Source of the DNA: Candidatus Aegiribacteria sp.
Lineage (GTDB): Bacteria > Fermentibacterota > Fermentibacteria > Fermentibacterales > JCC-6
Assembly: GCA_046498225.1 (NCBI GenBank)
Contig: JAWOBF010000019.1
Location: forward strand, 1 to 61,280
Length of the DNA: 61,280 nt
Direction of reading: 5' to 3'
A program made the translations under genes and the position numbers. Below the pieces are notes generated by a model, which was given only the letters and a program-made list of their open reading frames with translations, did no database searches and was not told where the DNA came from. Below are positions 1 through 61,280 of this stretch, one piece after another; within the stretch, counting starts at the first letter, position 1, and each line of letters begins with the position of its first letter.

Positions 1-203
1 GCCTCGCCGGAGAGGGAACCTATCTGGCTTCCTCCCATGGAAATGGTCCCGGAGCGGTCGTATTGCCACACGTTACCCACGGCCATGGGATAGAACTCGT
101 GATCGTTGCCGGCCACCGGTCCCGACGGGTCGTCGCTGTCTCCGCAGGCAGCCATGGATACGAGCAGAACAGCCATTATCATCATTGTCAGTAAAATCTT
201 CAT
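1..203 (-). CDS. Lipoprotein, 5' part (runs off window start)
   Basis: Manual translation from ATG at 203: MKILLTMMIMAVLLVSMAAC-GDSDDPSGP...FYPMAVGNVWQY; signal peptide ending in Cys; GGGGGA RBS; open to position 1; not in ORF track. Confidence 0.75.
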   Translation of the reverse strand, partial: MKILLTMMIMAVLLVSMAACGDSDDPSGPVAGNDHEFYPMAVGNVWQYDRSGTISMGGSQIGSLSGE

Positions 204-288
204 GTTATTTCCCCCTATGGTTTCAGTGAAAGTTAACGGTAACAGGATATTGTCCGAATATCCCTCGAATGTCCAGCCCCGAAAAACG

Positions 289-1254
289 TCAATATGTGAG
301 AGTTCTCTGCTTGAAACCGTAACCCATCACGTCGTGCGCGTCATGCAGCACCATGAAAGCGTCCGGGTCTATCTTCCTCAGAAGGTACCGGAGCAGCATG
401 ACCTGCCTCCTGTGCACGCAGACGTAAATCACGTCCTTGTCCTCCCTTCTGTAGCCCCCCTGGGCTTTCAGGAAGGTCACTCCCCTGTTCAGCCTGTGGA
501 AAATGGCGTCCCTGACCCGGTCCGGTTCGTCAGTGATTATCATCACCGCCTTCACGTAGGGCATTCCCTCCGCCGCGAAATCGGTCATCCTGCTGGTGAG
601 GAACAGGTTGAGATACGCCCAGATAACGATGGCGGGATTCCTGAACACGAAGCCCACAGCCAGTATTATCAGTGATTCCACCATCCAGTATCCGGTGCTT
701 ATGGAGACCCCGGTGTACTTCTTCAGCATGGCCACCGGTATGTCGGTGCCTCCGGTTGAACCCCTGAACTTGAATATCAGGCCGAGGCCAACCCCCAGAA
801 GCGAGGAGCCGGCGATGGAGGCAAGGAGAATGTCCATTTCCGAGTTGCCGGTGAGGAAGACCGCGAGCCTGGGCAGCTCATCGCTTCCCGCCACGTTGTG
901 CACGATGTTTTCGTAACCGCCCAGGAAGGAAAGATGGGAGGGCTGGAAGAGCCAGATCATGGTGTTGGACAGCATCATTCCGGCCAGGCTCCTGACCCCG
1001 AACTGCCTGCCCACGAACAGGTATCCCAGAATGAAAAGGGGTATGTTGAAACCGAACATCCAGATGCTCTCCTGGACCCCGGTCCAGCTGTACAGCACCT
1101 GGGCGAGCCCCCCTACTCCTCCGGGGGATACCCGGAAGGGGAACAGGAACCAGGAGTACGCTACTCCGAACAGCACCGACCCGGCCAGGATACCCGCGTA
1201 GTCCTGCGCTTCACCGCGAAAGCTCACACCGAACCCCCTTCCTTCCATAAGCAA
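289..1254 (-). CDS. YitT family membrane protein (C-terminal DUF2179)
   Basis: PGGVGGLA and GSTGGTD repeats, TM helices, C-terminal RGVTFLKAQGGY...DPDAF; start TTG 1254 or ATG 1248. Confidence 0.9.
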   Translation of the reverse strand: MLMEGRGFGVSFRGEAQDYAGILAGSVLFGVAYSWFLFPFRVSPGGVGGLAQVLYSWTGVQESIWMFGFNIPLFILGYLFVGRQFGVRSLAGMMLSNTMIWLFQPSHLSFLGGYENIVHNVAGSDELPRLAVFLTGNSEMDILLASIAGSSLLGVGLGLIFKFRGSTGGTDIPVAMLKKYTGVSISTGYWMVESLIILAVGFVFRNPAIVIWAYLNLFLTSRMTDFAAEGMPYVKAVMIITDEPDRVRDAIFHRLNRGVTFLKAQGGYRREDKDVIYVCVHRRQVMLLRYLLRKIDPDAFMVLHDAHDVMGYGFKQRTLTY

Positions 1255-1393
1255 AAAAGGACAAAGCCCGGAGGCTCTGCCCGAAGGGAGTAATATAATG
1301 GAATATTCCTATCTGGCCATTCGCATCGGAGGCAGGAGCAACCAGTTTACATATACCAGACCTTGACAGAAAAAAAACGGAATACTTGTATTC

Positions 1394-1422
1394 CCGGGGT
1401 CATTCGTATCACATGACCCCGG
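1394..1422. repeat. Perfect 10-bp inverted repeat (hairpin or operator)
   Basis: CCGGGGTCAT-N9-ATGACCCCGG just upstream of the promoter at 1434. Confidence 0.6.
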
Positions 1423-1433
1423 TCTGCTTTGTA

Positions 1434-1461
1434 TTGACATGAATGACAGAACTCGTATACT
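1434..1461 (+). promoter_or_regulatory. Sigma70-type promoter
   Basis: TTGACA-N16-TATACT upstream of GGAGG RBS and ATG 1504. Confidence 0.65.
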
Positions 1462-1503
1462 CCCTACTGAGTTTAAAAATCACCCAAACAATCGGAGGCT
1501 TTT

Positions 1504-2157
1504 ATGAAGTATTTTCTTCTGTTGATACTTCCCGCTCTCGCTCTGGCCGGTGCCGACCATCTCGGTTTCGTCCATTCCTCTGGATCAGGTCACGGAGGAC
1601 CGACTGACGCCGTGGTCTTCGACCAGGGATACTCGTTCGCAGCTCTCGTAAACGGTTTTCAGCATATCCAGATGGCTGATGACTTCATTCTCGACGACGA
1701 CGTCAGCATCCAGAACATCAGGATGTGGATGATCTACACCGGTTCCAACCCAACCAGCTACGACCTGGCCATCGCCGAGGACAGCGGCGATTCCGATCCC
1801 AGTACTGCCACCACCATATGGTCGGAGAATGTGCCCTGCACACATGTCGACACCGGTGACGATCAGTGGGGATTCGACATCTGGGAAACCACTTTTGCCA
1901 TCTCCGAGACCAATGCATACCCCGAACTTACTGCTGGTGTCAGGTACTGGCTTATCTTCAACTTCACCGCCTCCGAGTACTGGCTCGTGCAGGACCCGGT
2001 ATGGGGAAGTTACGCATGGACCGGAGACGGTACGGACTGGTGGAGGTCTGACGACCCGACTACGTTCGACTATGCCGCCGATGCATTCTTCCAGCTCTAC
2101 GACACTTCCGTGGCTCTGGAGAGGTCCACCTGGGCCAACATCAAGACCGTATTCTAG
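1504..2157 (+). CDS. Secreted acidic protein with C-terminal TWxxIK tail
   Basis: Signal peptide MKYFLLLILPALALA; ADDF motif; ends VALERSTWANIKTVF; resembles 47661-48470. Confidence 0.85.
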   Translation: MKYFLLLILPALALAGADHLGFVHSSGSGHGGPTDAVVFDQGYSFAALVNGFQHIQMADDFILDDDVSIQNIRMWMIYTGSNPTSYDLAIAEDSGDSDPSTATTIWSENVPCTHVDTGDDQWGFDIWETTFAISETNAYPELTAGVRYWLIFNFTASEYWLVQDPVWGSYAWTGDGTDWWRSDDPTTFDYAADAFFQLYDTSVALERSTWANIKTVF

Positions 2158-2180
2158 AACTGCCGCTGCAGTATAGAAGC

Positions 2181-2219
2181 AACCGGGAAGGGCACATGTC
2201 CTTCCCGGTTCTTTCTTTT
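2181..2219 (+). terminator. Rho-independent terminator, between convergent genes
   Basis: AACCGGGAAGGGC-ACAT-GTCCTTCCCGGTT followed by CTTTCTTTT. Confidence 0.8.
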
Positions 2220-2243
2220 ACCTTCTGTTATGGAAAACCGGCG

Positions 2244-3785
2244 CTATTCCCACTCGATGGTGCCCGGAGGCTTGCTGGAAACATCGTAGACCACCCGGCT
2301 CACGCCGCTTACCCTGTTTACTATGGAGGACGATATCCTGGCCAGGTGCTCGGGGTCCATCCTGTACCAGTCGGCGGTCATGCCGTCGGTGGAGGTCACC
2401 GCCCTGAGAGCTATGACCCTGTCGTAGGTCCTCTCGTCGCCCATCACACCAACCGTCCGGACGGGAAGGAGCACGGCGAAGGCCTGCCATATCTCGTCGT
2501 ACAGCCCGTTATCCAGCAGGTAGTCTATGAATATCCTGTCCACCCTCCTCAGTATATCCAGGTCCAGGGGATTCACTTCCCCCAGTATCCTCACCGCCAG
2601 TCCCGGCCCCGGGAACGGATGCCTCGCCACCATTCGGGGCGGAAGGCCCAGCTGAATTCCCAGCTCTCTCACCTCGTCCTTGAACAGCTCCCTGAGGGGT
2701 TCCAGCAGCTTCAGGTCCATTCTGTCGGGAAGCCCTCCCACGTTGTGATGGCTTTTTATGGTGGCGGAGGGCCCGCGGAAGGAAACGCTCTCGATGACGT
2801 CCGGGTAGAGGGTGCCCTGTGCGAGGTGGGTAACGTTATCTATTTCGGAGGCGGCCTTCTCGAAGAGCTGAATGAACGTCCTGCCGATTATCTTCCTCTT
2901 CTTCTCCGGGTCCGTGACGCCCCTCAGGGCCGACAGGAATTCATCGGCGCCATGGATGACCTTCAGCGGCATTCCGAAATGGTCCCGGAAGGTCTCCACC
3001 ACCGATTCCATCTCGCCCATCCTCAGCAGGCCGTTGTCCACGAAGATGGGGGTGAACCTCTTCGGGACGGCCCTGTGCAGAAGCGCGGCCACCACGGATG
3101 AGTCCACTCCCCCCGACAGTCCCAGTATGACGTTCCCCCCGTCCTTCAGCTCCTCCCTTATCATCTCCGCGGATCGCCTGCTGAATTCCTCCATGTTCCA
3201 GTTGGGAGTGATTTCAGCGATATTCAGAACGAAATTCCTCAGAAGCTGTTCCCCGAACTCGGTGTGGTTGACCTCCGGGTGGAACTGGACTCCGTACCGT
3301 TTTCTTGACCTGTCGGCCATGGCGGCTATGGGAAGGGAATCCGTGCTCGCGGCAACGACGTACCTGTCCGGGACCCGGACCACCCTGTCCCCGTGGCTCA
3401 TCCATGCCTGAAGACCGGGGTCTACGGAGTGGAAGATATCCGTACCAGGTTCCGGATAGAGCCTGGCCGGGCCGTATTCCCTCTCGTGACCGCCTTCCAC
3501 ACCGCCGCTTTCATGAAGGGCCAGCAGCTGCATGCCGTAGCAGATGCCCAGCATTGGCAGGTCGAGGTCGAAAAGGCGGGGGTCCGGATGGGGGGAATCG
3601 CTGTCGTAGACGCTGGAAGGCCCGCCGGAGAGGATGACAGCGGAGGGTTTCATTTCCAGGACCCGGGGCAGGGGAGCGTCGCCGGGAATCAGTTCGCAGT
3701 ACACTCCCATTTCCCTTATCCTTCTTGCTATCAGCTGATTGTACTGGGAACCGAAATCAAGGACGGCTACTCCGTTCGGAACCAT
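2244..3785 (-). CDS. guaA: GMP synthase (glutamine-hydrolysing)
   Basis: LDFGSQY, GICYGMQ, QFHPEV, LSGGVDS, IKSHHNVGGLP, KPPGTIEWE. Confidence 0.98.
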   Translation of the reverse strand: MVPNGVAVLDFGSQYNQLIARRIREMGVYCELIPGDAPLPRVLEMKPSAVILSGGPSSVYDSDSPHPDPRLFDLDLPMLGICYGMQLLALHESGGVEGGHEREYGPARLYPEPGTDIFHSVDPGLQAWMSHGDRVVRVPDRYVVAASTDSLPIAAMADRSRKRYGVQFHPEVNHTEFGEQLLRNFVLNIAEITPNWNMEEFSRRSAEMIREELKDGGNVILGLSGGVDSSVVAALLHRAVPKRFTPIFVDNGLLRMGEMESVVETFRDHFGMPLKVIHGADEFLSALRGVTDPEKKRKIIGRTFIQLFEKAASEIDNVTHLAQGTLYPDVIESVSFRGPSATIKSHHNVGGLPDRMDLKLLEPLRELFKDEVRELGIQLGLPPRMVARHPFPGPGLAVRILGEVNPLDLDILRRVDRIFIDYLLDNGLYDEIWQAFAVLLPVRTVGVMGDERTYDRVIALRAVTSTDGMTADWYRMDPEHLARISSSIVNRVSGVSRVVYDVSSKPPGTIEWE

Positions 3786-3794
3786 CTAATCTCC

Positions 3795-5243
3795 TTAACA
3801 TCCATTCGGTGATCCGCCGTCCCCCCGGCTCAGGTCCGGAAGGTCCACCGGATATTCACCATCGAAGCAGGCGGTGCAGTAATCCCCGGGACTGTGCGCT
3901 GCCACGCAGCTGAGCATGCCCTCCTTCGAAAGGTAGCCCAGGCTGTCCACCCCGAGCTGGGCGGCTATTTCCTCCACCGAGAAGTTCCTCGCTATGAGAC
4001 TGGATGGTTCGGGAAAGTCTATGCCGAAGTAGCAGCCGTACTTGTGAGGGGGACAGCTGACCCGCATATGGACTTCCTCGGCCCCGGCCTCCCTCAGGGC
4101 CCTTATCCTGGCCCTGCTGGTGGTGCCCCTTACGATGCTGTCCTCCACCACGCAGAGCTTCCTGCCCTTTACGGCCTCCGGAATGGGCTGCAGCTTTCTC
4201 ATCACCATCGCCGCACGCCTGGCCGACGCCGGATCGATGAAAGTCCTGCCTATGTAATGGTTCCGGGTGAAACACATGTCAAAGGGTGCATTCAGCTCCC
4301 TGGCGAATCCCATGGCAGCGAACATGCCGCTGTCGGGTACCGGGGCTACTATGTCGCAGTCCACAGGATGCTCCCTCGCCAGCTGCCGTCCCATGGCCAG
4401 TCGCGTGGTGTAGACGCTGTCGCCGAAGATCCTGCTTCCGGGCCTGGCGAAATAGACGTGCTCGAAAATGCACTGGGCCAGCCCCCTTCTCTTCCTGAAG
4501 AGATTCCCCCTGTCCCTTATGATCTCCGATTCGGGCTGAAAACCTTCATGCGGAATGAAGAGAACCTCACCCGCCTGGATCTCCCGCAGATACTCCGCTC
4601 CGCAGACATCGAAGGCCAGTGTCTCGCTTGCCACTATCCAGCCTCCTTCCTCGAACCTGCCCAGGCTGAGGGGCCTGAACCCCAGAGGGTCGCGTACCGC
4701 GTACATTCCCTCGGGGCTCATGATGAGGAAACAGTAGGCCCCCTGAAGTCTTCTCAGGGCTATCTCCAGGGCATCCCTTATGTTGAAGCCTGTCTGCTCC
4801 AGGTTCCTGGACATGAGGTGAAGCACAACCTCCGTGTCTGTCCTGGTCAGGAATATGGCCCCCTGGCGCTGAAGTTCGTCCCGCAGGGATCCTGCATTGG
4901 TGAGGGTTCCGTTGTGGGCTATTCCTATCTGGAATCCGGCCATTCTCACCAGCAGGGGCTGAGCGTTCTCCACGTCCTCCCCCCCGTATGTACCGTAGCG
5001 GACGTGTCCTATCACCGAGGAGATGTCACCGCCGAAGAAATCGGGAGGTATGTCCGACATCGCCTCGCCTACGGTGCCCTTGCGCTTGTGCAGCCTCATG
5101 GACCCGTCGGTGCAGGTGAGGAGGCCGGCGGCCTCCTGGCCGCGATGCTGGAGAGCCAGAAGACCTTCGGCCACCAGGGACACCTGGTCGCCCGGAAAAC
5201 CGCTTATTCCGCACAGTCCGCAGTACTCCCCGGCCCTATTCAA
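3795..5243 (-). CDS. purF: Amidophosphoribosyltransferase
   Basis: Short propeptide then CG, LQHRGQE, GHVRY, HNG, CIFEHVYFARP, VEDSIVRGTT, CYFGIDF, YCTACF (Fe-S-type cysteines). Confidence 0.95.
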   Translation of the reverse strand: MNRAGEYCGLCGISGFPGDQVSLVAEGLLALQHRGQEAAGLLTCTDGSMRLHKRKGTVGEAMSDIPPDFFGGDISSVIGHVRYGTYGGEDVENAQPLLVRMAGFQIGIAHNGTLTNAGSLRDELQRQGAIFLTRTDTEVVLHLMSRNLEQTGFNIRDALEIALRRLQGAYCFLIMSPEGMYAVRDPLGFRPLSLGRFEEGGWIVASETLAFDVCGAEYLREIQAGEVLFIPHEGFQPESEIIRDRGNLFRKRRGLAQCIFEHVYFARPGSRIFGDSVYTTRLAMGRQLAREHPVDCDIVAPVPDSGMFAAMGFARELNAPFDMCFTRNHYIGRTFIDPASARRAAMVMRKLQPIPEAVKGRKLCVVEDSIVRGTTSRARIRALREAGAEEVHMRVSCPPHKYGCYFGIDFPEPSSLIARNFSVEEIAAQLGVDSLGYLSKEGMLSCVAAHSPGDYCTACFDGEYPVDLPDLSRGDGGSPNGC

Positions 5244-6852
5244 TCGACTTCTCCCTGGCGGCTTCCATGAACGCCCTGAACAGGGGATTGGGCCTTAGAG
5301 GGGTTGAGGTGAACTCCGGATGGAACTGGCAGGCCAGGAACCACCTCTGTTCCGGCCTCTCGATTATCTCCACCAGGGTTCCGTCGGGGGAGACTCCCGA
5401 AAATACCAGCCCGGTCTGTCCGAGTCTCTCCCGGTAATCATTGTTGAACTCGTACCTGTGCCTGTGGCGTTCGGAAACACTGCCGGCTCCGTAAGCGGAC
5501 TCGGCCAGGGACCCCTCCAGAAGATTGCATGGATAGAGACCGAGCCTCATGGTTCCGCCCTTCTCAGTGACACTTTTCTGCTCCTCCATCAGGTGTATCA
5601 CCGGATGGCCGGATTCCGGAGCGAACTCCGAGCTGTTCGCGTCTTCCAGCCCGGCCAGGCTCCTGGCGGTCTCTATCACCGCGCACTGCATTCCGAGGCA
5701 TATGCCGAGGAAGGGAATGTCGTTCTCCCTGGCGTACCTGACGGCCACCAGCTTCCCTTCTATGCCCCTGTACCCGAAACCGCCCGGCACTATGATACCG
5801 TCCAGACCGTCGAGCGGGGAGGTATCTCCCCCTTCCAGCTCCTCCGACTCTATCCCCCTTATCTCCAGGGCACAGTCGCAGGCGACGGCTCCGTGGGTGA
5901 CAGCCTCGAAGATGCTCTTGTAGGCGTCCCTCAGACTCATGTACTTGCCGGTCACCCCAATCCTCACCGTGGGGCCGGAGGGTTTAACCGCCCGGGAGAG
6001 CATATCCTTCCAGTCGTTCAGATCGAGGTCGTTCAGTGGAAGTCCCAGCCTCTGGAGAATGAGTTCGTCCAGCTTCTGCCGGGCAAGCTCCACCGGCACC
6101 TCGTAGATGGAATTCTCCACGTTCTTCTCTTCTATCACTGCTTCCAGGGGTACATTGCAGAACATGGAAAGCTTCCTGAAATGCTCCTCCTGCAGCGACC
6201 TCTCGGTCCTGCAGATGAGTATGTCCGGTATTATCCCTATGCTGCGGAGAATGCTGGCGGACTGCTGGGACGGTTTTGTCTTCAGTTCCCTCGACGCGGA
6301 GAGGTAGGGTATCAGGGTGAGATGGATATAGAGGACGTTCTCCCGGCCCAGGTCGAGCCCCAGCTCCCGCAGCGCCTCGAGGAAGGGCAGCCCCTCGATG
6401 TCGCCGGCGGTGCCGCCGACTTCGGTTATGGCTATGTCCGTACCCTCTCCGGCCTGTGAGAGCACCGCGTTCTTTATCTCGTCGGTCACATGGGGTATGA
6501 CCTGGACGGTCTTTCCCAGGTATCCGCCCTTTCTCTCCCTGGCCAGCACCGAGGAGTAAATTTTACCCGCGGTGAAATTGCTGTTCCGGTCGCAGGATAC
6601 GCCGGCAAAACGTTCGTAGTGGCCCAGGTCCAGGTCCGTCTCGGTCCCGTCGTCGGTGACATAGACCTCTCCGTGCTGGTAGGGGGACATGGTCCCGGGG
6701 TCTACGTTCAGGTAGGGGTCCAGCTTCTGAAGGGTCACCCTGTAGCCTCTCTGCCGCAGCAGCAGGGCTATGGAGGCTGCGGTGATCCCCTTTCCCAGGG
6801 ATGAAACCACTCCACCGGTAACGAATATGAACCTGGTCCTGCTAGTGGACAT
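5236..6852 (-). CDS. pyrG: CTP synthase
   Basis: FVTGGVVSSLGKGI, DPYLNVDPGTMSPYQHGEV, GICLGMQ, ERHRHRYE, QFHPEF; start trimmed to MSTSRTRF. Confidence 0.98.
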   Translation of the reverse strand: MSTSRTRFIFVTGGVVSSLGKGITAASIALLLRQRGYRVTLQKLDPYLNVDPGTMSPYQHGEVYVTDDGTETDLDLGHYERFAGVSCDRNSNFTAGKIYSSVLARERKGGYLGKTVQVIPHVTDEIKNAVLSQAGEGTDIAITEVGGTAGDIEGLPFLEALRELGLDLGRENVLYIHLTLIPYLSASRELKTKPSQQSASILRSIGIIPDILICRTERSLQEEHFRKLSMFCNVPLEAVIEEKNVENSIYEVPVELARQKLDELILQRLGLPLNDLDLNDWKDMLSRAVKPSGPTVRIGVTGKYMSLRDAYKSIFEAVTHGAVACDCALEIRGIESEELEGGDTSPLDGLDGIIVPGGFGYRGIEGKLVAVRYARENDIPFLGICLGMQCAVIETARSLAGLEDANSSEFAPESGHPVIHLMEEQKSVTEKGGTMRLGLYPCNLLEGSLAESAYGAGSVSERHRHRYEFNNDYRERLGQTGLVFSGVSPDGTLVEIIERPEQRWFLACQFHPEFTSTPLRPNPLFRAFMEAAREKSIE

Positions 6853-6936
6853 GGAAAACAGCCTTTCAGAATAGATAAAAAACACTTCCCAGCATAAGCA
6901 ATTATTGTACACGGGAATCGTTTTTACAAGACTGCC

Positions 6937-7749
6937 CTACTCGAAGTAAAGATCGGGCCGCCTGTCGCGCAGAACGTGATTGCGGGGCGTTATGCGCTTG
7001 TCGCGCGCCCTGTTGATGTCCAGTTCCGCTACGAAAACTTCTTCGCCCTCCTCCTCGGCGGTATGAACTACCTCCCCTTCCGGAGCGGCTATCCGGCTTC
7101 TGCCGGTGAAACGGATATTCCCGAAGGGCCTGCGCTCGGTGCCCGTCCTGTTGGCCGTTACCGAAAAGACCATGTTCTCCGTGCATCTGGTCACCATGGC
7201 CCTCTGGCAGTGGTCCAGCACCAGGTTTGCCGGATGGCAGAGAATATCGGCCCCCAACAGTGCCAGAGTCCTGGCCACCTCGGGGAATATCCAGTCGAAA
7301 CAGACCATCATTCCCAGCCTGGCACCCGGAATGGGATGGACCGACAGGGGAAGGTCCCCCTCATCGAAGTAGAGCTTCTCCCGGTCGAACAGATGAAGCT
7401 TCCTGTACCTGGCGACTATTCCCGAAGGACCCAGCAGAAGAGAGCTGTTGTAGCACCTGTCGCCGGCCCTCTCCGCAAAACCGGTGACCATATGCATGCC
7501 GCCCCCGCGGCACAGTTCCACCAGCCGAGCAACCACCGGGGATTCCTCCGGCTCCCGGGCCATAGCCAGAAGCTCCTCCCTGTCTGTGAACCCGTAGCCG
7601 GTGAACGGCAGTTCGGGGAGCACTATCAGATCCGCGCTTACCCCGGTAAGGGCCCGGACGACTTTTTCCAGGTTACCCGAAATGTCCCCGAACACCGGCG
7701 AGAACTGCAGATATCCCGCTCTGAAACCGCCTGCCGCTTCAACTTCCAA
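6937..7749 (-). CDS. Carbon-nitrogen hydrolase (nitrilase superfamily)
   Basis: E-K-C triad: VLPEL, YRKLHL, VCFDW. Confidence 0.92.
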   Translation of the reverse strand: MEVEAAGGFRAGYLQFSPVFGDISGNLEKVVRALTGVSADLIVLPELPFTGYGFTDREELLAMAREPEESPVVARLVELCRGGGMHMVTGFAERAGDRCYNSSLLLGPSGIVARYRKLHLFDREKLYFDEGDLPLSVHPIPGARLGMMVCFDWIFPEVARTLALLGADILCHPANLVLDHCQRAMVTRCTENMVFSVTANRTGTERRPFGNIRFTGRSRIAAPEGEVVHTAEEEGEEVFVAELDINRARDKRITPRNHVLRDRRPDLYFE

Positions 7750-7888
7750 TCTGGCTTCCGTTCATTCGAGTTATTACAGAACAACGAACCATGGAGTAAT
7801 AAAACCTACATCCTTTGCGCTTTTTCATTCTGTGTGACATAGTTTCATTGTATACCCAAAATTCCCGCCTCAGGAAAGGTAACCCATT

Positions 7889-10582
7889 ATGACGAGAAGA
7901 TCGGTCCTTCCCATACTGCTGCTGATGCTGGTATCCGTCGCGCTCTCCGATGAACCCGGAGTGACGGTGCTGGATAACGGTCTGACTGTTATCACACAGG
8001 AACTCCATTACGCGCCGGTGGTTGCCTCCGTTATCTCCTACCGGGTTGGCTCGCGCAACGAGTGTGGAGATATCCTCGGAATGAGCCACTTCTGTGAGCA
8101 CCTCATGTTCAAGGGGACCCCGGACATGCCGAAATCGAGGTTCTGGCAGATAGTGCAGCGTGACGGCGGGATGGCCAACGCTTTCACCAGCAACGATGTA
8201 ACATGTTACTTCCTGCTTCTGCCCGCGGCCAGGCTGGAGGACGCCCTTCTCATTGAGAGCGACCGGATGGTCAACTGCACCATAGACTCGGCGGAAGTCA
8301 TATCCGAGAGGAACGTTGTCCATGAAGAGCGAAGGATGTCAAGCGCCGACAGCCCGGACGGAGCCCTGTGGGAAGCGCTGGGACAGTTGGCTTTCACGGA
8401 GCATCCCTACCGGAATCCGGTCATAGGGTACGACGAGAACATACTGGGCTACGACCGGGAAAAAGCCAGATGCTACTACGAAACCTATTACTGCCCTTCC
8501 AACGCAGTGCTTACTTTCGTGGGTGATTTCCAGACGGAAGAACTCCTCGAGCGGGTAGGGGAGTATTTCGGGGACATCCCGTCAGGGGAGGTCCCGGAGG
8601 AATCGATACCTTCGGAACCGCAGCAGCTCGAGGCAAGGATGATAGAGATTGAGCACGCCTCCAACCTTCCCCGCTTCGTGATGGCCTTTCATACCGTCGC
8701 GGGGGACCACCCGGACAATCCCGCCCTCAGAATGATATCCTCCTACCTTTCGGGGGGACGGTCCAGCAGGCTGGAACAGGTCCTGGTGGAGCCCGGCCTC
8801 GTTCACAGCGCCGGCGCCCGGAACGATGGCGGTATCGATCCCGGCCTTTTCAATATTTACGTGACCATGAACCCGCCGGAGGAGAGCAGCGTCACCATGG
8901 AGGAGGTCCGGGAGATAATATGGAACGAACTGGAGGACATGGCGATCAACGGTATACCGTCCGATGAGCTGGACCGGCACAGGAACAGGTACAGAGCCCG
9001 GGAGATCCTGGGAGAAGCCAGCCCCATCGGCCTTGGCATGAGCTACAGCCTTTCGGCCACCATGTTCGGCGACCCGCTCCATTCCAGGAAGCAGCTGGAA
9101 CTGATAGAGCTGCTGACTCCGGAGGATATCAGACGGGTGGCGACCGAGTATTTCCGCAGGGACGCGGTTAGCGTCGCGGTGCTGAGACCGTCGGGGGAAA
9201 CGGGAATGCATGGGGGCGGGTCCAGGGAGGAACTGCCCACGGATATAACGGAACCCTCTTCCATCAGCTACGAGGGGCTGGAGATACCGGAAGATTTCCT
9301 GACCCCGCCGGAAAGCTCCATCTTCGAAGATGTTGTGGAGTTCCAGCTGCCCAACGGTCTGGTCCTGCTTATGTCGGAGGACCACACCTTCCCCGTTGTT
9401 TCGGTCAGCTTCGCAGTCCCCATGGGAGCGCTCAGGCATTCTTCCCGGCTGAACGGCCTCGCCGGGGTGACGGCCGAAACGATGCTCAGGGGAACCGAGG
9501 AACTCGACTACGGCAGGTTCCACAGGCGGCTGGAGACGGAGGGGTCCTACCTCAGGTTCGGGGCGGGCCAGGAGCATTCCACCGGAACGATCCTTCTTCT
9601 GTCGGAGGACCTTGAGATAGCTTTTCAGACCGTGTCGGACCTTCTGCTGAGGCCTGCCTTCAGAGAGGCCGATATGCGAACGGTGATGAACGAGCAGTAC
9701 GCCAACCTGGAAGCGGCGGCCGAGCGGTCATTCTCCATCGCCGCCGACAGTCTGGCCTCCATGACCGCAAGGGCCCCGGAGGACTACAGGAGCGCTTCCC
9801 GGGCCACACTGGACAGGATAACGCTGGACGAGGTAATGGACTTCTACGGCAGCTGCTGCCGTCCCGAAGGCTCTGTCATAGCTGTAGTGGGAGACATCGA
9901 CCCCCAGGCAGTCCGCGAGCTGGCGCTGGAGCATTTCGGCTCCTGGGAGAATCCGGCCGAACCCCTTCCGGAAGCGCACATTCCTCAGTTCTCCTCCGCT
10001 CCGGGTGACACTGTGGTCACGTTCATGCCGGGCAGGGTACAGGCCAGCGTGCTGGTGGGCAGGAACGCCCCGGGCACGGAACTTCCGGAGTATCCCGCTT
10101 TCACCGTGATGAACACCATACTGGGCAGGGGAATAGGCTCCCGGCTGGGACACAGCGTCCGTGACGAGCAGGGTCTGGCATACGGAGTCGGAAGCTGGTC
10201 GACTCATTTCGACAGTACTGGAGTCTTCTCAGCCTACCTTTCGACACTGAGCGACTACGTTCCGCAGGCGACCTCCTCGGTCATCGCCGAGATGGAGAGG
10301 ATAGCCTCGGAGAACGTGGAGGAAATCGAGCTCCGCCTGGCAAAGGCCAACGCTGTGGGAAGGAATGCCTTCTCGGGAATGAGCTACGGAGGACAGTCCG
10401 GCAGGCTGGTGAGCCTTCACCTGAACGACCGGCCGCTGGACTGGGACCTTCAGCACCTGCAGCGTGTCCTCGCTCTCAGGCCGGATGACATAAGGAATGC
10501 GGCGGCGGAATACCTGATCCCCGGGAAATGGTTCGTGTCCATCGCCGGAGGAATAACAATGGAGGACCTGCTATCGGAATAG
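7889..10582 (+). CDS. Exported M16 (pitrilysin/insulinase) zinc peptidase
   Basis: Signal peptide; HFCEH inverted zincin motif, NAFTS, downstream EE; duplicated second half (LPNGL...RDEQGLAY). Confidence 0.92.
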   Translation: MTRRSVLPILLLMLVSVALSDEPGVTVLDNGLTVITQELHYAPVVASVISYRVGSRNECGDILGMSHFCEHLMFKGTPDMPKSRFWQIVQRDGGMANAFTSNDVTCYFLLLPAARLEDALLIESDRMVNCTIDSAEVISERNVVHEERRMSSADSPDGALWEALGQLAFTEHPYRNPVIGYDENILGYDREKARCYYETYYCPSNAVLTFVGDFQTEELLERVGEYFGDIPSGEVPEESIPSEPQQLEARMIEIEHASNLPRFVMAFHTVAGDHPDNPALRMISSYLSGGRSSRLEQVLVEPGLVHSAGARNDGGIDPGLFNIYVTMNPPEESSVTMEEVREIIWNELEDMAINGIPSDELDRHRNRYRAREILGEASPIGLGMSYSLSATMFGDPLHSRKQLELIELLTPEDIRRVATEYFRRDAVSVAVLRPSGETGMHGGGSREELPTDITEPSSISYEGLEIPEDFLTPPESSIFEDVVEFQLPNGLVLLMSEDHTFPVVSVSFAVPMGALRHSSRLNGLAGVTAETMLRGTEELDYGRFHRRLETEGSYLRFGAGQEHSTGTILLLSEDLEIAFQTVSDLLLRPAFREADMRTVMNEQYANLEAAAERSFSIAADSLASMTARAPEDYRSASRATLDRITLDEVMDFYGSCCRPEGSVIAVVGDIDPQAVRELALEHFGSWENPAEPLPEAHIPQFSSAPGDTVVTFMPGRVQASVLVGRNAPGTELPEYPAFTVMNTILGRGIGSRLGHSVRDEQGLAYGVGSWSTHFDSTGVFSAYLSTLSDYVPQATSSVIAEMERIASENVEEIELRLAKANAVGRNAFSGMSYGGQSGRLVSLHLNDRPLDWDLQHLQRVLALRPDDIRNAAAEYLIPGKWFVSIAGGITMEDLLSE

Positions 10583-10620
10583 ACCGTGACAAGGTATCTC
10601 CCGTGGCAGATACCGCAGGG

Positions 10621-13251
10621 ATGAACCCGGGCGGCTCCATCAGGAAGCCTCGCAATGTAGTGGTGCGAAGGCTGAAGAACGGTCTTACCGTGATCCTTCA
10701 GAGGCTGTCCTATTCACCGGTGGCGGCGGTCAACATCGCGTTCGGCGCCGGCTCCCTGTGGGAAACGGAGAACACCAGGGGATACAGCCACCTGTGCGAG
10801 CACATGATGTTCAAGGGTTCAGGAAACTTCGGGGCTGGTAAATACTGGGAGACGGTCCAGCTCAACGGCGGAGTGGCCAACGCCTATACCTCCAGGGACA
10901 TCACCGTTTACTACTCCGTCCTTCCAAAGGCCGGGCTGAGGGACATCCTGGAGATGGAATCGGACAGGATGTTCAACTGCACCATGAAAGATGAGGACGT
11001 CAATTCTGAGACCGCGGTGATACTCGAGGAGGAGCTCCTCACGCAGAGGGACGACCCCGAAGGTTCGCTGGACTCGCTTCTGTACAAGACCGCTTTCCCG
11101 ACACATCCCTACGGCAGGCCGATAACAGGTACAGCCGAAGACATACGCCGGTTCACTCCAGAAGGGCTCAGGAAATTCTACCATGACTTCTACACCCCTT
11201 CGAACGCGGTGCTGTCAGTGGTGGGGGATATAGACACGGATGATACCGGTAAGTTAATCGAAGACCTCTTCGGAGCCGGGGCCGGGAGTGCAGCGGACAG
11301 GCCGGGAGTGGACCCGGAGCCGTCCCAGAAGGAACAGCGCAGGGTCTCGACCGAACATCCCTCACAGCTTCCCAGGATTAGCATCGGGTTTCGAGCGCCC
11401 CCTGAAGATCATCCGGATTCCGTGGCCCTTTCTCTGATTTCGGTCTACCTTTCCTCAGGCAGGTCCAGCAGGTTCGAGGAACTGCTGGTCAAACCCTCGC
11501 TGGTCCTGGACGTTTCATCCTATGCCAACTCTCACGTTCAGCACGGTCTCTTCGTGATAGGGGCCACCCTTCCCGAACGGGGGGCTCCGGACCGGGTCGA
11601 GGACATCATCTTCCGCGAACTCAGCAGGCTGTCGGAAAATGGAATGGATGAGAACACTCTGAATATTCTCAAGAGGAGAAGGAACGCCTGGGGGATGATA
11701 TCGGACGCGGACCAGCAGGGCAGGTCGAGAAGGCTAACAACCGGCTACGCCAAGTTCCATGACCCGTTCCATCACTGGCACAGAATGGACCGTCTCCAGT
11801 CCGTGAGCCGTGAGGACATCATTCGGGCGGCTTCCGCATACCTCACTCCGGCCAATTCAACCGTTGTGCTCCTGAGACCTTCCTCGGGACCGAAAGCCGT
11901 TCGCACCCCGAGGGCCGGAAAAAACCGTGAGCCCTCGCCGGATCTTTCCCCGCCGGCAGCACAGGAACCTTCGGAGCTGGAGATACCGGACAGGTTCCTC
12001 GAGGTCCCCGAAAGGTCGGTGGCCGACGGCTGCCGGGAAGTAAAACTGGGAAACGGCCTTCGACTGATCATGAGGCAGGATGCTTCCTTTCCCATAGTAT
12101 CCCTGGGCTTCTCCTGCCCCATGGGTTCCTCCATGGAGCCGGCGGGGCTCACCGGGCTCGCTCAGATAACTGCGGAGACCATGGCGCATGGAACTCCGGA
12201 TGAGGACCGCATAGAGTTCAACTCCAGACTGGAGAACCTGGGCACGTCCCTGGATTTCTCATCCACCGATGAGTTCTCAGGCGGAATGATAACCTCGCTG
12301 GCGCAGGACGCCGACCGGGTACTCCAGGTCATTTCCGACATGCTGAGAACACCCGCATTGCGCCCGGAAGACCTGGAATCGGTAAGATCAGAAGCGATAT
12401 CCAGCCTCGAAGAATGGCTGGGCACCCCCATCGGCGCAGCTATGGACTCATTCTCACGGCAGTCCACAGACCCGCCGGAAATGTCTTCCGTCCCTACGAG
12501 AGAATCTCTGCTGTCCATTACCGGAGATGATCTTGTGGATTTCCACGGGAGATGCTGCAGGCCGGAAGGTACGATTTTAGTGGCGGTGGGAAATTTTCAG
12601 GAAGATGAGCTGCTGAATGCCGTAGAGAGGCATTTTTCCAGCTGGAAGAACCCGAATACCACTTTCTCCCCTCCGCCTCCCGCCCGGAATTCGATCAGCT
12701 CCTCGGAGATAACCGTAAAGCTGGATGGCAGGGAGCAGGTTGCTCTGCTGACAGGTTCTCCCGCACCTTCAAGGCTGCATGAGGACAGGTACGCCATATC
12801 TATCCTCAGCCGGATACTGGGAGAGGGGATTGGTTCCAGGTTGGGCAGGAAAATCAGGGAAGCGGGGCTGTCATACCATGCGGGCAGCATGTACATACCG
12901 CTTTCTGCGCGAGGAAGGATAGTGGCCCTGGTGCTGACCAGCCCCCGGTCCCTGCCGCAGGCGTACGCAAGGCTCACAGAGGAGTTCAGTTCCCTGTGGA
13001 AGGAAAAGGTGAGCCTGAACGAGCTTCGACTGGAGCAGACATCCTACATAGGCATGCAGGAACTGAGCATGATGAAATACAGCTCGATGGCAAGGATGCT
13101 GCTGACCTACGCGTCAACAGGACTGCCGCTGGACCATGACCGTACCGTAATGACCAGGGTTTGCGCCCTTGCCAGGGAGGACATTCAGAGGGCCGCCGTC
13201 GAATGGCTGGGCAGGGGGATAACCTACACCACCATTGCCGGCGGAGTGTGA
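10621..13251 (+). CDS. M16 zinc peptidase, tandem paralog without signal peptide
   Basis: HLCEH, NAYTS, EEE; two-half architecture; start uncertain (GTG 10603 or ATG 10621). Confidence 0.9.
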   Translation: MNPGGSIRKPRNVVVRRLKNGLTVILQRLSYSPVAAVNIAFGAGSLWETENTRGYSHLCEHMMFKGSGNFGAGKYWETVQLNGGVANAYTSRDITVYYSVLPKAGLRDILEMESDRMFNCTMKDEDVNSETAVILEEELLTQRDDPEGSLDSLLYKTAFPTHPYGRPITGTAEDIRRFTPEGLRKFYHDFYTPSNAVLSVVGDIDTDDTGKLIEDLFGAGAGSAADRPGVDPEPSQKEQRRVSTEHPSQLPRISIGFRAPPEDHPDSVALSLISVYLSSGRSSRFEELLVKPSLVLDVSSYANSHVQHGLFVIGATLPERGAPDRVEDIIFRELSRLSENGMDENTLNILKRRRNAWGMISDADQQGRSRRLTTGYAKFHDPFHHWHRMDRLQSVSREDIIRAASAYLTPANSTVVLLRPSSGPKAVRTPRAGKNREPSPDLSPPAAQEPSELEIPDRFLEVPERSVADGCREVKLGNGLRLIMRQDASFPIVSLGFSCPMGSSMEPAGLTGLAQITAETMAHGTPDEDRIEFNSRLENLGTSLDFSSTDEFSGGMITSLAQDADRVLQVISDMLRTPALRPEDLESVRSEAISSLEEWLGTPIGAAMDSFSRQSTDPPEMSSVPTRESLLSITGDDLVDFHGRCCRPEGTILVAVGNFQEDELLNAVERHFSSWKNPNTTFSPPPPARNSISSSEITVKLDGREQVALLTGSPAPSRLHEDRYAISILSRILGEGIGSRLGRKIREAGLSYHAGSMYIPLSARGRIVALVLTSPRSLPQAYARLTEEFSSLWKEKVSLNELRLEQTSYIGMQELSMMKYSSMARMLLTYASTGLPLDHDRTVMTRVCALAREDIQRAAVEWLGRGITYTTIAGGV

Positions 13252-13262
13252 GGGCTCGAGGA

Positions 13263-13763
13263 ATGAGGCTGACTGACAGGAAGTTCCGGCACCATGTGGG
13301 CGCGTACGCATTCCAGTGCATGCTTGCCGCGCTGACCGTGATACTGGTCCTCCTGACGCTTGACGCCACGGAGCAGACGGCGATAATCGCTTCCATCGGA
13401 GCATCCGCATTCATAGTGTTCACGGCTCCCAATGCCTATTCCGCGAAGAGCAGGGCCCTGTTCGGCGGGTACGCGGCCGGTGCGGTCACCGGCATAGCTT
13501 GCTCCCTGATGGCGGACCTGTTGGGAACGGAGGGAACGGCGGACTGGGACATAATAATGATCACGATGGGAGCTCTGGCGGTCGGTCTGTCCATCTTCAT
13601 CATGGTGGTCACCGATACCGAACATCCCCCGGCGGCCGGACTGGCCCTGGCCTTCATTCTGAACAGCTGGAACGTCAGGACAGTATTTGTGGTCCTGCTG
13701 GCACCTCTTCTCCTGACGATTGTCAAACGGCTCTTCCGCGGCCGCATCAGAGACCTGGTCTGA
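13263..13763 (+). CDS. HPP family membrane protein
   Basis: ASIGASAFIVF and TEHPPAAG motifs; start trimmed to ATG 13263. Confidence 0.9.
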   Translation: MRLTDRKFRHHVGAYAFQCMLAALTVILVLLTLDATEQTAIIASIGASAFIVFTAPNAYSAKSRALFGGYAAGAVTGIACSLMADLLGTEGTADWDIIMITMGALAVGLSIFIMVVTDTEHPPAAGLALAFILNSWNVRTVFVVLLAPLLLTIVKRLFRGRIRDLV

Positions 13764-13855
13764 GCTGCAGTCTGTTTATATTAAAATATATTTATATTAT
13801 TATGCTTTATTATAAATTTTATTTATGTTAATTCAATTTGTCGAAATATTCGAAG

Positions 13856-14725
13856 TCAAGTCCGGCCCCGCTGGATGAGGATGCCGGTTATGACCATTAT
13901 CAGGCCTGTAACAGTGTAGAGCCCGATGGTTTCCCCCACCGCTGTGCCTATGAATACCAGCGAGAGGAAAGGGGTCAGGTATATATAGCTTCCAACCTCG
14001 GAGGTGGTCTCCGCCAGCTGAAGCGCCCTCAGCCATACCACGAAGGTTATTCCCATCTCGAACATTCCGATGTACGCGGCTCCCAGCAGCCCTTTTACTC
14101 CGGCTCCCGCCGTTTCGGCCAGGTCCCCCCTCACCAGTCCGAGAAGAAGCAGGAACAGGAGACCGAAGCTGAAGGAGCGCGCGAGGTCGACGATCGGGTC
14201 CCCCCTGGAGCGGACGTTCAGTATCCAGTAGAGCGCCCATATCACAGTACTGAGCAGAGCGAGGCCGATGGCAGCCACGGACAGCTGTCCCCCCACCGGG
14301 TTTCCGCCGAGGGCCAGTATTCCTATGCCGCAGAAGCTCACCAGGGAGGAGACCGCCATTCTCATGTTGATCCGCTGCCCCAGCAGCGGGGCGGACAGAA
14401 GCATCAGCATGACAGGCCACAGGTAGTTGATTACCATGGCTATCTGGGCGGGGAGCCTGTCGTAGGCCTCCAGCAGGACCAGATAATAGATGAAAGGATT
14501 GAGGGCTCCCCTGGCGGCGGACCTGAGTAGTTCGGGGCCGGAAAGGGGCGGAAGCAGACGCCGCCGGCCGCGGAACATTACCGCCGCCCACAGGGCCATA
14601 GTGGATACAGCCGACGAAAGCAGGACCAGCTGGTAGGGACTCAGCCAGCGAAGTGTTATCTTGAACGCGGAAGCCGCAGTGGACCAGAACAGCACCGCTG
14701 TAAGCGCCAGCAACCTGGGTTTCAT
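13856..14725 (-). CDS. DMT/EamA family transporter
   Basis: About 10 TM helices, INYLWP and YIYLTP repeats. Confidence 0.9.
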   Translation of the reverse strand: MKPRLLALTAVLFWSTAASAFKITLRWLSPYQLVLLSSAVSTMALWAAVMFRGRRRLLPPLSGPELLRSAARGALNPFIYYLVLLEAYDRLPAQIAMVINYLWPVMLMLLSAPLLGQRINMRMAVSSLVSFCGIGILALGGNPVGGQLSVAAIGLALLSTVIWALYWILNVRSRGDPIVDLARSFSFGLLFLLLLGLVRGDLAETAGAGVKGLLGAAYIGMFEMGITFVVWLRALQLAETTSEVGSYIYLTPFLSLVFIGTAVGETIGLYTVTGLIMVITGILIQRGRT

Positions 14726-14877
14726 TCAACCGGCCCTTCACGAGTTTCGGTAACTTTCCCCATGTCCTCGTTGACTGGCAATATGTTACAAAAGCAGCCG
14801 CTGGAACCAGCCTGGCAAAGGGAACGGGGTTCCTTTCGGTGGAGCGTTCACGAAGAATGATGTATGTCTTGCATATA

Positions 14878-14925
14878 GCTCAATATATGGACACCTGATC
14901 ATAATGCTCACACCAGATATAGTGT
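14878..14925 (+). promoter_or_regulatory. Tandem NrdR boxes
   Basis: GCTCAATATATGGACA (14878) and ACACCAGATATAGTGT (14910) resemble acaCwAtATaTwGtgt; starts 32 bp apart, upstream of nrdD. Confidence 0.8.
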
Positions 14926-14933
14926 TCAGTCTC

Positions 14934-14961
14934 TTGACACGGTACCGGCAGAGAATATTAT
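14934..14961 (+). promoter_or_regulatory. Sigma70-type promoter for nrdD operon
   Basis: TTGACA-N16-TATTAT directly downstream of NrdR boxes. Confidence 0.65.
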
Positions 14962-15065
14962 CGAAGGGTATGGTCGGTGCCGGGATGACAATATGGGCGC
15001 ATTATTCACAGTTTATTCCGTATGACGGATTTTGAGGGGCTGATTCCGCTGCTTTGGGGTAAATC

Positions 15066-17186
15066 ATGAACTGGCTGATCCGCAAGCGTGACGGCAGTAT
15101 AGTCACTTTCAGCAAGCGCAAGATAGAGAAGGCGGTGGAGCGGACACTCAGGGCCTCTTCCACGGAGGCCGACTCCAGGGAGATAACCGACCAGGTGGAG
15201 GCGGCCCTCTACATGAACTTCTTCAAGGCCGGCTCCATTCCCACGGTTGAGCATATCAAGGACTTCATCGAGGAAACATTCGTTCTCCGCAAGCTGACAT
15301 CAGCCGCCAGAGCGTTCATCCTGTACCGGGAGAAGAAGAACGAGGCAAGGGACGTGGACCATCTCCTCAGCGGCATGGAGGGGATAGTCGTTGATTACCT
15401 GGGCAAGGCGGACTGGAGGGTCAAGGAAAACTCCAACATGAACTACTCCCTTCAGGGGCTCAATTTCTACCTCTCCTCCTCCATAACCAGGAAATACTGG
15501 CTCAGCAGGATATACACTCCCCGCATAAGGGAGCTTCAGGAGAACGGCGACTTTCACATACACGACCTGGGAATACTGGGCCCCTACTGCGTCGGATGGG
15601 ACCTGATGACCCTTCTCAGAGAGGGTTTCAGGGGGGCCAGGGGAAAGACGGAGTCCTCCCCCCCGGTCCATCTCAGGACCGCCCTGGGACAGATAGTGAA
15701 CTTCTTCTATACGCTGCAGGGAGAGGCGGCGGGAGCCCAGGCCTTTTCCAGCTTCGACACCCTGCTGGCGCCGTTCATAAGGTACGACGGCCTGGAGTAC
15801 CCGCAGGTAAGGCAGGCTTTCCAGGAGTTCCTTTTCAATGTGAACATTCCCACCAGGGTGGGCTTCCAGGCTCCCTTCACCAACATAACCATGGACCTCA
15901 AGCCCTCCGCCTCCCTCAGGGAGGAGAGGGTGATAATCGGCGGAAGGCCCAGGGACCAGGTCTACGGTGACTTCCAGCTCGAGATGAACATGATAAACAG
16001 GGCCTTCGCCGAGCTGATGATGGAGGGGGATTCGAAGGGCAGGATATTCACATTTCCCATTCCCACCTACAACCTGACCAAGGATTTCGAATGGGACAAT
16101 GACGACCTGCAGCCCATCTGGGAGATGACGGGAAAGTACGGGGTGCCCTACTTCAGCAATTTCGTAAATTCAGACATGGACCCGGATGACGCCAGGAGCA
16201 TGTGCTGCAGGCTTCGCCTGGACAACAGGGAGCTTCGCAACCGGGGAGGAGGGCTTTTCGGCTCAAACCCCCTTACCGGCTCCATAGGGGTGGTTACGGT
16301 GAACCTCCCGAGGATTGGATACACCTCCGCGGGAGAGGCTGAGTTCTTCGACAGGCTCTCCTACGTCATGGAGGCTGCCAGGGAGTCGCTGGAGCTGAAG
16401 CGGGACCTGATAGAAAAGCTGACCGAGCAGGGGCTCTATCCCTACACCAGCCACTACCTGCGAAGCATCAAGTCCCAGCTGGGAAAGTACTGGGACAACC
16501 ACTTCTCCACCATCGGCCTCATCGGCATGAACGAGTGCGCGGTGAACTTCCTCGGGGAGAGCATAGCCACCGAGGAGGGACGCGCGTGGTCGCTCAAGGT
16601 GCTTGCATTCATGCGGGAAAAGCTGACGGAATTCCAGACGGAGACTGGAAATCTCTACAATCTGGAAGCCTCCCCGGCGGAGGGGGCCTCCTACAGCCTG
16701 GCCCGCAAGGACAAGGGCCAGTTTCCTGACGCCTATGCCATGGGCAGTTCAAACCCTTACTACACGAATTCGGTCCATCTTCCGGTCACCGAGCAGAGGG
16801 ACATATTCGGCCTGCTCGAGCATCAGGACCCGCTTCAGACCATGTTCACCGGGGGAACCGTGGTGCACGTCTTCATAGGGGAGGCCATAACCGACTGGCG
16901 CATGGTGAGGAAACTGGCTCGCTCGGTGGTCTCGCGGTACCATCTGCCCTATTTCAGCTTCACCCCCACCTTCTCCATATGTCCGGTCCACGGTTACATC
17001 GCTGGAGAACATTTCCTCTGCCCCTACCCGCACACACGGGAGGAGCTTGCCAAGTACGGGGAGATAGTCAACGCGGATGAGTTCCAGCGGATACCGGAAG
17101 GAAGCTATTCAAAGGTCGAGGAGCCCGTTCACGAAGGGCAGCGGGATCTGTTCCTCAAGATAGGAAAGGTGTCTACCAATGCCTGA
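15066..17186 (+). CDS. nrdD: Class III anaerobic ribonucleotide reductase, catalytic barrel with ATP-cone; lacks glycyl-radical loop
   Basis: ATP-cone IRKRDG; HIHDL, YCVGW, TFPIPT, SMCCRL, GSIGVVT, EASPAEG, YYTNS, TPTFSICPVH; no RxxGY motif. Confidence 0.95.
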   Translation: MNWLIRKRDGSIVTFSKRKIEKAVERTLRASSTEADSREITDQVEAALYMNFFKAGSIPTVEHIKDFIEETFVLRKLTSAARAFILYREKKNEARDVDHLLSGMEGIVVDYLGKADWRVKENSNMNYSLQGLNFYLSSSITRKYWLSRIYTPRIRELQENGDFHIHDLGILGPYCVGWDLMTLLREGFRGARGKTESSPPVHLRTALGQIVNFFYTLQGEAAGAQAFSSFDTLLAPFIRYDGLEYPQVRQAFQEFLFNVNIPTRVGFQAPFTNITMDLKPSASLREERVIIGGRPRDQVYGDFQLEMNMINRAFAELMMEGDSKGRIFTFPIPTYNLTKDFEWDNDDLQPIWEMTGKYGVPYFSNFVNSDMDPDDARSMCCRLRLDNRELRNRGGGLFGSNPLTGSIGVVTVNLPRIGYTSAGEAEFFDRLSYVMEAARESLELKRDLIEKLTEQGLYPYTSHYLRSIKSQLGKYWDNHFSTIGLIGMNECAVNFLGESIATEEGRAWSLKVLAFMREKLTEFQTETGNLYNLEASPAEGASYSLARKDKGQFPDAYAMGSSNPYYTNSVHLPVTEQRDIFGLLEHQDPLQTMFTGGTVVHVFIGEAITDWRMVRKLARSVVSRYHLPYFSFTPTFSICPVHGYIAGEHFLCPYPHTREELAKYGEIVNADEFQRIPEGSYSKVEEPVHEGQRDLFLKIGKVSTNA

Positions 17187-17349
17187 AGTCAAGCAGGATG
17201 ACCGGATAAGAGCTATCAAGACTGAGGTCTACTCCAGGATAGTGGGTTATTACAGACCGGTCCAGAGCTGGAACAAGGGGAAGCGTGAGGAATTTTCCCA
17301 GCGGGAGTACGTTACGCTTGAAGATGACGGGAAAAAGGCCGGTAGTTGA
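17179..17349 (+). CDS. Stand-alone NrdD glycyl-radical domain (56 aa)
   Basis: Manual translation MPEVKQDDRIRAIKTEVYSRIVGYYRPVQSWNKGKREEFSQREYVTLEDDGKKAGS; RBS GGAAAGG at 17163; overlaps nrdD end and nrdG TTG start. Confidence 0.9.
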   Translation: MPEVKQDDRIRAIKTEVYSRIVGYYRPVQSWNKGKREEFSQREYVTLEDDGKKAGS

Positions 17350-18041
17350 TCCGCTCCCTCACCGGCACCAGTCTCATAGAGTATCCAGGGAAGATATGCT
17401 CCATCCTTTTCCTGTCCGGATGCAACCTCCACTGCCCTTTCTGCCATAACCCGGAACTGGTGCGGCCGGACATGCTGGACGAAGAGTGCGGTCTTTCCCA
17501 TGAGCAGGCGATAAGCGAACTGAAGGCCAGAGAAGGTTTCATAGAGGCTGTCACCATCACCGGAGGCGAACCTCTCCTCTACGACGGAATAGAGGAGCTG
17601 ACAGGCCAGATAAAGCGGGAGACGTCACTGTCCGTCAAACTGGACACGAACGGTACGCTGCCCGACAGGCTGAACGGAATACTCCACCATGTGGATTACG
17701 TGGCGATGGACCTGAAGAGTTCTCCACGCGGGTATCTCAGGGCAACGGGTGAAAAAGCCGTGTTCGGCGATATCAGGGAATCCATCGGAATAATAAGATC
17801 ACTGCCCGCATACGAGTTCAGGACCACCATGGTCCCGGGTATCGTGGACCGTGACGGCGTGATGGAGATACTGAGCGAGACGGGCAGAGTGAACAGGTAC
17901 ATCCTACAGACCTTCCATTCCGGCAAGACCCTTTCCCCTGAACTCACCGGCCTTCCCTCCTATTCCAGGGATTACCTGGAGGAAACGGCGGAAGCGATAC
18001 GGAAAAATGGACTCGCGGCCGAGGTAAGCATCAGGCCCTGA
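17346..18041 (+). CDS. nrdG: Anaerobic RNR activating radical SAM enzyme
   Basis: GCNLHCPFCHN, ITGGEP, KLDTNG, YVAMDLK, YEFRTT; operon position. Confidence 0.93.
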   Translation: MIRSLTGTSLIEYPGKICSILFLSGCNLHCPFCHNPELVRPDMLDEECGLSHEQAISELKAREGFIEAVTITGGEPLLYDGIEELTGQIKRETSLSVKLDTNGTLPDRLNGILHHVDYVAMDLKSSPRGYLRATGEKAVFGDIRESIGIIRSLPAYEFRTTMVPGIVDRDGVMEILSETGRVNRYILQTFHSGKTLSPELTGLPSYSRDYLEETAEAIRKNGLAAEVSIRP

Positions 18042-18068
18042 CCGGCCTTTCGAACGGCCGGTTTTTTT
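18041..18068 (+). terminator. Rho-independent terminator after nrdG
   Basis: ACCGGCC-TTTCGAAC-GGCCGGT followed by T-run. Confidence 0.85.
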
Positions 18069-18090
18069 GCATATTCACTAACGACATTCA

Positions 18091-20658
18091 ATGATACACG
18101 GAACGGCACCGATGACGAAGGATGGTGACGGATTGCCCAGACGGATGGTACTCGCCCTTACACTGCTTGTCATGCTGGCCTCCGCGGTATTCTGCGCCGT
18201 CTACCTGTTCAGGGAATACACGAAGGTCTACAGAATAACCAACACCGGTGACATGTGGAGTTTCGTGAGAATAGACGAGGAGAGTTCATTTCCCCCGTTC
18301 GTGGAGATCGACCCTGATGATTTTCCGCACCCTCCCTATCCGCAGAGTGGCGACCTGCTGGTAGCGGTGAACGGCCGGCCCGCCACTTGGGAGAACTACC
18401 TGAGGACATTCTCCATGGATACCCCTCCCGGACGGACCATCGAGATAATGTTCAGGCAGGGGGGAGAACTCTACACCACCGATATAGTGACCCGGTCCAT
18501 TCCCGGCCCGCTGAAGCTCCAGATATGGACCATGTTCCTTCTCAGGACGCTTATAGCAATGGGGCTCCTTCTGACCGGAGTCTGGGGGCTTGTCCGACGA
18601 TCGGCTTCGGCGGCGGTCAGGACCCTGTCCCTGTTCTGCGCGACCCTCGCCGTGCACATGGCCCTCGCGAGTACCATAGTCGCCTACCTTTACGCGTCAT
18701 TCCAGCTTCCCGATATGATGATCACCCTGTTCGCCGTACTGGGCCTGTCATCGTCCGCTTTCTGGCTCAAGCTGCACCTGCTGTTTCCACAGACGAACTC
18801 ACTCTACAGGAGCAACAGGATCCTGGCCAACGTCCTCATCTTCCTGCCGGTCATCGTCGGAGGCCTGTACGCGATTCTCAGGTCGAGCTTACCTGATATG
18901 CTGACGGTGAGCGTATATCAGACCATCTACCTGACGGGCGGATTCGTACTGCTCATTCGAAACACTGCGGGCGCCGACAGCTTCATAGAGAGAAGGCAGA
19001 CCAGGCTTGTGCTGCTGGGGTCTTTCCCGGGCATCGCCCTGTTCATCCTTTACGGCTGGTTCATCTACACAGTCAATTACTTGCAGCTGCAGCTTCCCAT
19101 TCAGACGCACATGCTGATAGTCAACATCGTGTTCCTCTTCCTCCTTCCCATTCCCGTATCCATCATATACGCCTTCAGGAAGTACAGGCTCCTGGAGGTT
19201 GAGGGAAGGCTGAGAAGGGGAACCCGTTTCCTGGCGGTTAACCTTCTCCTGGTTCTGGTCTTCTTCGGACTGCTCTACCTCTTCGGTGAGTTCCTCCTGA
19301 ACGAGGTGGGAATAAGCAGCCGGACCCCCACCCTGGTCCTGGGACTCATCCTCGCGCTGGCTTTCATGCCCACCCAGAGAAAGCTCAGATCCAGGGTGGA
19401 GGACTATTTCTACCCGGAGAAGAGGAGACTGAGAGAACTTCTGAGAGACTTCCTGGCGTCGAGCATGGTCCGGGCCGAGGGAAGCTCATTCTGGAACAAT
19501 CTGCAGAAGAAACTGGCAGACGGGCTGGCGGCGGAAAGGATATATCCCCTGCTCATGGCCGAGGACACGGGCCGGTTCACCCTTCAGGACAGCGAACCGA
19601 CGCCCTTCAGCGCTTCTGACCCGCTGGTGGAGAGGCTTCTCAGCAGGGAGGTCCCGGTACTGCTCGACGAAGCTGTGGAAAGCGGCAGAGTATCGCTGAC
19701 CGGGGAGCAGCAGAGATGGTTCGAGGAGCGGAAATGCGCCGTGATCCTGCCCCTGACAGCTGGTTCCGGTCTGGTGGGTTTTCTGGCGATAAGCAGCAAG
19801 ACCAACGGGGAGGATTTCAGCGCCGGGGAACTCGAGCTTCTTAGCAGCTTCTCCGCCCAGATAGCCCTGGTGGCGGAGAACATCCAGCTCCTTCAGGAGA
19901 GGATAGAGAAGCAGAAGCTGCAGGAGCAGCTGTCTGTAGCCAGAAGGATCCAGCAGGGACTTCTTCCGGGAGAGATACCCCGAATACCGGGGCTGGAGAT
20001 CAGGGCCCTGATACGCTTCTGTCTCGACGTTGCGGGGGACTATTACGATGTGATGCCTCTGAAGGATGGCAGGGTCACCATAGCCGTGGCCGACGTGGCA
20101 GGAAAGGGCGTGGGTCCCGCCCTGCTCATGGCGAACCTTCAGGCGTCCCTCAGGACCACGAGGGATATGGGCATATCCCTGGCAGAATCCGCCGCAAGGA
20201 TGAACTCCCTCATCTACGACAACACGCCCTCGGAACTCTTCATCACTTTCTTCATGGCCTGTGTGGACCCTCAGACGGGCAGGGTCAGCTACGTGAACGC
20301 AGGTCATGACCCTCCACTGCTGGTGAGGAGTAGCGGAGAATCGGAGAGACTCACCGAGGGTGGTCTGCTTTTCGGAGTGGCCAGAGAGGCCAGGTACACG
20401 GAGGGGCTGGTGTCCTTCGACCCGGGTGATACCATCCTGATGTATACCGATGGCGTCAGCGAAGCCATGAACCCCCGGGGGGAAGAATTCGGTGACCGCA
20501 GGATAGAGGCCCTTGTGCGGGAGAACCTGGACATCGGCCCGGAAAGGCTCCTGGAGACGATAGACAGGAGTGTGGAGCGGTTCCACGGCTCATCGAGCTA
20601 CTCAGATGATTTCACTCTGCTGGCGGTGAGACGGAGTTCAGCCCGCGGCAGCAGCTAG
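18091..20658 (+). CDS. Membrane-bound SpoIIE/RsbU-type PP2C phosphatase (PDZ-like, multi-TM, GAF)
   Basis: GDLLVAVNG PDZ-like segment; many TMs; GAF with FSAGELELL; AGDYYD, ADVAGKG, NAGH, YTDGVSEA, DDFT. Confidence 0.92.
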   Translation: MIHGTAPMTKDGDGLPRRMVLALTLLVMLASAVFCAVYLFREYTKVYRITNTGDMWSFVRIDEESSFPPFVEIDPDDFPHPPYPQSGDLLVAVNGRPATWENYLRTFSMDTPPGRTIEIMFRQGGELYTTDIVTRSIPGPLKLQIWTMFLLRTLIAMGLLLTGVWGLVRRSASAAVRTLSLFCATLAVHMALASTIVAYLYASFQLPDMMITLFAVLGLSSSAFWLKLHLLFPQTNSLYRSNRILANVLIFLPVIVGGLYAILRSSLPDMLTVSVYQTIYLTGGFVLLIRNTAGADSFIERRQTRLVLLGSFPGIALFILYGWFIYTVNYLQLQLPIQTHMLIVNIVFLFLLPIPVSIIYAFRKYRLLEVEGRLRRGTRFLAVNLLLVLVFFGLLYLFGEFLLNEVGISSRTPTLVLGLILALAFMPTQRKLRSRVEDYFYPEKRRLRELLRDFLASSMVRAEGSSFWNNLQKKLADGLAAERIYPLLMAEDTGRFTLQDSEPTPFSASDPLVERLLSREVPVLLDEAVESGRVSLTGEQQRWFEERKCAVILPLTAGSGLVGFLAISSKTNGEDFSAGELELLSSFSAQIALVAENIQLLQERIEKQKLQEQLSVARRIQQGLLPGEIPRIPGLEIRALIRFCLDVAGDYYDVMPLKDGRVTIAVADVAGKGVGPALLMANLQASLRTTRDMGISLAESAARMNSLIYDNTPSELFITFFMACVDPQTGRVSYVNAGHDPPLLVRSSGESERLTEGGLLFGVAREARYTEGLVSFDPGDTILMYTDGVSEAMNPRGEEFGDRRIEALVRENLDIGPERLLETIDRSVERFHGSSSYSDDFTLLAVRRSSARGSS

Positions 20659-20676
20659 TCATTCCCTGAAGGGGCT

Positions 20677-21045
20677 CTACTCTCCCGAAAGCAGCTTCAT
20701 GGCAGTCTCCACATCGATCTCGCCGTCACTCAGTTTCCGCAGAACCTCGGAGGGTTCCTGCCGGGGCGGGTCGCTCCTCAACTGGAGAAACATGCCTTCG
20801 ATCCTCTGCCTGGCCGTGGGATAGGATACGCCCAGCCTCCTCTGCACCTCCTTCAGATTGCCCCTGCTCTCCATGAACAGGTCGAACAGCTCCCTGCCGG
20901 GGCCCTCCAGGGTGCATACGGGGCAGACGTCGAACTCACCGGTCACCTCGGTGCCGCAGGATGTGCACTGCAGTTTCACCACTATGAGCCTTCCTCCGCA
21001 TCCGGGACATTCGGGTGGTATCAGGCTGTCAGTCATAGCTCTCAT
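20677..21045 (-). CDS. DUF2089-like Zn-ribbon plus HTH protein
   Basis: CPGC...CTSC, GNLKEVQRRLGVSYPTARQR, C-terminal LSDGEID. Confidence 0.88.
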   Translation of the reverse strand: MRAMTDSLIPPECPGCGGRLIVVKLQCTSCGTEVTGEFDVCPVCTLEGPGRELFDLFMESRGNLKEVQRRLGVSYPTARQRIEGMFLQLRSDPPRQEPSEVLRKLSDGEIDVETAMKLLSGE

Positions 21046-21066
21046 TCCCTGGTAGCGGGCCGTATA

Positions 21067-22020
21067 TCAGTCGCTCGAAAGACCGACGCATATGTCCCCT
21101 CCCATGGCCCTGAGCGCCAGGTCGGACGATTCCTCCCCGGAGGACAGGTCAATATTTACTTCGGATGAGCCCGGATGTCCAGCTTCATGCTCGGCCTGGA
21201 TGTCCTCGGGCACGGATACTTCGCCACCCATGGCCCTGGCGTATATCCTTGCCCGCGTATTCCGGGACAGTTCAAGTGACAGACGGCCGCCCATGACGGA
21301 AGCCTTTGAGTTCCCCCTCCATTCCTCCGGGAGTCTGATCGTCACGTTCCCTCCCAGGGTCTTCACGCTGAAATCACGGGAAATCCCGTCCAGGGTCGCG
21401 TTACCGCCCTTAGTCCTGGCTTTCACCGATGAGGCGACCCCGCTGATGAACGCGTTACCGCCCGCCAGCCTCAGCATGATCCTGTCCGCGGTTTCCGGAA
21501 CAGCCAGGTGAAGGTCTCCCGACCGCCACCTCAGGTATACCGTATCACCTTCCCTGCGGTACCGGACGTCGGAGGAATCCTCTTCGGTCCTCTCCAGGGC
21601 GGAACCACCGGCTCCGGTGAGATAGACATCGCCGGATGAGTTGCCGGCCGGCCCCCTTCTCACCACCAGCCGTGTTCCCCGCTCGAGGTCCAGCGGCCCC
21701 TCAAGCAGCTCTTCCGACCCGTTCAGGAATTCATCCTCTTCCGGGGAGAACCCGTCATCTTCCATGCCGGCTGCGGACTCCCTTATCATGCTCCGCACCA
21801 TCCTGCCTATATCCCGAAGCCCTTCCAGTCCGCCGGCCTCACCGCTGCGCAAGCGCTCGCTCAGAATGCGCTTCCTCTCCCTGGCCTTCATAGCCGGGGA
21901 GGAGTCGTCCCTTCTCTTCCGCTCACCCTTTTCCAGCGCCTCCAGGAGCCCGGCTCCCTGGTCCGCGGTTATCTTCCCGTCGGCCACCATCTGAAGTATT
22001 GTTCTTCTCTCCTCGGTCAT
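21067..22020 (-). CDS. SHOCT-like N-terminus plus DUF4097-like beta-repeat protein
   Basis: EERRTILQMVADGKITADQGAGLLEAL; repeated xxGGN/MGG beta-strands; AAGGAG RBS before ATG 22020. Confidence 0.8.
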   Translation of the reverse strand: MTEERRTILQMVADGKITADQGAGLLEALEKGERKRRDDSSPAMKARERKRILSERLRSGEAGGLEGLRDIGRMVRSMIRESAAGMEDDGFSPEEDEFLNGSEELLEGPLDLERGTRLVVRRGPAGNSSGDVYLTGAGGSALERTEEDSSDVRYRREGDTVYLRWRSGDLHLAVPETADRIMLRLAGGNAFISGVASSVKARTKGGNATLDGISRDFSVKTLGGNVTIRLPEEWRGNSKASVMGGRLSLELSRNTRARIYARAMGGEVSVPEDIQAEHEAGHPGSSEVNIDLSSGEESSDLALRAMGGDICVGLSSD

Positions 22021-22060
22021 TGTTTTCTCCTTTCGCGGTTCAAACAAAATTTCTTAGCAA

Positions 22061-22089
22061 TATATAAACATGAATTTATAATTTGTCAA
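22061..22089 (-). promoter_or_regulatory. Sigma70-type promoter with palindrome in spacer
   Basis: Minus strand TTGACA-N17-TATATA; TATAAA-N6-TTTATA dyad at 22063-22080. Confidence 0.55.
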
Positions 22090-22181
22090 TAAATTTTTCT
22101 ATTTTGTAATGTACAGAAAATATATCGTCATAGATGCGAAAAAAATACCGTGTTATAGAAAAATACGTTGATAATACGCTT

Positions 22182-23906
22182 TTATTGGGTGATTTCGCGG
22201 GTCTTCCTCGATGAATGGCCGGGAAGCGCTCCGAGCTGGCGTCTCTTTTCCGAGGGTTTTCTGGCCACTCTGATCCGGTCACCGCTGTCCGGGTCTAGAC
22301 CCGTCAGGTACATGGCGGTGGCCATGGTCATCGGGGTTGGCAGGAATATCTGAGCCTTCTCCGGCCGCATTCCCTCCTTTTCCAGCTCATCGGCGGCCAG
22401 TTGCATGTCCTTCATCCCGCACCCGGGAAATGCCGCCATTATGTAAGGCTTTACATACTGTTCTTTTCCGGCCTGTTCCGAGGCCTTTCTGAACAGCTCG
22501 AGGAATTCTCTCCAGAGTTCCGGTGACGGCTTCCTCATCAGCCTCAGCACTCCCGGGGCAAAGTGCTCAGGAGCTATCTTCAGGAATCCCGGCACATTGT
22601 CCCCGGCCAGTTTGCTGATGAATGCCGGGTCCCTGAGCGCCACGTCGAAACGGATACCGCTGGACACGAAGACGTTGCCGACCCCATCCAGAGCGGCAAC
22701 CTCTTCCAGCAGCCGAATATAGGCGGACTGGTCGGCAACGAAGTTGCGGCATATGTCCGGGTGGAGACAGGAAGGCCTTCTGCACCTCTCCATCCTGTCC
22801 CCTCCGGCGCAGCCTGTTCCGTAGAGGTTCGCCGTGGGCCCTCCGAGGTCCGTCACCGTTCCATGGAAGTACTCCTTCCCCGTCAGCCGGCCGACCTCGC
22901 GGAGGACCGAAGGAACGCTCCTGCTGGTAATGAAGCGCCCCTGATGGAGCCCGAGGGCGCAGAAGCTGCACCCTCCGGAGCAGCCGCGGACGACGGTTAC
23001 GGAGTTCCGTATCATCGTGAGTGCGGGGATTTCCTCTTCGTAGGAGGGATGAGCCTCCCGGGAGAAGGGAAGCTCGTACAGGGCGTCCATCTCCTCGGTG
23101 GACAGGGGGATGGCGGGGGGAGCGGCGATTACGACCCGGCTGTCCGCCCTCTGGACCAGGACGGATCCGGACCAGGGACTGCTCTCCCTTTCTATGAGAC
23201 CGGTCATTTCCATGAAAGCATGGGGGTCCCGGACAACCCTCTCATGCTCTGGCAGTTCGACGTAATCGTCGATGCTCGAGCTTTCAAAGGCCCCGGCGCC
23301 CATGTATACAGCCGTACCCCTTATTCCCAGCAGGTCCCCTCCCGTTTCCAGGGCGGCGGCTATCTCGCCGGCAGCCCTCTCCCCCATGCCGTAGACAAGT
23401 ATACCGGCCTTTGTATCCAGCAGAACGGATTTTCTCACACTGTCGCTCCAGTAATCGTAATGGCTGAACCTTCGCATGCTGGCCTCGATGCCTCCTATCA
23501 CCACCGGGATACCGGGCATGGCCCTCTGCACCAGGTTCACGTACCGCAGGAGCGCCCTGTCCGGTCTGAGGCCGGGTCTCCCCCCCGGTGAATAGGCGTC
23601 ATTCGACCTCAGTCTGTTCAGTGAGGTGTAATGGTTCACCATGGAATCCATGGCGCCGGAAGTCACTCCCGCGAAGAGCCTTGGAAGTCCAAGCCTCAGA
23701 ATATCTTCGGTGGATCCATGATCCGGCTGCGGAATGATGCCTACCCTGTAGCCGAGGCTTTCCAGGTGCCTTCCTATGAGAGCGGCGCCGAAGGAGGGAT
23801 GGTCTACGTAGGCGTCCCCGGTGACGAGGATAACGTCACACGCATCCCATCCAAGGCTTTCCATCTCGTCCCTGCTTACCGGAAGCACCGGTGACGGCTG
23901 CCGCAC
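22182..23906 (-). CDS. YgiQ/UPF0313 family radical SAM protein
   Basis: GDAYVDHPSFG, GGIEAS, RGCSGGCSFC, DLGGPTAN, SGIRFD, KIAPEH, FLPTPMT. Confidence 0.95.
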   Translation of the reverse strand: MRQPSPVLPVSRDEMESLGWDACDVILVTGDAYVDHPSFGAALIGRHLESLGYRVGIIPQPDHGSTEDILRLGLPRLFAGVTSGAMDSMVNHYTSLNRLRSNDAYSPGGRPGLRPDRALLRYVNLVQRAMPGIPVVIGGIEASMRRFSHYDYWSDSVRKSVLLDTKAGILVYGMGERAAGEIAAALETGGDLLGIRGTAVYMGAGAFESSSIDDYVELPEHERVVRDPHAFMEMTGLIERESSPWSGSVLVQRADSRVVIAAPPAIPLSTEEMDALYELPFSREAHPSYEEEIPALTMIRNSVTVVRGCSGGCSFCALGLHQGRFITSRSVPSVLREVGRLTGKEYFHGTVTDLGGPTANLYGTGCAGGDRMERCRRPSCLHPDICRNFVADQSAYIRLLEEVAALDGVGNVFVSSGIRFDVALRDPAFISKLAGDNVPGFLKIAPEHFAPGVLRLMRKPSPELWREFLELFRKASEQAGKEQYVKPYIMAAFPGCGMKDMQLAADELEKEGMRPEKAQIFLPTPMTMATAMYLTGLDPDSGDRIRVARKPSEKRRQLGALPGHSSRKTREITQ

Positions 23907-24030
23907 TTCTCACCTCCCTGAATGAAAGTACCGGGATGGAAGGTACTCCAGTGTGACAGGTCTTGACAAGTCCCGCGATATCGGGGACACTTACAGTGAA
24001 CACCTGTTCAGTAACGGAAGGGAGTGGAAA

Positions 24031-24495
24031 ATGAGTGAAGAGAACGGCATGGTTTACAGCGGAAGGGCCTCCGCCGGAAGGACCACATACTTCGTTGACG
24101 TCAGGCAGGCGGTGAATTTCAGGTTCTACATATCCATCACCGAATCCCGGAGGGTCTCCGATACCGGATTCGACCAGAACCGGATATTCATCTTCGAGGA
24201 GAACCTGGAGGATGTGAGGGATGTACTCAGCGCGGCGTTCTCCGCCCTGCAGGAGGCACAGGACGAAAGGGGGCCCCTGCCGGAAGGCCCGTCCAGCGGC
24301 AAGTACGAGAGAAGCGGGAAGGCCTGGACCGAAGAGGAGGAGGATATTCTCCGCCGGGAGTTCGATAAGAACACGGACCGGGACAGGATAGCCGAGAAGC
24401 TCAAAAGAAGCTCGTACGCGGTCACGCTGAGACTGGAAAAGCTGGGGCTGGTGGAGAAGCCCGCGGAAAAACCCGCATCCGCGGGTACTGCGTAG
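24031..24495 (+). CDS. PUR-like (DUF3276) domain fused to Myb-like helical domain
   Basis: GRTTYFVDV...YISITES...RIFIFEE; C-terminal WTEEEEDIL...IAEKLKRS...RLEKLG; start ATG 24031. Confidence 0.75.
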   Translation: MSEENGMVYSGRASAGRTTYFVDVRQAVNFRFYISITESRRVSDTGFDQNRIFIFEENLEDVRDVLSAAFSALQEAQDERGPLPEGPSSGKYERSGKAWTEEEEDILRREFDKNTDRDRIAEKLKRSSYAVTLRLEKLGLVEKPAEKPASAGTA

Positions 24496-24511
24496 GAAGC
24501 ATGGGGAAGAT

Positions 24512-24955
24512 TCAGTCCAGGCCGGCGGTTTTCCTCACCATCTCATCCCAGCGGTCCGGGTCTTCCACCAGCCAGGCGGCTGAATCTTCCTGTCCGTCGA
24601 AGGATGTGAAATCCACCTGAAGCAGTCTTCGCCCTTTGGACCTGCCCAGAAAACTGGTGGGTGTCTTCAGGGCGGTCACGCTGTCCAGGGGTATTCTGAA
24701 CTCCCTGGAGGGAAGCAGCATCCTGAAAAAGATCTCTGACCGGGTCAGGATCAGCATGCCGTTGCCCCGGACCTGCTTCATCCCCGAGGAACGCAGCCCG
24801 AAGAAATTGGCCATGGGCTGGGTGAGCAGTCTCACATGCTCCGGATACCTGGAATGGACGTCCCGGCCGGCTTTCCTGAAGCGGGCACGCAGCAGGAGAA
24901 GCAATCCGACCAGCAACAGCAGCGAGAAACCTATGGAAAGCAGCAGGGGAGTCAT
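24512..24955 (-). CDS. Membrane-anchored hypothetical protein (PH/GRAM-like)
   Basis: N-terminal TM; QVRGNGMLILT...FRIPL...DSAAW; GGAGG RBS. Confidence 0.7.
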   Translation of the reverse strand: MTPLLLSIGFSLLLLVGLLLLLRARFRKAGRDVHSRYPEHVRLLTQPMANFFGLRSSGMKQVRGNGMLILTRSEIFFRMLLPSREFRIPLDSVTALKTPTSFLGRSKGRRLLQVDFTSFDGQEDSAAWLVEDPDRWDEMVRKTAGLD

Positions 24956-25035
24956 ACAACCTCCACAGGGGGTGAACTTGGCGTCACCCCTTTTTCCTGT
25001 TAGAGTCCATACTTACCTCAGAAGGACGATACGAC

Positions 25036-25788
25036 ATGACTCTGCCAGGTGCAATGCTGCTGTTCCTCGCTGGAGTGGCCGCCGGCTTCGTTAACGTTAA
25101 CGCCGGGGGAGGCTCCTTCATAACCATCCCCCTCCTCATTCTTCTCGGAGGCCTTCCCCCCACCGCCGCCAACGGGACCAACAGGATAGCAATACTGCTC
25201 CAGAACCTCTTCGCCATGAAGAACTTCAGAAGGCTGGGCTTCCGGGACCTCAGACAGGGCCTCAAGCTGGGCGTTTCCGCCACCGCCGGCGCTCTGATAG
25301 GCTCCACCATCGCGCTGGAGATACCCGAGGAGACATTCAAGGTCATCCTCTCTTCCGTAATGCTGCTGGCACTGGTGATAATCTTCAGGCCGGTCAGAAA
25401 GACAGAGTCGGACCATTCCTCGGAGGTCCTGGCCCATCCGGGGCTTCAGCTGCTGATGTTCTTCTTCGTGGGAATCTACGGCGGGTTCATTCAGGCGGGT
25501 ACCGGTTACCTTGTGATATTCGCCCTTTCGGTGGCCGGCGGTCTTTCCCTGGTAAAGACCAACAGCCTGAAGATAATCATCATAGCCCTGTACACGCTTC
25601 CCTCCCTTGCGGTCTTCGTTCTCGGGGGTCAGGTCAGATGGGTTCCGGGACTGGTACTGGCCTGCGGAACATCGCTGGGGGGATGGTTCGGCTCCTCCTT
25701 CGCGGTCAGGAAGGGCGACAGATGGATCAAGGCCATACTGGCCGCGGCTATAGCGGCGATGGCTCTTAAGATGATGGGGTTATTCTGA
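25036..25788 (+). CDS. TauE/SafE (TSUP) family permease
   Basis: GFVNVNAGGGS, ANGTNR, GIYGGFIQAGTG. Confidence 0.92.
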   Translation: MTLPGAMLLFLAGVAAGFVNVNAGGGSFITIPLLILLGGLPPTAANGTNRIAILLQNLFAMKNFRRLGFRDLRQGLKLGVSATAGALIGSTIALEIPEETFKVILSSVMLLALVIIFRPVRKTESDHSSEVLAHPGLQLLMFFFVGIYGGFIQAGTGYLVIFALSVAGGLSLVKTNSLKIIIIALYTLPSLAVFVLGGQVRWVPGLVLACGTSLGGWFGSSFAVRKGDRWIKAILAAAIAAMALKMMGLF

Positions 25789-28260
25789 CCCTTCGGTCCA
25801 CTCCGGGTCCATTACGCTCCTGATCAGGCGCGAAAATTCCTCCACACGGTACGGTTTCTGAATAAAACCCTGCAGCTGCTTTCCAGCGAACCTGTGCATC
25901 ACGTCCTTCCTGCTGAAACCGCTGGAGACGATCACCGGAACATCTTTCCGGACCCTGCGCATCTCACGGTATACCTCGTCCCCGCTCAGGTGAGGCATCG
26001 TCAGATCGAGCACCGCCAGCACTATGCTATTCGAATGCTCCCTGAACAGGTCAAGCGCCTGTCTGCCGTCCTGCGCGGCCAGAACGTCGAAACCAAGGTG
26101 CTGGAGCATCTTCCGGCCGACGGCAAGAACGGTGTCCTCGTCGTCGGCGAAGAGGACGGTCCCGGAGCATTTCCATCTCTCGGCTTCAGCAGCGGTGCCG
26201 GGCATGGAAACGGAGTTCTCATTCACCGGACAGGCGGGAAAAAGGACTTTGAAAGTGGTTCCCTCACCAGGTTCACTGTAGACCTTTACCGCGCCCCCGT
26301 GTCCTTTCACGATGCCCAGGACCGAGGAAAGCCCCAGCCCCCTTCCGGTGTATTTGGTGGTGAAGAAGGGCTCGAAGATCTGAGCCTTCACGGACCCGTC
26401 CATTCCGCATCCGGTGTCCGCCACCTCAAGGTATACGTACATATCCTCCCGTATGTCGTCGGTGAGTTCGGTGGTGGCCAGGTATTCCCGGTCGCAGTAC
26501 ATGGCGCCGGTAGTTATGGATATGTAACCGCTCCTGTCTTCTATGGCCTCTGACGCATTGGTTATGAGGTTCATCAGGATCTGCCTTATCTGCGTGGCGT
26601 CCGCCGATATCCGGGGCAGCTCCTCCGCCAGCCTGAACTTCAGGACCGCTTTCTTGGAAATGCTGACCTCGAGCATGTGGGTCAGTTCCAATACTATTTC
26701 GTTCAGGTCCAGGGGATGTATCTCGAAATCGCTCCTGCCGGAGTAGGCCAGCATCTGGCGGGCCAGGTCCGATGCGGTGGATGCGGCTCTTACTATTTCC
26801 TCGAGAAAGTTCTTTGCCGTGCCGGCCTCGGCCAGCGAAAGCATGGCCAGGTCGGCGTTGCCCATTATGGCCATGAGCAGGTTGTTGAAATCGTGGGCTA
26901 TACCGCCTGCCAGCACTCCCAGGCTCTCCAGCTTCTGCGTATGCTGGATGCGGCCCTCCAGTTCAAGCCGTTTCATCTCCGCTTCCCTGCGGGCTGTGAT
27001 ATCCCTCACCACAGCTATGACCCTTTCCCCGCCGTAGGGGGCCAGCCTGGCCTCGAAATACCGGTGCCTGGAATCCATGTCCAGTTCGTATTCCACTGAC
27101 TGGATCGCTCCGGTATCAAGGGTTTTCCCTATGGTTGCCAGTATCTCATCCAGCTTGTCATCTGACAGCCCCAGCTCGCCGATACTGCTTCCCACTATGC
27201 TCCGGGAGGGAATGGCCAGGTCGCTCTCATCCTCGACCCAGTACTCCACGTATTCGCCGTCCCTGGTAAGAACGAACATGATATCCGGCATGGTCCTGAG
27301 GAGAGTCTCCATGTTCCTGACACTCTGGCTCAGCTGTTCCTCGCTGTTCCTGAGAGCCAGCTTGGCACGGTACCATTCGGTTATGTCAACGGCGATTCCC
27401 CCTATCAGCGGCTCCAGCCCCTCCCTGTCTATCCTGAACGAATGGACCTCGAAGACCGACCCGGTATTCCCCAGGTCCAGCCTCTTCTCGTATACATGGT
27501 ATCCCTTTTCAAGCGTTCTGCCGTCCTCTTCCATCATCCCGGAAGCGTAATCCTCGGGAAAGAGAGAGGAAGGGTTCTTGCCCACCCATTTCTCGGCGGG
27601 ACCGAAGAGGTCTCTGAAATAGCTGTTCACGTGCAGATACCTCGAGCTGCTGTCCCTCACGAAGGCGGGTCCCGGGAAATGATCCAGGAAGGCGTTGAGC
27701 AGAGCCTCGGATTCCCTCAGGGATCGAATGGACCTGTCCCTCTCCCCCTCCAGCCTGATCACGTGCAGGGCGTACGCTATATCCTCTGCCATCTCCCGGA
27801 ACAGGGCCTGCTGGGTATCGTCCGCCTTATGCTCCGAAGGGAATCCGGCGGCGATGACCCCGAACACTGTTCCGTCATGCTCCAGCCTGGTGACGCAGCT
27901 CTCCAGCTGCTCGTAATCCTCTTCCTTCAGTCTGCAGGATCTGCAGTAGGGTTCGTCGGCCCTGTTGAGGACAACCTCCTCCGTGTCCAGCGCCATGCTG
28001 ACGCAGGGGGGGAGCTGTCCGGAGGAAACCATGTCCAGGAGGTTATGGAAATCATCGCCGATGCCCGAATCCGCCGAATCGATCACTTTCCCCGATCCAT
28101 CCGTGAGCAGTATCCAGCTGTAGACGTAGCCGCCCATTCCCGACAGTATGCGGCAGGCTTCCCGTATCAGTTTCCGGGGGTCCTTCTCCCAGGTTATCAG
28201 CCTGTCCACCCCTCTCAACGAGTCTATGACCTGCCTCAGGTACTGAACGCTTTCCGTCAT
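25780..28260 (-). CDS. Cytoplasmic hybrid histidine kinase (GAF-PAS-PAS-HisKA-HATPase-REC)
   Basis: GGIAHDFNNLL, QILMNLITNA, DTGCGM, FEPFFTTK, GRGLGL; REC ADDE...DLTMP...KPY. Confidence 0.95.
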   Translation of the reverse strand: MTESVQYLRQVIDSLRGVDRLITWEKDPRKLIREACRILSGMGGYVYSWILLTDGSGKVIDSADSGIGDDFHNLLDMVSSGQLPPCVSMALDTEEVVLNRADEPYCRSCRLKEEDYEQLESCVTRLEHDGTVFGVIAAGFPSEHKADDTQQALFREMAEDIAYALHVIRLEGERDRSIRSLRESEALLNAFLDHFPGPAFVRDSSSRYLHVNSYFRDLFGPAEKWVGKNPSSLFPEDYASGMMEEDGRTLEKGYHVYEKRLDLGNTGSVFEVHSFRIDREGLEPLIGGIAVDITEWYRAKLALRNSEEQLSQSVRNMETLLRTMPDIMFVLTRDGEYVEYWVEDESDLAIPSRSIVGSSIGELGLSDDKLDEILATIGKTLDTGAIQSVEYELDMDSRHRYFEARLAPYGGERVIAVVRDITARREAEMKRLELEGRIQHTQKLESLGVLAGGIAHDFNNLLMAIMGNADLAMLSLAEAGTAKNFLEEIVRAASTASDLARQMLAYSGRSDFEIHPLDLNEIVLELTHMLEVSISKKAVLKFRLAEELPRISADATQIRQILMNLITNASEAIEDRSGYISITTGAMYCDREYLATTELTDDIREDMYVYLEVADTGCGMDGSVKAQIFEPFFTTKYTGRGLGLSSVLGIVKGHGGAVKVYSEPGEGTTFKVLFPACPVNENSVSMPGTAAEAERWKCSGTVLFADDEDTVLAVGRKMLQHLGFDVLAAQDGRQALDLFREHSNSIVLAVLDLTMPHLSGDEVYREMRRVRKDVPVIVSSGFSRKDVMHRFAGKQLQGFIQKPYRVEEFSRLIRSVMDPEWTEGSE

Positions 28261-28379
28261 GGCAACTCCCGGGAAGAAAATGGTGTCTCAGTCAGGGCGG
28301 AACATGGTCTTGACTATATTGTACAGGGACCGTATTGAGCAAGTACGGATCCGAAGGACCCTGCATCGAAAGGAGAACG

Positions 28380-29033
28380 ATGTTGAACAGACTGTTATTG
28401 CCGACTCTGATCGCGCTTGCCGCCGCCTGCGCCGCGGAGGATACTCTCCAGCTGCCCCCGCCCGAAGACGGCAGCGGCATGACCCTGGAAGAGGCTGTAG
28501 ACAGCAGACGCTCCGTGAGATCCTACTCCGACGACCCTGTTACACTCCCTCAGTTGTCCGGTATTCTCCATTCAGCCCAGGGAATAACTTCCGAAAGGGG
28601 ATACAGGGCCGCGCCGTCGGCCGGGGCAACCTATCCAATGACCATCCATGTCGTGGCCGAGAGAGTGGATGGGCTGAGACCGGGAATCTACGTCTACCGT
28701 CCGGAGAGATCGACCCTGGAAACCCTGATGACCGGAACGTTCCTCGACGACCTGGCGGGAGCCGCCCTGGGTCAGTCCTGCATAACGGATGCCGCCCTGG
28801 CTGTGGTAATACTGGCGGACTACTCGGTCACCACAGACGTCTACGGTGAGAGGGGCATCAGGTACGTTCATATGGAGGCGGGGCATGTCTCTCAGAACAT
28901 CTACCTCCGGGCCACCGCCATGGGCCTTGGAACGGTGGCCGTAGGCGCATTCAGCGACGACGAGGCAGCCGCTCTTCTGGGAGTCGAGGACAGCCTGGCG
29001 CCGCTGTACATAATGCCGGTGGGAAGCCTGTGA
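28380..29033 (+). CDS. SagB/ThcOx-type nitroreductase-family protein with export signal
   Basis: RRSVRSY, RAAPSAGATYP, YGERGIRYVHMEAGH, VGAF; AGGAG RBS before ATG 28380. Confidence 0.9.
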   Translation: MLNRLLLPTLIALAAACAAEDTLQLPPPEDGSGMTLEEAVDSRRSVRSYSDDPVTLPQLSGILHSAQGITSERGYRAAPSAGATYPMTIHVVAERVDGLRPGIYVYRPERSTLETLMTGTFLDDLAGAALGQSCITDAALAVVILADYSVTTDVYGERGIRYVHMEAGHVSQNIYLRATAMGLGTVAVGAFSDDEAAALLGVEDSLAPLYIMPVGSL

Positions 29034-29314
29034 GGGGAATGGGACTGCGGAATACCCTCAGGGTACTGATGAGAAGGCTCTTCCCTCCCATGTTCACGGT
29101 AAGGATAGAAGGAGGCGGGACAAGAGCGGTGCAGGGCACTGTAACTTCGGCCTTTCTCGAGGACTGTCAGGATATCGTCCGAAGAAGGGGGATAGAGTCC
29201 GGCTGGATCTGGGGCCACAGGATGGAGCGCGGCGTCAGGCTGGAGTTCTCCTCCGATATCGCTCCCGGGGACAGGCAGAGGTTCAGGAACACCGCGGGGG
29301 TCCATAGACTGTGA
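29030..29314 (+). CDS. DUF3634-like small protein
   Basis: FTVRIEGG...FLEDC...RLEFS...QRFRN; GTGA overlaps with both neighbours. Confidence 0.7.
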   Translation: MRGMGLRNTLRVLMRRLFPPMFTVRIEGGGTRAVQGTVTSAFLEDCQDIVRRRGIESGWIWGHRMERGVRLEFSSDIAPGDRQRFRNTAGVHRL

Positions 29315-29637
29315 GGGATGAACCGGGACCCATGTACCGGAGGATATACGATACGGTCAGGGCCGTACCTCCCGGCAGGGTGGCCACATACGGTCAAATC
29401 GCCCGTATCGCTGGAAGGTGCTCTGCCAGGAACGTGGGCTACGCCATGTCCTCGGTGCGCCCTGAAAGCGATGTTCCCTGGCACAGGGTAATGAACAGCC
29501 GCGGCAGGATAAGCGTGAGGAGCCGGGGAGAACCGAGCCGGCTCCAGAGGGCGATGCTGGAAGCTGAAGGCATCATCTTCGGACCGGACGGCTCGGCGGA
29601 CCTGAAGGTATTCGGATGGCGGGGCCCGGAGGGCTGA
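29311..29637 (+). CDS. Alkyltransferase-like (ATL/YbaZ-type) O6-alkylguanine-binding protein
   Basis: GRVATYGQIA, ARNVG, PWHRV (Trp replaces catalytic Cys of PCHRV). Confidence 0.9.
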   Translation: MRDEPGPMYRRIYDTVRAVPPGRVATYGQIARIAGRCSARNVGYAMSSVRPESDVPWHRVMNSRGRISVRSRGEPSRLQRAMLEAEGIIFGPDGSADLKVFGWRGPEG

Positions 29638-29716
29638 AAGAAAGGTATGGTTTTTTCGGTACCGCTTGAATATGATGAAGGCAGCAGGATCAATCCGGGT
29701 TGAAGGGACACGTTAT

Positions 29717-30310
29717 ATGACAAAGCTTGCGATACTGACAATTGCATTGTTTACAGTGGCGGGAGCTGACGAGGTATGGACCTTCCCCTTCGATGAACTG
29801 GGAGCGGAGTGGACGGTGGAGGGTTACTGGACCATCACCGGCACGGGAGGGTATACCGGATCTCCCGGCTCGGTGAAGGAGTTGAGATGGACTTACTCCA
29901 CCATGGCCAGCGGCCAGATGACGCTGCCCGAAGGGATCGATTCGATAACCGTGGAGATGAACAGCGGATACGATTATTACGGGTACGCCATGGACGGCGG
30001 GTCGCAGGTCTCCATGGAAGGCCTCCTTTCCAGGAATACCGATGAAACATACACTCTGGTGGATGTCGCCGACGGTGTGGTAACCTGGGACTACGCCTCA
30101 TACAGCGGCTCGGACACCACTTCCATATCCCAGGTAGTGCCCATCGACCCCGGCGACGTCATTGAACTCGAGTTCACCGCGGGAAGGAACTCCTACGGAT
30201 ACATCTACTACGTGTCCCTCTTCTGGAGCCTGTGGGACATGACAATAACGGGTCACGGCAGCACCGGGCTCTCACGGAGGACATGGGCCGGAATCAAGAG
30301 TTCCATCTGA
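29717..30310 (+). CDS. Secreted acidic protein with C-terminal TWxxIK tail
   Basis: Signal peptide MTKLAILTIALFTVAGA; ends GLSRRTWAGIKSSI. Confidence 0.8.
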   Translation: MTKLAILTIALFTVAGADEVWTFPFDELGAEWTVEGYWTITGTGGYTGSPGSVKELRWTYSTMASGQMTLPEGIDSITVEMNSGYDYYGYAMDGGSQVSMEGLLSRNTDETYTLVDVADGVVTWDYASYSGSDTTSISQVVPIDPGDVIELEFTAGRNSYGYIYYVSLFWSLWDMTITGHGSTGLSRRTWAGIKSSI

Positions 30311-30459
30311 TGCCCCGTCGGAGGTCATCTCCTCTTCGTACATAGCTGTCGTCGGGAATGCCTCCCGGGTGTTCCCGCCTCCGGCCCGGTGTACCGGTGA
30401 TCACTCACGGCCTTATATTACGCTCCTGAGATGGAGTTTTCACTTTCACTGCAGGGGGC

Positions 30460-32142
30460 ATGATGGCAACCGAAGATAACGGCGGCCCGGACTTCATCAG
30501 GGCAATAGTGGAGCGCGACATCAGGCGGGGAAAGCATGGTGGGAGGGTCCATACCAGGTTCCCGCCGGAACCCAACGGTTACCTTCACATCGGGCACGCC
30601 AAGGCGATATGCACCGATTTCGGCATAGCCGAGGAGTACGGGGGGCTTTGCAACCTCCGCTTCGACGACACCAACCCGGTAAAGGAGGACGTGGAGTACG
30701 TCGAGTCCATCAAGAGGGATATCCGATGGCTCGGCTACGACTGGGGCGACAGGCTCTACTTCGCCTCCGATTATTTCGAGAAGATGTACGGATACGCCGA
30801 GCAGCTCATCGAAAAGGGGGTCGCCTACGTGTGCGACCTCTCGGCCGAGGAGGTCCGTCAGTACAGGGGAACCCTCACCGAACCGGGCAGGAACAGTCCT
30901 TACAGGGACCGGACGGTGGAGGAGAACCTTGATCTTTTCAGAAGGATGAGAGCGGGTGAGTTCCCCGACGGCTCGAGAACACTTCGGGCCAGGATAGACA
31001 TGGCCTCACCCAACATCAACATGAGGGACCCGGCCATCTACCGGATCCTCAGGAAGACCCATCACCGTACCGGGGACGACTGGTGCATCTACCCCATGTA
31101 CGATTACGCCCACTGCCTCGAGGACTCCATAGAGGGCATAACCCATTCCTTCTGCTCCATCGAGTTCGAGGACCACCGTCCCCTGTACGACTGGTTCCTC
31201 GACCAGCTGGATATCTTCCATCCCCAGCAGATAGAGTTCGCCAGGCTGAACCTCACCTATACGGTTATGAGCAAGAGAAAACTGGCGATGCTGGTTGAGA
31301 GGGGGCTGGTCTCGGGGTGGGACGACCCCCGGATGCCCACGCTGGCCGGTCTTCGGCGCAGGGGAGTGACACCTGAGTCCGTAAGGAGCTTCGTGGACAG
31401 GATAGGCCTGGCCAAGAGGGACAGCACTGTGGACATGGCCCTGCTGGATTACTGCGTAAGGGATGACCTGAACAGCAGATGCACAAGGTTCATGGGGGTT
31501 CTGGATCCCCTCAAGGTGGTTATCGAGAACTATCCTCAGGGTGAAACGGAGCTGCTGGAGTTCGTGAACAATCCGGAGGACGCCTCCGCGGGTTCGAGGA
31601 TGGTACCTTTTTCCCGCGAGATATACATAGAACGGGACGATTTCCAGGAGGAACCCCACAAGAAGTTCAAGCGGCTGGCCCCCGGAAGGGAAGTCCGTCT
31701 CAGGTACGCATACCTGATCAGGTGCGTGGACGTGGTCAGAGACGACCAGGGAAGGATCACCTCCCTGTTATGCACCTACGACCCGGAGACCAGGGGAGGG
31801 AACGCTCCTGACGGACGCAAGGTCCGGGGCACCATTCACTGGGTCAGCGCGGATCACGCGGTGGAAGCCGTGGTCCGGCTCTACGAAAGGCTGTTCACCG
31901 TTCCCAACCCCCTGGCGGAAGATGACTTCATGAGTACCATCAACCGGAATTCCATGGAGGTCCTCAGGGGATGCATGCTTGAACCGGCCACTGAAGAGGT
32001 GCAGGTCGGTACCCCGGTGCAGTTCGAGCGCAAGGGGTATTTCTGCCGCGACCCGGAGTCCTCCCGGGACCTGCCGGTCTGGAACAGGACCGTCCCGCTG
32101 AGGGATACCTGGAAGAAAATTCTTCGGAACGAGGGCGGGTAG
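30460..32142 (+). CDS. glnS: Glutamine--tRNA ligase
   Basis: [43 protein letters not shown]. Confidence 0.97.
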
Positions 32143-32144
32143 AC

Positions 32145-33278
32145 ATCCGCAGCGGCAGGGATGAACTGAAGCACCTGAGGCATGCTCTTCACAGCATGCC
32201 GGAACTGTCGGGCCGGGAGAGCCGCACCGCTCAGGCTGTGGCCGGGGCCATGCCCGCTAATGACGGACTGGTCACCGGCCTGGGAGGACATGGGGTAGCC
32301 GTACGGTTCGAAGGCTCCTCCCCCGGTCCGGATGTGCTGCTGCGATGCGACATGGACGCCCTTCCCATAGACGAAAACCTGGACCTCCCCTACAGATCAG
32401 CTTCTTCTGGCGTATCTCACAAGTGCGGTCATGACGGGCACATGGCCATCATGGCCGGAGTCGCCGCTGCCCTGAGCCGCTGCCGTCCCGGCTCCGGGGC
32501 GGTCACGCTGCTTTTCCAGCCGGCGGAGGAGACCGGACAGGGTGCCCGAAGAGTGCTTGACGACCCGGCTTTCGAGGAACTGAAACCAGATATGGCCTTC
32601 GCCCTGCATAACCTGCCGGGTTACCCCCCGGGCAGCGTCATAGTCAGGGAAGGAACCTTCGCCTCCGCTTCAAAGGGTATGATAATTGAACTCAAGGGAT
32701 CATCCTCCCACGCCTCCGAACCCCACCTCGGCAGAAGCCCGGCCATGGCCGCGGCACATCTGATCGGGGCTTTCACGGGTCTTCCGCAGATGGCGGTTTC
32801 CATGGACCAGGGAGCGAAAGCCACGGTAATCCACGTAAGGGTAGGAGAAGAGGCTTTCGGAACATCTCCCGGAGAGGGCCTGGTCATGGCCACCCTGAGG
32901 ACCCATACGCCCGGGACCATGGAGACCGTGGCGGGCAGGGCGGAAGAGATCGCTCATGCAACGGCGAAGGCCTACGGTCTTCAGTGCGCCGTCTCCTGGA
33001 CTCAGGAGTTTCCCGCCACGGTGAACGACCCTTCATCAGTTAAAGCGATAGTTTCAGCGGCGGAAGAACTTGGCTTGAAGGTGATACGGAACGAAGTTCC
33101 CTTTCCGTGGTCCGAGGATTTCGGCCACTTCACGGCCGCCTGTCCCGGGGCTCTCTTCGGGCTGGGAGCAGGGGTGGACCATCCCGCCCTTCACAGCCCG
33201 GACTACGATTTTCCAGACCGGCTGATTCCCGCCGGCGTCCGGCTTTTCAACGGAATAATTCGCGGCATCCTTGGCTGA
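32145..33278 (+). CDS. M20D amidohydrolase (start uncertain)
   Basis: LRHALHSMPELSGRE, RCDMDAL, HKCGHDGH, FQPAEE, ALHN, SEDF, LHSPDYDF; first ATG is 32196 but homology begins earlier. Confidence 0.9.
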   Translation: MRSGRDELKHLRHALHSMPELSGRESRTAQAVAGAMPANDGLVTGLGGHGVAVRFEGSSPGPDVLLRCDMDALPIDENLDLPYRSASSGVSHKCGHDGHMAIMAGVAAALSRCRPGSGAVTLLFQPAEETGQGARRVLDDPAFEELKPDMAFALHNLPGYPPGSVIVREGTFASASKGMIIELKGSSSHASEPHLGRSPAMAAAHLIGAFTGLPQMAVSMDQGAKATVIHVRVGEEAFGTSPGEGLVMATLRTHTPGTMETVAGRAEEIAHATAKAYGLQCAVSWTQEFPATVNDPSSVKAIVSAAEELGLKVIRNEVPFPWSEDFGHFTAACPGALFGLGAGVDHPALHSPDYDFPDRLIPAGVRLFNGIIRGILG

Positions 33279-33292
33279 AAGGCGGTGAAGAA

Positions 33293-34465
33293 CTGTACGA
33301 GAGTTCCTGGATAGAGCTGAGCAGAAGCGCTCTGTGCGACAACGTCGCCTTCATGCGCGAGCACATAGGCCCCGGGGCGGAACTGTCCTGCGTCTTGAAG
33401 GGCAACGCCTACGGTCACGGAATACAGGCGTTCCTTCCCCTGGCTGAGGACTGCGGCATAAGGCATTTCTCCGTGTTCTCCGCCAGGGAGGCGGAGGCCG
33501 CCCTCAGGGCGGTAGAACACGGCAGCAGTATCATGATAATGGGGTATCTGCCCGTGGAAGCTGTCCCCTGGGCCATAAGGAACGATATCTCCTTCTACGT
33601 CTTCGACCTTCCCAGGCTGGAGATGGCGGTGAAGGTCGCCCGGCAGCTTCAATTGACCGCAAGGGTACACCTGGAGCTGGAGACGGGCCTGAACCGCACG
33701 GGAATAACCGATGATGAGATGGAGAGGGCTGCTGCGATGATAAAGTCCTGCCCCGAGCTGGAAGTGGCGGGAGTGACCACCCATTACGCCGGGGCCGAGA
33801 CCGTTTCCAACTACCTTCGGATACAGAACCAGATAGCCCTATTCAACGATAAGTGCTCCTGGCTGGAGGGTCGGGGAATTGACGTGGGAATTCGCCACAC
33901 GGCCTGCTCCGCCGCGGCCATGACCTATCCCGAGACCATCATGGACATGGTCAGGTCGGGCATCGCCCTCTACGGCTACTGGCCCACGGGGGAGACCAAG
34001 ATGAACTATCTGCTGAATTACTCCGGCGGGGATGAGGACGAGCTGTCCAAGATGCCATCCCCTCTGAGGAGGGTCATGAGCTGGAAGACCAGGATAATGT
34101 CCATCCACGATCTGCCGCCGGGGCAGTTCGTGGGTTACGGCAACACATGCATGACCACCGTCAGAAGCAGGATAGCCTCCATACCCATAGGATACTCCCA
34201 CGGCTTCCCCCGCGATCTGAGCAACCTGGGATTCGTTCTCGTCAGGGGAAAGAGAGCGCCGGTGACCGGCCTGGTCAACATGAACATGACACTGGTCAAC
34301 GTTACCGGGATAGAGGGAGTCTCCAGGGGGGATGAAGTGGTGATAATCGGAGAACAGGGAGACCTGGAGGTGACCGTCAGCTCCTTCAGCGAGATGTCAC
34401 AGTACCTGAACTACGAGGTCCTGGTCCAGATCCCCCAGCACATCCCCAGGGTGATTGTGGACTGA
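33293..34465 (+). CDS. alr: Alanine racemase
   Basis: SWIELS, VLKGNAYGHG (PLP Lys), ETGLNRTG, MVRSGIALYG, VGYG, IGYSHG; probable CTG start. Confidence 0.92.
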   Translation: MYESSWIELSRSALCDNVAFMREHIGPGAELSCVLKGNAYGHGIQAFLPLAEDCGIRHFSVFSAREAEAALRAVEHGSSIMIMGYLPVEAVPWAIRNDISFYVFDLPRLEMAVKVARQLQLTARVHLELETGLNRTGITDDEMERAAAMIKSCPELEVAGVTTHYAGAETVSNYLRIQNQIALFNDKCSWLEGRGIDVGIRHTACSAAAMTYPETIMDMVRSGIALYGYWPTGETKMNYLLNYSGGDEDELSKMPSPLRRVMSWKTRIMSIHDLPPGQFVGYGNTCMTTVRSRIASIPIGYSHGFPRDLSNLGFVLVRGKRAPVTGLVNMNMTLVNVTGIEGVSRGDEVVIIGEQGDLEVTVSSFSEMSQYLNYEVLVQIPQHIPRVIVD

Positions 34466-34502
34466 ACCCCCGATCCGGGGGATTCGAAGAACCTGTTTCG
34501 TA

Positions 34503-35936
34503 TCAGAGCATGAAGTATACGGAGTGACCCTGCCGCCATACCAGAAGCAGGACACTGTCACCGGAGGAGAGGAGCCTGGACGCCTCTTCCAGAGAAGTCA
34601 CCTTATGGCCATCCACCTCCATTATCACGTCCCCCCGCTGTACACCCGCGCCGGCCGCTCTGCCGCCGGGGTCCACCTCTACCACCAGCGCTCCGCTCAG
34701 CGAAGGATCACCCATGGCTTCCGCCGTTTCCCGGTCAAGTGTCTCCAGTGTCCAGCCGAAACTGTCCGCCGAGGGGGATGGAGAGGAAGCTATCTCCGTA
34801 TCCTCCGAGGGTCTCTCCCCCAGCACCGCCGGCAGCGCCACCTTTCTGCCGTCGCGGAAGACCCCCAGTTCAACCCGGGTATCGGGGGCGTGGTCGGCTA
34901 TCAGATTCCGGAATTCGGTCACCGAGCGGAAGGATTCACTGTTGACGGTGAGTATAACGTCTCCCCTCTCCAGTCCCGAAGCGCTGGCCGGAGTATCCTC
35001 CAGCACCTGTGAGACGAGGACTCCCCCCTCGGCCGCCTCGAGACCGAAATGCTCAGCCAGCCCCGGTGTAAGTTCCTGTATGGTGACACCCAGCCAGCCT
35101 CTGCGAACGTACCCGTGCTCCAGGAGGTCGTTCATCACGTCAACGGCAACCCTGACGGGAATGGCGAACCCTATCCCCTGGTATCCGCCTGTCCTGCTGG
35201 CTATGGCGGTGTTTATTCCCACCAGCCTTCCCTCCAGGTCCACCAGCGCTCCGCCGCTGTTCCCGGGGTTTATGGCCGCGTCGGTCTGTATGTAATCCTC
35301 GTACGCGGCGAGACCCACGTCCGACCTGCCTATGTAGCTGATTATTCCCTGAGTGACGGTCTGGCTGAGAGCGAAGGGGGAACCCACCGCCAGTACCCAC
35401 TGTCCTACTCTGAGCTGGTCGCTGTCGCCCAGCTCTATGGCGGGCAGACCGTCGGCTTCGATGCTGATGACCGCCAGGTCGGTTTCCGGGTCGGTGCCCA
35501 CGAGCCGGCCGGAGTACCTGCTGCCGCTCTGCAGAACGACCTCCAGCTCATCCGCCTCCCCCACCACGTGATGGTTGGTGAGTATCAGTCCGTCACTTGT
35601 AACTATGACACCGCTGCCGATGCCGGTCATGGTGTATTCCTGCTCCTGCGGAGGACCGAACAGTCCCCCCCAGGGGTCCATCCTGAACGGTCTGGAGAGA
35701 TCGGGCATGGAGGGAACCCTGGCCACCACCGTTGTCCGCGAGGTGATGGTGACCACGCTGGGGCCCACCAGCTCCGATATCTCAACGAACATATTGCTGA
35801 GCATATGAGGGTCCACCACCACCGGTGAGCCGTTATCGGTCTTCCCGACAACATCCTGTGCCGGAACCGCTCCGGCGACCAGCATGACAAGAAGAACCGG
35901 TGCAACAATCCTGCTGCTGTCAAATCTCATTGTCAT
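34503..35936 (-). CDS. DegP/DegQ (Do family) serine endoprotease with two PDZ domains
   Basis: GSGVI, TNHHV, DLAV, QTDAAINPGNSGG; signal peptide. Confidence 0.95.
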   Translation of the reverse strand: MTMRFDSSRIVAPVLLVMLVAGAVPAQDVVGKTDNGSPVVVDPHMLSNMFVEISELVGPSVVTITSRTTVVARVPSMPDLSRPFRMDPWGGLFGPPQEQEYTMTGIGSGVIVTSDGLILTNHHVVGEADELEVVLQSGSRYSGRLVGTDPETDLAVISIEADGLPAIELGDSDQLRVGQWVLAVGSPFALSQTVTQGIISYIGRSDVGLAAYEDYIQTDAAINPGNSGGALVDLEGRLVGINTAIASRTGGYQGIGFAIPVRVAVDVMNDLLEHGYVRRGWLGVTIQELTPGLAEHFGLEAAEGGVLVSQVLEDTPASASGLERGDVILTVNSESFRSVTEFRNLIADHAPDTRVELGVFRDGRKVALPAVLGERPSEDTEIASSPSPSADSFGWTLETLDRETAEAMGDPSLSGALVVEVDPGGRAAGAGVQRGDVIMEVDGHKVTSLEEASRLLSSGDSVLLLVWRQGHSVYFML

Positions 35937-36019
35937 TCCTCCCGAATCTGCATATGCGCTGTTGAAACCTCGTGCTCTTCAGCTATTATATTCGAAAGGA
36001 GATCATTGGTTCCTCGCGT

Positions 36020-36133
36020 CCCGCCGGTGTGGGACCCCTCTCCCACGGTGAAGTGGTAGAGGTGGAGATAGAGAATATCGGAACGCTCAGGAACAGGGTC
36101 CGGGACGACTGCAGGGTCCAGCCGAAGGTATAG
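36020..36133 (+). pseudogene. C-terminal remnant of fumarylacetoacetate-hydrolase family gene
   Basis: [27 protein letters not shown] resembles FAH C-terminus (TPAGVGPL..GDVVEVEIEGIGTLRN); in-frame TGA upstream at 35963. Confidence 0.7.
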
Positions 36134-36206
36134 CTGGCCATGGAGGATGAACGATGCTATTGTACCGGTCCGGCACTTCCCGGCCATTACATGAACTGAA
36201 AGGACA

Positions 36207-37268
36207 ATGAACCGTATGAATACAGCGGAGCGGACAGGAACAACTGGTTTCATTGCCCTTCTGGTAACCGGACTGGCGCTTTCGGCCATGTCATGCATAG
36301 ACGACCCGCCCACTCACCCTGAGATAAACGAGTACCAGTCGTACCTGGACCTGGTCTGGGAACTCTACGACCAGAAGTACGTGGGTTTCGACGGAAAGGA
36401 TGCGGACTGGGACCAGATACATGAACAGTACTCCCAGATGGCCGCTTCGGCGGATTCCACCGATGAACTCATGGAGGTGGTGGTGCAGATGGTGGGAGAG
36501 CTGCATGACAGGAACGCTTTCCTGGTCAGCGGAAACTCGGTGGTTCCCGCATGGGGATACGGTTTCGAGACCAACTATGATGATTCGGCGCTGATGGATT
36601 ACCTTGAACCATGGGATTTCCAGTGGGATTCGTCAGGCGGAGTGATGTGGGGCAGCTGCGTGATTGACACCATTCCCTACTTCGCCATCAATCATTTCGA
36701 CTACTTCTTCACCTTCCAGCACTTCAGGGACGAGTTCATAACGCATCTGGACGCGCCGGGAATGATAATCGACATCAGGATGAGCGACGGCGTTTCTCTC
36801 GTTCCCGCGGTTCAGCTGTGCGGACTGTTGACCGACCAGCCCATGGACGCCTTCCTGACACAGCACAGAACAGGCCCCGAACATGACGATCTCTCCCCCC
36901 TTGAACTGCATAATGTGAGCCCCAGGACCTGGGCGTTCACAAAACCGGTGGTCCTGCTGGCGGGAGAACAGAACATCGGCCCCGCCGAGGCGTTCTGCCA
37001 CGTCCTGTCACGAATGCCTCATGTCACCATCATGGGCGATACCACCGGCGGCGGAGGGAACACACCGGGATTCATGAACCAGCAGTACTGGCCGGTCTGG
37101 GACTTCTGGGAAATGACCTGCCCCTTCGCCAGGGTTCTCAAAGTAGATTCAACGTCCATCGAGGACAGCGGCATCCTGCCCGATATCTACGTCGAGGCCA
37201 CTCCGGCGGGAGAGGACCCGGTGCTGGAATACGCCCTGGAGTGGATAGCCGGGGAAACGGCTCCCTGA
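36207..37268 (+). CDS. S41 peptidase-like probable lipoprotein, degenerate active site
   Basis: IIDIR, KPVVLL, IGPAEAF (expected SAAE), TIMGDTTGGG, IEDSGILPD. Confidence 0.8.
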   Translation: MNRMNTAERTGTTGFIALLVTGLALSAMSCIDDPPTHPEINEYQSYLDLVWELYDQKYVGFDGKDADWDQIHEQYSQMAASADSTDELMEVVVQMVGELHDRNAFLVSGNSVVPAWGYGFETNYDDSALMDYLEPWDFQWDSSGGVMWGSCVIDTIPYFAINHFDYFFTFQHFRDEFITHLDAPGMIIDIRMSDGVSLVPAVQLCGLLTDQPMDAFLTQHRTGPEHDDLSPLELHNVSPRTWAFTKPVVLLAGEQNIGPAEAFCHVLSRMPHVTIMGDTTGGGGNTPGFMNQQYWPVWDFWEMTCPFARVLKVDSTSIEDSGILPDIYVEATPAGEDPVLEYALEWIAGETAP

Positions 37269-37275
37269 TAACATC

Positions 37276-38319
37276 TTAATCGGAAGTCAGAACGATTATG
37301 TACTCTCCGTTCCCCGGGGAGATGATGTCCCTGGGAAAGCCGTCCAGTTCAATAACCGCCTCCAGTTCCGGGTCCAGGTAGGACTGGATGAAACTGAAGA
37401 CGGTGACCACTGTATTTCCAGAATCGGTCCTGCTAAGTGCCGAGAGCATGCCGGCGTATCCGATGGACGGATTGAAGCAGAGGTCCACCGGATGTCCTTG
37501 CACTTCTTCGGTGGTAAGCTCCACAGTCTCCGGGTCGACGTACCCCCTGGCAAGGCAGATGTATCCATTGTTCCCGCTCCACTGCGGACAGGCGATGGCG
37601 AATGAGGAATCTATTCCGAACGGCTGCACTCTGGAGCAGGGCGACCCCGCTTCTATGATCAGCTTTCTGGGATACTCCTCCGAATAGTCCAGCCAGAGGT
37701 CGTATATGCTTCCCTGCTGGTCCGAGCAGACCACAACCACGTGTTTCCCTCCGGCGGGTTCCACCATTATATCGGCGGGAGCAGCCTGGAGACCCGCGTT
37801 GAAGCCTGTATGGTTGTCACCTGTCCATATTTCACCGATGTAGCTTCCCGCTCCATCCGCGAAATAGAGCCTCGGCCGGCTGGTAGAAGCGGATATTGCG
37901 ACCGGGTCGGCTCCCGGCGTGAAACCGTCCACCACCTCATCCGCGTCCAGGTCCACTTCCAGAACCTGTGAACCGGGTCCCAGGACGTAGAGGCTGCCGT
38001 TGCCGGCACGTGCGGCATCACTGTAACCGGTTCCCGAACTGCCGCCTATGCTGTAGGAGGTGTCCACGGCCATCTGCGAGGAATCTATCCTGTACAGGAC
38101 ACCGTCGGAGGCTACAAGGACCAGTTTCCCCGGTCCGCCCCCCGCAAGGAGCCTCCCCAGCTCGAAACCACCCATGGTTCTCTCCACCTGCAGGTCCGAG
38201 GTTCGAATGAAAGTGATGCTGGAGCTGTAGACACTGCCGAACTCGGTGACCTGGTGGCAGCCGGCCGCGAAGACCGCGACCATGAGAGCCAGACACAGGG
38301 CCATCTCCTTCATATCCAC
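37276..38319 (-). CDS. Lipoprotein, probable beta-propeller (YncE-like)
   Basis: AAGC lipobox-like; repeated beta-blade pattern; paralog of next gene. Confidence 0.8.
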   Translation of the reverse strand: MDMKEMALCLALMVAVFAAGCHQVTEFGSVYSSSITFIRTSDLQVERTMGGFELGRLLAGGGPGKLVLVASDGVLYRIDSSQMAVDTSYSIGGSSGTGYSDAARAGNGSLYVLGPGSQVLEVDLDADEVVDGFTPGADPVAISASTSRPRLYFADGAGSYIGEIWTGDNHTGFNAGLQAAPADIMVEPAGGKHVVVVCSDQQGSIYDLWLDYSEEYPRKLIIEAGSPCSRVQPFGIDSSFAIACPQWSGNNGYICLARGYVDPETVELTTEEVQGHPVDLCFNPSIGYAGMLSALSRTDSGNTVVTVFSFIQSYLDPELEAVIELDGFPRDIISPGNGEYIIVLTSD

Positions 38320-38320
38320 C

Positions 38321-39358
38321 TTACTCAGAGGTGAGAACGATTATGTACTCGCCGTTCCCCGGAGAGATGATATCCCTGGGAAAGCCGTCCAGTTCTATCA
38401 CCGCTTCCAGCTCCGGGTCCATATGGGAGAGGGTGAAGCCGAAGACGGTGACCGCGGTATTCCCGGAATCCGTTCTGCTAAGGGCGGAAAGCTGGCCGGC
38501 GTAACCGGAACTCCCGTTGAAGGACATGGCCACGGGATGCCCCTCTACCATGACTGTAACCGGTCCAACGGTGCTGTCTGGTTGGACGTATCCCCTGAAG
38601 AGCCTTAGATATCCGTTGTCGGAGTTCCACCGGGGGCAGCTTACGGCGAAGGTCGAATCGGATGTCATGGGGATGATGTCCGAGCACGGAGACCCGGCGG
38701 ACACTGTCATTCGCCTGGCACTGGTGGAGGGGCTGCTGAGCCATATGCTGTAGAGCGACCCGGAGCTGTTGGCCCCCGCAGCAACGATGTACTCGCCTCC
38801 GGTGGGCTCCACCATCACGTCGGCAAGGGGACAGTATGTTTCGCTCTCGAACCCGGTAGCGTTGCTGCCGGTGTATATCTCACCGATGTAGTCATCTGCC
38901 GTATCCACGAAATATAGCCTGGGCAGGAAGGGGCTGGGCGCCAGGGCTCCGGGATTCGATCCGGGGGTGAAATTGTCCTTCACGGTGCTTGTCCCCAGGT
39001 CCACCTCCATTACCTGGGAACCGGGACCGAGGACGTAGAGGTTGCCGTTGCCGGCGTGCACCGCGTCGTCGTATCCGGTACCGGAGCTTCCGCCGATGGA
39101 GTAGGAGGTGTCGACCGAAAGCGTCTCCATGTCTATCATGTGCAGGGTACCCTCTGAACTCAGCAGGGTCAGTCCATTGGATCCGTGGGAAATGATGGTC
39201 CTGCCGCCGGGAAATCCCTCCATCGTCCTCTCCACCTGAAGGTCCGAGGTCCTTATAAAGATCAGGCTGGAGGAAACGCCGCCCTGGTATTCTGTTACCT
39301 GGTGGCATCCGATGAGAAGGAACAGAGGAGCGCATAAGAGGAGCGGAAGCAGTCTCAT
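38321..39358 (-). CDS. Lipoprotein, probable beta-propeller, tandem paralog
   Basis: LIGC lipobox; CHQVTE start; C-terminus nearly identical to 37276-38319. Confidence 0.8.
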   Translation of the reverse strand: MRLLPLLLCAPLFLLIGCHQVTEYQGGVSSSLIFIRTSDLQVERTMEGFPGGRTIISHGSNGLTLLSSEGTLHMIDMETLSVDTSYSIGGSSGTGYDDAVHAGNGNLYVLGPGSQVMEVDLGTSTVKDNFTPGSNPGALAPSPFLPRLYFVDTADDYIGEIYTGSNATGFESETYCPLADVMVEPTGGEYIVAAGANSSGSLYSIWLSSPSTSARRMTVSAGSPCSDIIPMTSDSTFAVSCPRWNSDNGYLRLFRGYVQPDSTVGPVTVMVEGHPVAMSFNGSSGYAGQLSALSRTDSGNTAVTVFGFTLSHMDPELEAVIELDGFPRDIISPGNGEYIIVLTSE

Positions 39359-39377
39359 AAGAATATCCTCCAGACCT

Positions 39378-42056
39378 TTAGAAGTATACGTCCAGGCTCA
39401 GCATGAAGTGCCTGGCGGGCGCGTACGCGCCGGGGTTGACCAGAGGTCCTCCGGGCTCTCCTGTACTCTGGTAATATCCGGTGTCGAATATTCTGTCGAT
39501 ATTCGTCCTGTTGAAAAGGTTGAAGACGGAGATGCTCGCCCTGAACTCCACCGGATCCGCCCAGAACCGCCGGGAGACTTTCATATCGGTCCGCATGGTC
39601 CACGGGTAACGCTCCGTGTTGACCCTGGGGATCTGGGACGCGCCGGAAGGGGGAGAATAGGGGAACCCGCTTCCGTAGGTCCAGTCCACACCCACCTCAA
39701 GTCCTTCCACCGGATGGAAGCCGCCTATCCAGGGACCCGCCCCCCTGGGTACGGCGTAGTTCAGGTGAACTGAGGCGGTATGTGTCTGGTCCCAGTCCAG
39801 GTAATTGTCTTCCCCGGGGGGAATGGTGTCCCCCTCTACGGTGAACTGGTACTGGGCCGTTGCCGAGGAGTACCTGCCCTTGGCCACCGAATATGTGTAG
39901 TTGACGCTTCCGGAGAGGTAATCCCCCGGCAGGCGGAGGAACGTGACCTCCATTCCACGCACGGAACCGTGGCTCTCATCGTTGGTGTACTGGAAGTAGT
40001 CGCCCAGCCCCTCGTCGTAATGGCTGGAAGTGCGGACCAGGCCTGTTATGTCCTTGTAGAAGCCCGATACAGCAAGGGATGAACGGTTGGTGAAGCGGTG
40101 CCTGAGGCCGGCTTCGTAACTGTTCGTCCTCTGGGCCTCCAGGTCGGGGTTGCCGACGATGGCCGCGGTTTCCGATACATTGTAGTCGGTTCCGAAGTAG
40201 AGCTGGTTCATGTTGGGCATCTGGAAGTAGTGGCCGTAGGTGCAGAAGAAAACATCCCTGTCGGAGATGGGGTTGGTCATGCCTATGCGTGGACTGATCT
40301 GGTATTTCGCCGAAGCGTCCCTGAGGGAGAGGTCCTCCGCGGTCATTACCGTGGCATTGGGCTGGAAGTAGTCGAAGCGGAGGCCGGTGTTAAGCACCAG
40401 GCCCCCGGTGAAACGGGAGGACAGCTCAGCGTAGGCCGCGCCTGACCAGGGGTAAGCCTTCCACAGGCTGGAATATGTAGTGAGCCAGTCCTCGACGAAC
40501 GCGCTGTAGTCGTACAGGTCGAAGTAGTTCGCCTCCAGTCCGGCCGACAGTTCCATTATGGGGTTCAGCTTGCCTGTGTAATCCAGCTTGCCGGTGGTTA
40601 CGTAGTTGCTTGATTCCAGCCACACGTCCGGATGGATGCCGGAGTGGTAAAAACCCACCGAATCCTCGACCCTGGGCTCGAAAGCCGTGTAGAATATCCA
40701 GTCGGAGGGAGTGAAGTTCTCTCCAACGTACCCTCCCTCCCGGTCCCGTATCCTCTGCCACTGGCAGAAACGGTTCCAGCTCAGTCTCAGGTCCACGAAG
40801 GATCTCTCTCCCAGCATCTGCGTAAGGCCCGCGGTTACGCCGTAATCCTCCTCGAATCTTATCGGAAGTGCATTATCGGGATTGCGCGCGAGGTAGGGCT
40901 CATCATCTATGTAAGCCTGGTGGTCGTAAAGTGACCATGTCCACTCGTCCCACCCGTTCTGCCTGTAGTAATAGTGGCCGTTCACCCATACCCGGGTCCT
41001 TCCTGAGGGCCGCCAGGTCAGCTTCCCGCTGCCCGAGAGGAGGTTCTGCCAGTTGTTCTCCCAGTTGTCCCGGCTGTCCTCGAGGTCGTAACCGCTCCTC
41101 ATCCACTCCGCGGCGCCGAAGAACCGTACCTCACCCGGCACGTTTATGCCTATGGCCGGCAGAAGGTAGGTCGTTACCGGTTCAGGCCCTCCGAAGGCAA
41201 GTTCGCAGTTGATGGCTTCGCTTCTGTAATTGTCGTTCTCCGACGGCTCGGAGTAGTTCCTTGTCTCACTCTCGTAGCCGAAGACCGTCATGTCGCCGTG
41301 CCGGACGTGAAACTCGCCCCGGTAATCCGGGCCGCCCTCCCTGGTCACCATGTTGACTACCCCGGACATGGCGTTCCCGTAGCGGGCGCTTAGCCCTCCG
41401 GTCGTTATGCTGGCCTCCGAGAGAGCGGAAAGCGGAACGCTGGATACGAAGGCGTTGGTTACCGGTGACCGCATGGATACGCCGTCCAGCAGAAACGCCA
41501 CCTCGCCGGACCTTCCTCCCCTTACATGTATCTCCCCGCCCTGGGCGGTGATGCCGGGCTGTCGCTGGACGATGTCCAGAACTCCAGCCACCTGCATGGT
41601 CTCTATCTCGTACCGGTCGATGACGTGTATCGTAGAGGGAACGTTTTCAAGTATGAGATTCCTCTGCTCGGTAACCTGTATGACGGTGGTTCCCGAGGCA
41701 GCCTCCTCGAGGGCGAAATCGATGCGGGTGGTCTGGTCCGAGACCACCATTACGCCCTCCTTGGTGACCGAGCCCATTCCCACCATCCTGGCCGTCACGC
41801 TGTACGTACCAGGTGATAGCCGTGGAATGTAGTACTCGCCCCCCGCGTCGGTCATGGTCCCAAAGGGAGTCCCTTCGATGGTTACGGTTGCCCCCACCAG
41901 TCCTTCCCCTGAACCGGTGCTGACGACACCGGCAATAGTGCCGGTAGTGGCCGCGAGCACGAATCCGGGTGCCAGCAGGAGCAGGGCAAGGTACCCGGCA
42001 GTGAGAATACTCCGGACAGGATAACGTCTCCCGTCACATTCGATGTCTGGGGTCAT
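39378..42056 (-). CDS. TonB-dependent receptor with N-terminal carboxypeptidase-regulatory-like domain
   Basis: TTGTIAG...GATV...PGTY; plug HVRGGRSGEVAFLLDG, GGLSARYGNAMSGVVN; GLRFDY, SPRIG, GNPDL; terminal Phe. Confidence 0.92.
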   Translation of the reverse strand: MTPDIECDGRRYPVRSILTAGYLALLLLAPGFVLAATTGTIAGVVSTGSGEGLVGATVTIEGTPFGTMTDAGGEYYIPRLSPGTYSVTARMVGMGSVTKEGVMVVSDQTTRIDFALEEAASGTTVIQVTEQRNLILENVPSTIHVIDRYEIETMQVAGVLDIVQRQPGITAQGGEIHVRGGRSGEVAFLLDGVSMRSPVTNAFVSSVPLSALSEASITTGGLSARYGNAMSGVVNMVTREGGPDYRGEFHVRHGDMTVFGYESETRNYSEPSENDNYRSEAINCELAFGGPEPVTTYLLPAIGINVPGEVRFFGAAEWMRSGYDLEDSRDNWENNWQNLLSGSGKLTWRPSGRTRVWVNGHYYYRQNGWDEWTWSLYDHQAYIDDEPYLARNPDNALPIRFEEDYGVTAGLTQMLGERSFVDLRLSWNRFCQWQRIRDREGGYVGENFTPSDWIFYTAFEPRVEDSVGFYHSGIHPDVWLESSNYVTTGKLDYTGKLNPIMELSAGLEANYFDLYDYSAFVEDWLTTYSSLWKAYPWSGAAYAELSSRFTGGLVLNTGLRFDYFQPNATVMTAEDLSLRDASAKYQISPRIGMTNPISDRDVFFCTYGHYFQMPNMNQLYFGTDYNVSETAAIVGNPDLEAQRTNSYEAGLRHRFTNRSSLAVSGFYKDITGLVRTSSHYDEGLGDYFQYTNDESHGSVRGMEVTFLRLPGDYLSGSVNYTYSVAKGRYSSATAQYQFTVEGDTIPPGEDNYLDWDQTHTASVHLNYAVPRGAGPWIGGFHPVEGLEVGVDWTYGSGFPYSPPSGASQIPRVNTERYPWTMRTDMKVSRRFWADPVEFRASISVFNLFNRTNIDRIFDTGYYQSTGEPGGPLVNPGAYAPARHFMLSLDVYF

Positions 42057-42149
42057 GCTTTCACCTTTCACGGGGTCCGTTGTATCAGGTCGGTTTTACC
42101 GGAACTTATTCCGGGTATGCCTCCATGTCCATGGTTCGCATATATGGTC

Positions 42150-44834
42150 TCACTGCTTCAGGTCCTTCCGCACGTGTACCTCTCCGCTGGACCTGTCGTG
42201 GGAAACCCTGTATCCCCTGGTTTCGAAGAGATGGATCATCCTGGTGTTGTCCACCGTTGTCTGAGCGACTATCCTGGACAGACCCCAGTCCCGCGCAATG
42301 TTCTCGCAGTACTCCGTTACTATCCCGCCCAGTCCCCTGTTCTGCCATTTGTCATCTACCAGAATCGCGTACTCGACGGACTCCAGGTCCGGGTCGGCAA
42401 CCAGCCTTCCGATGGCGTGGATCGATCTTGCGCCTTCCATCTCCGTCTCCGCCACAATGGCTATCTCACGGTCGTAATCTATGTAACAGTATCTGGCCGC
42501 CGCCTCGTGATTGGCCCAGTTGTAGAAGAAGCCGAACCTGGAATAGATGGACTCCCGCGAACAGCTGCCCAGCATCTCCATCCACATCGGTTCGTCCTCC
42601 GGTTTGATGGGCCGCAGCAGCACCTCCGTCCCGTCCCTCAGGGTCCGACCGGTAACGTACTCCGCAGGGTAGGGCCTCAGTGCCAGATGGTCGTACGAAC
42701 GGTCCAGTCCCACTCCGGGAGTTACGGAAACCCTTGCGTCCAGGGCCAGTATCTCACTGGAACAGCAAAGGAGGGGATTGATGTCGATCTCTACTATCTC
42801 CGGATTGTCACAGACCAGATATGAGAACCTCATCATAACCTTCTTAAGGAGTTCCACGTCCACCGGGGGCCTGCCCCTGAAACCGTCCAGCAGAGGGAAC
42901 ACCTTCAGAGATCTCAGCATCCTGTCGGCCAGATGCTCGTTGAGAGGAGGGAAGCCCAGTGCGGTATCACCCCATATCTCCGTGGCTACGCCTCCCCTGC
43001 CGACCATTATGACCGAACCGAATAGAGGGTCCTTCCTTGCCCCAAGTATCATCTCGGTCCCCTGGCGGACCATGGCCATCCTCTGCACAGAAATTCCCGA
43101 TATCTCGGCCACCGGCGCCCTGTCCGCCACGCTGGACATGATGCCCCTCCAGGCATCCTCCAGAGCCTCCCGGCAGTCTATGTTCACCGCCACTCCCCCG
43201 ACCTCGGTCTTGTGGGTGATGTCCGGGGAATGGACCTTAAGCACCACGGGGTAACCTATGTCAGAAGCGATGGAAACCGCCTCCTCCGGCGATCGGGCCA
43301 GTATGGGCATGGTGACGGGTATCCCGTACAGCTGAAGCAGTCTCTTGGATTCGATCTCGGAGAGAATGGAATCCTCCTTCGGAATGATGGAGAGGAATTC
43401 CTGCCTGATTCCCTGCTGGTCTCCCGGGAAGTCGGCCATGATATCCCTGGGCGTCTCGTAGAGATCCTGGAGATTGTCGGCGTAGTCCACCAGTGTCATG
43501 AAGGCCCGCACGGCCTGCTCGGGAGTGCTGTAGGTGGCCACGCCTGCATCCACCAGCATGCTCATCGAACCTCTGACGCTCTCCCCCCCCAGCCAGGCTG
43601 CGAGTACCGGTTTCCTTGTGCTTTCGACAAGCCCGCCTATCCTGGCGGCGACCCTGTCCGGTCTGGTCATGGCCTGAGGGGTCAGTATCACCAGCAGGGC
43701 ATCTACTCCGCCGTCATCCAGCAGGATCCTTGCCGCTTTCAGGTACCTCTTGGAATTAGCGTCCCCCAGAACATCCACCGGGTTCCTTCCGGACCAGAAG
43801 GGAGGAAGGAACGAATCAAGGGCTTCGACACTCTCAGGCGAGAGCTCGGCCAGTTCTCCACCCAGTTCTACCAGAGTGTCCACCGCCATCACCCCCGGTC
43901 CCCCGGCGTTGGTCACTATTCCCAGCCTGGGTCCGCGGGGATACCTGTTTCTTCCGATGAGTTCCACGCAGTCGAATATCTCCCCTATGTTCAGGACCCT
44001 TGCCATTCCGGCCCTTCTGAAGGCAGCGTCGTATACAGCGTCTTCGGATGCCATTGCGCCGGTGTGGGACGCGGCCACCGCGGCGGACTGGGGAAAACGG
44101 CCCGCTTTGTAGACGATGATCGGCTTGGTCCTGGCGAATGCTCGGGTTGCGGTCATGAACTTTCTCGCGTCTCTGATCGATTCTATGTAGAGGATTATGG
44201 CGTCGGTCTTCTCGTCCTCACCGAAGTAGTCTATCAGGTCTGCGAAATCAATATCGATGGCATTGCCGATGGACACGAAGTACGAGAAACCGATTTTCTT
44301 GTCCCTGGCCCAGTCCAGCACGGAGGTGCACAGCGCTCCCGACTGGGAAATGAACGCCACGCTTCCCTGAGCAGGGATGCCGCTGGCGAAGCTGGCGTTG
44401 AGTTTGATGCCGGGGACTATGATACCCAGGCAGTTCGGTCCCAGCACTCTCATGTCCGGATATTTCTCCAGCTGCTCCCGAAGCCCCCGGGAGAGCTCCT
44501 CTCCCCGGGGTCCCGATTCCTCGAAGCCGGCTGACATCACTATGACCCCATTCACTCCAAGCTCTCCGCATTCCGCCAGGATGTCAGCCACTTTCTCAGC
44601 CGGTGTGCATATGATGACCAGGTCCGGGGTCCTGGGCACAGAGTCCAGACCGGGATAGCAGGGCACCCCCATGATGGCCTCACTTACAGGGTTCACCGGG
44701 TACACGACACCACGGAAGGCGCCTCCGATGAGATTGGTCAGGACTTTCCCTCCCACACTGTTGGGATTGATGGTTACCCCTGCCAGTGCTATCCGCTTAG
44801 GGTTAAGCAGCTTGTCGAGTCCGTGAACGCTCAT
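42150..44834 (-). CDS. ADP-forming acyl-CoA synthetase-like plus GNAT fusion (Pat/PatZ-type lysine acetyltransferase)
   Basis: LGPNCLG, SQSGA, ASHTGA, TNAGG, NPVD, HKTEVGGV, DINPL; GNAT LRPIKPED, WQNRGLG; GGAGG RBS before ATG 44834. Confidence 0.92.
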   Translation of the reverse strand: MSVHGLDKLLNPKRIALAGVTINPNSVGGKVLTNLIGGAFRGVVYPVNPVSEAIMGVPCYPGLDSVPRTPDLVIICTPAEKVADILAECGELGVNGVIVMSAGFEESGPRGEELSRGLREQLEKYPDMRVLGPNCLGIIVPGIKLNASFASGIPAQGSVAFISQSGALCTSVLDWARDKKIGFSYFVSIGNAIDIDFADLIDYFGEDEKTDAIILYIESIRDARKFMTATRAFARTKPIIVYKAGRFPQSAAVAASHTGAMASEDAVYDAAFRRAGMARVLNIGEIFDCVELIGRNRYPRGPRLGIVTNAGGPGVMAVDTLVELGGELAELSPESVEALDSFLPPFWSGRNPVDVLGDANSKRYLKAARILLDDGGVDALLVILTPQAMTRPDRVAARIGGLVESTRKPVLAAWLGGESVRGSMSMLVDAGVATYSTPEQAVRAFMTLVDYADNLQDLYETPRDIMADFPGDQQGIRQEFLSIIPKEDSILSEIESKRLLQLYGIPVTMPILARSPEEAVSIASDIGYPVVLKVHSPDITHKTEVGGVAVNIDCREALEDAWRGIMSSVADRAPVAEISGISVQRMAMVRQGTEMILGARKDPLFGSVIMVGRGGVATEIWGDTALGFPPLNEHLADRMLRSLKVFPLLDGFRGRPPVDVELLKKVMMRFSYLVCDNPEIVEIDINPLLCCSSEILALDARVSVTPGVGLDRSYDHLALRPYPAEYVTGRTLRDGTEVLLRPIKPEDEPMWMEMLGSCSRESIYSRFGFFYNWANHEAAARYCYIDYDREIAIVAETEMEGARSIHAIGRLVADPDLESVEYAILVDDKWQNRGLGGIVTEYCENIARDWGLSRIVAQTTVDNTRMIHLFETRGYRVSHDRSSGEVHVRKDLKQ

Positions 44835-44922
44835 GTAAGACCTCCTGGAGAGATAGTTCCGGACCATCAGAACCTTCATGGGGAGATAAGGAAAACATTC
44901 CTACCCTCTGAGATACCTGCCG

Positions 44923-45894
44923 TCAGTGCAGTGTCTTTATGCGAAGGGATTTGCGCATTTCGTTCAGAAGCCTGGACACTTCCGCCTTCTCTCTCAGCTC
45001 CTCGTAGGTAAGGAGTCTCAGCGTCCTGTTGGCCATACCCAGCCTTCTCGCCAGAAGGCTTCCAAGGCCCAGGCAGAGGCTTACGGCCATCAGACTGTTC
45101 CGCTCCAGGAGTTCACGGAGAGTATCCCTGGAGAACATAAGTATCTCAGCGCTCCCCAAGGCTTTAGCCGTATCTACCCTTGGCTTTCCGTCAATGAAGG
45201 ATTTCTCTCCCACAGCGTCGTTCGCTCCGAAGCTGCCAAGGACAAAGCCGTCGGCGCTCTCGTCCACCACCGCAACTTCGCCCTTGCGGATTATAAAGAG
45301 GTCGGTGGTCCTTTCACCCTGGCGGTACAGCACCTGGTCCTTTCTGGCGTAGATCCAGTGACATATCTCGGAAAGGACAGGATCGTCCGCCGACAGCAGG
45401 GGTTTCATGTTGCGGGCCCTGATGTCCGCTCTCAGTTTCTGTAGTTCGCGCCTTCCGCTCAGATCCTGATCACCTGAGATGAGTACCCTCAGCGAATCAG
45501 CCTTTCTCAGCCTCTCTACCATGAACCGCTCCAGGAAAAGAAGGAATTTCGTGCCGGGGACGGGCTGATTCCTCAGGAATTCCACAAAGGGTTCACGCGA
45601 CAGTTTAAGTAGCTTTCCCTGCACGTTGGACCTAACCGTTGCCGAGCGGGGTTCGCCACCGAGGAATGCCATCTCGCCGAAAACGTCGCCCTCGTCCAGC
45701 GAATCGATTATCCTCCCGCCGCCCTTGTCATCTACAACCACCAGCTGACCCTCTTCGACAACGAAGAGATCGGTCCCGGTATCGCCCTGTTTAACCACCT
45801 TTTCCGATTCACTCACTTCAACTTCTTCAAAGAGGTCCCTTAAACCACTCTCGGAGAGAATGTCCTCGGTATCGAAAAGAAATTCCTTTTTCAT
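44923..45894 (-). CDS. Tandem cyclic-nucleotide-binding domain protein (no HTH)
   Basis: FGEMAFLGGEPRSATV and VGEKSFIDGKPRVDTA cassettes. Confidence 0.88.
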   Translation of the reverse strand: MKKEFLFDTEDILSESGLRDLFEEVEVSESEKVVKQGDTGTDLFVVEEGQLVVVDDKGGGRIIDSLDEGDVFGEMAFLGGEPRSATVRSNVQGKLLKLSREPFVEFLRNQPVPGTKFLLFLERFMVERLRKADSLRVLISGDQDLSGRRELQKLRADIRARNMKPLLSADDPVLSEICHWIYARKDQVLYRQGERTTDLFIIRKGEVAVVDESADGFVLGSFGANDAVGEKSFIDGKPRVDTAKALGSAEILMFSRDTLRELLERNSLMAVSLCLGLGSLLARRLGMANRTLRLLTYEELREKAEVSRLLNEMRKSLRIKTLH

Positions 45895-45989
45895 GGATAC
45901 CTCTCAACCGTACTTCCAAACCAACTGCCGGTCGAAATGACCGCAATGCGGCCCTCACCGCCGGCAGGACAACTCACCCAACATTAAGG

Positions 45990-46019
45990 ACAATACCTTG
46001 GAAAACCTGTCCTTGTCAA
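45990..46019 (-). promoter_or_regulatory. Sigma70-type promoter overlapped by AAGGACA/TGTCCTT dyad
   Basis: Minus strand TTGACA-N18-TATTGT. Confidence 0.5.
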
Positions 46020-46079
46020 ACTTCGACAATGCTTCAGGGGGTTGTTCAGGAATTCTTCCGGATGACCTGGAAAGGCGGA

Positions 46080-47471
46080 TCAGCCGTCGGCCCAGGTATC
46101 CGATGTCCAGCGGAACCTGCTGCGAAGTGTTCCCCTTCCCAGGAGCTCCAGGGCGGCGTACTCTCCCATCTCGAGGGAGTGGTCCATGTTATTGTAACGG
46201 AACAGACCCTGACGGCCGCAGGTCACGGCATTCTCCAGCCGGTCCATGGAATCCAGAACCGGTTCCAGGTTCCGGGAGAAATCAAGGGAGTAGACCGGGT
46301 ATGCATGGGCGTATCCGGTGGAGGTCGAATCCACGACATCCTCCCTCGAAAAGAGTCCCAGGGCTTCACCGCCCAGAATAGCCGATTCGGCGAGGTCCGT
46401 CCCGTCGGACCAGACGTCATCCCCGGTTTCGCAGGTATACTCGAAGACGAGCTGTGTACCCTCCAGGTCGGATTCGGGATCGAAATTCCCGGGAAAGGAA
46501 ATCCTGTTGAACCCGTACTTGCCCTCGGGTATGTATATCCAGTGGTCACGGGCGGGGATCGTGCGGTTCAATCTGAGAACTGCGAACATTATGGCCCTGA
46601 ACCGAAGGCAGGAGGCGAATGACTTGACCCGCTCCGGCAGTAGATCTCCAAGTAGCAGGGCGTAATCCGTAACGGGTATGGAACTGAGAATGGCGTCCAC
46701 AATGAGCTCGCCGCCGTTAACGGATATTCTGTAGCCGCCGCCATCTGCCGCTTTGATCGAGTCGGGCCGGGAGGAGTACTCGATGCTTCCCCCGCGGCGC
46801 TTAATCCGCCGAGCGAGAGCATCTGATATCCGTCCAATGCCTCCCGGCGGATAATGGAAACAGCTCACGAGGCTCCTGGAGGAATTCCTTCCCGGCAGTA
46901 TGGTGGCCTTTGCCAGGTCGGTGAGTTTCGGGACGGTGATACGCTGGCTGGCCCACTCGGCCGAGAGTTCCTCCGGTGGACATCCCCAGAGTTTCTCGGT
47001 GTATGGCCCGAAGTAGAGGTCGTACAGCTTCTTACCGAACCTTCCGGTCACCCAGCCCTTGAAATCCAGGGCTTTTCCGCTCCCGGAGAGACCCTTTACC
47101 CTTTCCATAAAATAGCTGAAGACCATTCCCGCGGACCGGTTAAGCGGCATTTTGCCGAGCACGTCAGGAAATGAGAGTGGGTACCGGAAATAACGGTCCA
47201 GCAGCCTGATCCTGCTGAGCCTCTCCAGCTCCATCAGTCCGTCCGGAAGGATGGAATCAACGAATTCCAGTATGGAGGGATTCTCCGTGTGGAACCTGTG
47301 TGGTCCGAGGTCGAAGTGGAAACCGTCCCGGCTCACGGTCCGGGCCAGTCCTCCGGCCATGCTGTCCTTCTCTATCACCACGACTTCCACGCCGGCATCG
47401 GAGAGAACGTCCGCTCCCCTGAGTCCTGCCAGTCCCGCTCCCAGCACGGCTGCCCTGCGCGGCTTATCCAT
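46080..47471 (-). CDS. FAD-dependent oxidoreductase (PPO/UDP-galactopyranose-mutase-like family)
   Basis: GAGLAG, GGLART, DLGPHRF, YTEKLWG, FHYPPGG, AYPVY, GRQGLFRYNNMDHS. Confidence 0.88.
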   Translation of the reverse strand: MDKPRRAAVLGAGLAGLRGADVLSDAGVEVVVIEKDSMAGGLARTVSRDGFHFDLGPHRFHTENPSILEFVDSILPDGLMELERLSRIRLLDRYFRYPLSFPDVLGKMPLNRSAGMVFSYFMERVKGLSGSGKALDFKGWVTGRFGKKLYDLYFGPYTEKLWGCPPEELSAEWASQRITVPKLTDLAKATILPGRNSSRSLVSCFHYPPGGIGRISDALARRIKRRGGSIEYSSRPDSIKAADGGGYRISVNGGELIVDAILSSIPVTDYALLLGDLLPERVKSFASCLRFRAIMFAVLRLNRTIPARDHWIYIPEGKYGFNRISFPGNFDPESDLEGTQLVFEYTCETGDDVWSDGTDLAESAILGGEALGLFSREDVVDSTSTGYAHAYPVYSLDFSRNLEPVLDSMDRLENAVTCGRQGLFRYNNMDHSLEMGEYAALELLGRGTLRSRFRWTSDTWADG

Positions 47472-47591
47472 GTTTCCGATCAGATTCCTCCCGGTAACTG
47501 CCAGCAGTGTTCTTCACTAAATAATTCCCGGCGTCAGCCGGCCAGGCGTAAACGTAAATATACTGACTGAAGGGGCGCCGGTAACCCTGAA

Positions 47592-47650
47592 CCGGGGGTT
47601 GTCATGAAGGGGACAGGGAGGTGGCCCCTGTCCCCTTTTCATGAACCCGG
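47592..47650. terminator. Long imperfect hairpin downstream of 47661-48470
   Basis: TCATGAAGGGGACAGGG-N7-CCCTGTCCCCTTTTCATGA with flanking CCGGG/CCCGG; no clear U-tract on the minus strand. Confidence 0.55.
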
Positions 47651-47660
47651 CGGCAGTGTC

Positions 47661-48470
47661 TCAGAAGAGGGTCTTGACAGCTCCCCAGGTCTCGTTCTCG
47701 AGAGAGGTGATGGTACCCTGCAGAGTGAAAGGAAGTCCTTTCAGCTCACCGGACTGGTTGTCTGCGACGGGGCTCCAGACTTGAGTGTAGTACTGCACCG
47801 CGTTACCGGTCTCCAGCTGGCCGTTTATGGTTATGGGAGGGTTCCACGGACCGGATTCACCCACACCATCCTGCTGCCAGCACAACCAGTAGGTTCCCTC
47901 GCTGAGAACTATCGGTGTGCCGAACTCGCAGGTCTGCACCATGAGGGGGCGGTTGGTTACCGATCCCGACCCGGCCTCGTTGACCCTGTAGCAGTTCATG
48001 AACTCGGTGGTTGTCATGACATTGGTGAAAAGGTCACCGTAGAGCAGGTTCCCGAACTCCGGTACGTCGTCGTATATCTCGATATAGGCACCGATTATGG
48101 ATGATGGAGGACCTTCATCGGTCTGATAGCCGATGAGAGTAATGACATCGATCTCCCAGGTAGTTCCCGATGGGATCTCGAAGTCGTCCGCAAGCCTTAT
48201 GTCGGCACCCCACTGGCAGCCGAATCCGTTGGTGGTCTCCAGAGGATCGAGAATGGATTCGTCTGCTCCTCCGACACCGGTCCCGTAGCTGGTTATCACG
48301 GGCCCGTTGTCCCAGAGAACCGCCTGAGGACCGTCCCAGACGGGTCCCTCCCAAGGAGTCGGGGATTCATCCGTGGACGCTGGAACGATCCCATCGTCAG
48401 ATGTTTCACCGGCCATAAGAGGCAGGGCACAGAGCACCAGTACCTGAACACATAAGAACAGCTTATGCAT
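47661..48470 (-). CDS. Secreted acidic protein with C-terminal TWxxVK tail
   Basis: Signal peptide; VLWDNG, LADDF, GTYWL; ends SLENETWGAVKTLF. Confidence 0.85.
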   Translation of the reverse strand: MHKLFLCVQVLVLCALPLMAGETSDDGIVPASTDESPTPWEGPVWDGPQAVLWDNGPVITSYGTGVGGADESILDPLETTNGFGCQWGADIRLADDFEIPSGTTWEIDVITLIGYQTDEGPPSSIIGAYIEIYDDVPEFGNLLYGDLFTNVMTTTEFMNCYRVNEAGSGSVTNRPLMVQTCEFGTPIVLSEGTYWLCWQQDGVGESGPWNPPITINGQLETGNAVQYYTQVWSPVADNQSGELKGLPFTLQGTITSLENETWGAVKTLF

Positions 48471-48720
48471 TACCTTTTCCCCCTTGTTCTTGACGACGAC
48501 ATCCGCCGTCAGTTATTCCCCTTTTCCCAACTGAGACCCTGAATAACGACACCATTCATGCACCCGGGAACAGAATTTAAACTAAGTATTAAACCTGCAA
48601 CTGTCAATGAAACCCGGAGGTGCCATGACCATCACCGCGCCCGCTTGTTCAGGAAGCCGGCAGGATTATATTGAGAGATATTGCGAAAGTTGATGACAGA
48701 CTCAATACCGGAGGGTCCAA

Positions 48721-50403
48721 ATGTTCAAGGTATGGATAAGTTTCCTGGTCATGGCATTGTCCCTGCATGCTCTTCCATCGTTCGCCCGCCATTCGGACAC
48801 ACCCCATGAGATAGAGCTACCCTCCCCCGCTGAAATGGGACCGGAGGTCAGACTGGTCTCCCCGGAGGTTCCACTCTCTCCGCCGGACGACCCGCAGGTT
48901 GGGGATTCCTGGGTCTGGTGGCTGTTCACCTGGTATCCGATGCCACCCCATTTCGAACAGTTCGTCTGCACCGTTCGAGGAATGTCGGACCGGGGCTACG
49001 TTGTGGTAAAGGATGAGGAATGGCTGGTAAGCATCGACCAGGACGATGTGGACGCCATACTCGAACACTGGGAGAACTCCAGCGTGGGACCCTACCCGTC
49101 CCAGGGCATATACGAAATAGACAGCCTGTCCTTCGGGAATCCTCCGGACGAACTGGACGACGATCCCAGAATTTATCTAATGTGGTACGACTTCGAAGTG
49201 AGCGCGGACGGCTTTTTCTTCTGGTTCGACATGTACCCGGACGGCACTTTCCCCGATTACCACAGCAACGAGTGCGAGGTGCTCTATCTCAATACCACTA
49301 GCTACGGCGGTCCTTCGGGAGATTACATGCACGCTGTGATAGCTCACGAGTTCGAGCACATGATACACTGGAAGTACGACGATGACGAAGCTTCCTGGGT
49401 CGACGAGGGCATGGCGGAGCTGGCAATGTGGTTCTACGGTAATCCGGATAACATATCGGCCTTCAACTCGAACCCGGACAACAATCTGACCATATGGGAC
49501 GGAGAATGGGCGGATTACATTCAGACCTACCTCTGGTCGCTCTATTTCTTCGAACACTACGGCGGCCATCCCGCTGTCTACGCCCTGGTCCATGAACCGG
49601 CAAACTCCATGTACGGATACGATGCGGTGCTTGACGGGTTCGGATACCCGGAGAATACCGAGGACATATTCATCGACTGGTCCGTAGCAAACTTCCTGGA
49701 CGATACGACGATCGCCGATGGACGGTACGGCTATAGCGGAGAGGACCTCCCCCCCTTCTTTCCCGCCGGGACATTCTCCACGTACCCTGTCGCGGAATCA
49801 GCGACAGTCAACGGCTGGGCCACGGATTATTACAGGTTCCAGGACATCACCTTCGAGGAGATGGAGATATCCTTTGACGGCAACGACGGCAATACGTTCG
49901 GAGTGAGGGGCCTCGTTCTGCACGACGCCGCGCCCACCGAAGTGCATGCCATGACGCTGGATGAAGCTTCTCAGAGCGGGTCCATGCAAATAACGGGCCT
50001 TGCAGATCCCCTGGACGAGGTCATACTGGTGGTCGCCAGCGTTTCCAGTGCTGGCGGACCCGAATACACCTTCTCCGCGGGAGACGTCCAGGGCATGTCC
50101 CATGGTGACCCCTCGTCACCCGGGGATCTCAGCCTGGAGGTAACGCCGAATCCGTTCACCGGCTCGGTGAGCATCCGGATATTCTGGGAGAGCGCTTCAG
50201 AGGGAACGCCGTCGATGGACATATACGACGTAAACGGACGCTTAGTGCGGCGGCTCACCGCAGACGTAATCTCAAGCGGCCGGGCTGAGGCGGTATGGAA
50301 TGGCGAGGCCCTGAATGGCCGCATGGCGGGAGCGGGTATCTACTACGCCGTAGCCCGAACGGAAAGTTCCACCCGCACCGCCAGCCTTCTCCTCCTCCCC
50401 TGA
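48721..50403 (+). CDS. Secreted zinc metallopeptidase (M30/M6-like) with FlgD-Ig/T9SS-like C-terminal domain
   Basis: AHEFEHMIH, WVDEGMAE; tail PNPF...IYDVNGRLVR...WNG...GIYY. Confidence 0.85.
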   Translation: MFKVWISFLVMALSLHALPSFARHSDTPHEIELPSPAEMGPEVRLVSPEVPLSPPDDPQVGDSWVWWLFTWYPMPPHFEQFVCTVRGMSDRGYVVVKDEEWLVSIDQDDVDAILEHWENSSVGPYPSQGIYEIDSLSFGNPPDELDDDPRIYLMWYDFEVSADGFFFWFDMYPDGTFPDYHSNECEVLYLNTTSYGGPSGDYMHAVIAHEFEHMIHWKYDDDEASWVDEGMAELAMWFYGNPDNISAFNSNPDNNLTIWDGEWADYIQTYLWSLYFFEHYGGHPAVYALVHEPANSMYGYDAVLDGFGYPENTEDIFIDWSVANFLDDTTIADGRYGYSGEDLPPFFPAGTFSTYPVAESATVNGWATDYYRFQDITFEEMEISFDGNDGNTFGVRGLVLHDAAPTEVHAMTLDEASQSGSMQITGLADPLDEVILVVASVSSAGGPEYTFSAGDVQGMSHGDPSSPGDLSLEVTPNPFTGSVSIRIFWESASEGTPSMDIYDVNGRLVRRLTADVISSGRAEAVWNGEALNGRMAGAGIYYAVARTESSTRTASLLLLP

Positions 50404-50454
50404 CGGGACAGGACTGAGCTTCCGATGAGTTCATGGATTATGATATGTTATGTA

Positions 50455-51096
50455 TTATAATGCATATCCGCTGCTACCAGGTTTTCCGTCGACCCTGGTG
50501 AGATAGTAACTGAACTCGACTCCGGACATCGATGCCCGTCTGCGGGTAAATCCGCCCTGACTCTCCTTCGAGATCGCCTGATAGGCTTCCTGGGTCAGCA
50601 GTATTTCATTTTCCTCTGCCAGGTCCTCTCCCAGTTTGGAGGCCATGTTCATCTGGTCGCCGAAGACGCCCTCGGAGAGCGAACAGAGAACGTCCCCATA
50701 ACCGATTCCCGCGCATACCCCTAATCCACAACCGCTGCGAACCTCTATTCCGCTGGAACTGACGGTTCTATGAACGTCGCGGGCAGCGGCGAGCGCGTCA
50801 TCCGCACCGGGGAATTCGGCAAACACGTCGTCACTGTGGAACCGCATTGAGGTGCAGCCGTGTCGGAGAAGTACCGGACTTATGATGTCCCTGAGCCTGA
50901 TAATGCATGAAAGGTAATTGATTATGCCAGTTTCCCGTGTATTGACGGTGAATCCTGATGTATCAAGAACCATGATGGCGCATTTCTTGCCAAACCTTTT
51001 CCAGATATCCTCCTCTCTCCCGGGCAGAAGAGGGTCCTTCCCGGTCAGGTCCCTGATACTCTGGAACAGGTCTTCATCTGAAGAATCTGTCATCAT
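50455..51096 (-). CDS. Stand-alone class III nucleotide cyclase domain protein
   Basis: VLDTSGFT, HSDDVFAEF, GIGYG, FGDQMNMASKLGE, EILLT. Confidence 0.85.
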   Translation of the reverse strand: MMTDSSDEDLFQSIRDLTGKDPLLPGREEDIWKRFGKKCAIMVLDTSGFTVNTRETGIINYLSCIIRLRDIISPVLLRHGCTSMRFHSDDVFAEFPGADDALAAARDVHRTVSSSGIEVRSGCGLGVCAGIGYGDVLCSLSEGVFGDQMNMASKLGEDLAEENEILLTQEAYQAISKESQGGFTRRRASMSGVEFSYYLTRVDGKPGSSGYAL

Positions 51097-51211
51097 CCAT
51101 CCAATACGTGGCTGGGGCTGGTCCTGGCAGATGAAAATACTTTCAGCGTCGAAGCCTGGTCAATGATTCGATACATAGAATATATTATTTCATAATAACT
51201 ATATTAATATT

Positions 51212-52057
51212 TCATAGTGAATCGTAAAGGTAAGAAAGGTTAGCCCGGTCTTGATCGAGGCGGTGGTAGACTTCCTGCAGGAGTTCTCTTCGCCTGGCTG
51301 AGTTGTAGTACTCCGCCGCCCTGCTGCCGCCATATACGTTGGCCCCGTAGAACGAGAGCGACAGCCATCCCAGGAGTATGCTGGTGGACAGGTTGTCTTC
51401 ATCCAGGGACAGTATGAAAAGCGCTCCTGTGGCGGCCGTCATGCTCAGGGCTGTCAGTCCATCCCGTGTATGTCCGCAGATCAGCTGGCCCGACCCGGGA
51501 ATTACTGCGCTGGCCACACCGCACCAGAATGGATCCCGTCCGGGAAGGCGCTCTCCCCTGGAGGCCAGGGCGGAGAGTTCCTCCGCCAGAAGCCTTTTAT
51601 CCCCCTGCCACCGCTGACCCACCGCGGAGAGCTCCGCGCTGCTCTGCGACCAGTGAGACCGGTGCATGGGCGCCAGCGCCATAAGCAGTTCGCTCCTGAA
51701 GAGGAGTTCATCTTCCTCCGCTGCCGAAGCCGCCTGTGCGTAAGCTTCCCTCGACATGTCATGGTATTGAAGTTCCGCGTATACCGAACCTGCTCCCAGC
51801 AGCGCCCGCGCCCGGTCATCGCCGTCGGGAAGACCCTGTATGAGATAGTCATAGAGGAAGATGGAGCTTTCAAGATCACCCAGGAGATGACGGCATCTCG
51901 CCAGCCTGAGGGCTTCCTCCGGATGACCCAGCGTATCCCCCGCCTCGAAGAGGACACGGGAATACTCCAGGGCGGCCATTCCGTAATCACCCTGCGTATA
52001 GAGCTCATCCGCGAATCCGCCCATGAGTATCAGAATGGCAGCAGAAGCGAATCCCAT
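51212..52057 (-). CDS. TPR protein with C-terminal TM2-like membrane segment
   Basis: FADELYTQGDYGMAALEY TPR; SAVIPGSGQL...G; overlaps yidD-like gene. Confidence 0.8.
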   Translation of the reverse strand: MGFASAAILILMGGFADELYTQGDYGMAALEYSRVLFEAGDTLGHPEEALRLARCRHLLGDLESSIFLYDYLIQGLPDGDDRARALLGAGSVYAELQYHDMSREAYAQAASAAEEDELLFRSELLMALAPMHRSHWSQSSAELSAVGQRWQGDKRLLAEELSALASRGERLPGRDPFWCGVASAVIPGSGQLICGHTRDGLTALSMTAATGALFILSLDEDNLSTSILLGWLSLSFYGANVYGGSRAAEYYNSARRRELLQEVYHRLDQDRANLSYLYDSL

Positions 52058-52413
52058 ATAACATTCCCTTCATCTATCTCCAGGGGGTCTGACAGCAGGC
52101 TCCCGGTACCACACCTCGAATAGTAATCGAGCCTTCCGGCTGTGGAATGACATCTTGTCCACCGCTCAAGCGCCATCATGGTACCGATTACGGGGCCATG
52201 GCTCGAAAGGACGGTCTGGCCGTAGTGGGAGCATGAAGGTGAAAAATTGCATCTCATGTCCAGGAAATCCCTGGCGACCAGCCGGTACTGGAAGATGAGA
52301 CCATCCATGACGGTCGGAACATCCTCGATCCGGTATTCGTCAGGAGAGGCTGACGAAACAAGGCGGGTGCAGAGCAGGAGCAGGAAGATGACCGCAATAC
52401 CCCTTCTATCCAC
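52030..52413 (-). CDS. YidD-like membrane protein insertion efficiency factor with N-terminal hydrophobic segment
   Basis: CNFSPSCSHY, ERWTRCH, DP; GTG start with GAAGGGAG RBS. Confidence 0.8.
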   Translation of the reverse strand: MDRRGIAVIFLLLLCTRLVSSASPDEYRIEDVPTVMDGLIFQYRLVARDFLDMRCNFSPSCSHYGQTVLSSHGPVIGTMMALERWTRCHSTAGRLDYYSRCGTGSLLSDPLEIDEGNVIWDSLLLPF

Positions 52414-52590
52414 TTCGCTCCCTTCAAAGACCTGTGTGAACATCTGTTGCCGAAACCATGCCCGAAGGGATGATACTTCCCTGAGCACTTGCCGGTCAAT
52501 CCGGAGGTCATAATGATATACCGATTCCCGGCCGCGGTTCTCAAAGTTTGATACTGCCTGTGATTCATCCCCGGAACAGATGGTGGCGGA

Positions 52591-53820
52591 TTGAAAATTG
52601 CTTTCATTGTAAGAAGTTTTCCGGCTCTGTCCGAAACCTTCATACTCAATCAGATCACGGGGCTCCTTGACCTCGGGCACTCGGTGGACATTTTCCGCAC
52701 CATTCCCACTCCCCACGGCAGGACGCACCCCGAGGTGGAGGCTTACCGTCTGCTGGAGCGGACCGGTGACATCTTCATGCCGGCGGACCGTCTCAGGCGT
52801 GCGCTGGGGGGAGCCCGAATACTGGGTTCGGGCGCGTTCAGGAATCCCGGTCTGATGCTCAGGGCGCTGAACGTGTTCAGGTACGGCCGGGATGCGTTAT
52901 CGCTGCGCAATCTCTACCTCGCGTCCGGTTTTACCGACAGGTACGATATCGTCCATTGCCACTACGGCATGCTGGGGAATATCGGCATTATGCTGAGGGA
53001 GATGGGCGCCAGGACCGGCCCCATTATAACCACCTTTCACGGTTTCGATATTACCACATACCTCAGGGAGCGGGGAGAGGACTGCTATCGAAGTCTCTTC
53101 GAGAAGGGGGACCTCTTCCTTCCCATCAGCGAGAACTGGCGGAGAAAACTCATTGGGCTGGGATGTCCCCCTGAAAGGACAGTAGTCCACAGGATGGGAG
53201 TGGACTGCGGCCATTTCCCATTCGCTCCGAGAACTCCGAAACCCGGGGAGGGAATACGGCTGCTAAGCGTCGCCAGGTTCGTCGAGAAGAAGGGGCTGGA
53301 GTTCGCCATCAGGGCGGCTGCAGCTCTGGCAAGTCGGGGGATCGACCTTCGGTACACCATCATCGGTGACGGAGAGCTGAGGGGAGAACTCGCCGGGCTC
53401 ATTGGGGACCTTGGAGCGGAGGACAGTATAGAACTCGCGGGATGGAAGCCTCAGGATGAAGTTCTGAGTTCCATGAACAACGCACATATACTGCTCGCCC
53501 CCAGCGTAACGGCTTCCAGCGGTGACCAGGAGGGTATCCCTGTCGCTCTCATGGAGGCCATGGCCATGGGACTTCCGGTTGTATCCACTTTCCACAGCGG
53601 CATTCCAGAACTCGTCGAGAATGGAGTTTCCGGAATTCTGGTTCCTCCGCGGGACTGGAAAGCGCTGGAGGATGCCCTGCACAGCCTGATCTCCAGTCCG
53701 GGGATCTGGCCTGACATGGAGGAGTCAGCCAGGGACAAGGTGGAGAAAGAATACAATATAGAACGCCAGGTAATCGGACTCGAAAAACTCTATCTTGACG
53801 CCATCGGAAGAAGACCCTAG
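52591..53820 (+). CDS. GT4 glycosyltransferase (WcaL-like)
   Basis: FPALSETFILNQI, HCHYG, TFHGFD, VARFVEKKG, EGIPVALMEAMA. Confidence 0.92.
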   Translation: MKIAFIVRSFPALSETFILNQITGLLDLGHSVDIFRTIPTPHGRTHPEVEAYRLLERTGDIFMPADRLRRALGGARILGSGAFRNPGLMLRALNVFRYGRDALSLRNLYLASGFTDRYDIVHCHYGMLGNIGIMLREMGARTGPIITTFHGFDITTYLRERGEDCYRSLFEKGDLFLPISENWRRKLIGLGCPPERTVVHRMGVDCGHFPFAPRTPKPGEGIRLLSVARFVEKKGLEFAIRAAAALASRGIDLRYTIIGDGELRGELAGLIGDLGAEDSIELAGWKPQDEVLSSMNNAHILLAPSVTASSGDQEGIPVALMEAMAMGLPVVSTFHSGIPELVENGVSGILVPPRDWKALEDALHSLISSPGIWPDMEESARDKVEKEYNIERQVIGLEKLYLDAIGRRP

Positions 53821-53908
53821 GCACGCTTCCGGTTGAAATGTGCATCCGGCAACCGACCGCTTACCGGGAAAATGCTTCAGGCCGGCTGATTCGGCCTGTG
53901 AGAGCAAC

Positions 53909-55078
53909 TCATCTTTTAAGGTCATCAAGCCAGCAGGCGTCCCCGGTCAGCTTTCGCCTGAAACACCTGCCTGCCCTGGCGGGGTTCCTTGCCTCGTGGT
54001 ACTTGAAATAGATGTATCCGTCAATTATGCCCAGAATCTCGATCTTCCCGGTTTTATGGGACATTACGTACTTGAATCTCTTGCTGTGCCCGTTGAGCAT
54101 CCTTCCGGCGTCCTCGACTATGCTGACGCCCCGGGCCAGGGTGACCTGGAAGTTGCGCTTTATCCTCTTGACCGGTCTGCAGTGAAAGAGATAGTAGGGA
54201 TTGACACCTATACCGACCATGCTGTTCTGAAGGTCCGCGAGGACCTGAGGGTCGTCGTTGACGCCCTTCAGCAGAACTGTCTGATTGTTCACGATGATCC
54301 TGTTCCTTATCAGCAGGTCGACCGCCTCGGTGGACCTGGCCGTTATCTCACGGGGATGGTTGAACTGGGTAACCACGAAGATCCTTCTATCCCTGCGGGA
54401 ATGGGCCTTGAGAAGTTTGAGAAGTTCCCTGTCCCCGATGATCCTGTCCGGAAACGTGACCGGGGTCTTGCTTCCGAATCTAACGAACTTCAGGTGCTTC
54501 ACCCCTGAAAGCTCTTCCAGGAACTCACCAATCATCTCGGTGGACAGGGTGAATGGATCGCCTCCTGACACAAGCACGTTGTTTATCTCTTTATGCTCAC
54601 TGATATAATCAACGGCTGTTCTGATCCTATTCAGTATCTCCTCGCCGGGAAGCCCTACCATCCTCTTTCTGAAACAGTACCGGCAGTAGGAATAACACAT
54701 GTTTGTGGAGAGTATCAGAACGGTACTGGAATACTTGTGCTGCAGTCCGGGCATCCTTGTGCTCTGCTTCTCACCGCTGGTATCGTAGGAGCCGGACAGG
54801 TCCAGTTCCCTCACTGAAGGTACCGCCATCTTCCTTATGGGGTCTGCGGGGTCATTCCAGTCGATCAGGGACATGTAGTAGGGAGTTATCCTCATCGGGT
54901 GCAGTTCGACCACCCGTTTAAGCCGCCTCTCCTGTTCGGGGGCGATATCCATGTATTCCTTCAGCTGCTCAACGGTCCGGACGCAATTCTTCAGCTCATT
55001 TTTCCACACTTTCAGATGCACCTTCCGATCAACATGTTGAGCTGGTATTCGATCTCCGACGCTCAAGGGGAATGTCAC
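53909..55078 (-). CDS. KamA-family radical SAM protein (lysine 2,3-aminomutase-like)
   Basis: ITPYY, DPIRK, GLQHKY, CYSYCRYCFRKR, SGGDP, NHPREIT, NQTVLLKGVND, PYYLF. Confidence 0.9.
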   Translation of the reverse strand: MTFPLSVGDRIPAQHVDRKVHLKVWKNELKNCVRTVEQLKEYMDIAPEQERRLKRVVELHPMRITPYYMSLIDWNDPADPIRKMAVPSVRELDLSGSYDTSGEKQSTRMPGLQHKYSSTVLILSTNMCYSYCRYCFRKRMVGLPGEEILNRIRTAVDYISEHKEINNVLVSGGDPFTLSTEMIGEFLEELSGVKHLKFVRFGSKTPVTFPDRIIGDRELLKLLKAHSRRDRRIFVVTQFNHPREITARSTEAVDLLIRNRIIVNNQTVLLKGVNDDPQVLADLQNSMVGIGVNPYYLFHCRPVKRIKRNFQVTLARGVSIVEDAGRMLNGHSKRFKYVMSHKTGKIEILGIIDGYIYFKYHEARNPARAGRCFRRKLTGDACWLDDLKR

Positions 55079-55227
55079 GAACCGGCATCACAGACAGTCC
55101 AGCTTCCGTCCCAATTCGGCCTTCTCAGTAATGATACAGACTGAAACGCCCAACCGTCAATAAAATAACCGATCTGGATACGTCCCGGCACAGCCGGCCC
55201 GGGAAGCGTTCGAGGCAGATCGACGGT

Positions 55228-57189
55228 CTAGGATTCGTCCTCGGCCAGGACCACCAGGGTATCGTCGCGATGGATTCGGAAAATCCGCTGTTTATCAGGG
55301 TTAAGGGTGATGCCGTAGTTCCTCCCGGCGTCGTTGAAGGCCGCCTTCTCCCTGACGCCGATGCAGATCTCATCGCGTTTCGCGGCCGCTTCAATAAGGG
55401 AGCCGAAGGGAAGCTCCAGAGGAAGGTCCTCGAAGTAGAGGTGCGCCTGCTTAAGGTATATCTCGCTTCCTTCCTCGCTGAACAGCTCCTCGTAGATCTT
55501 AGAGATTCCGGGCTGCTCGCTCAGCTGCGCGAGAAGCATTGTGATCATCCTGTTGCTCACGATAAAATCGTCCACCATGGAAGATACAATCAGATCCTGG
55601 TTGTCGGCGTTCATCACCTGGGTGATGGTCTGACTTCTGCGACCATCGCGTGAAAGCTCACTGCGGAGTTTGCGAAGAAGGAGCAGGATCACGAGCGTAT
55701 CAGCGTCGACTTCCTCGAGGGAACCGGGATTCTCCCGCTGAGCGAGGATGATTACGTTGTCGTAGCTGAACGGGTCAACGGAAGCCAGTGTATCACGGTC
55801 CAGCGGAGACCTTCGAATAAGCGATATCTCCAGATGCGGGTACCTCTGGCTGAGATCATCTACCGTGGCTGTTACCCTTTTCGAAGGATTCTCCAGCATT
55901 ATGTGGATGGTGGAGCCCTCGATCAGATAATCCGAGTACTCCCTTATGACAACCGGAACTGTGGGAGACCACCCAAGTAGAAGCTCATGCTCAACATGCT
56001 TACCGTACCTTTTCCCGCTGCCCGGGAATTCGGGAAATGGTGGGGCCGGATCGGTGTTCCGCCTGAGCATGGAGTCATCCTCTGCCAGTACTATCAGATC
56101 ATCATCGGGTTTCAGAACGGCATCAACCGGGGGGCGCAGTGTAATGTTCCCGTTCCCGTCACGAATGCCAAGGGGGATGCCGTCATCAAGGTAACGGTAC
56201 ATCTGACCGAAGGGAACCGAATCCCAGTCCGCCCTGAAGAAATACAGCTCACTTCCCCTGTACGAGAACATTTCATCGTACACCAGCGCGAGACCGCTGC
56301 TTGTTCCCTGGCTCCTGGAGGTCTGAACCAGGACCTTGCCCAGAATGACCCAGCGGTTGACGCAGTTCAGCAGGTCCGATCCGAACGATCTGATGAGAGC
56401 CCTCTTCTTTTCCGTGTATACTTCGGCCACTATGCTGAGACTGTTCCTGTCGTTCTGAATGGCAAAGAGCGCCAGAATGGTCTTGAGGGACATGGTGTCC
56501 GCGATGTCCAGCTGTTCGACGGACCCGCTGTCAGCGGACCTGGACAGAATGACAGCAGATCTGGCCTCGGCTGCGTTGACACGCTGAAGGTCCTTTAGGG
56601 ATGTGGGGCTGCCGGTTCGGGTGACCACTCTGCTGTTCTTCATATCCGTTATGGACCTGAAGATCTCGTCGTCCATCTGCTCCTTGTCCCTCTCGGCGAG
56701 TACGACTATCGCGGGACTGCTGCGGCTTTCGTTGGCCCTGACAAGTTCCGGCAGCAGGTCGAAAAGCCTTTCGTTCCAACCAAGTATGAGTGTGTGGCCC
56801 GATTCGATGACCGGGCTTCGTCCCTTCCTGAAATTGTAGATGACTTTTTCCATCCTGGTGTTGATGAAGGCGATGAGCATTGAGAAGAAGACCATTCCCA
56901 CCAGAAGGGTGAACAGCGATGATAATTTCAGGCCCAGCGAATAGTCGCTCACCAGTTCCAGAACGTCTGAGCTGGTATACTCCTGTACCAGTACCCAGTA
57001 GTGTTTGCCCCAGGAATCGAGGTCGCCGGTGAACTCACGGCCCAACATCAGCACAGCGGTGCGGATGATGACCACCAGAAGAAGGAAAGTAATGAATAGG
57101 ACCAGCAGGCTGATGAACACCGAAACCCAGCCGCGGGACATGAAGTTCTCGAACCTGTATCTCCACCTCTGCCGCAGACCGGTTCTCAT
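55228..57189 (-). CDS. CASTOR/POLLUX-related putative ion channel
   Basis: Two TMs, GRSPVIESGHTLILGW, RTGSP, two RCK-like halves, EGSEIYLK, LNP. Confidence 0.88.
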   Translation of the reverse strand: MRTGLRQRWRYRFENFMSRGWVSVFISLLVLFITFLLLVVIIRTAVLMLGREFTGDLDSWGKHYWVLVQEYTSSDVLELVSDYSLGLKLSSLFTLLVGMVFFSMLIAFINTRMEKVIYNFRKGRSPVIESGHTLILGWNERLFDLLPELVRANESRSSPAIVVLAERDKEQMDDEIFRSITDMKNSRVVTRTGSPTSLKDLQRVNAAEARSAVILSRSADSGSVEQLDIADTMSLKTILALFAIQNDRNSLSIVAEVYTEKKRALIRSFGSDLLNCVNRWVILGKVLVQTSRSQGTSSGLALVYDEMFSYRGSELYFFRADWDSVPFGQMYRYLDDGIPLGIRDGNGNITLRPPVDAVLKPDDDLIVLAEDDSMLRRNTDPAPPFPEFPGSGKRYGKHVEHELLLGWSPTVPVVIREYSDYLIEGSTIHIMLENPSKRVTATVDDLSQRYPHLEISLIRRSPLDRDTLASVDPFSYDNVIILAQRENPGSLEEVDADTLVILLLLRKLRSELSRDGRRSQTITQVMNADNQDLIVSSMVDDFIVSNRMITMLLAQLSEQPGISKIYEELFSEEGSEIYLKQAHLYFEDLPLELPFGSLIEAAAKRDEICIGVREKAAFNDAGRNYGITLNPDKQRIFRIHRDDTLVVLAEDES

Positions 57190-57260
57190 CTGTTCCCCTT
57201 CATTTCAGCAGGAACGTCCGCTCGCGGTAAATGGAACGGAGTATTCCATACACGGACTTC

Positions 57261-57674
57261 TTATGCCAGGATTCGCTTGATCCCATCCACCGCGCGATCC
57301 GTAAGCTCCCGGTAGGCTGATTCGACGGAGGCGATAACAATAAGGACAACCGGCTGGTCCATGACCTCAAAGGACTGGCAGATAACCGAATCACCAGAGG
57401 GTCCGCTCATCGTTATCTGATCGATGTTCTCGAACCCGGTCAGTTCAACGGCTTCCCGGTTCATCTTCCAGACGAACCCGGCCAGTGCGGCCAGGGCGCT
57501 GGAATCCAGACGGGATTCTATGTCCACCACGGAGAAACCATCTTCTGTAGTCAGCAGGGCAGCCTTGAACCCACCCTCGCGGGCCACATGTTCAAGCTGT
57601 TTCCTGACAGCCTTCATCGGGATCTCCGAACGGTCCCTGCGACGCTCTTCATTCCGGTTCGTGTCATTTCCCAT
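57261..57674 (-). CDS. Roadblock/LC7 (MglB-like) domain protein
   Basis: AALLTTEDGFSV, LAALA helix, size 137 aa. Confidence 0.8.
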   Translation of the reverse strand: MGNDTNRNEERRRDRSEIPMKAVRKQLEHVAREGGFKAALLTTEDGFSVVDIESRLDSSALAALAGFVWKMNREAVELTGFENIDQITMSGPSGDSVICQSFEVMDQPVVLIVIASVESAYRELTDRAVDGIKRILA

Positions 57675-57745
57675 TATCGATGTGCCCCCTTCTCCTGCGG
57701 GTCCTGCAGAAATGCGCTGGCGTTTACCTGCTGTCTTCTGAAGGG

Positions 57746-57774
57746 AGTCTAGAGCAAATCGGATTCCCTGTCAA
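57746..57774 (-). promoter_or_regulatory. Sigma70-type promoter
   Basis: Minus strand TTGACA-N17-TAGACT upstream of roadblock gene. Confidence 0.65.
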
Positions 57775-57822
57775 GCAGAAATCAGCGATACATGAGTGCA
57801 GAATGATCATGGAAAACCTCGG

Positions 57823-58962
57823 TCAGTACATTTCGTAGAGGACCAGCCTGCCGTCCAGCTTGCCGTTGTGAAGTGGTATCTTCACCGTTGGTTTCAGGCC
57901 TATGCTCTTGATATGTTCCCGTTTCCCGAAATATATCCATGCCTTTGAACCGGTGCAGCGCTGCTTCAGGAAATCACCCAGCTCCCTGTAGAATACCCTC
58001 ATGTTCTTTTGCCCTTTCAGCCGAAGTCCATAGGGGGGATTAGTTATGATTGTGCTGTCTTTCAGTGTATCTATGGTTGAGTAGGCTGCCTTTTTCAGCT
58101 CTATCCTGTTCCCATGCGGAAGCAGGCCGCAGTTGACGGATGCGGCGCTTACGGCTCTGTCCGAGATGTCGGAGCCGGTCACGAGCCCGGCGGGGAGTTC
58201 CTCTATCCCCGAATCAATAGCCTCTTTCAATTCCCTCCAGCGACCGGGGTCGAACTCCGAAAGGTTCTCGAATCCGAATCTCTCCCGCAGGTATCCTGCG
58301 GGTATGCGGCAGTATTTCATCAGCGCCTCGCACAGCAGGGTGCCTGAACCGCAGAAAGGGTCGTAAAGTGGAGTGGAGCCATCCCAGCCCGTCATCTCGA
58401 CTATGGTGGCAGCCAGTGTTTCCTGGATGGGGGCTTCCACGGAACAGCGGCGGTAGCCTCGCCTGTGCATCGACCCGCCGGAAGTGTCCAGTCTTATGTA
58501 CGCCCTGTTCCCGAATATCCTGAGACCGATCCAGAGGTCGGGAGCTATGGTGTCCACGTCCGGCCTTTTTCCCTCCTTTTCCATGAACCAGTCGGCTATC
58601 GCGTCCTTCAGCTTGAGAGCGGCGTATTGTGAGTGGCTGATCTTCGAATCGTGAACCGAGGCGAAAATTGCAAAGGTGCTGTCAGGGGACAGGAACTCAG
58701 ACCAGTCAATGGACCGGGCGGTACTGTAGAGGTACCTGTCGCTGTGGCAGTCGAAAGTAATGAGGGGGGCCATTATTCTGGAGAAGAACCTGGTCTGATA
58801 GTTGATGCGATAGAGAGCATCCATGTCGCATCGGAAGAAGATGCCTCGGTATACAGTTTTGAGCTCACGCGCGCCAAGGGCCAGCAACTCCCGCTCTCCC
58901 AGCTGTTTAAGGTCCTCGGCTATCATTCCGAAGAACCTGCCGGTCTTCTGATACTCCAGCAC
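57823..58962 (-). CDS. THUMP-domain RNA methyltransferase (RlmL-like)
   Basis: DTSGGSMHRRGYR, APIQETLA, DPFCGSGT, GSD, TNPPYG. Confidence 0.92.
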   Translation of the reverse strand: MLEYQKTGRFFGMIAEDLKQLGERELLALGARELKTVYRGIFFRCDMDALYRINYQTRFFSRIMAPLITFDCHSDRYLYSTARSIDWSEFLSPDSTFAIFASVHDSKISHSQYAALKLKDAIADWFMEKEGKRPDVDTIAPDLWIGLRIFGNRAYIRLDTSGGSMHRRGYRRCSVEAPIQETLAATIVEMTGWDGSTPLYDPFCGSGTLLCEALMKYCRIPAGYLRERFGFENLSEFDPGRWRELKEAIDSGIEELPAGLVTGSDISDRAVSAASVNCGLLPHGNRIELKKAAYSTIDTLKDSTIITNPPYGLRLKGQKNMRVFYRELGDFLKQRCTGSKAWIYFGKREHIKSIGLKPTVKIPLHNGKLDGRLVLYEMY

Positions 58963-59133
58963 AGACCACTCCGCATCCGTTGAGGTTCACGATTCCAGAA
59001 AGGAAATATACGAAAAGAGGGTCCCGCCGCGCATTATCCTGGATCTGAGCAGCGTTCCATTATCGGAACGGGACTGGCTTCCCCGGCTGAGAAGACTCTA
59101 TATTAGAAACTTCAATATCAGGGAAGGAGAAAA

Positions 59134-59739
59134 ATGTACAAATTCCTAGCCGCCTCTGCAGCGCTGTCGCTCCTGGTGCTGCTTCCCTCCGGATGCGTCG
59201 CGCCCATGTCCAACAATTTAACCGGGCGGTCGCTGGGCAGCGGCAAAGTCGGGCTCGACGGAGGGGTCGTGTTCGCTTCCGGCGGCGATGGCGTGGCGCC
59301 ATCGCTGAAGACAGCGGTCGGGGTCTCGCAGGACCTGGACCTGGGCGCCCAGTACGACCTGTTCAGTATCGGTCTCTTCGCAAGGAATTCCTTCATCAAT
59401 AACGATGAGGGTCTCTCACTGGCAGGTGTGCTCGGCACGGGCATCACAGCATCCGGTTTCTACGGTTATACGGGTCCCGTGATCAGTTACAGGACCGGCG
59501 CCCTGGAACCCTATTTCGGCCCCAGGCTCAATGTGGTCAACTACGAGGAATCGGATTCAAATGCCTTCATATCCTGGGAGGGAGGAACCTTCACCTACTT
59601 CCAGCTGACACTGGGTACCGTATTGTGGATGTCCGAAGGCATAGGTCTCAATATGGAAACGTCAGTATTCATGGGAGACGCTGGACTTGTGGACTTCGAG
59701 GATATCGTGGGCCTGGGCGGTCTGACCTTCCGCCTGTGA
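59134..59739 (+). CDS. Hypothetical lipoprotein, possible outer-membrane beta-barrel
   Basis: Signal peptide ending PSGC; amphipathic Gly/aromatic strands; ends GGLTFRL. Confidence 0.7.
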   Translation: MYKFLAASAALSLLVLLPSGCVAPMSNNLTGRSLGSGKVGLDGGVVFASGGDGVAPSLKTAVGVSQDLDLGAQYDLFSIGLFARNSFINNDEGLSLAGVLGTGITASGFYGYTGPVISYRTGALEPYFGPRLNVVNYEESDSNAFISWEGGTFTYFQLTLGTVLWMSEGIGLNMETSVFMGDAGLVDFEDIVGLGGLTFRL

Positions 59740-59813
59740 TTTCACAGTCTTCCGGCGTATACTTCGCCCGCAGTTGATACCGCCGCCTGTTCAAGAACAG
59801 AGAGGGGAGAATC

Positions 59814-60296
59814 ATGGTCAAGGTTGGAGACAAGCTTGAGGAATTCGCGCTGAAGAACCACCTGGGAGAGGATTTTGACTCTGAAGAACTGTCCGGAAAG
59901 TGTCTGCTCCTTTCCTTCCATCCCCTGGCATGGACAGAAGTGTGCGGAGCCCAGATGAAGGCTCTGGACGATAACATGGACTTTTTTCGGTCCTTCGGAG
60001 TGGTCCCTCTGGGAATAAGCGTGGATGCCCACACCGCGAAGAAGCCATGGGCTGACTATCTCGGGCTGCAAGAACTGCAGCTCCTGTCCGATTTCTGGCC
60101 TCATGGAGGGCTTGCAGCGAAGCTGGGGAATTTCATTGAGGAAATGGGTATCAGCGGACGAGCGAATATACTGGTGGACCGTGACGGGAACGGTACGGTG
60201 GTCTGGGTCAGAACCTACGACATTCCGGAACTCCCCGACATCGATGAAGTGAAGGAAGCGGTGCGGGCCCGCTGCAGTGAGGGCTGCTGCCAGTAA
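59814..60296 (+). CDS. AhpC/TSA (AhpE-like) peroxiredoxin
   Basis: FHPLAWTEVC (PxxxTxxC), GISVD, LLSDFWPHG, GRA. Confidence 0.9.
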   Translation: MVKVGDKLEEFALKNHLGEDFDSEELSGKCLLLSFHPLAWTEVCGAQMKALDDNMDFFRSFGVVPLGISVDAHTAKKPWADYLGLQELQLLSDFWPHGGLAAKLGNFIEEMGISGRANILVDRDGNGTVVWVRTYDIPELPDIDEVKEAVRARCSEGCCQ

Positions 60297-60392
60297 CACT
60301 CGGCCGCACCGGAGAACGAATTCTCCGCTTTATCGTTGTCTCGGTCTCTTACGCCGGACCGCGGGGTGACGCCGGGAGACGCCTTCCACCGG

Positions 60393-61280
60393 CTACTGCC
60401 CCTCTGTAGCCCCTGTCAGGTCGGTTACGTTTCCCCTCGTGAAGAAGCCGCGGAAGTCCCCGTATCTCTGGATGAGCTCAGTTACCAGCATGGTGTGCGG
60501 AGAGGGTTCGCTGAAGGTCTGGCGCAGCCCCTCTTCCGGTGAACCGACAAGCTCTATCATGAACTCCTGCCCGTCTTCATAGAGTTTTCCGTAGGTCTCC
60601 TGAATCCGTTCGGTCCTGAGCGCCATGTGATGGACCCTGGTCCCGTAATTCCTGATGAACTTCTCGGTGGGGCCCGCTGCATCTCCTCCGTCATCGGGAA
60701 CGATGCCGGAAGTGAAGACCATGGCGAATTCCTTCCCTTTCATCCTGGCAACATTGGTGATGGAGTTGAAGGTCTTGACGTAGATGGCGAACTCAAAATC
60801 GTATCCGGTCAGTTCCATGAACTCTATGATGGCGGCGTCGCGGTCCTTTGCCCGGACCCTCGTGGCGGTATGATCCAGAAGACCTATGTTCTTCAGGTGC
60901 TTTGATGCGGGCTTCGAAAGCGAGAGGTCCAGATCACTGGAACCGGAAGTTCTGTATCCGTCTTTCGGAGACCCTTCCATTACTCCGATTGATAGACCTG
61001 TATAGGAGGATGGAATGGTCTGGGCCGAGGATAGATTCCTGTCTCTGACCTGCTCGCAGTCCAGGAAGACAACTCCTCTCTCTTTCTGGATTTCCATGTA
61101 ACGTTCGATATCCGGTGTATCAAAGAAGAAAGACTCGAGCCTTGTGTTAGGGAGTTTTCTCGATTTGGGTCCACCCGGAACGGAGATGAAAGGATTAATG
61201 CTTTCGAGACGGCAGCGGACAAGCAGGTCCGCCGAGTTCTCGGCGGAGAGAACAACGGTTCTAAACCTGGGGTCCTCAAA
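60393..61280 (-). CDS. VOC-superfamily, HPPD-like protein (5' end outside window)
   Basis: Frame is open from 61097 to window end; LDHTATR, VHHMAL, TELIQR, GFFTRGN. Confidence 0.8.
   Translation of the reverse strand, partial: FEDPRFRTVVLSAENSADLLVRCRLESINPFISVPGGPKSRKLPNTRLESFFFDTPDIERYMEIQKERGVVFLDCEQVRDRNLSSAQTIPSSYTGLSIGVMEGSPKDGYRTSGSSDLDLSLSKPASKHLKNIGLLDHTATRVRAKDRDAAIIEFMELTGYDFEFAIYVKTFNSITNVARMKGKEFAMVFTSGIVPDDGGDAAGPTEKFIRNYGTRVHHMALRTERIQETYGKLYEDGQEFMIELVGSPEEGLRQTFSEPSPHTMLVTELIQRYGDFRGFFTRGNVTDLTGATEGQ

Follow-up and report, generated by a model that had tools for sequence, protein, structure and literature searches.

We posit, with a probability of roughly 60%, that a short C-terminal tail found on three proteins of one bacterial contig is a modular, uncatalogued address tag on exported proteins that is read by a conserved envelope receptor. 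The window, meaning the whole 61,280-nucleotide stretch of Candidatus Aegiribacteria sp. DNA that was analysed, encodes the three proteins; in the genome as a whole the tail occurs far above chance, is strictly terminal and is confined to proteins with signal-peptide-like starts. T9SS C-terminal domains (CTDs) and exosortase-type signals are already known, and the novelty lies in the tail as a widespread C-terminal tag for which neither Pfam nor NCBIfam has a covering model.

Consistent with an earlier note made from the letters of this DNA, all three window ORFs share the tail consensus L-x3-[ST]-W-[GA]-x-[IV]-K-x-x-[FI]-stop, and the motif reaches the stop codon in each. The features are as follows.

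1504..2157, plus strand: tail protein A, 217 aa, with a signal-peptide-like start, a modelled beta-sandwich body and the tail; ends ...VALERSTWANIKTVF
2116..2154, plus strand: tail of A, LERSTWANIKTVF (residues 205-217), tail HMM 28.7 bits
29717..30310, plus strand: tail protein B, 197 aa from the ATG at 29717; ends ...GLSRRTWAGIKSSI
30269..30307, plus strand: tail of B, LSRRTWAGIKSSI, tail HMM 23.7 bits
47661..48470, minus strand: tail protein C, 269 aa, with a signal-peptide-like start, a low-confidence linker, a modelled beta-sandwich body (residues 50-254) and the tail; ends ...TSLENETWGAVKTLF
47664..47702, minus strand: tail of C, LENETWGAVKTLF (residues 257-269), tail HMM 23.5 bits
48721..50403, plus strand: neighbouring T9SS cargo, not a tail protein, with an MXAN_6640-like HExxH metalloprotease region and a FlgD_ig/type A CTD (~50140-50379)

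The minus-strand orientation of 47661-48470 is a point absent from the earlier note. For protein B the longest ORF begins at 29666, and the signal-peptide-like start comes with the ATG at 29717. Protein A has no Pfam or NCBIfam match, and its homologues end in the tail in 10/10 cases. Protein B likewise has no significant family match in Pfam or NCBIfam; its sole BLASTP relative is a truncated tail protein where contig C66 ends (E 1e-5), and its Atlas leads are all below 0.9. The suggestion that B is unrelated to the other two holds by BLASTP (A versus B, E=3.0; no B-C alignment at E ≤ 10). The bodies of A and C are distantly homologous according to hhalign (probability 97%, E 8e-11), a kinship not apparent by BLASTP.

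Searching the 2.6 Mb genome (26,744 six-frame ORFs of at least 50 aa) revealed the motif [ST]W[AG]x[IVL]K at 23 places, of which 21 lie 3-7 residues before the stop. The composition-based expectation is ~5 occurrences in total and ~0.3 terminal ones, and twenty shuffles averaged 3.65 overall (maximum 7) and 0.55 at the terminus (maximum 2); the two internal occurrences are at chance level. A tail HMM run genome-wide, a check that the earlier note had proposed, separated the terminal matches cleanly: 21 matches scored 20-33 bits, every one ending 0-4 residues before the stop, followed by three terminal variants with lower scores (14.2, 9.8 and 7.5 bits), the remainder being noise below ~10 bits. 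The genome has ~25 carriers in all, most of them 183-314 aa in size.

The terminal matches co-occur with signal-peptide-like starts. An N-terminal hydrophobic window of at least 2.2 was found in 20/20 complete tail proteins compared with 23% of 1,857 crudely called genes, by a heuristic rather than SignalP and with a choice of start codons that favoured hydrophobic starts. The acidic and aromatic-rich character first noticed on the three window proteins holds for the tail proteins generally: the median pI of tail proteins is 4.05 versus 5.5, F+W+Y make up 15.7% versus 7.7% of residues, and W alone 4.1% versus 1.1%. None of the three observations that had been named as refuting the idea (a motif confined to one homologous family, an internal motif, or a motif common on proteins without signal peptides) was made.

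Within the tail, W, G/A and I/V are nearly invariant and Lys is the only fully invariant residue. In AF2 models the tail appears as a low-confidence helix that is detached from the beta-sandwich body and lies outside the fold. More specifically, protein A (mean pLDDT 70.7) is modelled as a beta-sandwich with a helix at 209-216 and pLDDT below 50 over residues 208-217, and protein C (mean pLDDT 85.4) with its last strand at 248-254, a linker at 255-259 and a helix at 260-268, the mean pLDDT being 48 for residues 261-269. A Foldseek comparison of the body of C with the PDB gave weak jelly-roll, CBM or phage-fibre matches (TM ≤ 0.34). The tail had been described as amphipathic, a description that does not clearly hold, the helical hydrophobic moment being only moderate (0.32-0.47) and the mean hydrophobicity low (0.02-0.29).

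These values bear on the first alternative, namely that the tail is a self-sufficient anchor, comparable to the C-terminal amphipathic anchors of PBP5 and MinD. A short interfacial helix would stick the protein to a membrane leaflet or to lipopolysaccharide without dedicated machinery, with Trp, Ile and the aromatic residue facing lipid and Lys/Arg snorkelling. The free helix of the two models and the combination of W, I/V, aromatic and basic residues are consistent with this, as is the absence of any machinery gene or conserved gene neighbour around the tail genes, as judged from a Pfam scan of the 103 proteins encoded up to 6 kb on each side of the tail genes at 15 loci. We nevertheless consider it unlikely, given the hydrophobic moment and mean hydrophobicity of a helix of just ~9 residues and a T/S-W-G-x-I-K core that is near-invariant across phyla, which is tighter than a purely physicochemical anchor should be; the route to the surface would also be left unexplained.

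The tail is spread throughout one phylum and over several others, in keeping with the mention in the earlier note of similar tails in FCB-related candidate phyla. It was found in 70/70 genomes of Fermentibacterota (2-34 matches each), in 9/9 genomes of one small phylum and in 117/121 sampled genomes of another GTDB phylum, and five genomes from other phyla have 19-72 matches each. Fermentibacterota tails have a terminal aromatic residue, usually Phe, and the widespread form has a terminal Tyr-Arg. Tails from other phyla provided 142 distinct ends in [YF]-R, an ending required by the search pattern, and the form ending in ...xLYR occurs in records labelled Eisenbacteria, Krumholzibacteri-, Latescibacter-, Gemmatimonadota and Fibrobacteraceae. 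Literature searches by motif, by tail peptides and by Fermentibacteria secretion found no description of the tail; the peptide strings matched only unrelated SOD1, antifungal and viral work, and the T9SS literature yielded only folded CTD types.

Braun's lipoprotein, whose C-terminal ...YRK is cross-linked to peptidoglycan, suggests another alternative, in which the tail is a sequon instead of a docking peptide and its invariant Lys or Ser/Thr-Trp pair is cross-linked or glycosylated by a GT-C enzyme. That Lys alone is fully invariant and that many tails end in ...YR would fit such a covalent attachment or modification site. Three of the eight PMT_2 (GT-C) genes lie within 7 kb of tail genes (binomial P ~0.05, a marginal and post hoc statistic), and one tail gene has a YkuD gene 2.4 kb away. 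However, the Lys is not the C-terminal residue, and the PMT_2-TPR gene adjoining the C26 tail pair was found by that query in 2/70 Fermentibacterota genomes, all 70 of which have the tail; we regard this alternative as improbable, and a GT-C glycosyltransferase was rejected as a partner of the tail on the basis of the same 2/70 count.

The modularity proposed in the earlier note is borne out by the bodies to which the tail is joined, as it is terminal on several unrelated families, all with signal-peptide-like starts. With the last 18 residues removed, 21 tail proteins fell into 12 BLASTP clusters, and the bodies in this genome include CBM96/DNRLRE, LTD and DOMON along with several unnamed families. 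Among complete tail ORFs from other phyla, 12/65 contain a Pfam family (six Beta_helix/NosD, two LTD, and one each of CHRD, DUF7450, Cleaved_Adhesin and a sub-threshold CBM96). Further evidence is the exchange of the tail with known sorting signals among homologues of protein C. Of these, 34/49 have the tail. The others include three that score above the TIGR04183 cut-off for the T9SS type A domain (P0042, P0045 and P0048), one that attains the cut-off for IPTL-CTERM (P0034), and six whose IPTL/TM/Arg ends look alike by eye (P0037-40, P0043 and P0046). With different C-terminal sorting signals across lineages, the body of C is of the kind named 'choice-of-anchor' in NCBIfam; no curated choice-of-anchor model matches it.

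Shared ancestry, i.e. the tail as the conserved last element of one divergent beta-sandwich superfamily, is largely refuted and has very little probability left. In its favour are the remote homology of A and C, the like size of most carriers in this genome and the many bodies without family assignment, which may hide kinship; against these stand the distinct Pfam families bearing the tail (CBM96/DNRLRE, LTD, DOMON, right-handed beta-helix, CHRD and Cleaved_Adhesin), the T9SS CTD or IPTL-CTERM found in its place on homologues of C, and a tail that is far better conserved than the bodies and detached from the fold in the models.

A PDZ-domain protein is encoded ~3.5 kb from one tail gene, and the Fermentibacterota-type terminus, [ST]-x-hydrophobic-COOH, resembles class I PDZ ligands as well as the C-terminal YxF through which OMPs activate DegS. 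The tail might on this view be recognised by a periplasmic protease, PDZ-type or tail-specific, and serve as a tag for quality control, activation or degradation. This is nonetheless equally hard to credit, as the widespread ...LYR ending does not fit, the conserved core TWGxIK sits upstream of the last three residues, and a degron is unlikely to replace T9SS/IPTL-CTERM anchors or to mark up to 72 proteins per genome.

Among the closest parallels to the tail are the C-terminal domains of type IX secretion, of which type A (TIGR04183/PF18962) is read by PorV and cut by PorU, and type B is read by PorP/SprF shuttles. Like these domains, the tail occupies the extreme C-terminus of Sec-exported proteins, has no transmembrane segment and is found on many unrelated cargo proteins of the FCB group; the two are found together in the same genomes and take each other's place on homologues of C. 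That different signals are read by paralogous shuttles is presented as an established principle in PMC12618676. However, the known CTDs fold into Ig-like domains that bear motifs B, D and E; even the 'short' Prevotella CTDs retain all three, with alignment positions up to ~60 (PMC11969387), and the folded Ig-like architecture is called essential in PMC11285876. The tail, with ~10-15 residues, is 5-10 times shorter than any known CTD and fits none of the known T9SS motifs; AF2 models it as a loose helix (9 residues at pLDDT below 50 after the last strand) instead of such a folded domain. With membership of type A taken as a curated HMM match over ~60-75 positions, Por_Secre_tail, FlgD_ig and TIGR04183 matched neither the three window proteins (E ≤ 1) nor 17 tail proteins (E ≤ 0.5).

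PEP-CTERM, IPTL-CTERM (TIGR04174), MYXO-CTERM and LPXTG are also short, genome-wide, modular C-terminal tags on exported proteins, and IPTL-CTERM occupies the place of the tail on some homologues of C. Carriers with DNRLRE, LTD, CHRD or beta-helix bodies commonly bear exosortase-type anchors. In these signals the motif precedes a transmembrane helix and then a cluster of basic residues, and their reader is a membrane transpeptidase, whereas the tail has no hydrophobic span: only 3-7 residues come after its motif, and its invariant Lys is followed by 3-4 residues. Neither TIGR04174 nor PF18203 matched the three window proteins, scanned against both Pfam and NCBIfam, and 17 tail proteins scanned against NCBIfam gave no such match either; homologue P0034 does match. 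The third comparison is with the beta-signal of outer-membrane proteins, read by BamA/BamD, which shares with Fermentibacterota tails a terminal aromatic residue on a Sec-exported protein. In contrast to barrels, the tail carriers are modelled as soluble beta-sandwiches and the tail as a helix, one without an alternating hydrophobic pattern and with Lys and Ser/Thr at the would-be hydrophobic positions, and the widespread form of the tail ends in Tyr-Arg.

We therefore return to the tail as an address tag. Such a tag would be built of a short linker with a conserved Leu (Pro-Val-Glu in other phyla) and ~ten residues with the core [ST]-W-[GA]-x-[IV]-K-x-x-[FY](-R)-stop, and its carriers would be Sec-exported, mostly small, acidic, Trp-rich binding-type domains. 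After Sec export the carrier would fold with its tail left flexible, the tail would be bound in a sequence-specific manner by a conserved envelope receptor, and the receptor would deliver the protein to the cell surface or retain it there. The near-invariance of W, G/A, I/V and K argues for a protein receptor rather than bulk physical chemistry. By analogy with homologues on which T9SS or IPTL-CTERM signals occupy that position, we infer that the tail directs surface export, standing in for the T9SS CTDs or exosortase-type anchors of homologous proteins. The receptor and its link to the T9SS are likewise putative: the likeliest class would be outer-membrane proteins associated with type IX secretion, for instance barrels of the PorV/PorQ family, although we name it only tentatively. 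Somewhat more doubtful still is the proposal of a third and minimal class of signal for secretion and anchoring, linked to type IX or else wholly new to the FCB group: a ~ten-residue peptide that, read by a PorV/PorQ-family or other outer-membrane receptor, would bring proteins to the cell surface in folded form.

C-terminal sorting signals are the means by which annotators and cell biologists recognise the bacterial surface proteome. Because no curated model names the tail, the ~25 tail proteins here and the 19-72 per genome in other candidate phyla are filed as unrelated 'hypothetical proteins'; the simple tail HMM, which recovers them cleanly, could join annotation pipelines. A receptor, if one exists, would represent new envelope biology common to Fermentibacterota, Eisenbacteria, Krumholzibacteriota, Latescibacterota and Fibrobacterota-related and Gemmatimonadota-labelled lineages. 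A minimal type IX-linked signal, if true, would overturn the need for a folded Ig-like C-terminal domain and would mark out the surface proteome of several uncultured phyla, at up to ~70 proteins per genome, and a ten-residue surface-display tag would be a practical tool too.

The use of the tail alongside a FlgD/T9SS-like domain, as suggested in the earlier note, agrees with the ~70 matches to the T9SS type A CTD that this genome contains, among them 48721-50403 (FlgD_ig 34.7 bits, cut-off 27; TIGR04183 26.6 bits, cut-off 23). Two results count against the address tag: the 15 loci show no conserved neighbour, and the distance from tail genes to T9SS-CTD genes does not differ from random (P 0.12-0.29), with 3, 4 and 5 of 25 tail genes lying within 0.5, 1.5 and 3 kb, respectively. 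SprA is above its cut-off in this genome, which also has three PorU-like and three PorV/PorQ-like genes (two of the latter, besides the PorV used for co-folding, at C105:22794-23780 and C108:4778-5749), and in 10/10 other tail-bearing genomes tested singly; it matches 121/121 sampled genomes of one GTDB phylum (120 above cut-off), including the 4/121 without tail matches. As every sampled genome has SprA, the tail-less ones included, its co-occurrence with the tail is uninformative. Phylogenetic profiling against the T9SS was discarded as non-discriminating (tail 70/70, 9/9 and 117/121; SprA 121/121) in a sample confined to FCB candidate phyla.

Co-folding with a candidate barrel was another of the checks proposed. 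PorV (residues 22-334) with protein C (residues 44-269) reached a median score of 0.41 (runs 0.20, 0.41 and 0.58) against 0.00 for the best control, the runs agreeing in at least 82% of contacts at a partner pLDDT of at least 85. The tool returns no contacts for this pair and rates it as 'weak support': its mark is reached by 116/157 solved complexes and 2/215 mismatched pairs, and at scores ≤ 0.60 by 18/157 solved complexes and both passing mismatches. The alignments used were our own, and as solved PorV-containing complexes exist, the model may have drawn on these. The models thus weakly suggest that PorV, and with it the T9SS, may read the tail.

A sortase-like protease adjoining the tail genes was considered and rejected. 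A second C25 peptidase lies downstream of the tail-gene arrays in G070 and G071, two loci that are syntenic and hence count as one observation. It bears Propeptide_C25 and a FlgD_ig CTD, like secreted gingipain-type cargo, and has no close orthologue in this genome (best match ≤ 150 bits), whose three PorU-like genes are nearer to canonical PorU. Genome G018 has only 2 tails, yet three PorU-like genes.

The tail, a C-terminal motif of about 13 residues (L-x3-[ST]-W-[GA]-x-[IV]-K-x-x-[FI]-stop), is carried by three proteins of the window. All three open reading frames are present with the tail at the stop as the earlier note described them, and none of the proteins has a significant Pfam or NCBIfam match.

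1504-2157, forward strand, protein A, ending ...VALERSTWANIKTVF
29717-30310, forward strand, protein B, ending ...GLSRRTWAGIKSSI
47661-48470, minus strand, protein C, ending ...TSLENETWGAVKTLF
48721-50403, neighbour of these genes, metalloprotease-like protein with a FlgD_ig/type A C-terminal sorting domain (CTD) for type IX secretion (T9SS), the FlgD/T9SS-like domain proposed there having been found by Pfam/NCBIfam

Tails at protein ends exceed chance expectation in the host genome (2.6 Mb in 151 contigs, of which the window is C110; 59% GC, 95.7% complete). Across all 26,744 six-frame ORFs of at least 50 aa there are 23 occurrences of [ST]W[AG]x[IVL]K, all but two of them sited 3–7 residues before a stop (21 of 23), against a composition-based expectation of ~5 in total and ~0.3 terminal; 20 shuffles gave means of 3.65 in total and 0.55 terminal, with a terminal maximum of 2. 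The genome-wide HMM count suggested earlier returned 21 strong matches (20–33 bits), every one at the stop, plus weaker terminal variants, the rest being noise. A genome profile search yielded 25 credible matches, 23 of them aligned. This count has some circularity in it; those from the regex and from the first HMM are independent. One further tail belongs to an ORF truncated at the edge of a contig. The Trp is otherwise near-invariant and is replaced by Phe in two of the weaker HMM variants:

Contig C21, L003:6768-7376, ending ...TTFGSIKALFR, body a CBM96/DNRLRE-domain protein
Contig C46:585-638, ending ...TTFGSIKALLR

The tail is a real, modular and strictly C-terminal tag on exported proteins. 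All 20 complete carriers in the host genome have a signal-peptide-like hydrophobic N-terminus, compared with 23% of 1,857 crudely called genes, by a heuristic in which start-codon choice favoured hydrophobic starts. Carriers are 183–314 aa long, and the acidic, aromatic-rich bodies noticed in the window recur among them (median pI 4.05 vs 5.5; F+W+Y 15.7% vs 7.7%; W 4.1% vs 1.1%). Stripped of their last 18 residues, 21 carriers form 12 BLASTP clusters (E<1e-3), which overstates body diversity: profile comparison shows A and C, both BLASTP singletons, to be distantly homologous (97%, E 8e-11). Protein B, described as otherwise unrelated, shows no BLASTP kinship to either.

The suggestion of modularity was borne out by differing bodies and by exchange of the terminus among homologues of C, where 34 of 49 database sequences end in the tail. 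Three others (P0042, P0045 and P0048) have a T9SS type A domain above the TIGR04183 cut-off, and one source of these names its protein as a Bacteroidales T9SS sorting-domain protein. P0034 reaches the IPTL-CTERM cut-off, with motif, transmembrane helix and Arg cluster, and P0037-40, P0043 and P0046 have IPTL-CTERM-type ends as judged by eye. Homologues of A keep the tail in 10/10 cases. AlphaFold2 predicts for C (47 sequences) a confident beta-sandwich over residues 50–254, a 5-residue linker and a helix at 260–268 (mean pLDDT 48 over 261–269); the picture for A (11 sequences) is similar at lower confidence (helix 209–216, pLDDT below 50). As modelled, the tail is a module separate from the fold of the body.

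The tail is conserved throughout the host's GTDB phylum and is common, with a variant ending, to several FCB-group candidate phyla. By its named homologues the host belongs to Candidatus Aegiribacteria/Fermentibacterota. Within the host phylum the tail is present in 70/70 genomes (14 genera), with 2–34 matches each (E<=1e-3). One member of the host genus (G018; 1.9 Mb, 98% complete) has 2 matches vs 10–34 in its congeners, a natural reduced case whose gene content could aid a search for the machinery. A DNA pattern for [ST]-W-G-x-I-K-x-L-Y-R-stop occurs at at least 132 loci in a species-representative genome collection, with ~13 expected by chance on our own estimate assuming equal base use. 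Among the matches listed, 39 of 80 titled rows bear lineage labels and 41 are unlabelled; the labels are Eisenbacteria (23), Krumholzibacteri- (7), Latescibacter- (4), Gemmatimonadota (2), Zixibacteria, Fibrobacteraceae and Effluviviaceae (1 each), and none of the 39 names Bacteroidota or a non-FCB major phylum. Such NCBI-style labels overstate the independent phyla, since the Fibrobacteraceae, Latescibacteria and Krumholzibacteriota records fall in one phylum (that of genome G077) in the GTDB release used; 117 of its 121 sampled genomes are tail-positive. One small phylum has the tail in 9/9 genomes. Matches per genome outside the host phylum were 72, 62, 30, 19 and 43, and in a second set 44, 42, 11, 38 and 2. 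The LYR-pattern loci among the matches listed have 142 distinct tail ends, often with Pro-Val-Glu just before, and hydrophobic N-termini on 64 of 66 complete ORFs; a Pfam family was found on 12 of 65 ORFs scanned from them (six right-handed beta-helix/NosD, two LTD, and one each of CHRD, DUF7450, Cleaved_Adhesin and sub-threshold CBM96).

We consider it probable (roughly 0.6) that the tail serves as a hitherto undescribed signal for protein sorting or surface retention; a conserved receptor would read it, sorting the carriers or retaining them at the surface. Curated Pfam/NCBIfam models do not match the tail, and no description of it was found in the main text of papers available without subscription. 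The T9SS signals known to date are folded domains: PorV reads type A, and cognate PorP/SprF shuttles read type B (PMC12618676). Even the 'short' CTDs of Prevotella have all three motifs (B, D and E), and their alignment positions go up to ~60 (PMC11969387). The tail, in contrast to a T9SS CTD, has no folded domain. Exosortase-type signals need a transmembrane helix, whereas the tail helix is too short to span the membrane. Less probable alternatives are that the tail is a self-anchoring helix, a covalent-attachment or modification site, or a protease-recognition tag. Named domains occur on three carriers and are all different (CBM96, equivalent to NCBIfam DNRLRE; Lamin Tail Domain; DOMON), and simple shared ancestry of the carriers is largely excluded as the source of the tail.

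For a sorting or retention signal, the leading candidate receptor, a tentative one, is a T9SS/PorV-family protein. The host's type IX system looks full, with SprA, three PorU-like C25 peptidases and three PorV/PorQ-like barrels, and type A CTDs were matched 70 times, for the most part on frames of 400–1100 aa; the tail is thus an addition to classical T9SS cargo in this genome, not a substitute for it. Two PorU-like genes are in tandem (contig C48:8297-16670, L016 and L017; ~399 bits each to NF033707) and the third adjoins PorV (C81/C87); three are also found in 5/5 other genomes of the phylum checked. On C48 the tandem pair flanks a Sir2-family gene and has a TPR gene after it. Every tail-bearing genome tested has SprA, as do all four genomes without tail matches, so its co-occurrence cannot discriminate. 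No recurrent neighbour gene of tail genes was found, nor any enrichment of tail genes beside CTD genes in the host genome. Co-folding of PorV with mature protein C weakly supports their pairing (median 0.41; runs 0.20, 0.41 and 0.58; best control 0.00), a score for the mature protein as a whole that does not locate the interface. The calibration mark was reached by 116/157 solved complexes and 2/215 mismatches, at 0.60 or under by just 18/157 solved complexes and by both passing mismatches. The runs share at least 82% of contacts, with partner pLDDT of at least 85.

A sortase-like protease beside tail genes was considered and rejected, as it occurs in one syntenic arrangement in two related, Eisenbacteria-like genomes and looks like secreted gingipain-type cargo. 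There a gingipain-like C25 peptidase follows an array of 3–5 tail genes of 180–235 aa:

L152:6221-16555, tail-gene array and the genes that follow it, genome G071
L153:6099-16592, tail-gene array and the peptidase gene that follows it, genome G070

The peptidase has a propeptide and FlgD_ig CTD in a domain scan of the G071 copy alone, is cut by a contig end in G070, and has no close orthologue in the host genome. The scan, which covered G071, also placed a multihaem cytochrome-like gene after the array, and one array member ends ...SSWSNIKAMYR, with Ser for Gly.

The host has eight PMT_2 (GT-C glycosyltransferase) genes, three of them less than 7 kb from a tail gene (P ~0.05 by our own binomial estimate):

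Contig C21:2342-2809, PMT_2 gene
Contig C26:7143-7541, PMT_2 gene, directly upstream of a tail pair; this gene is not conserved in the phylum (found in 2/70 genomes)
Contig C107:7378-7761, PMT_2 gene

Contig C26 also encodes a 514-aa exported protein (L004:8296-9837) with a Cys/Ala/Gly-rich end ...AGCACACAGGGR; its gene runs into the beginning of a radical SAM/SPASM gene (L004:9809-11158), and the two may form a pair for the maturation of a peptide or protein. On C21 an RmlD (dTDP-4-dehydrorhamnose reductase) domain is divided between adjacent ORFs (L003:695-1084 and 1091-1561; profile positions 1–130 and 135–283), which could reflect a frameshift, a sequencing error or a pseudogene.

Follow-up and report, generated by a model that had tools for sequence, protein, structure and literature searches.

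Organization of the nrdD–nrdG locus

The DNA analyzed here, referred to below as the window, is a stretch of 61,280 nucleotides from Candidatus Aegiribacteria sp. On its forward strand lie the genes and signals of an anaerobic (class III) ribonucleotide reductase (RNR):

14910..14925, + strand: NrdR-box-like palindrome ACACCAGATATAGTGT, candidate operator (sole match in the window, 2 mismatches)
14934..14961, + strand: sigma-70-like promoter TTGACA-16-TATTAT (consensus match, 11 of 12 positions)
15066..17186, + strand: nrdD large chain, 706 aa, ATG start (ORF listing and family profiles)
17091..17108, + strand: tail motif IPEGSY, nrdD residues 676–681 (conserved in relatives)
17161–17163, + strand: in-frame TAG in the frame of the small ORF (sequence read)
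17163..17169, + strand: Shine-Dalgarno-like GGAAAGG for the small ORF, within the nrdD coding sequence (sequence read)
17179..17349, + strand: small chain of 56 aa with the glycyl-radical loop SRIVGYY (Gly23), ATG start (ORF listing and family profiles)
17346..18041, + strand: nrdG activase, 231 aa, TTG start (TIGR02495, NrdG2, match)
18040..18073, + strand: terminator-like hairpin and T-run 3' of nrdG (consensus scan)

The start of the small ORF overlaps the nrdD stop (ATGCCTGA), the shared stretch being 8 nt. Its ATG lies 5 nt ahead of the nrdD TGA and 9 nt downstream of GGAAAGG, and its own TGA overlaps the TTG of nrdG as TTGA. A preliminary description of this DNA had placed the radical motif on a separate ORF with its own ribosome-binding site and ATG, overlapping both nrdD and nrdG, and our reading of the sequence agrees. 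The activase is of the NrdG2 type (TIGR02495, 3.5e-45, 153.7 bits, cut-off 131.15).

In consensus scans, nrdD, the small ORF and nrdG are flanked by the sigma-70-like promoter, ∼105 nt 5' of the nrdD ATG, and by the terminator-like hairpin, which has a stem of 8 pairs (6 G-C) followed by TTTTTGCATA. The palindrome upstream was found with a 16-nt consensus that we take to be that of the NrdR box. The match is weakly above chance (0.21 expected; at least one match in 17 of 100 shuffles) and may be an operator; an nrdR gene is present elsewhere in the genome.

NrdD family sequence is divided between two chains

The large chain comprises an ATP-cone, the catalytic barrel, a C-x2-H...C-x3-H site and a tail of 50 aa. 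It matches the Pfam family NRDD (PF13597) over positions 1–531 of 562 (8e-172, 573 bits, cut-off 26.2), and the small chain matches positions 533–560 of the same profile (2.2e-09, 37 bits, cut-off 26.2). The longer profile NF006126 is likewise shared out, with positions 5–654 of 684 in the large chain (1.8e-290, 965 bits, cut-off 548) and 650–682 in the small chain. Against the structure of Thermotoga maritima NrdD (4COI), large-chain residues 155–661 align with 103–617 and small-chain residues 14–44 (KTEVYSRIVGYYRPV...) with 612–643 (KVDEYMRIVGYLVPV..., containing RIVGY). Because both profile and structure alignments divide at the junction, we take this to be NrdD family sequence that is interrupted after the putative metal site and ahead of the radical loop. 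For the small chain, PF13597 was the only family reported at E up to 1, and no match to PF01228, the glycyl-radical domain of the pyruvate formate-lyase (PFL) type, was found.

As noted in the preliminary description, the 706-aa NrdD ends after its putative metal site, 50 residues past CPYPH (residues 652–656), and R..GY is absent from it. C380, C381, C639, H642, C652 and H656 are invariant among 31 homologues. The first two, in the context SMCCRLRLD, are candidate finger-loop cysteines; the other four form a putative metal site of the pattern C-x2-H...C-x3-H, not two CxxC pairs. At the cut there are ∼57 extra residues, made up of the 45–50-aa tail and 13 aa at the N-terminus of the small chain. 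The tail had been called unrecognizable, a label that did not hold: it is conserved among relatives, with a dN/dS of ∼0.15, and the motif LPEGSY (or GAY) is kept across split-type large chains. MAFFT aligned LPE------GSYR of the tail opposite PEIYSRIVGYFR of fused relatives, and it is possible, from this likeness, that the tail is the relic of a duplication.

The split is conserved across Fermentibacterota

In 70 of 70 Fermentibacterota genomes (14 genera, 3 families), the NRDD body and tip are separate profile matches, the body spanning positions 1 to ∼531–543 and the tip 533–560. The junction was read directly in 39 of these genomes; in the other 31, the split call rests on open frames of 50–173 aa around the tip. 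All 39 junctions are split, each with an ATG, and the comparison with related genomes suggested in the preliminary description turned up no continuous nrdD. Relative to the nrdD stop, the ATG is offset by −5 in 29 genomes and by −1 in five, while offsets of +3, +4, +5, +6 and +7 occur in one genome apiece. All three relative frames are represented; of the first 35 junctions, 30 have the small ORF in frame +1 and 5 in frame +2. A Shine-Dalgarno-like site accompanies the ATG at each of the 39; in the first 35 it is GGAAAGG, GGGAGGA or GGAAGGA, ∼8–12 nt ahead of the ATG, and in 32 of the 35 a TTG or GTG start of nrdG overlaps the stop of the small ORF. Three genomes have TAA, in the small frame, immediately 5' of the small ATG.

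The peptide was matched in 36 of 41 relatives, strongly in 35 (G000–G034) and weakly in one unrelated genome. Two further genomes have the junctions ATGA and TGA-g-ATG. Within the genus, 24 other genomes, each at species level, have the same junction as the window, and the closest homologues carry the names Candidatus Fermentibacteria, Aegiribacteria, Sabulitectum and Fermentibacter. Apparent fusions did not hold up when the sequences were read. In four GC-rich relatives, frames of 603–752 aa were alternative frames open by chance, with nrdD in another frame; in G042 and G044, with equal open-frame values, an in-frame stop precedes the ATG (TGA-CGA-ATG and TAA-ATG).

Selection was estimated within the genus by the pairwise Nei-Gojobori method, dropping saturated pairs and those with dS ≤0.05:

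Small ORF: dN/dS 0.09–0.10 (25 sequences, 150 pairs)
Large-chain tail after CPYPH: dN/dS 0.14–0.16 (17 equal-length sequences, 91 pairs)
Large-chain core: dN/dS 0.035–0.04 (25 sequences, 115 pairs)

Both chains are under purifying selection. Where the two genes overlap, the A-T-G of the start is kept while the nrdD codons above it differ between genomes, the first encoding N, D or H and the second A, V or G. This suggests that the start codon itself is selected.

Independent contigs cover the junction

The preliminary description had called for read support at the junction. Logan contigs of two studies span it with 0 gaps, one from run X1 (16622–17508, depth 31) and one from run X2 (16837–17250); as these data are contigs, rare variants are still possible. 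Run X1 may be the source sample. A contig from X3, ending 16 nt beyond the nrdD stop, was excluded as bridging evidence, and RNA-library contigs (X5) span 16610–17123 only, ending upstream of the small ORF.

Modeling of the two-chain complex

Folded alone, the large chain gave a mean pLDDT of 77.9, with low confidence in the finger loop and in residues 634–706. With the small chain added, the model reached a median ipSAE of 0.85 (runs 0.86, 0.85 and 0.84), whereas the best of three controls reached 0.00; since the chains correspond to the two halves of NrdD, for which one-chain structures are solved, this pass may reflect likeness only. Of 80 solved complexes, 58 reach the ipSAE mark, as do 2 of 110 mismatched pairs; these counts are approximate and only a rough calibration because custom alignments were used. 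Partner pLDDT was 72 or higher, and 77% or more of the contacts were common to the runs.

In the model, the tightest pairs join large-chain residues 635–639 and 650–652 to small-chain residues 12–18. Further contacts involve the barrel (326–332, 537–546, 559–568, 574–583 and 599–605) and the tail (660–686), with tail residues 680–684 and 686 falling within the small-chain interface. The candidate finger-loop cysteines 380 and 381 are absent from the confident contact list of the two-chain model.

Distribution outside the phylum

At E up to 1e-3, the peptide matches 312 proteins of 30–98 aa, which are of several sequence types. Among representatives clustered at 50% identity there are 2633 matches, and none of the best 150 exceeds 348 aa, 143 of them being ≤112 aa. 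Of the best 120 homologues of the large chain (61–100% identity, query included), only three are fused (713–714 aa); in the other 117, among them a 541-aa fragment, the final 80 residues contain no R..GY. Motif-less large chains include those of Thermodesulfatator indicus DSM 15286 and T. autotrophicus (cultured).

We scored the best 80 of 596 peptide-profile loci as 40 split, 33 fused and 7 without a large chain within 3 kb upstream; as the loci were picked by likeness to the peptide, these counts are not natural frequencies. The junction was readable in 32 of the 40 split-scored loci, three of which have odd offsets (L069, L080 and L114); at L114, a split or frameshift may lie elsewhere. Split-scored loci occur in Treponema lecithinolyticum ATCC 700332, Treponema sp. 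OMZ 840, Victivallis, Desulfuromonas, Caldimicrobium and Elusimicrobiota. The Thermodesulfatator autotrophicus junction reads TAA, 11 nt, ATG; spacers in Elusimicrobiota are 107–136 nt, and plain intergenic spacers with AGGAGG sites are seen in some loci outside the phylum. Judged by these proteins and loci, the split recurs in many other phyla. The suggestion in the preliminary description that it might not be unique was right, and an understatement.

We then placed 69 large chains (38 split, 31 fused) on a tree, using alignment columns that end at residue 660. The tree omits 16 of 84 loci (incomplete cover or no match), and the window's chain was added. At least six changes between split and fused are needed on the whole tree; on well-supported branches alone there are at least five (LG+G4) or at least four (mixture model). 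The window's chain sits in an all-split clade of 12 rows (support 100), nested in a 19-row clade with one fused member. Elsewhere, copies of the small chain occur as orphans or fusions: some lie between two rhodanese genes, one is fused to a glutaredoxin ahead of an NrdG-like gene, and others have as neighbor a gene for a phage-type integrase or for a DNA methylase.

A proposed class III reductase of two obligate chains

We propose that this class III RNR is an obligate two-chain enzyme encoded by a three-cistron operon, with the small chain docking on the large one and carrying the radical on Gly23, and we put the probability of this reading at roughly 0.85. The 706-aa chain would supply the ATP-cone, the ten-stranded barrel with its CC finger loop and the Cys2His2-type site; the 56-aa chain would supply only the β-hairpin bearing the radical glycine. 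Since the large chain is without a radical domain, the small chain would be obligatory. The small gene is single-copy in the genome, whose only NrdD is the one without a radical domain. Translation of the small chain is envisaged to start at the ATG of the small ORF, with the Shine-Dalgarno-like site ahead of it, and to be coupled to the end of nrdD translation; translation of nrdG would be coupled in turn to the small ORF. The small chain would then dock non-covalently at the position that the C-terminal glycyl-radical domain takes in one-chain NrdD, its strand (residues 12–18) pairing with large-chain strands 635–639 and 650–652 and with the tail helices, after which NrdG would take the hydrogen from Gly23. 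Assembly, installation of the radical on the small chain and enzyme activity are steps that we infer. Because the genome also encodes a second RNR large subunit (PF02867, 4.2e-128), the split enzyme need not be essential here.

The same pair of ORFs could be read as one gene expressed by programmed +1 frameshifting, giving a single chain with a ∼57-residue insert before the radical loop. The ORFs do overlap by 8 nt downstream of a Shine-Dalgarno-like GGAAAGG, in a geometry that is constant within the genus. Against this, the in-frame TAG at 17161–17163, already pointed out in the preliminary description as a limit, confines any shift to 17164–17183, where no slippery site is seen. Relatives in the phylum use frames +1, +2 and 0, and their two ORFs either overlap (by 8 or 4 nt) or stand 0–4 nt apart; loci outside the phylum have spacers of 11–136 nt with AGGAGG sites of their own. 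The TAA directly ahead of the small-frame ATG in three genomes, and the retention of that ATG at every junction read while the overlapping nrdD codons vary, argue in the same direction. Frameshifting of the prfB or dnaX type goes with a fixed shift site, a constant frame and no independent start, which is not the pattern found. Given the three relative frames, the assortment of overlaps and spacers, and the AGGAGG spacers outside the phylum, frameshifting is very unlikely. Where the relative frame is 0, as in G042 and G044, readthrough of the stop could in principle fuse the chains.

We consider it just as improbable that nrdD is decaying, i.e. that a truncated, inactive remnant and a leftover small ORF persist beside a working class I/II-type RNR. 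The PF02867-type large subunit speaks for this reading, but the split is kept throughout the phylum, dN/dS is 0.04–0.16 across core, tail and small ORF, the CC loop and C/H site are invariant, and nrdG is intact and coupled. An error of assembly or sequencing, i.e. a spurious indel near 17170–17185, has a negligible chance of being the explanation: the assembly is in 151 contigs, but contigs from two studies cross the site without gaps and the same junction recurs in 24 further species-level genomes of the genus. The comparative data, purifying selection, indel-free contigs and complex model thus bear out the view of the preliminary description that these are two chains and not a broken or frameshifted gene.

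The two-chain reading invites a further, more tentative idea. Glycyl-radical enzymes keep the radical glycine buried in the barrel, and how the activase gains access to it is a long-standing question. Pyruvate formate-lyase, with GrcA, is to our knowledge the only case in which it is understood how the cell responds once O2 has cleaved the chain. Possibly, though we think it rather less likely than otherwise, the 56-aa chain works as a radical cartridge, diffusible and exchangeable, that is activated by NrdG off the enzyme and, after O2 cleavage at Gly23, replaced by a fresh copy on an intact 706-aa chain. Nothing in this genome speaks for the replaceable, O2-labile part envisaged in the preliminary description; the small gene is present once and is predicted to be translationally coupled within the operon. 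If the cartridge idea is right, activation off the enzyme would spare a tethered domain from swinging out of the barrel, the small chain would play for class III RNR, as an obligatory part, the role that GrcA plays for pyruvate formate-lyase, and the orphan and fused copies elsewhere would be spare or specialized cartridges. Those copies are compatible with such a role and do not prove it.

A natural split NrdD offers a ready system for studying activation in trans, subunit exchange after O2 damage and minimal docking determinants, and a cultured carrier exists in Thermodesulfatator autotrophicus. The finding also matters for annotation. Annotation pipelines call the small ORF a 'hypothetical protein' or miss it, and one RNR survey (PMC9531940) gives a length filter of 400–1100 aa; surveys filtered in that way would leave a 56-aa chain unseen.

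Comparison with known systems

A search of openly accessible full-text literature found no description of a split NrdD. The nearest relatives are the one-chain NrdD/NrdG systems (T. maritima 4COI/4U3E, phage T4 1H78, P. copri 8P23), which match the same PF13597 and NF006126. Shared with these are the ATP-cone, the barrel, a putative metal site ahead of the R-I-V-G-Y loop, and NrdG as a neighbor. The differences are the cut between metal site and radical loop, with its ∼57 extra residues, and the motif of the metal site, C-x2-H...C-x3-H here versus ..CEDGH..CPVCG.. in T. maritima.

GrcA (YfiD) is described (PMC12288474, PMC8683613) as an autonomous glycyl-radical 'spare part' for pyruvate formate-lyase. 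Like GrcA, the small chain is a small free-standing protein bearing only the glycyl-radical loop. GrcA, however, backs a full-length enzyme that has a radical domain of its own, whereas the large chain here has none; the small chain also derives from NrdD rather than from PFL, is without PF01228 and is encoded within the operon.

In the class II RNR NrdJa/NrdJb of Pseudomonas aeruginosa, according to PMC9669993 (see also PMC4520616), the catalytic subunit is split over two consecutive genes. As at our locus, an RNR catalytic subunit is encoded in two genes, with a C-terminal functional module on the second chain. NrdJb differs in having Zn-finger, IscU-like and Cys-pair modules and no radical site, and class and cofactor are different as well. 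Finally, PMC3653736 names phage nrdD as the RNR gene most often interrupted, with 6 cases. There too the gene is in pieces, but the phage cases involve mobile elements and are spliced or processed in a manner given as unknown, whereas the arrangement described here is a clean two-cistron one, divided at the boundary of the radical domain.

Upstream region and neighbors of the RNR operon

Four features of the window bear on the surroundings of the operon and on the end of its large chain:

13856-14725, minus strand: EamA-family transporter gene, flanking the operon
14910-14961, in front of nrdD: NrdR-box-like palindrome and sigma-70-like promoter, both from consensus matches
17091-17108: tail motif (L/I)PEGSY, conserved in split-type large chains
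18091-20658, plus strand: gene for a membrane protein of 855 aa that carries GAF and SpoIIE/PP2C phosphatase domains, flanking the operon

The candidate nrdD promoter is a strong sigma-70-like element (TTGACA-16-TATTAT); on its upstream side, after a gap of 8 nt, comes the palindrome ACACCAGATATAGTGT. Scored against the NrdR-box consensus, the palindrome is a candidate NrdR box, with a match only weakly above chance. The same genome carries an nrdR gene (G000:C23:872-1312) and, outside the window, another ribonucleotide reductase large subunit, of class I or II (G000:C7:39058-40479; PF02867, 4.2e-128, 825-aa open frame). Neither flanking gene shows an evident link to the RNR operon.

Distinguishing split from fused nrdD

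In a MAFFT alignment, the (L/I)PEGSY motif of split-type large chains is paired with PEIYSRIVGYFR of fused relatives. The motif may derive from a radical loop that was duplicated and then degenerated, or the pairing may be coincidental.

The length of the open frame around a match can mislead when split and fused nrdD are to be told apart. In the GC-rich relatives, an alternative frame is open over 600-750 codons; in two Fermentibacterota genomes (G042 and G044), body and tip give equal open-frame values, yet a stop codon lies between them. At L114, a Moranbacteria MAG locus, a CPKC metal-site motif shares a frame with the radical loop and the barrel lies in a different one, indicating either a split at another point or a frameshift.

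Radical tips away from nrdD

In a Treponema MAG, a 170-aa ORF (L109:2236-2745) is a fusion of a glutaredoxin domain with an NrdD radical tip, the tip occupying residues 25-56. Downstream of this ORF is a radical-SAM gene of NrdG-like type, and upstream lies a GH2 glycosidase gene, not nrdD. The 154-179 aa representatives among the peptide matches may be the same fusion. A stand-alone radical-tip ORF (L061:3001-3117) has a rhodanese-domain gene on either side, and the 3 kb upstream of it contain no nrdD. Two further radical-tip ORFs, one adjoining a C5 DNA methylase gene (L098:2797-3141, Methanophagales MAG) and one near a phage-type integrase gene (L115:3001-3171, Elusimicrobium MAG), may reside on mobile elements.
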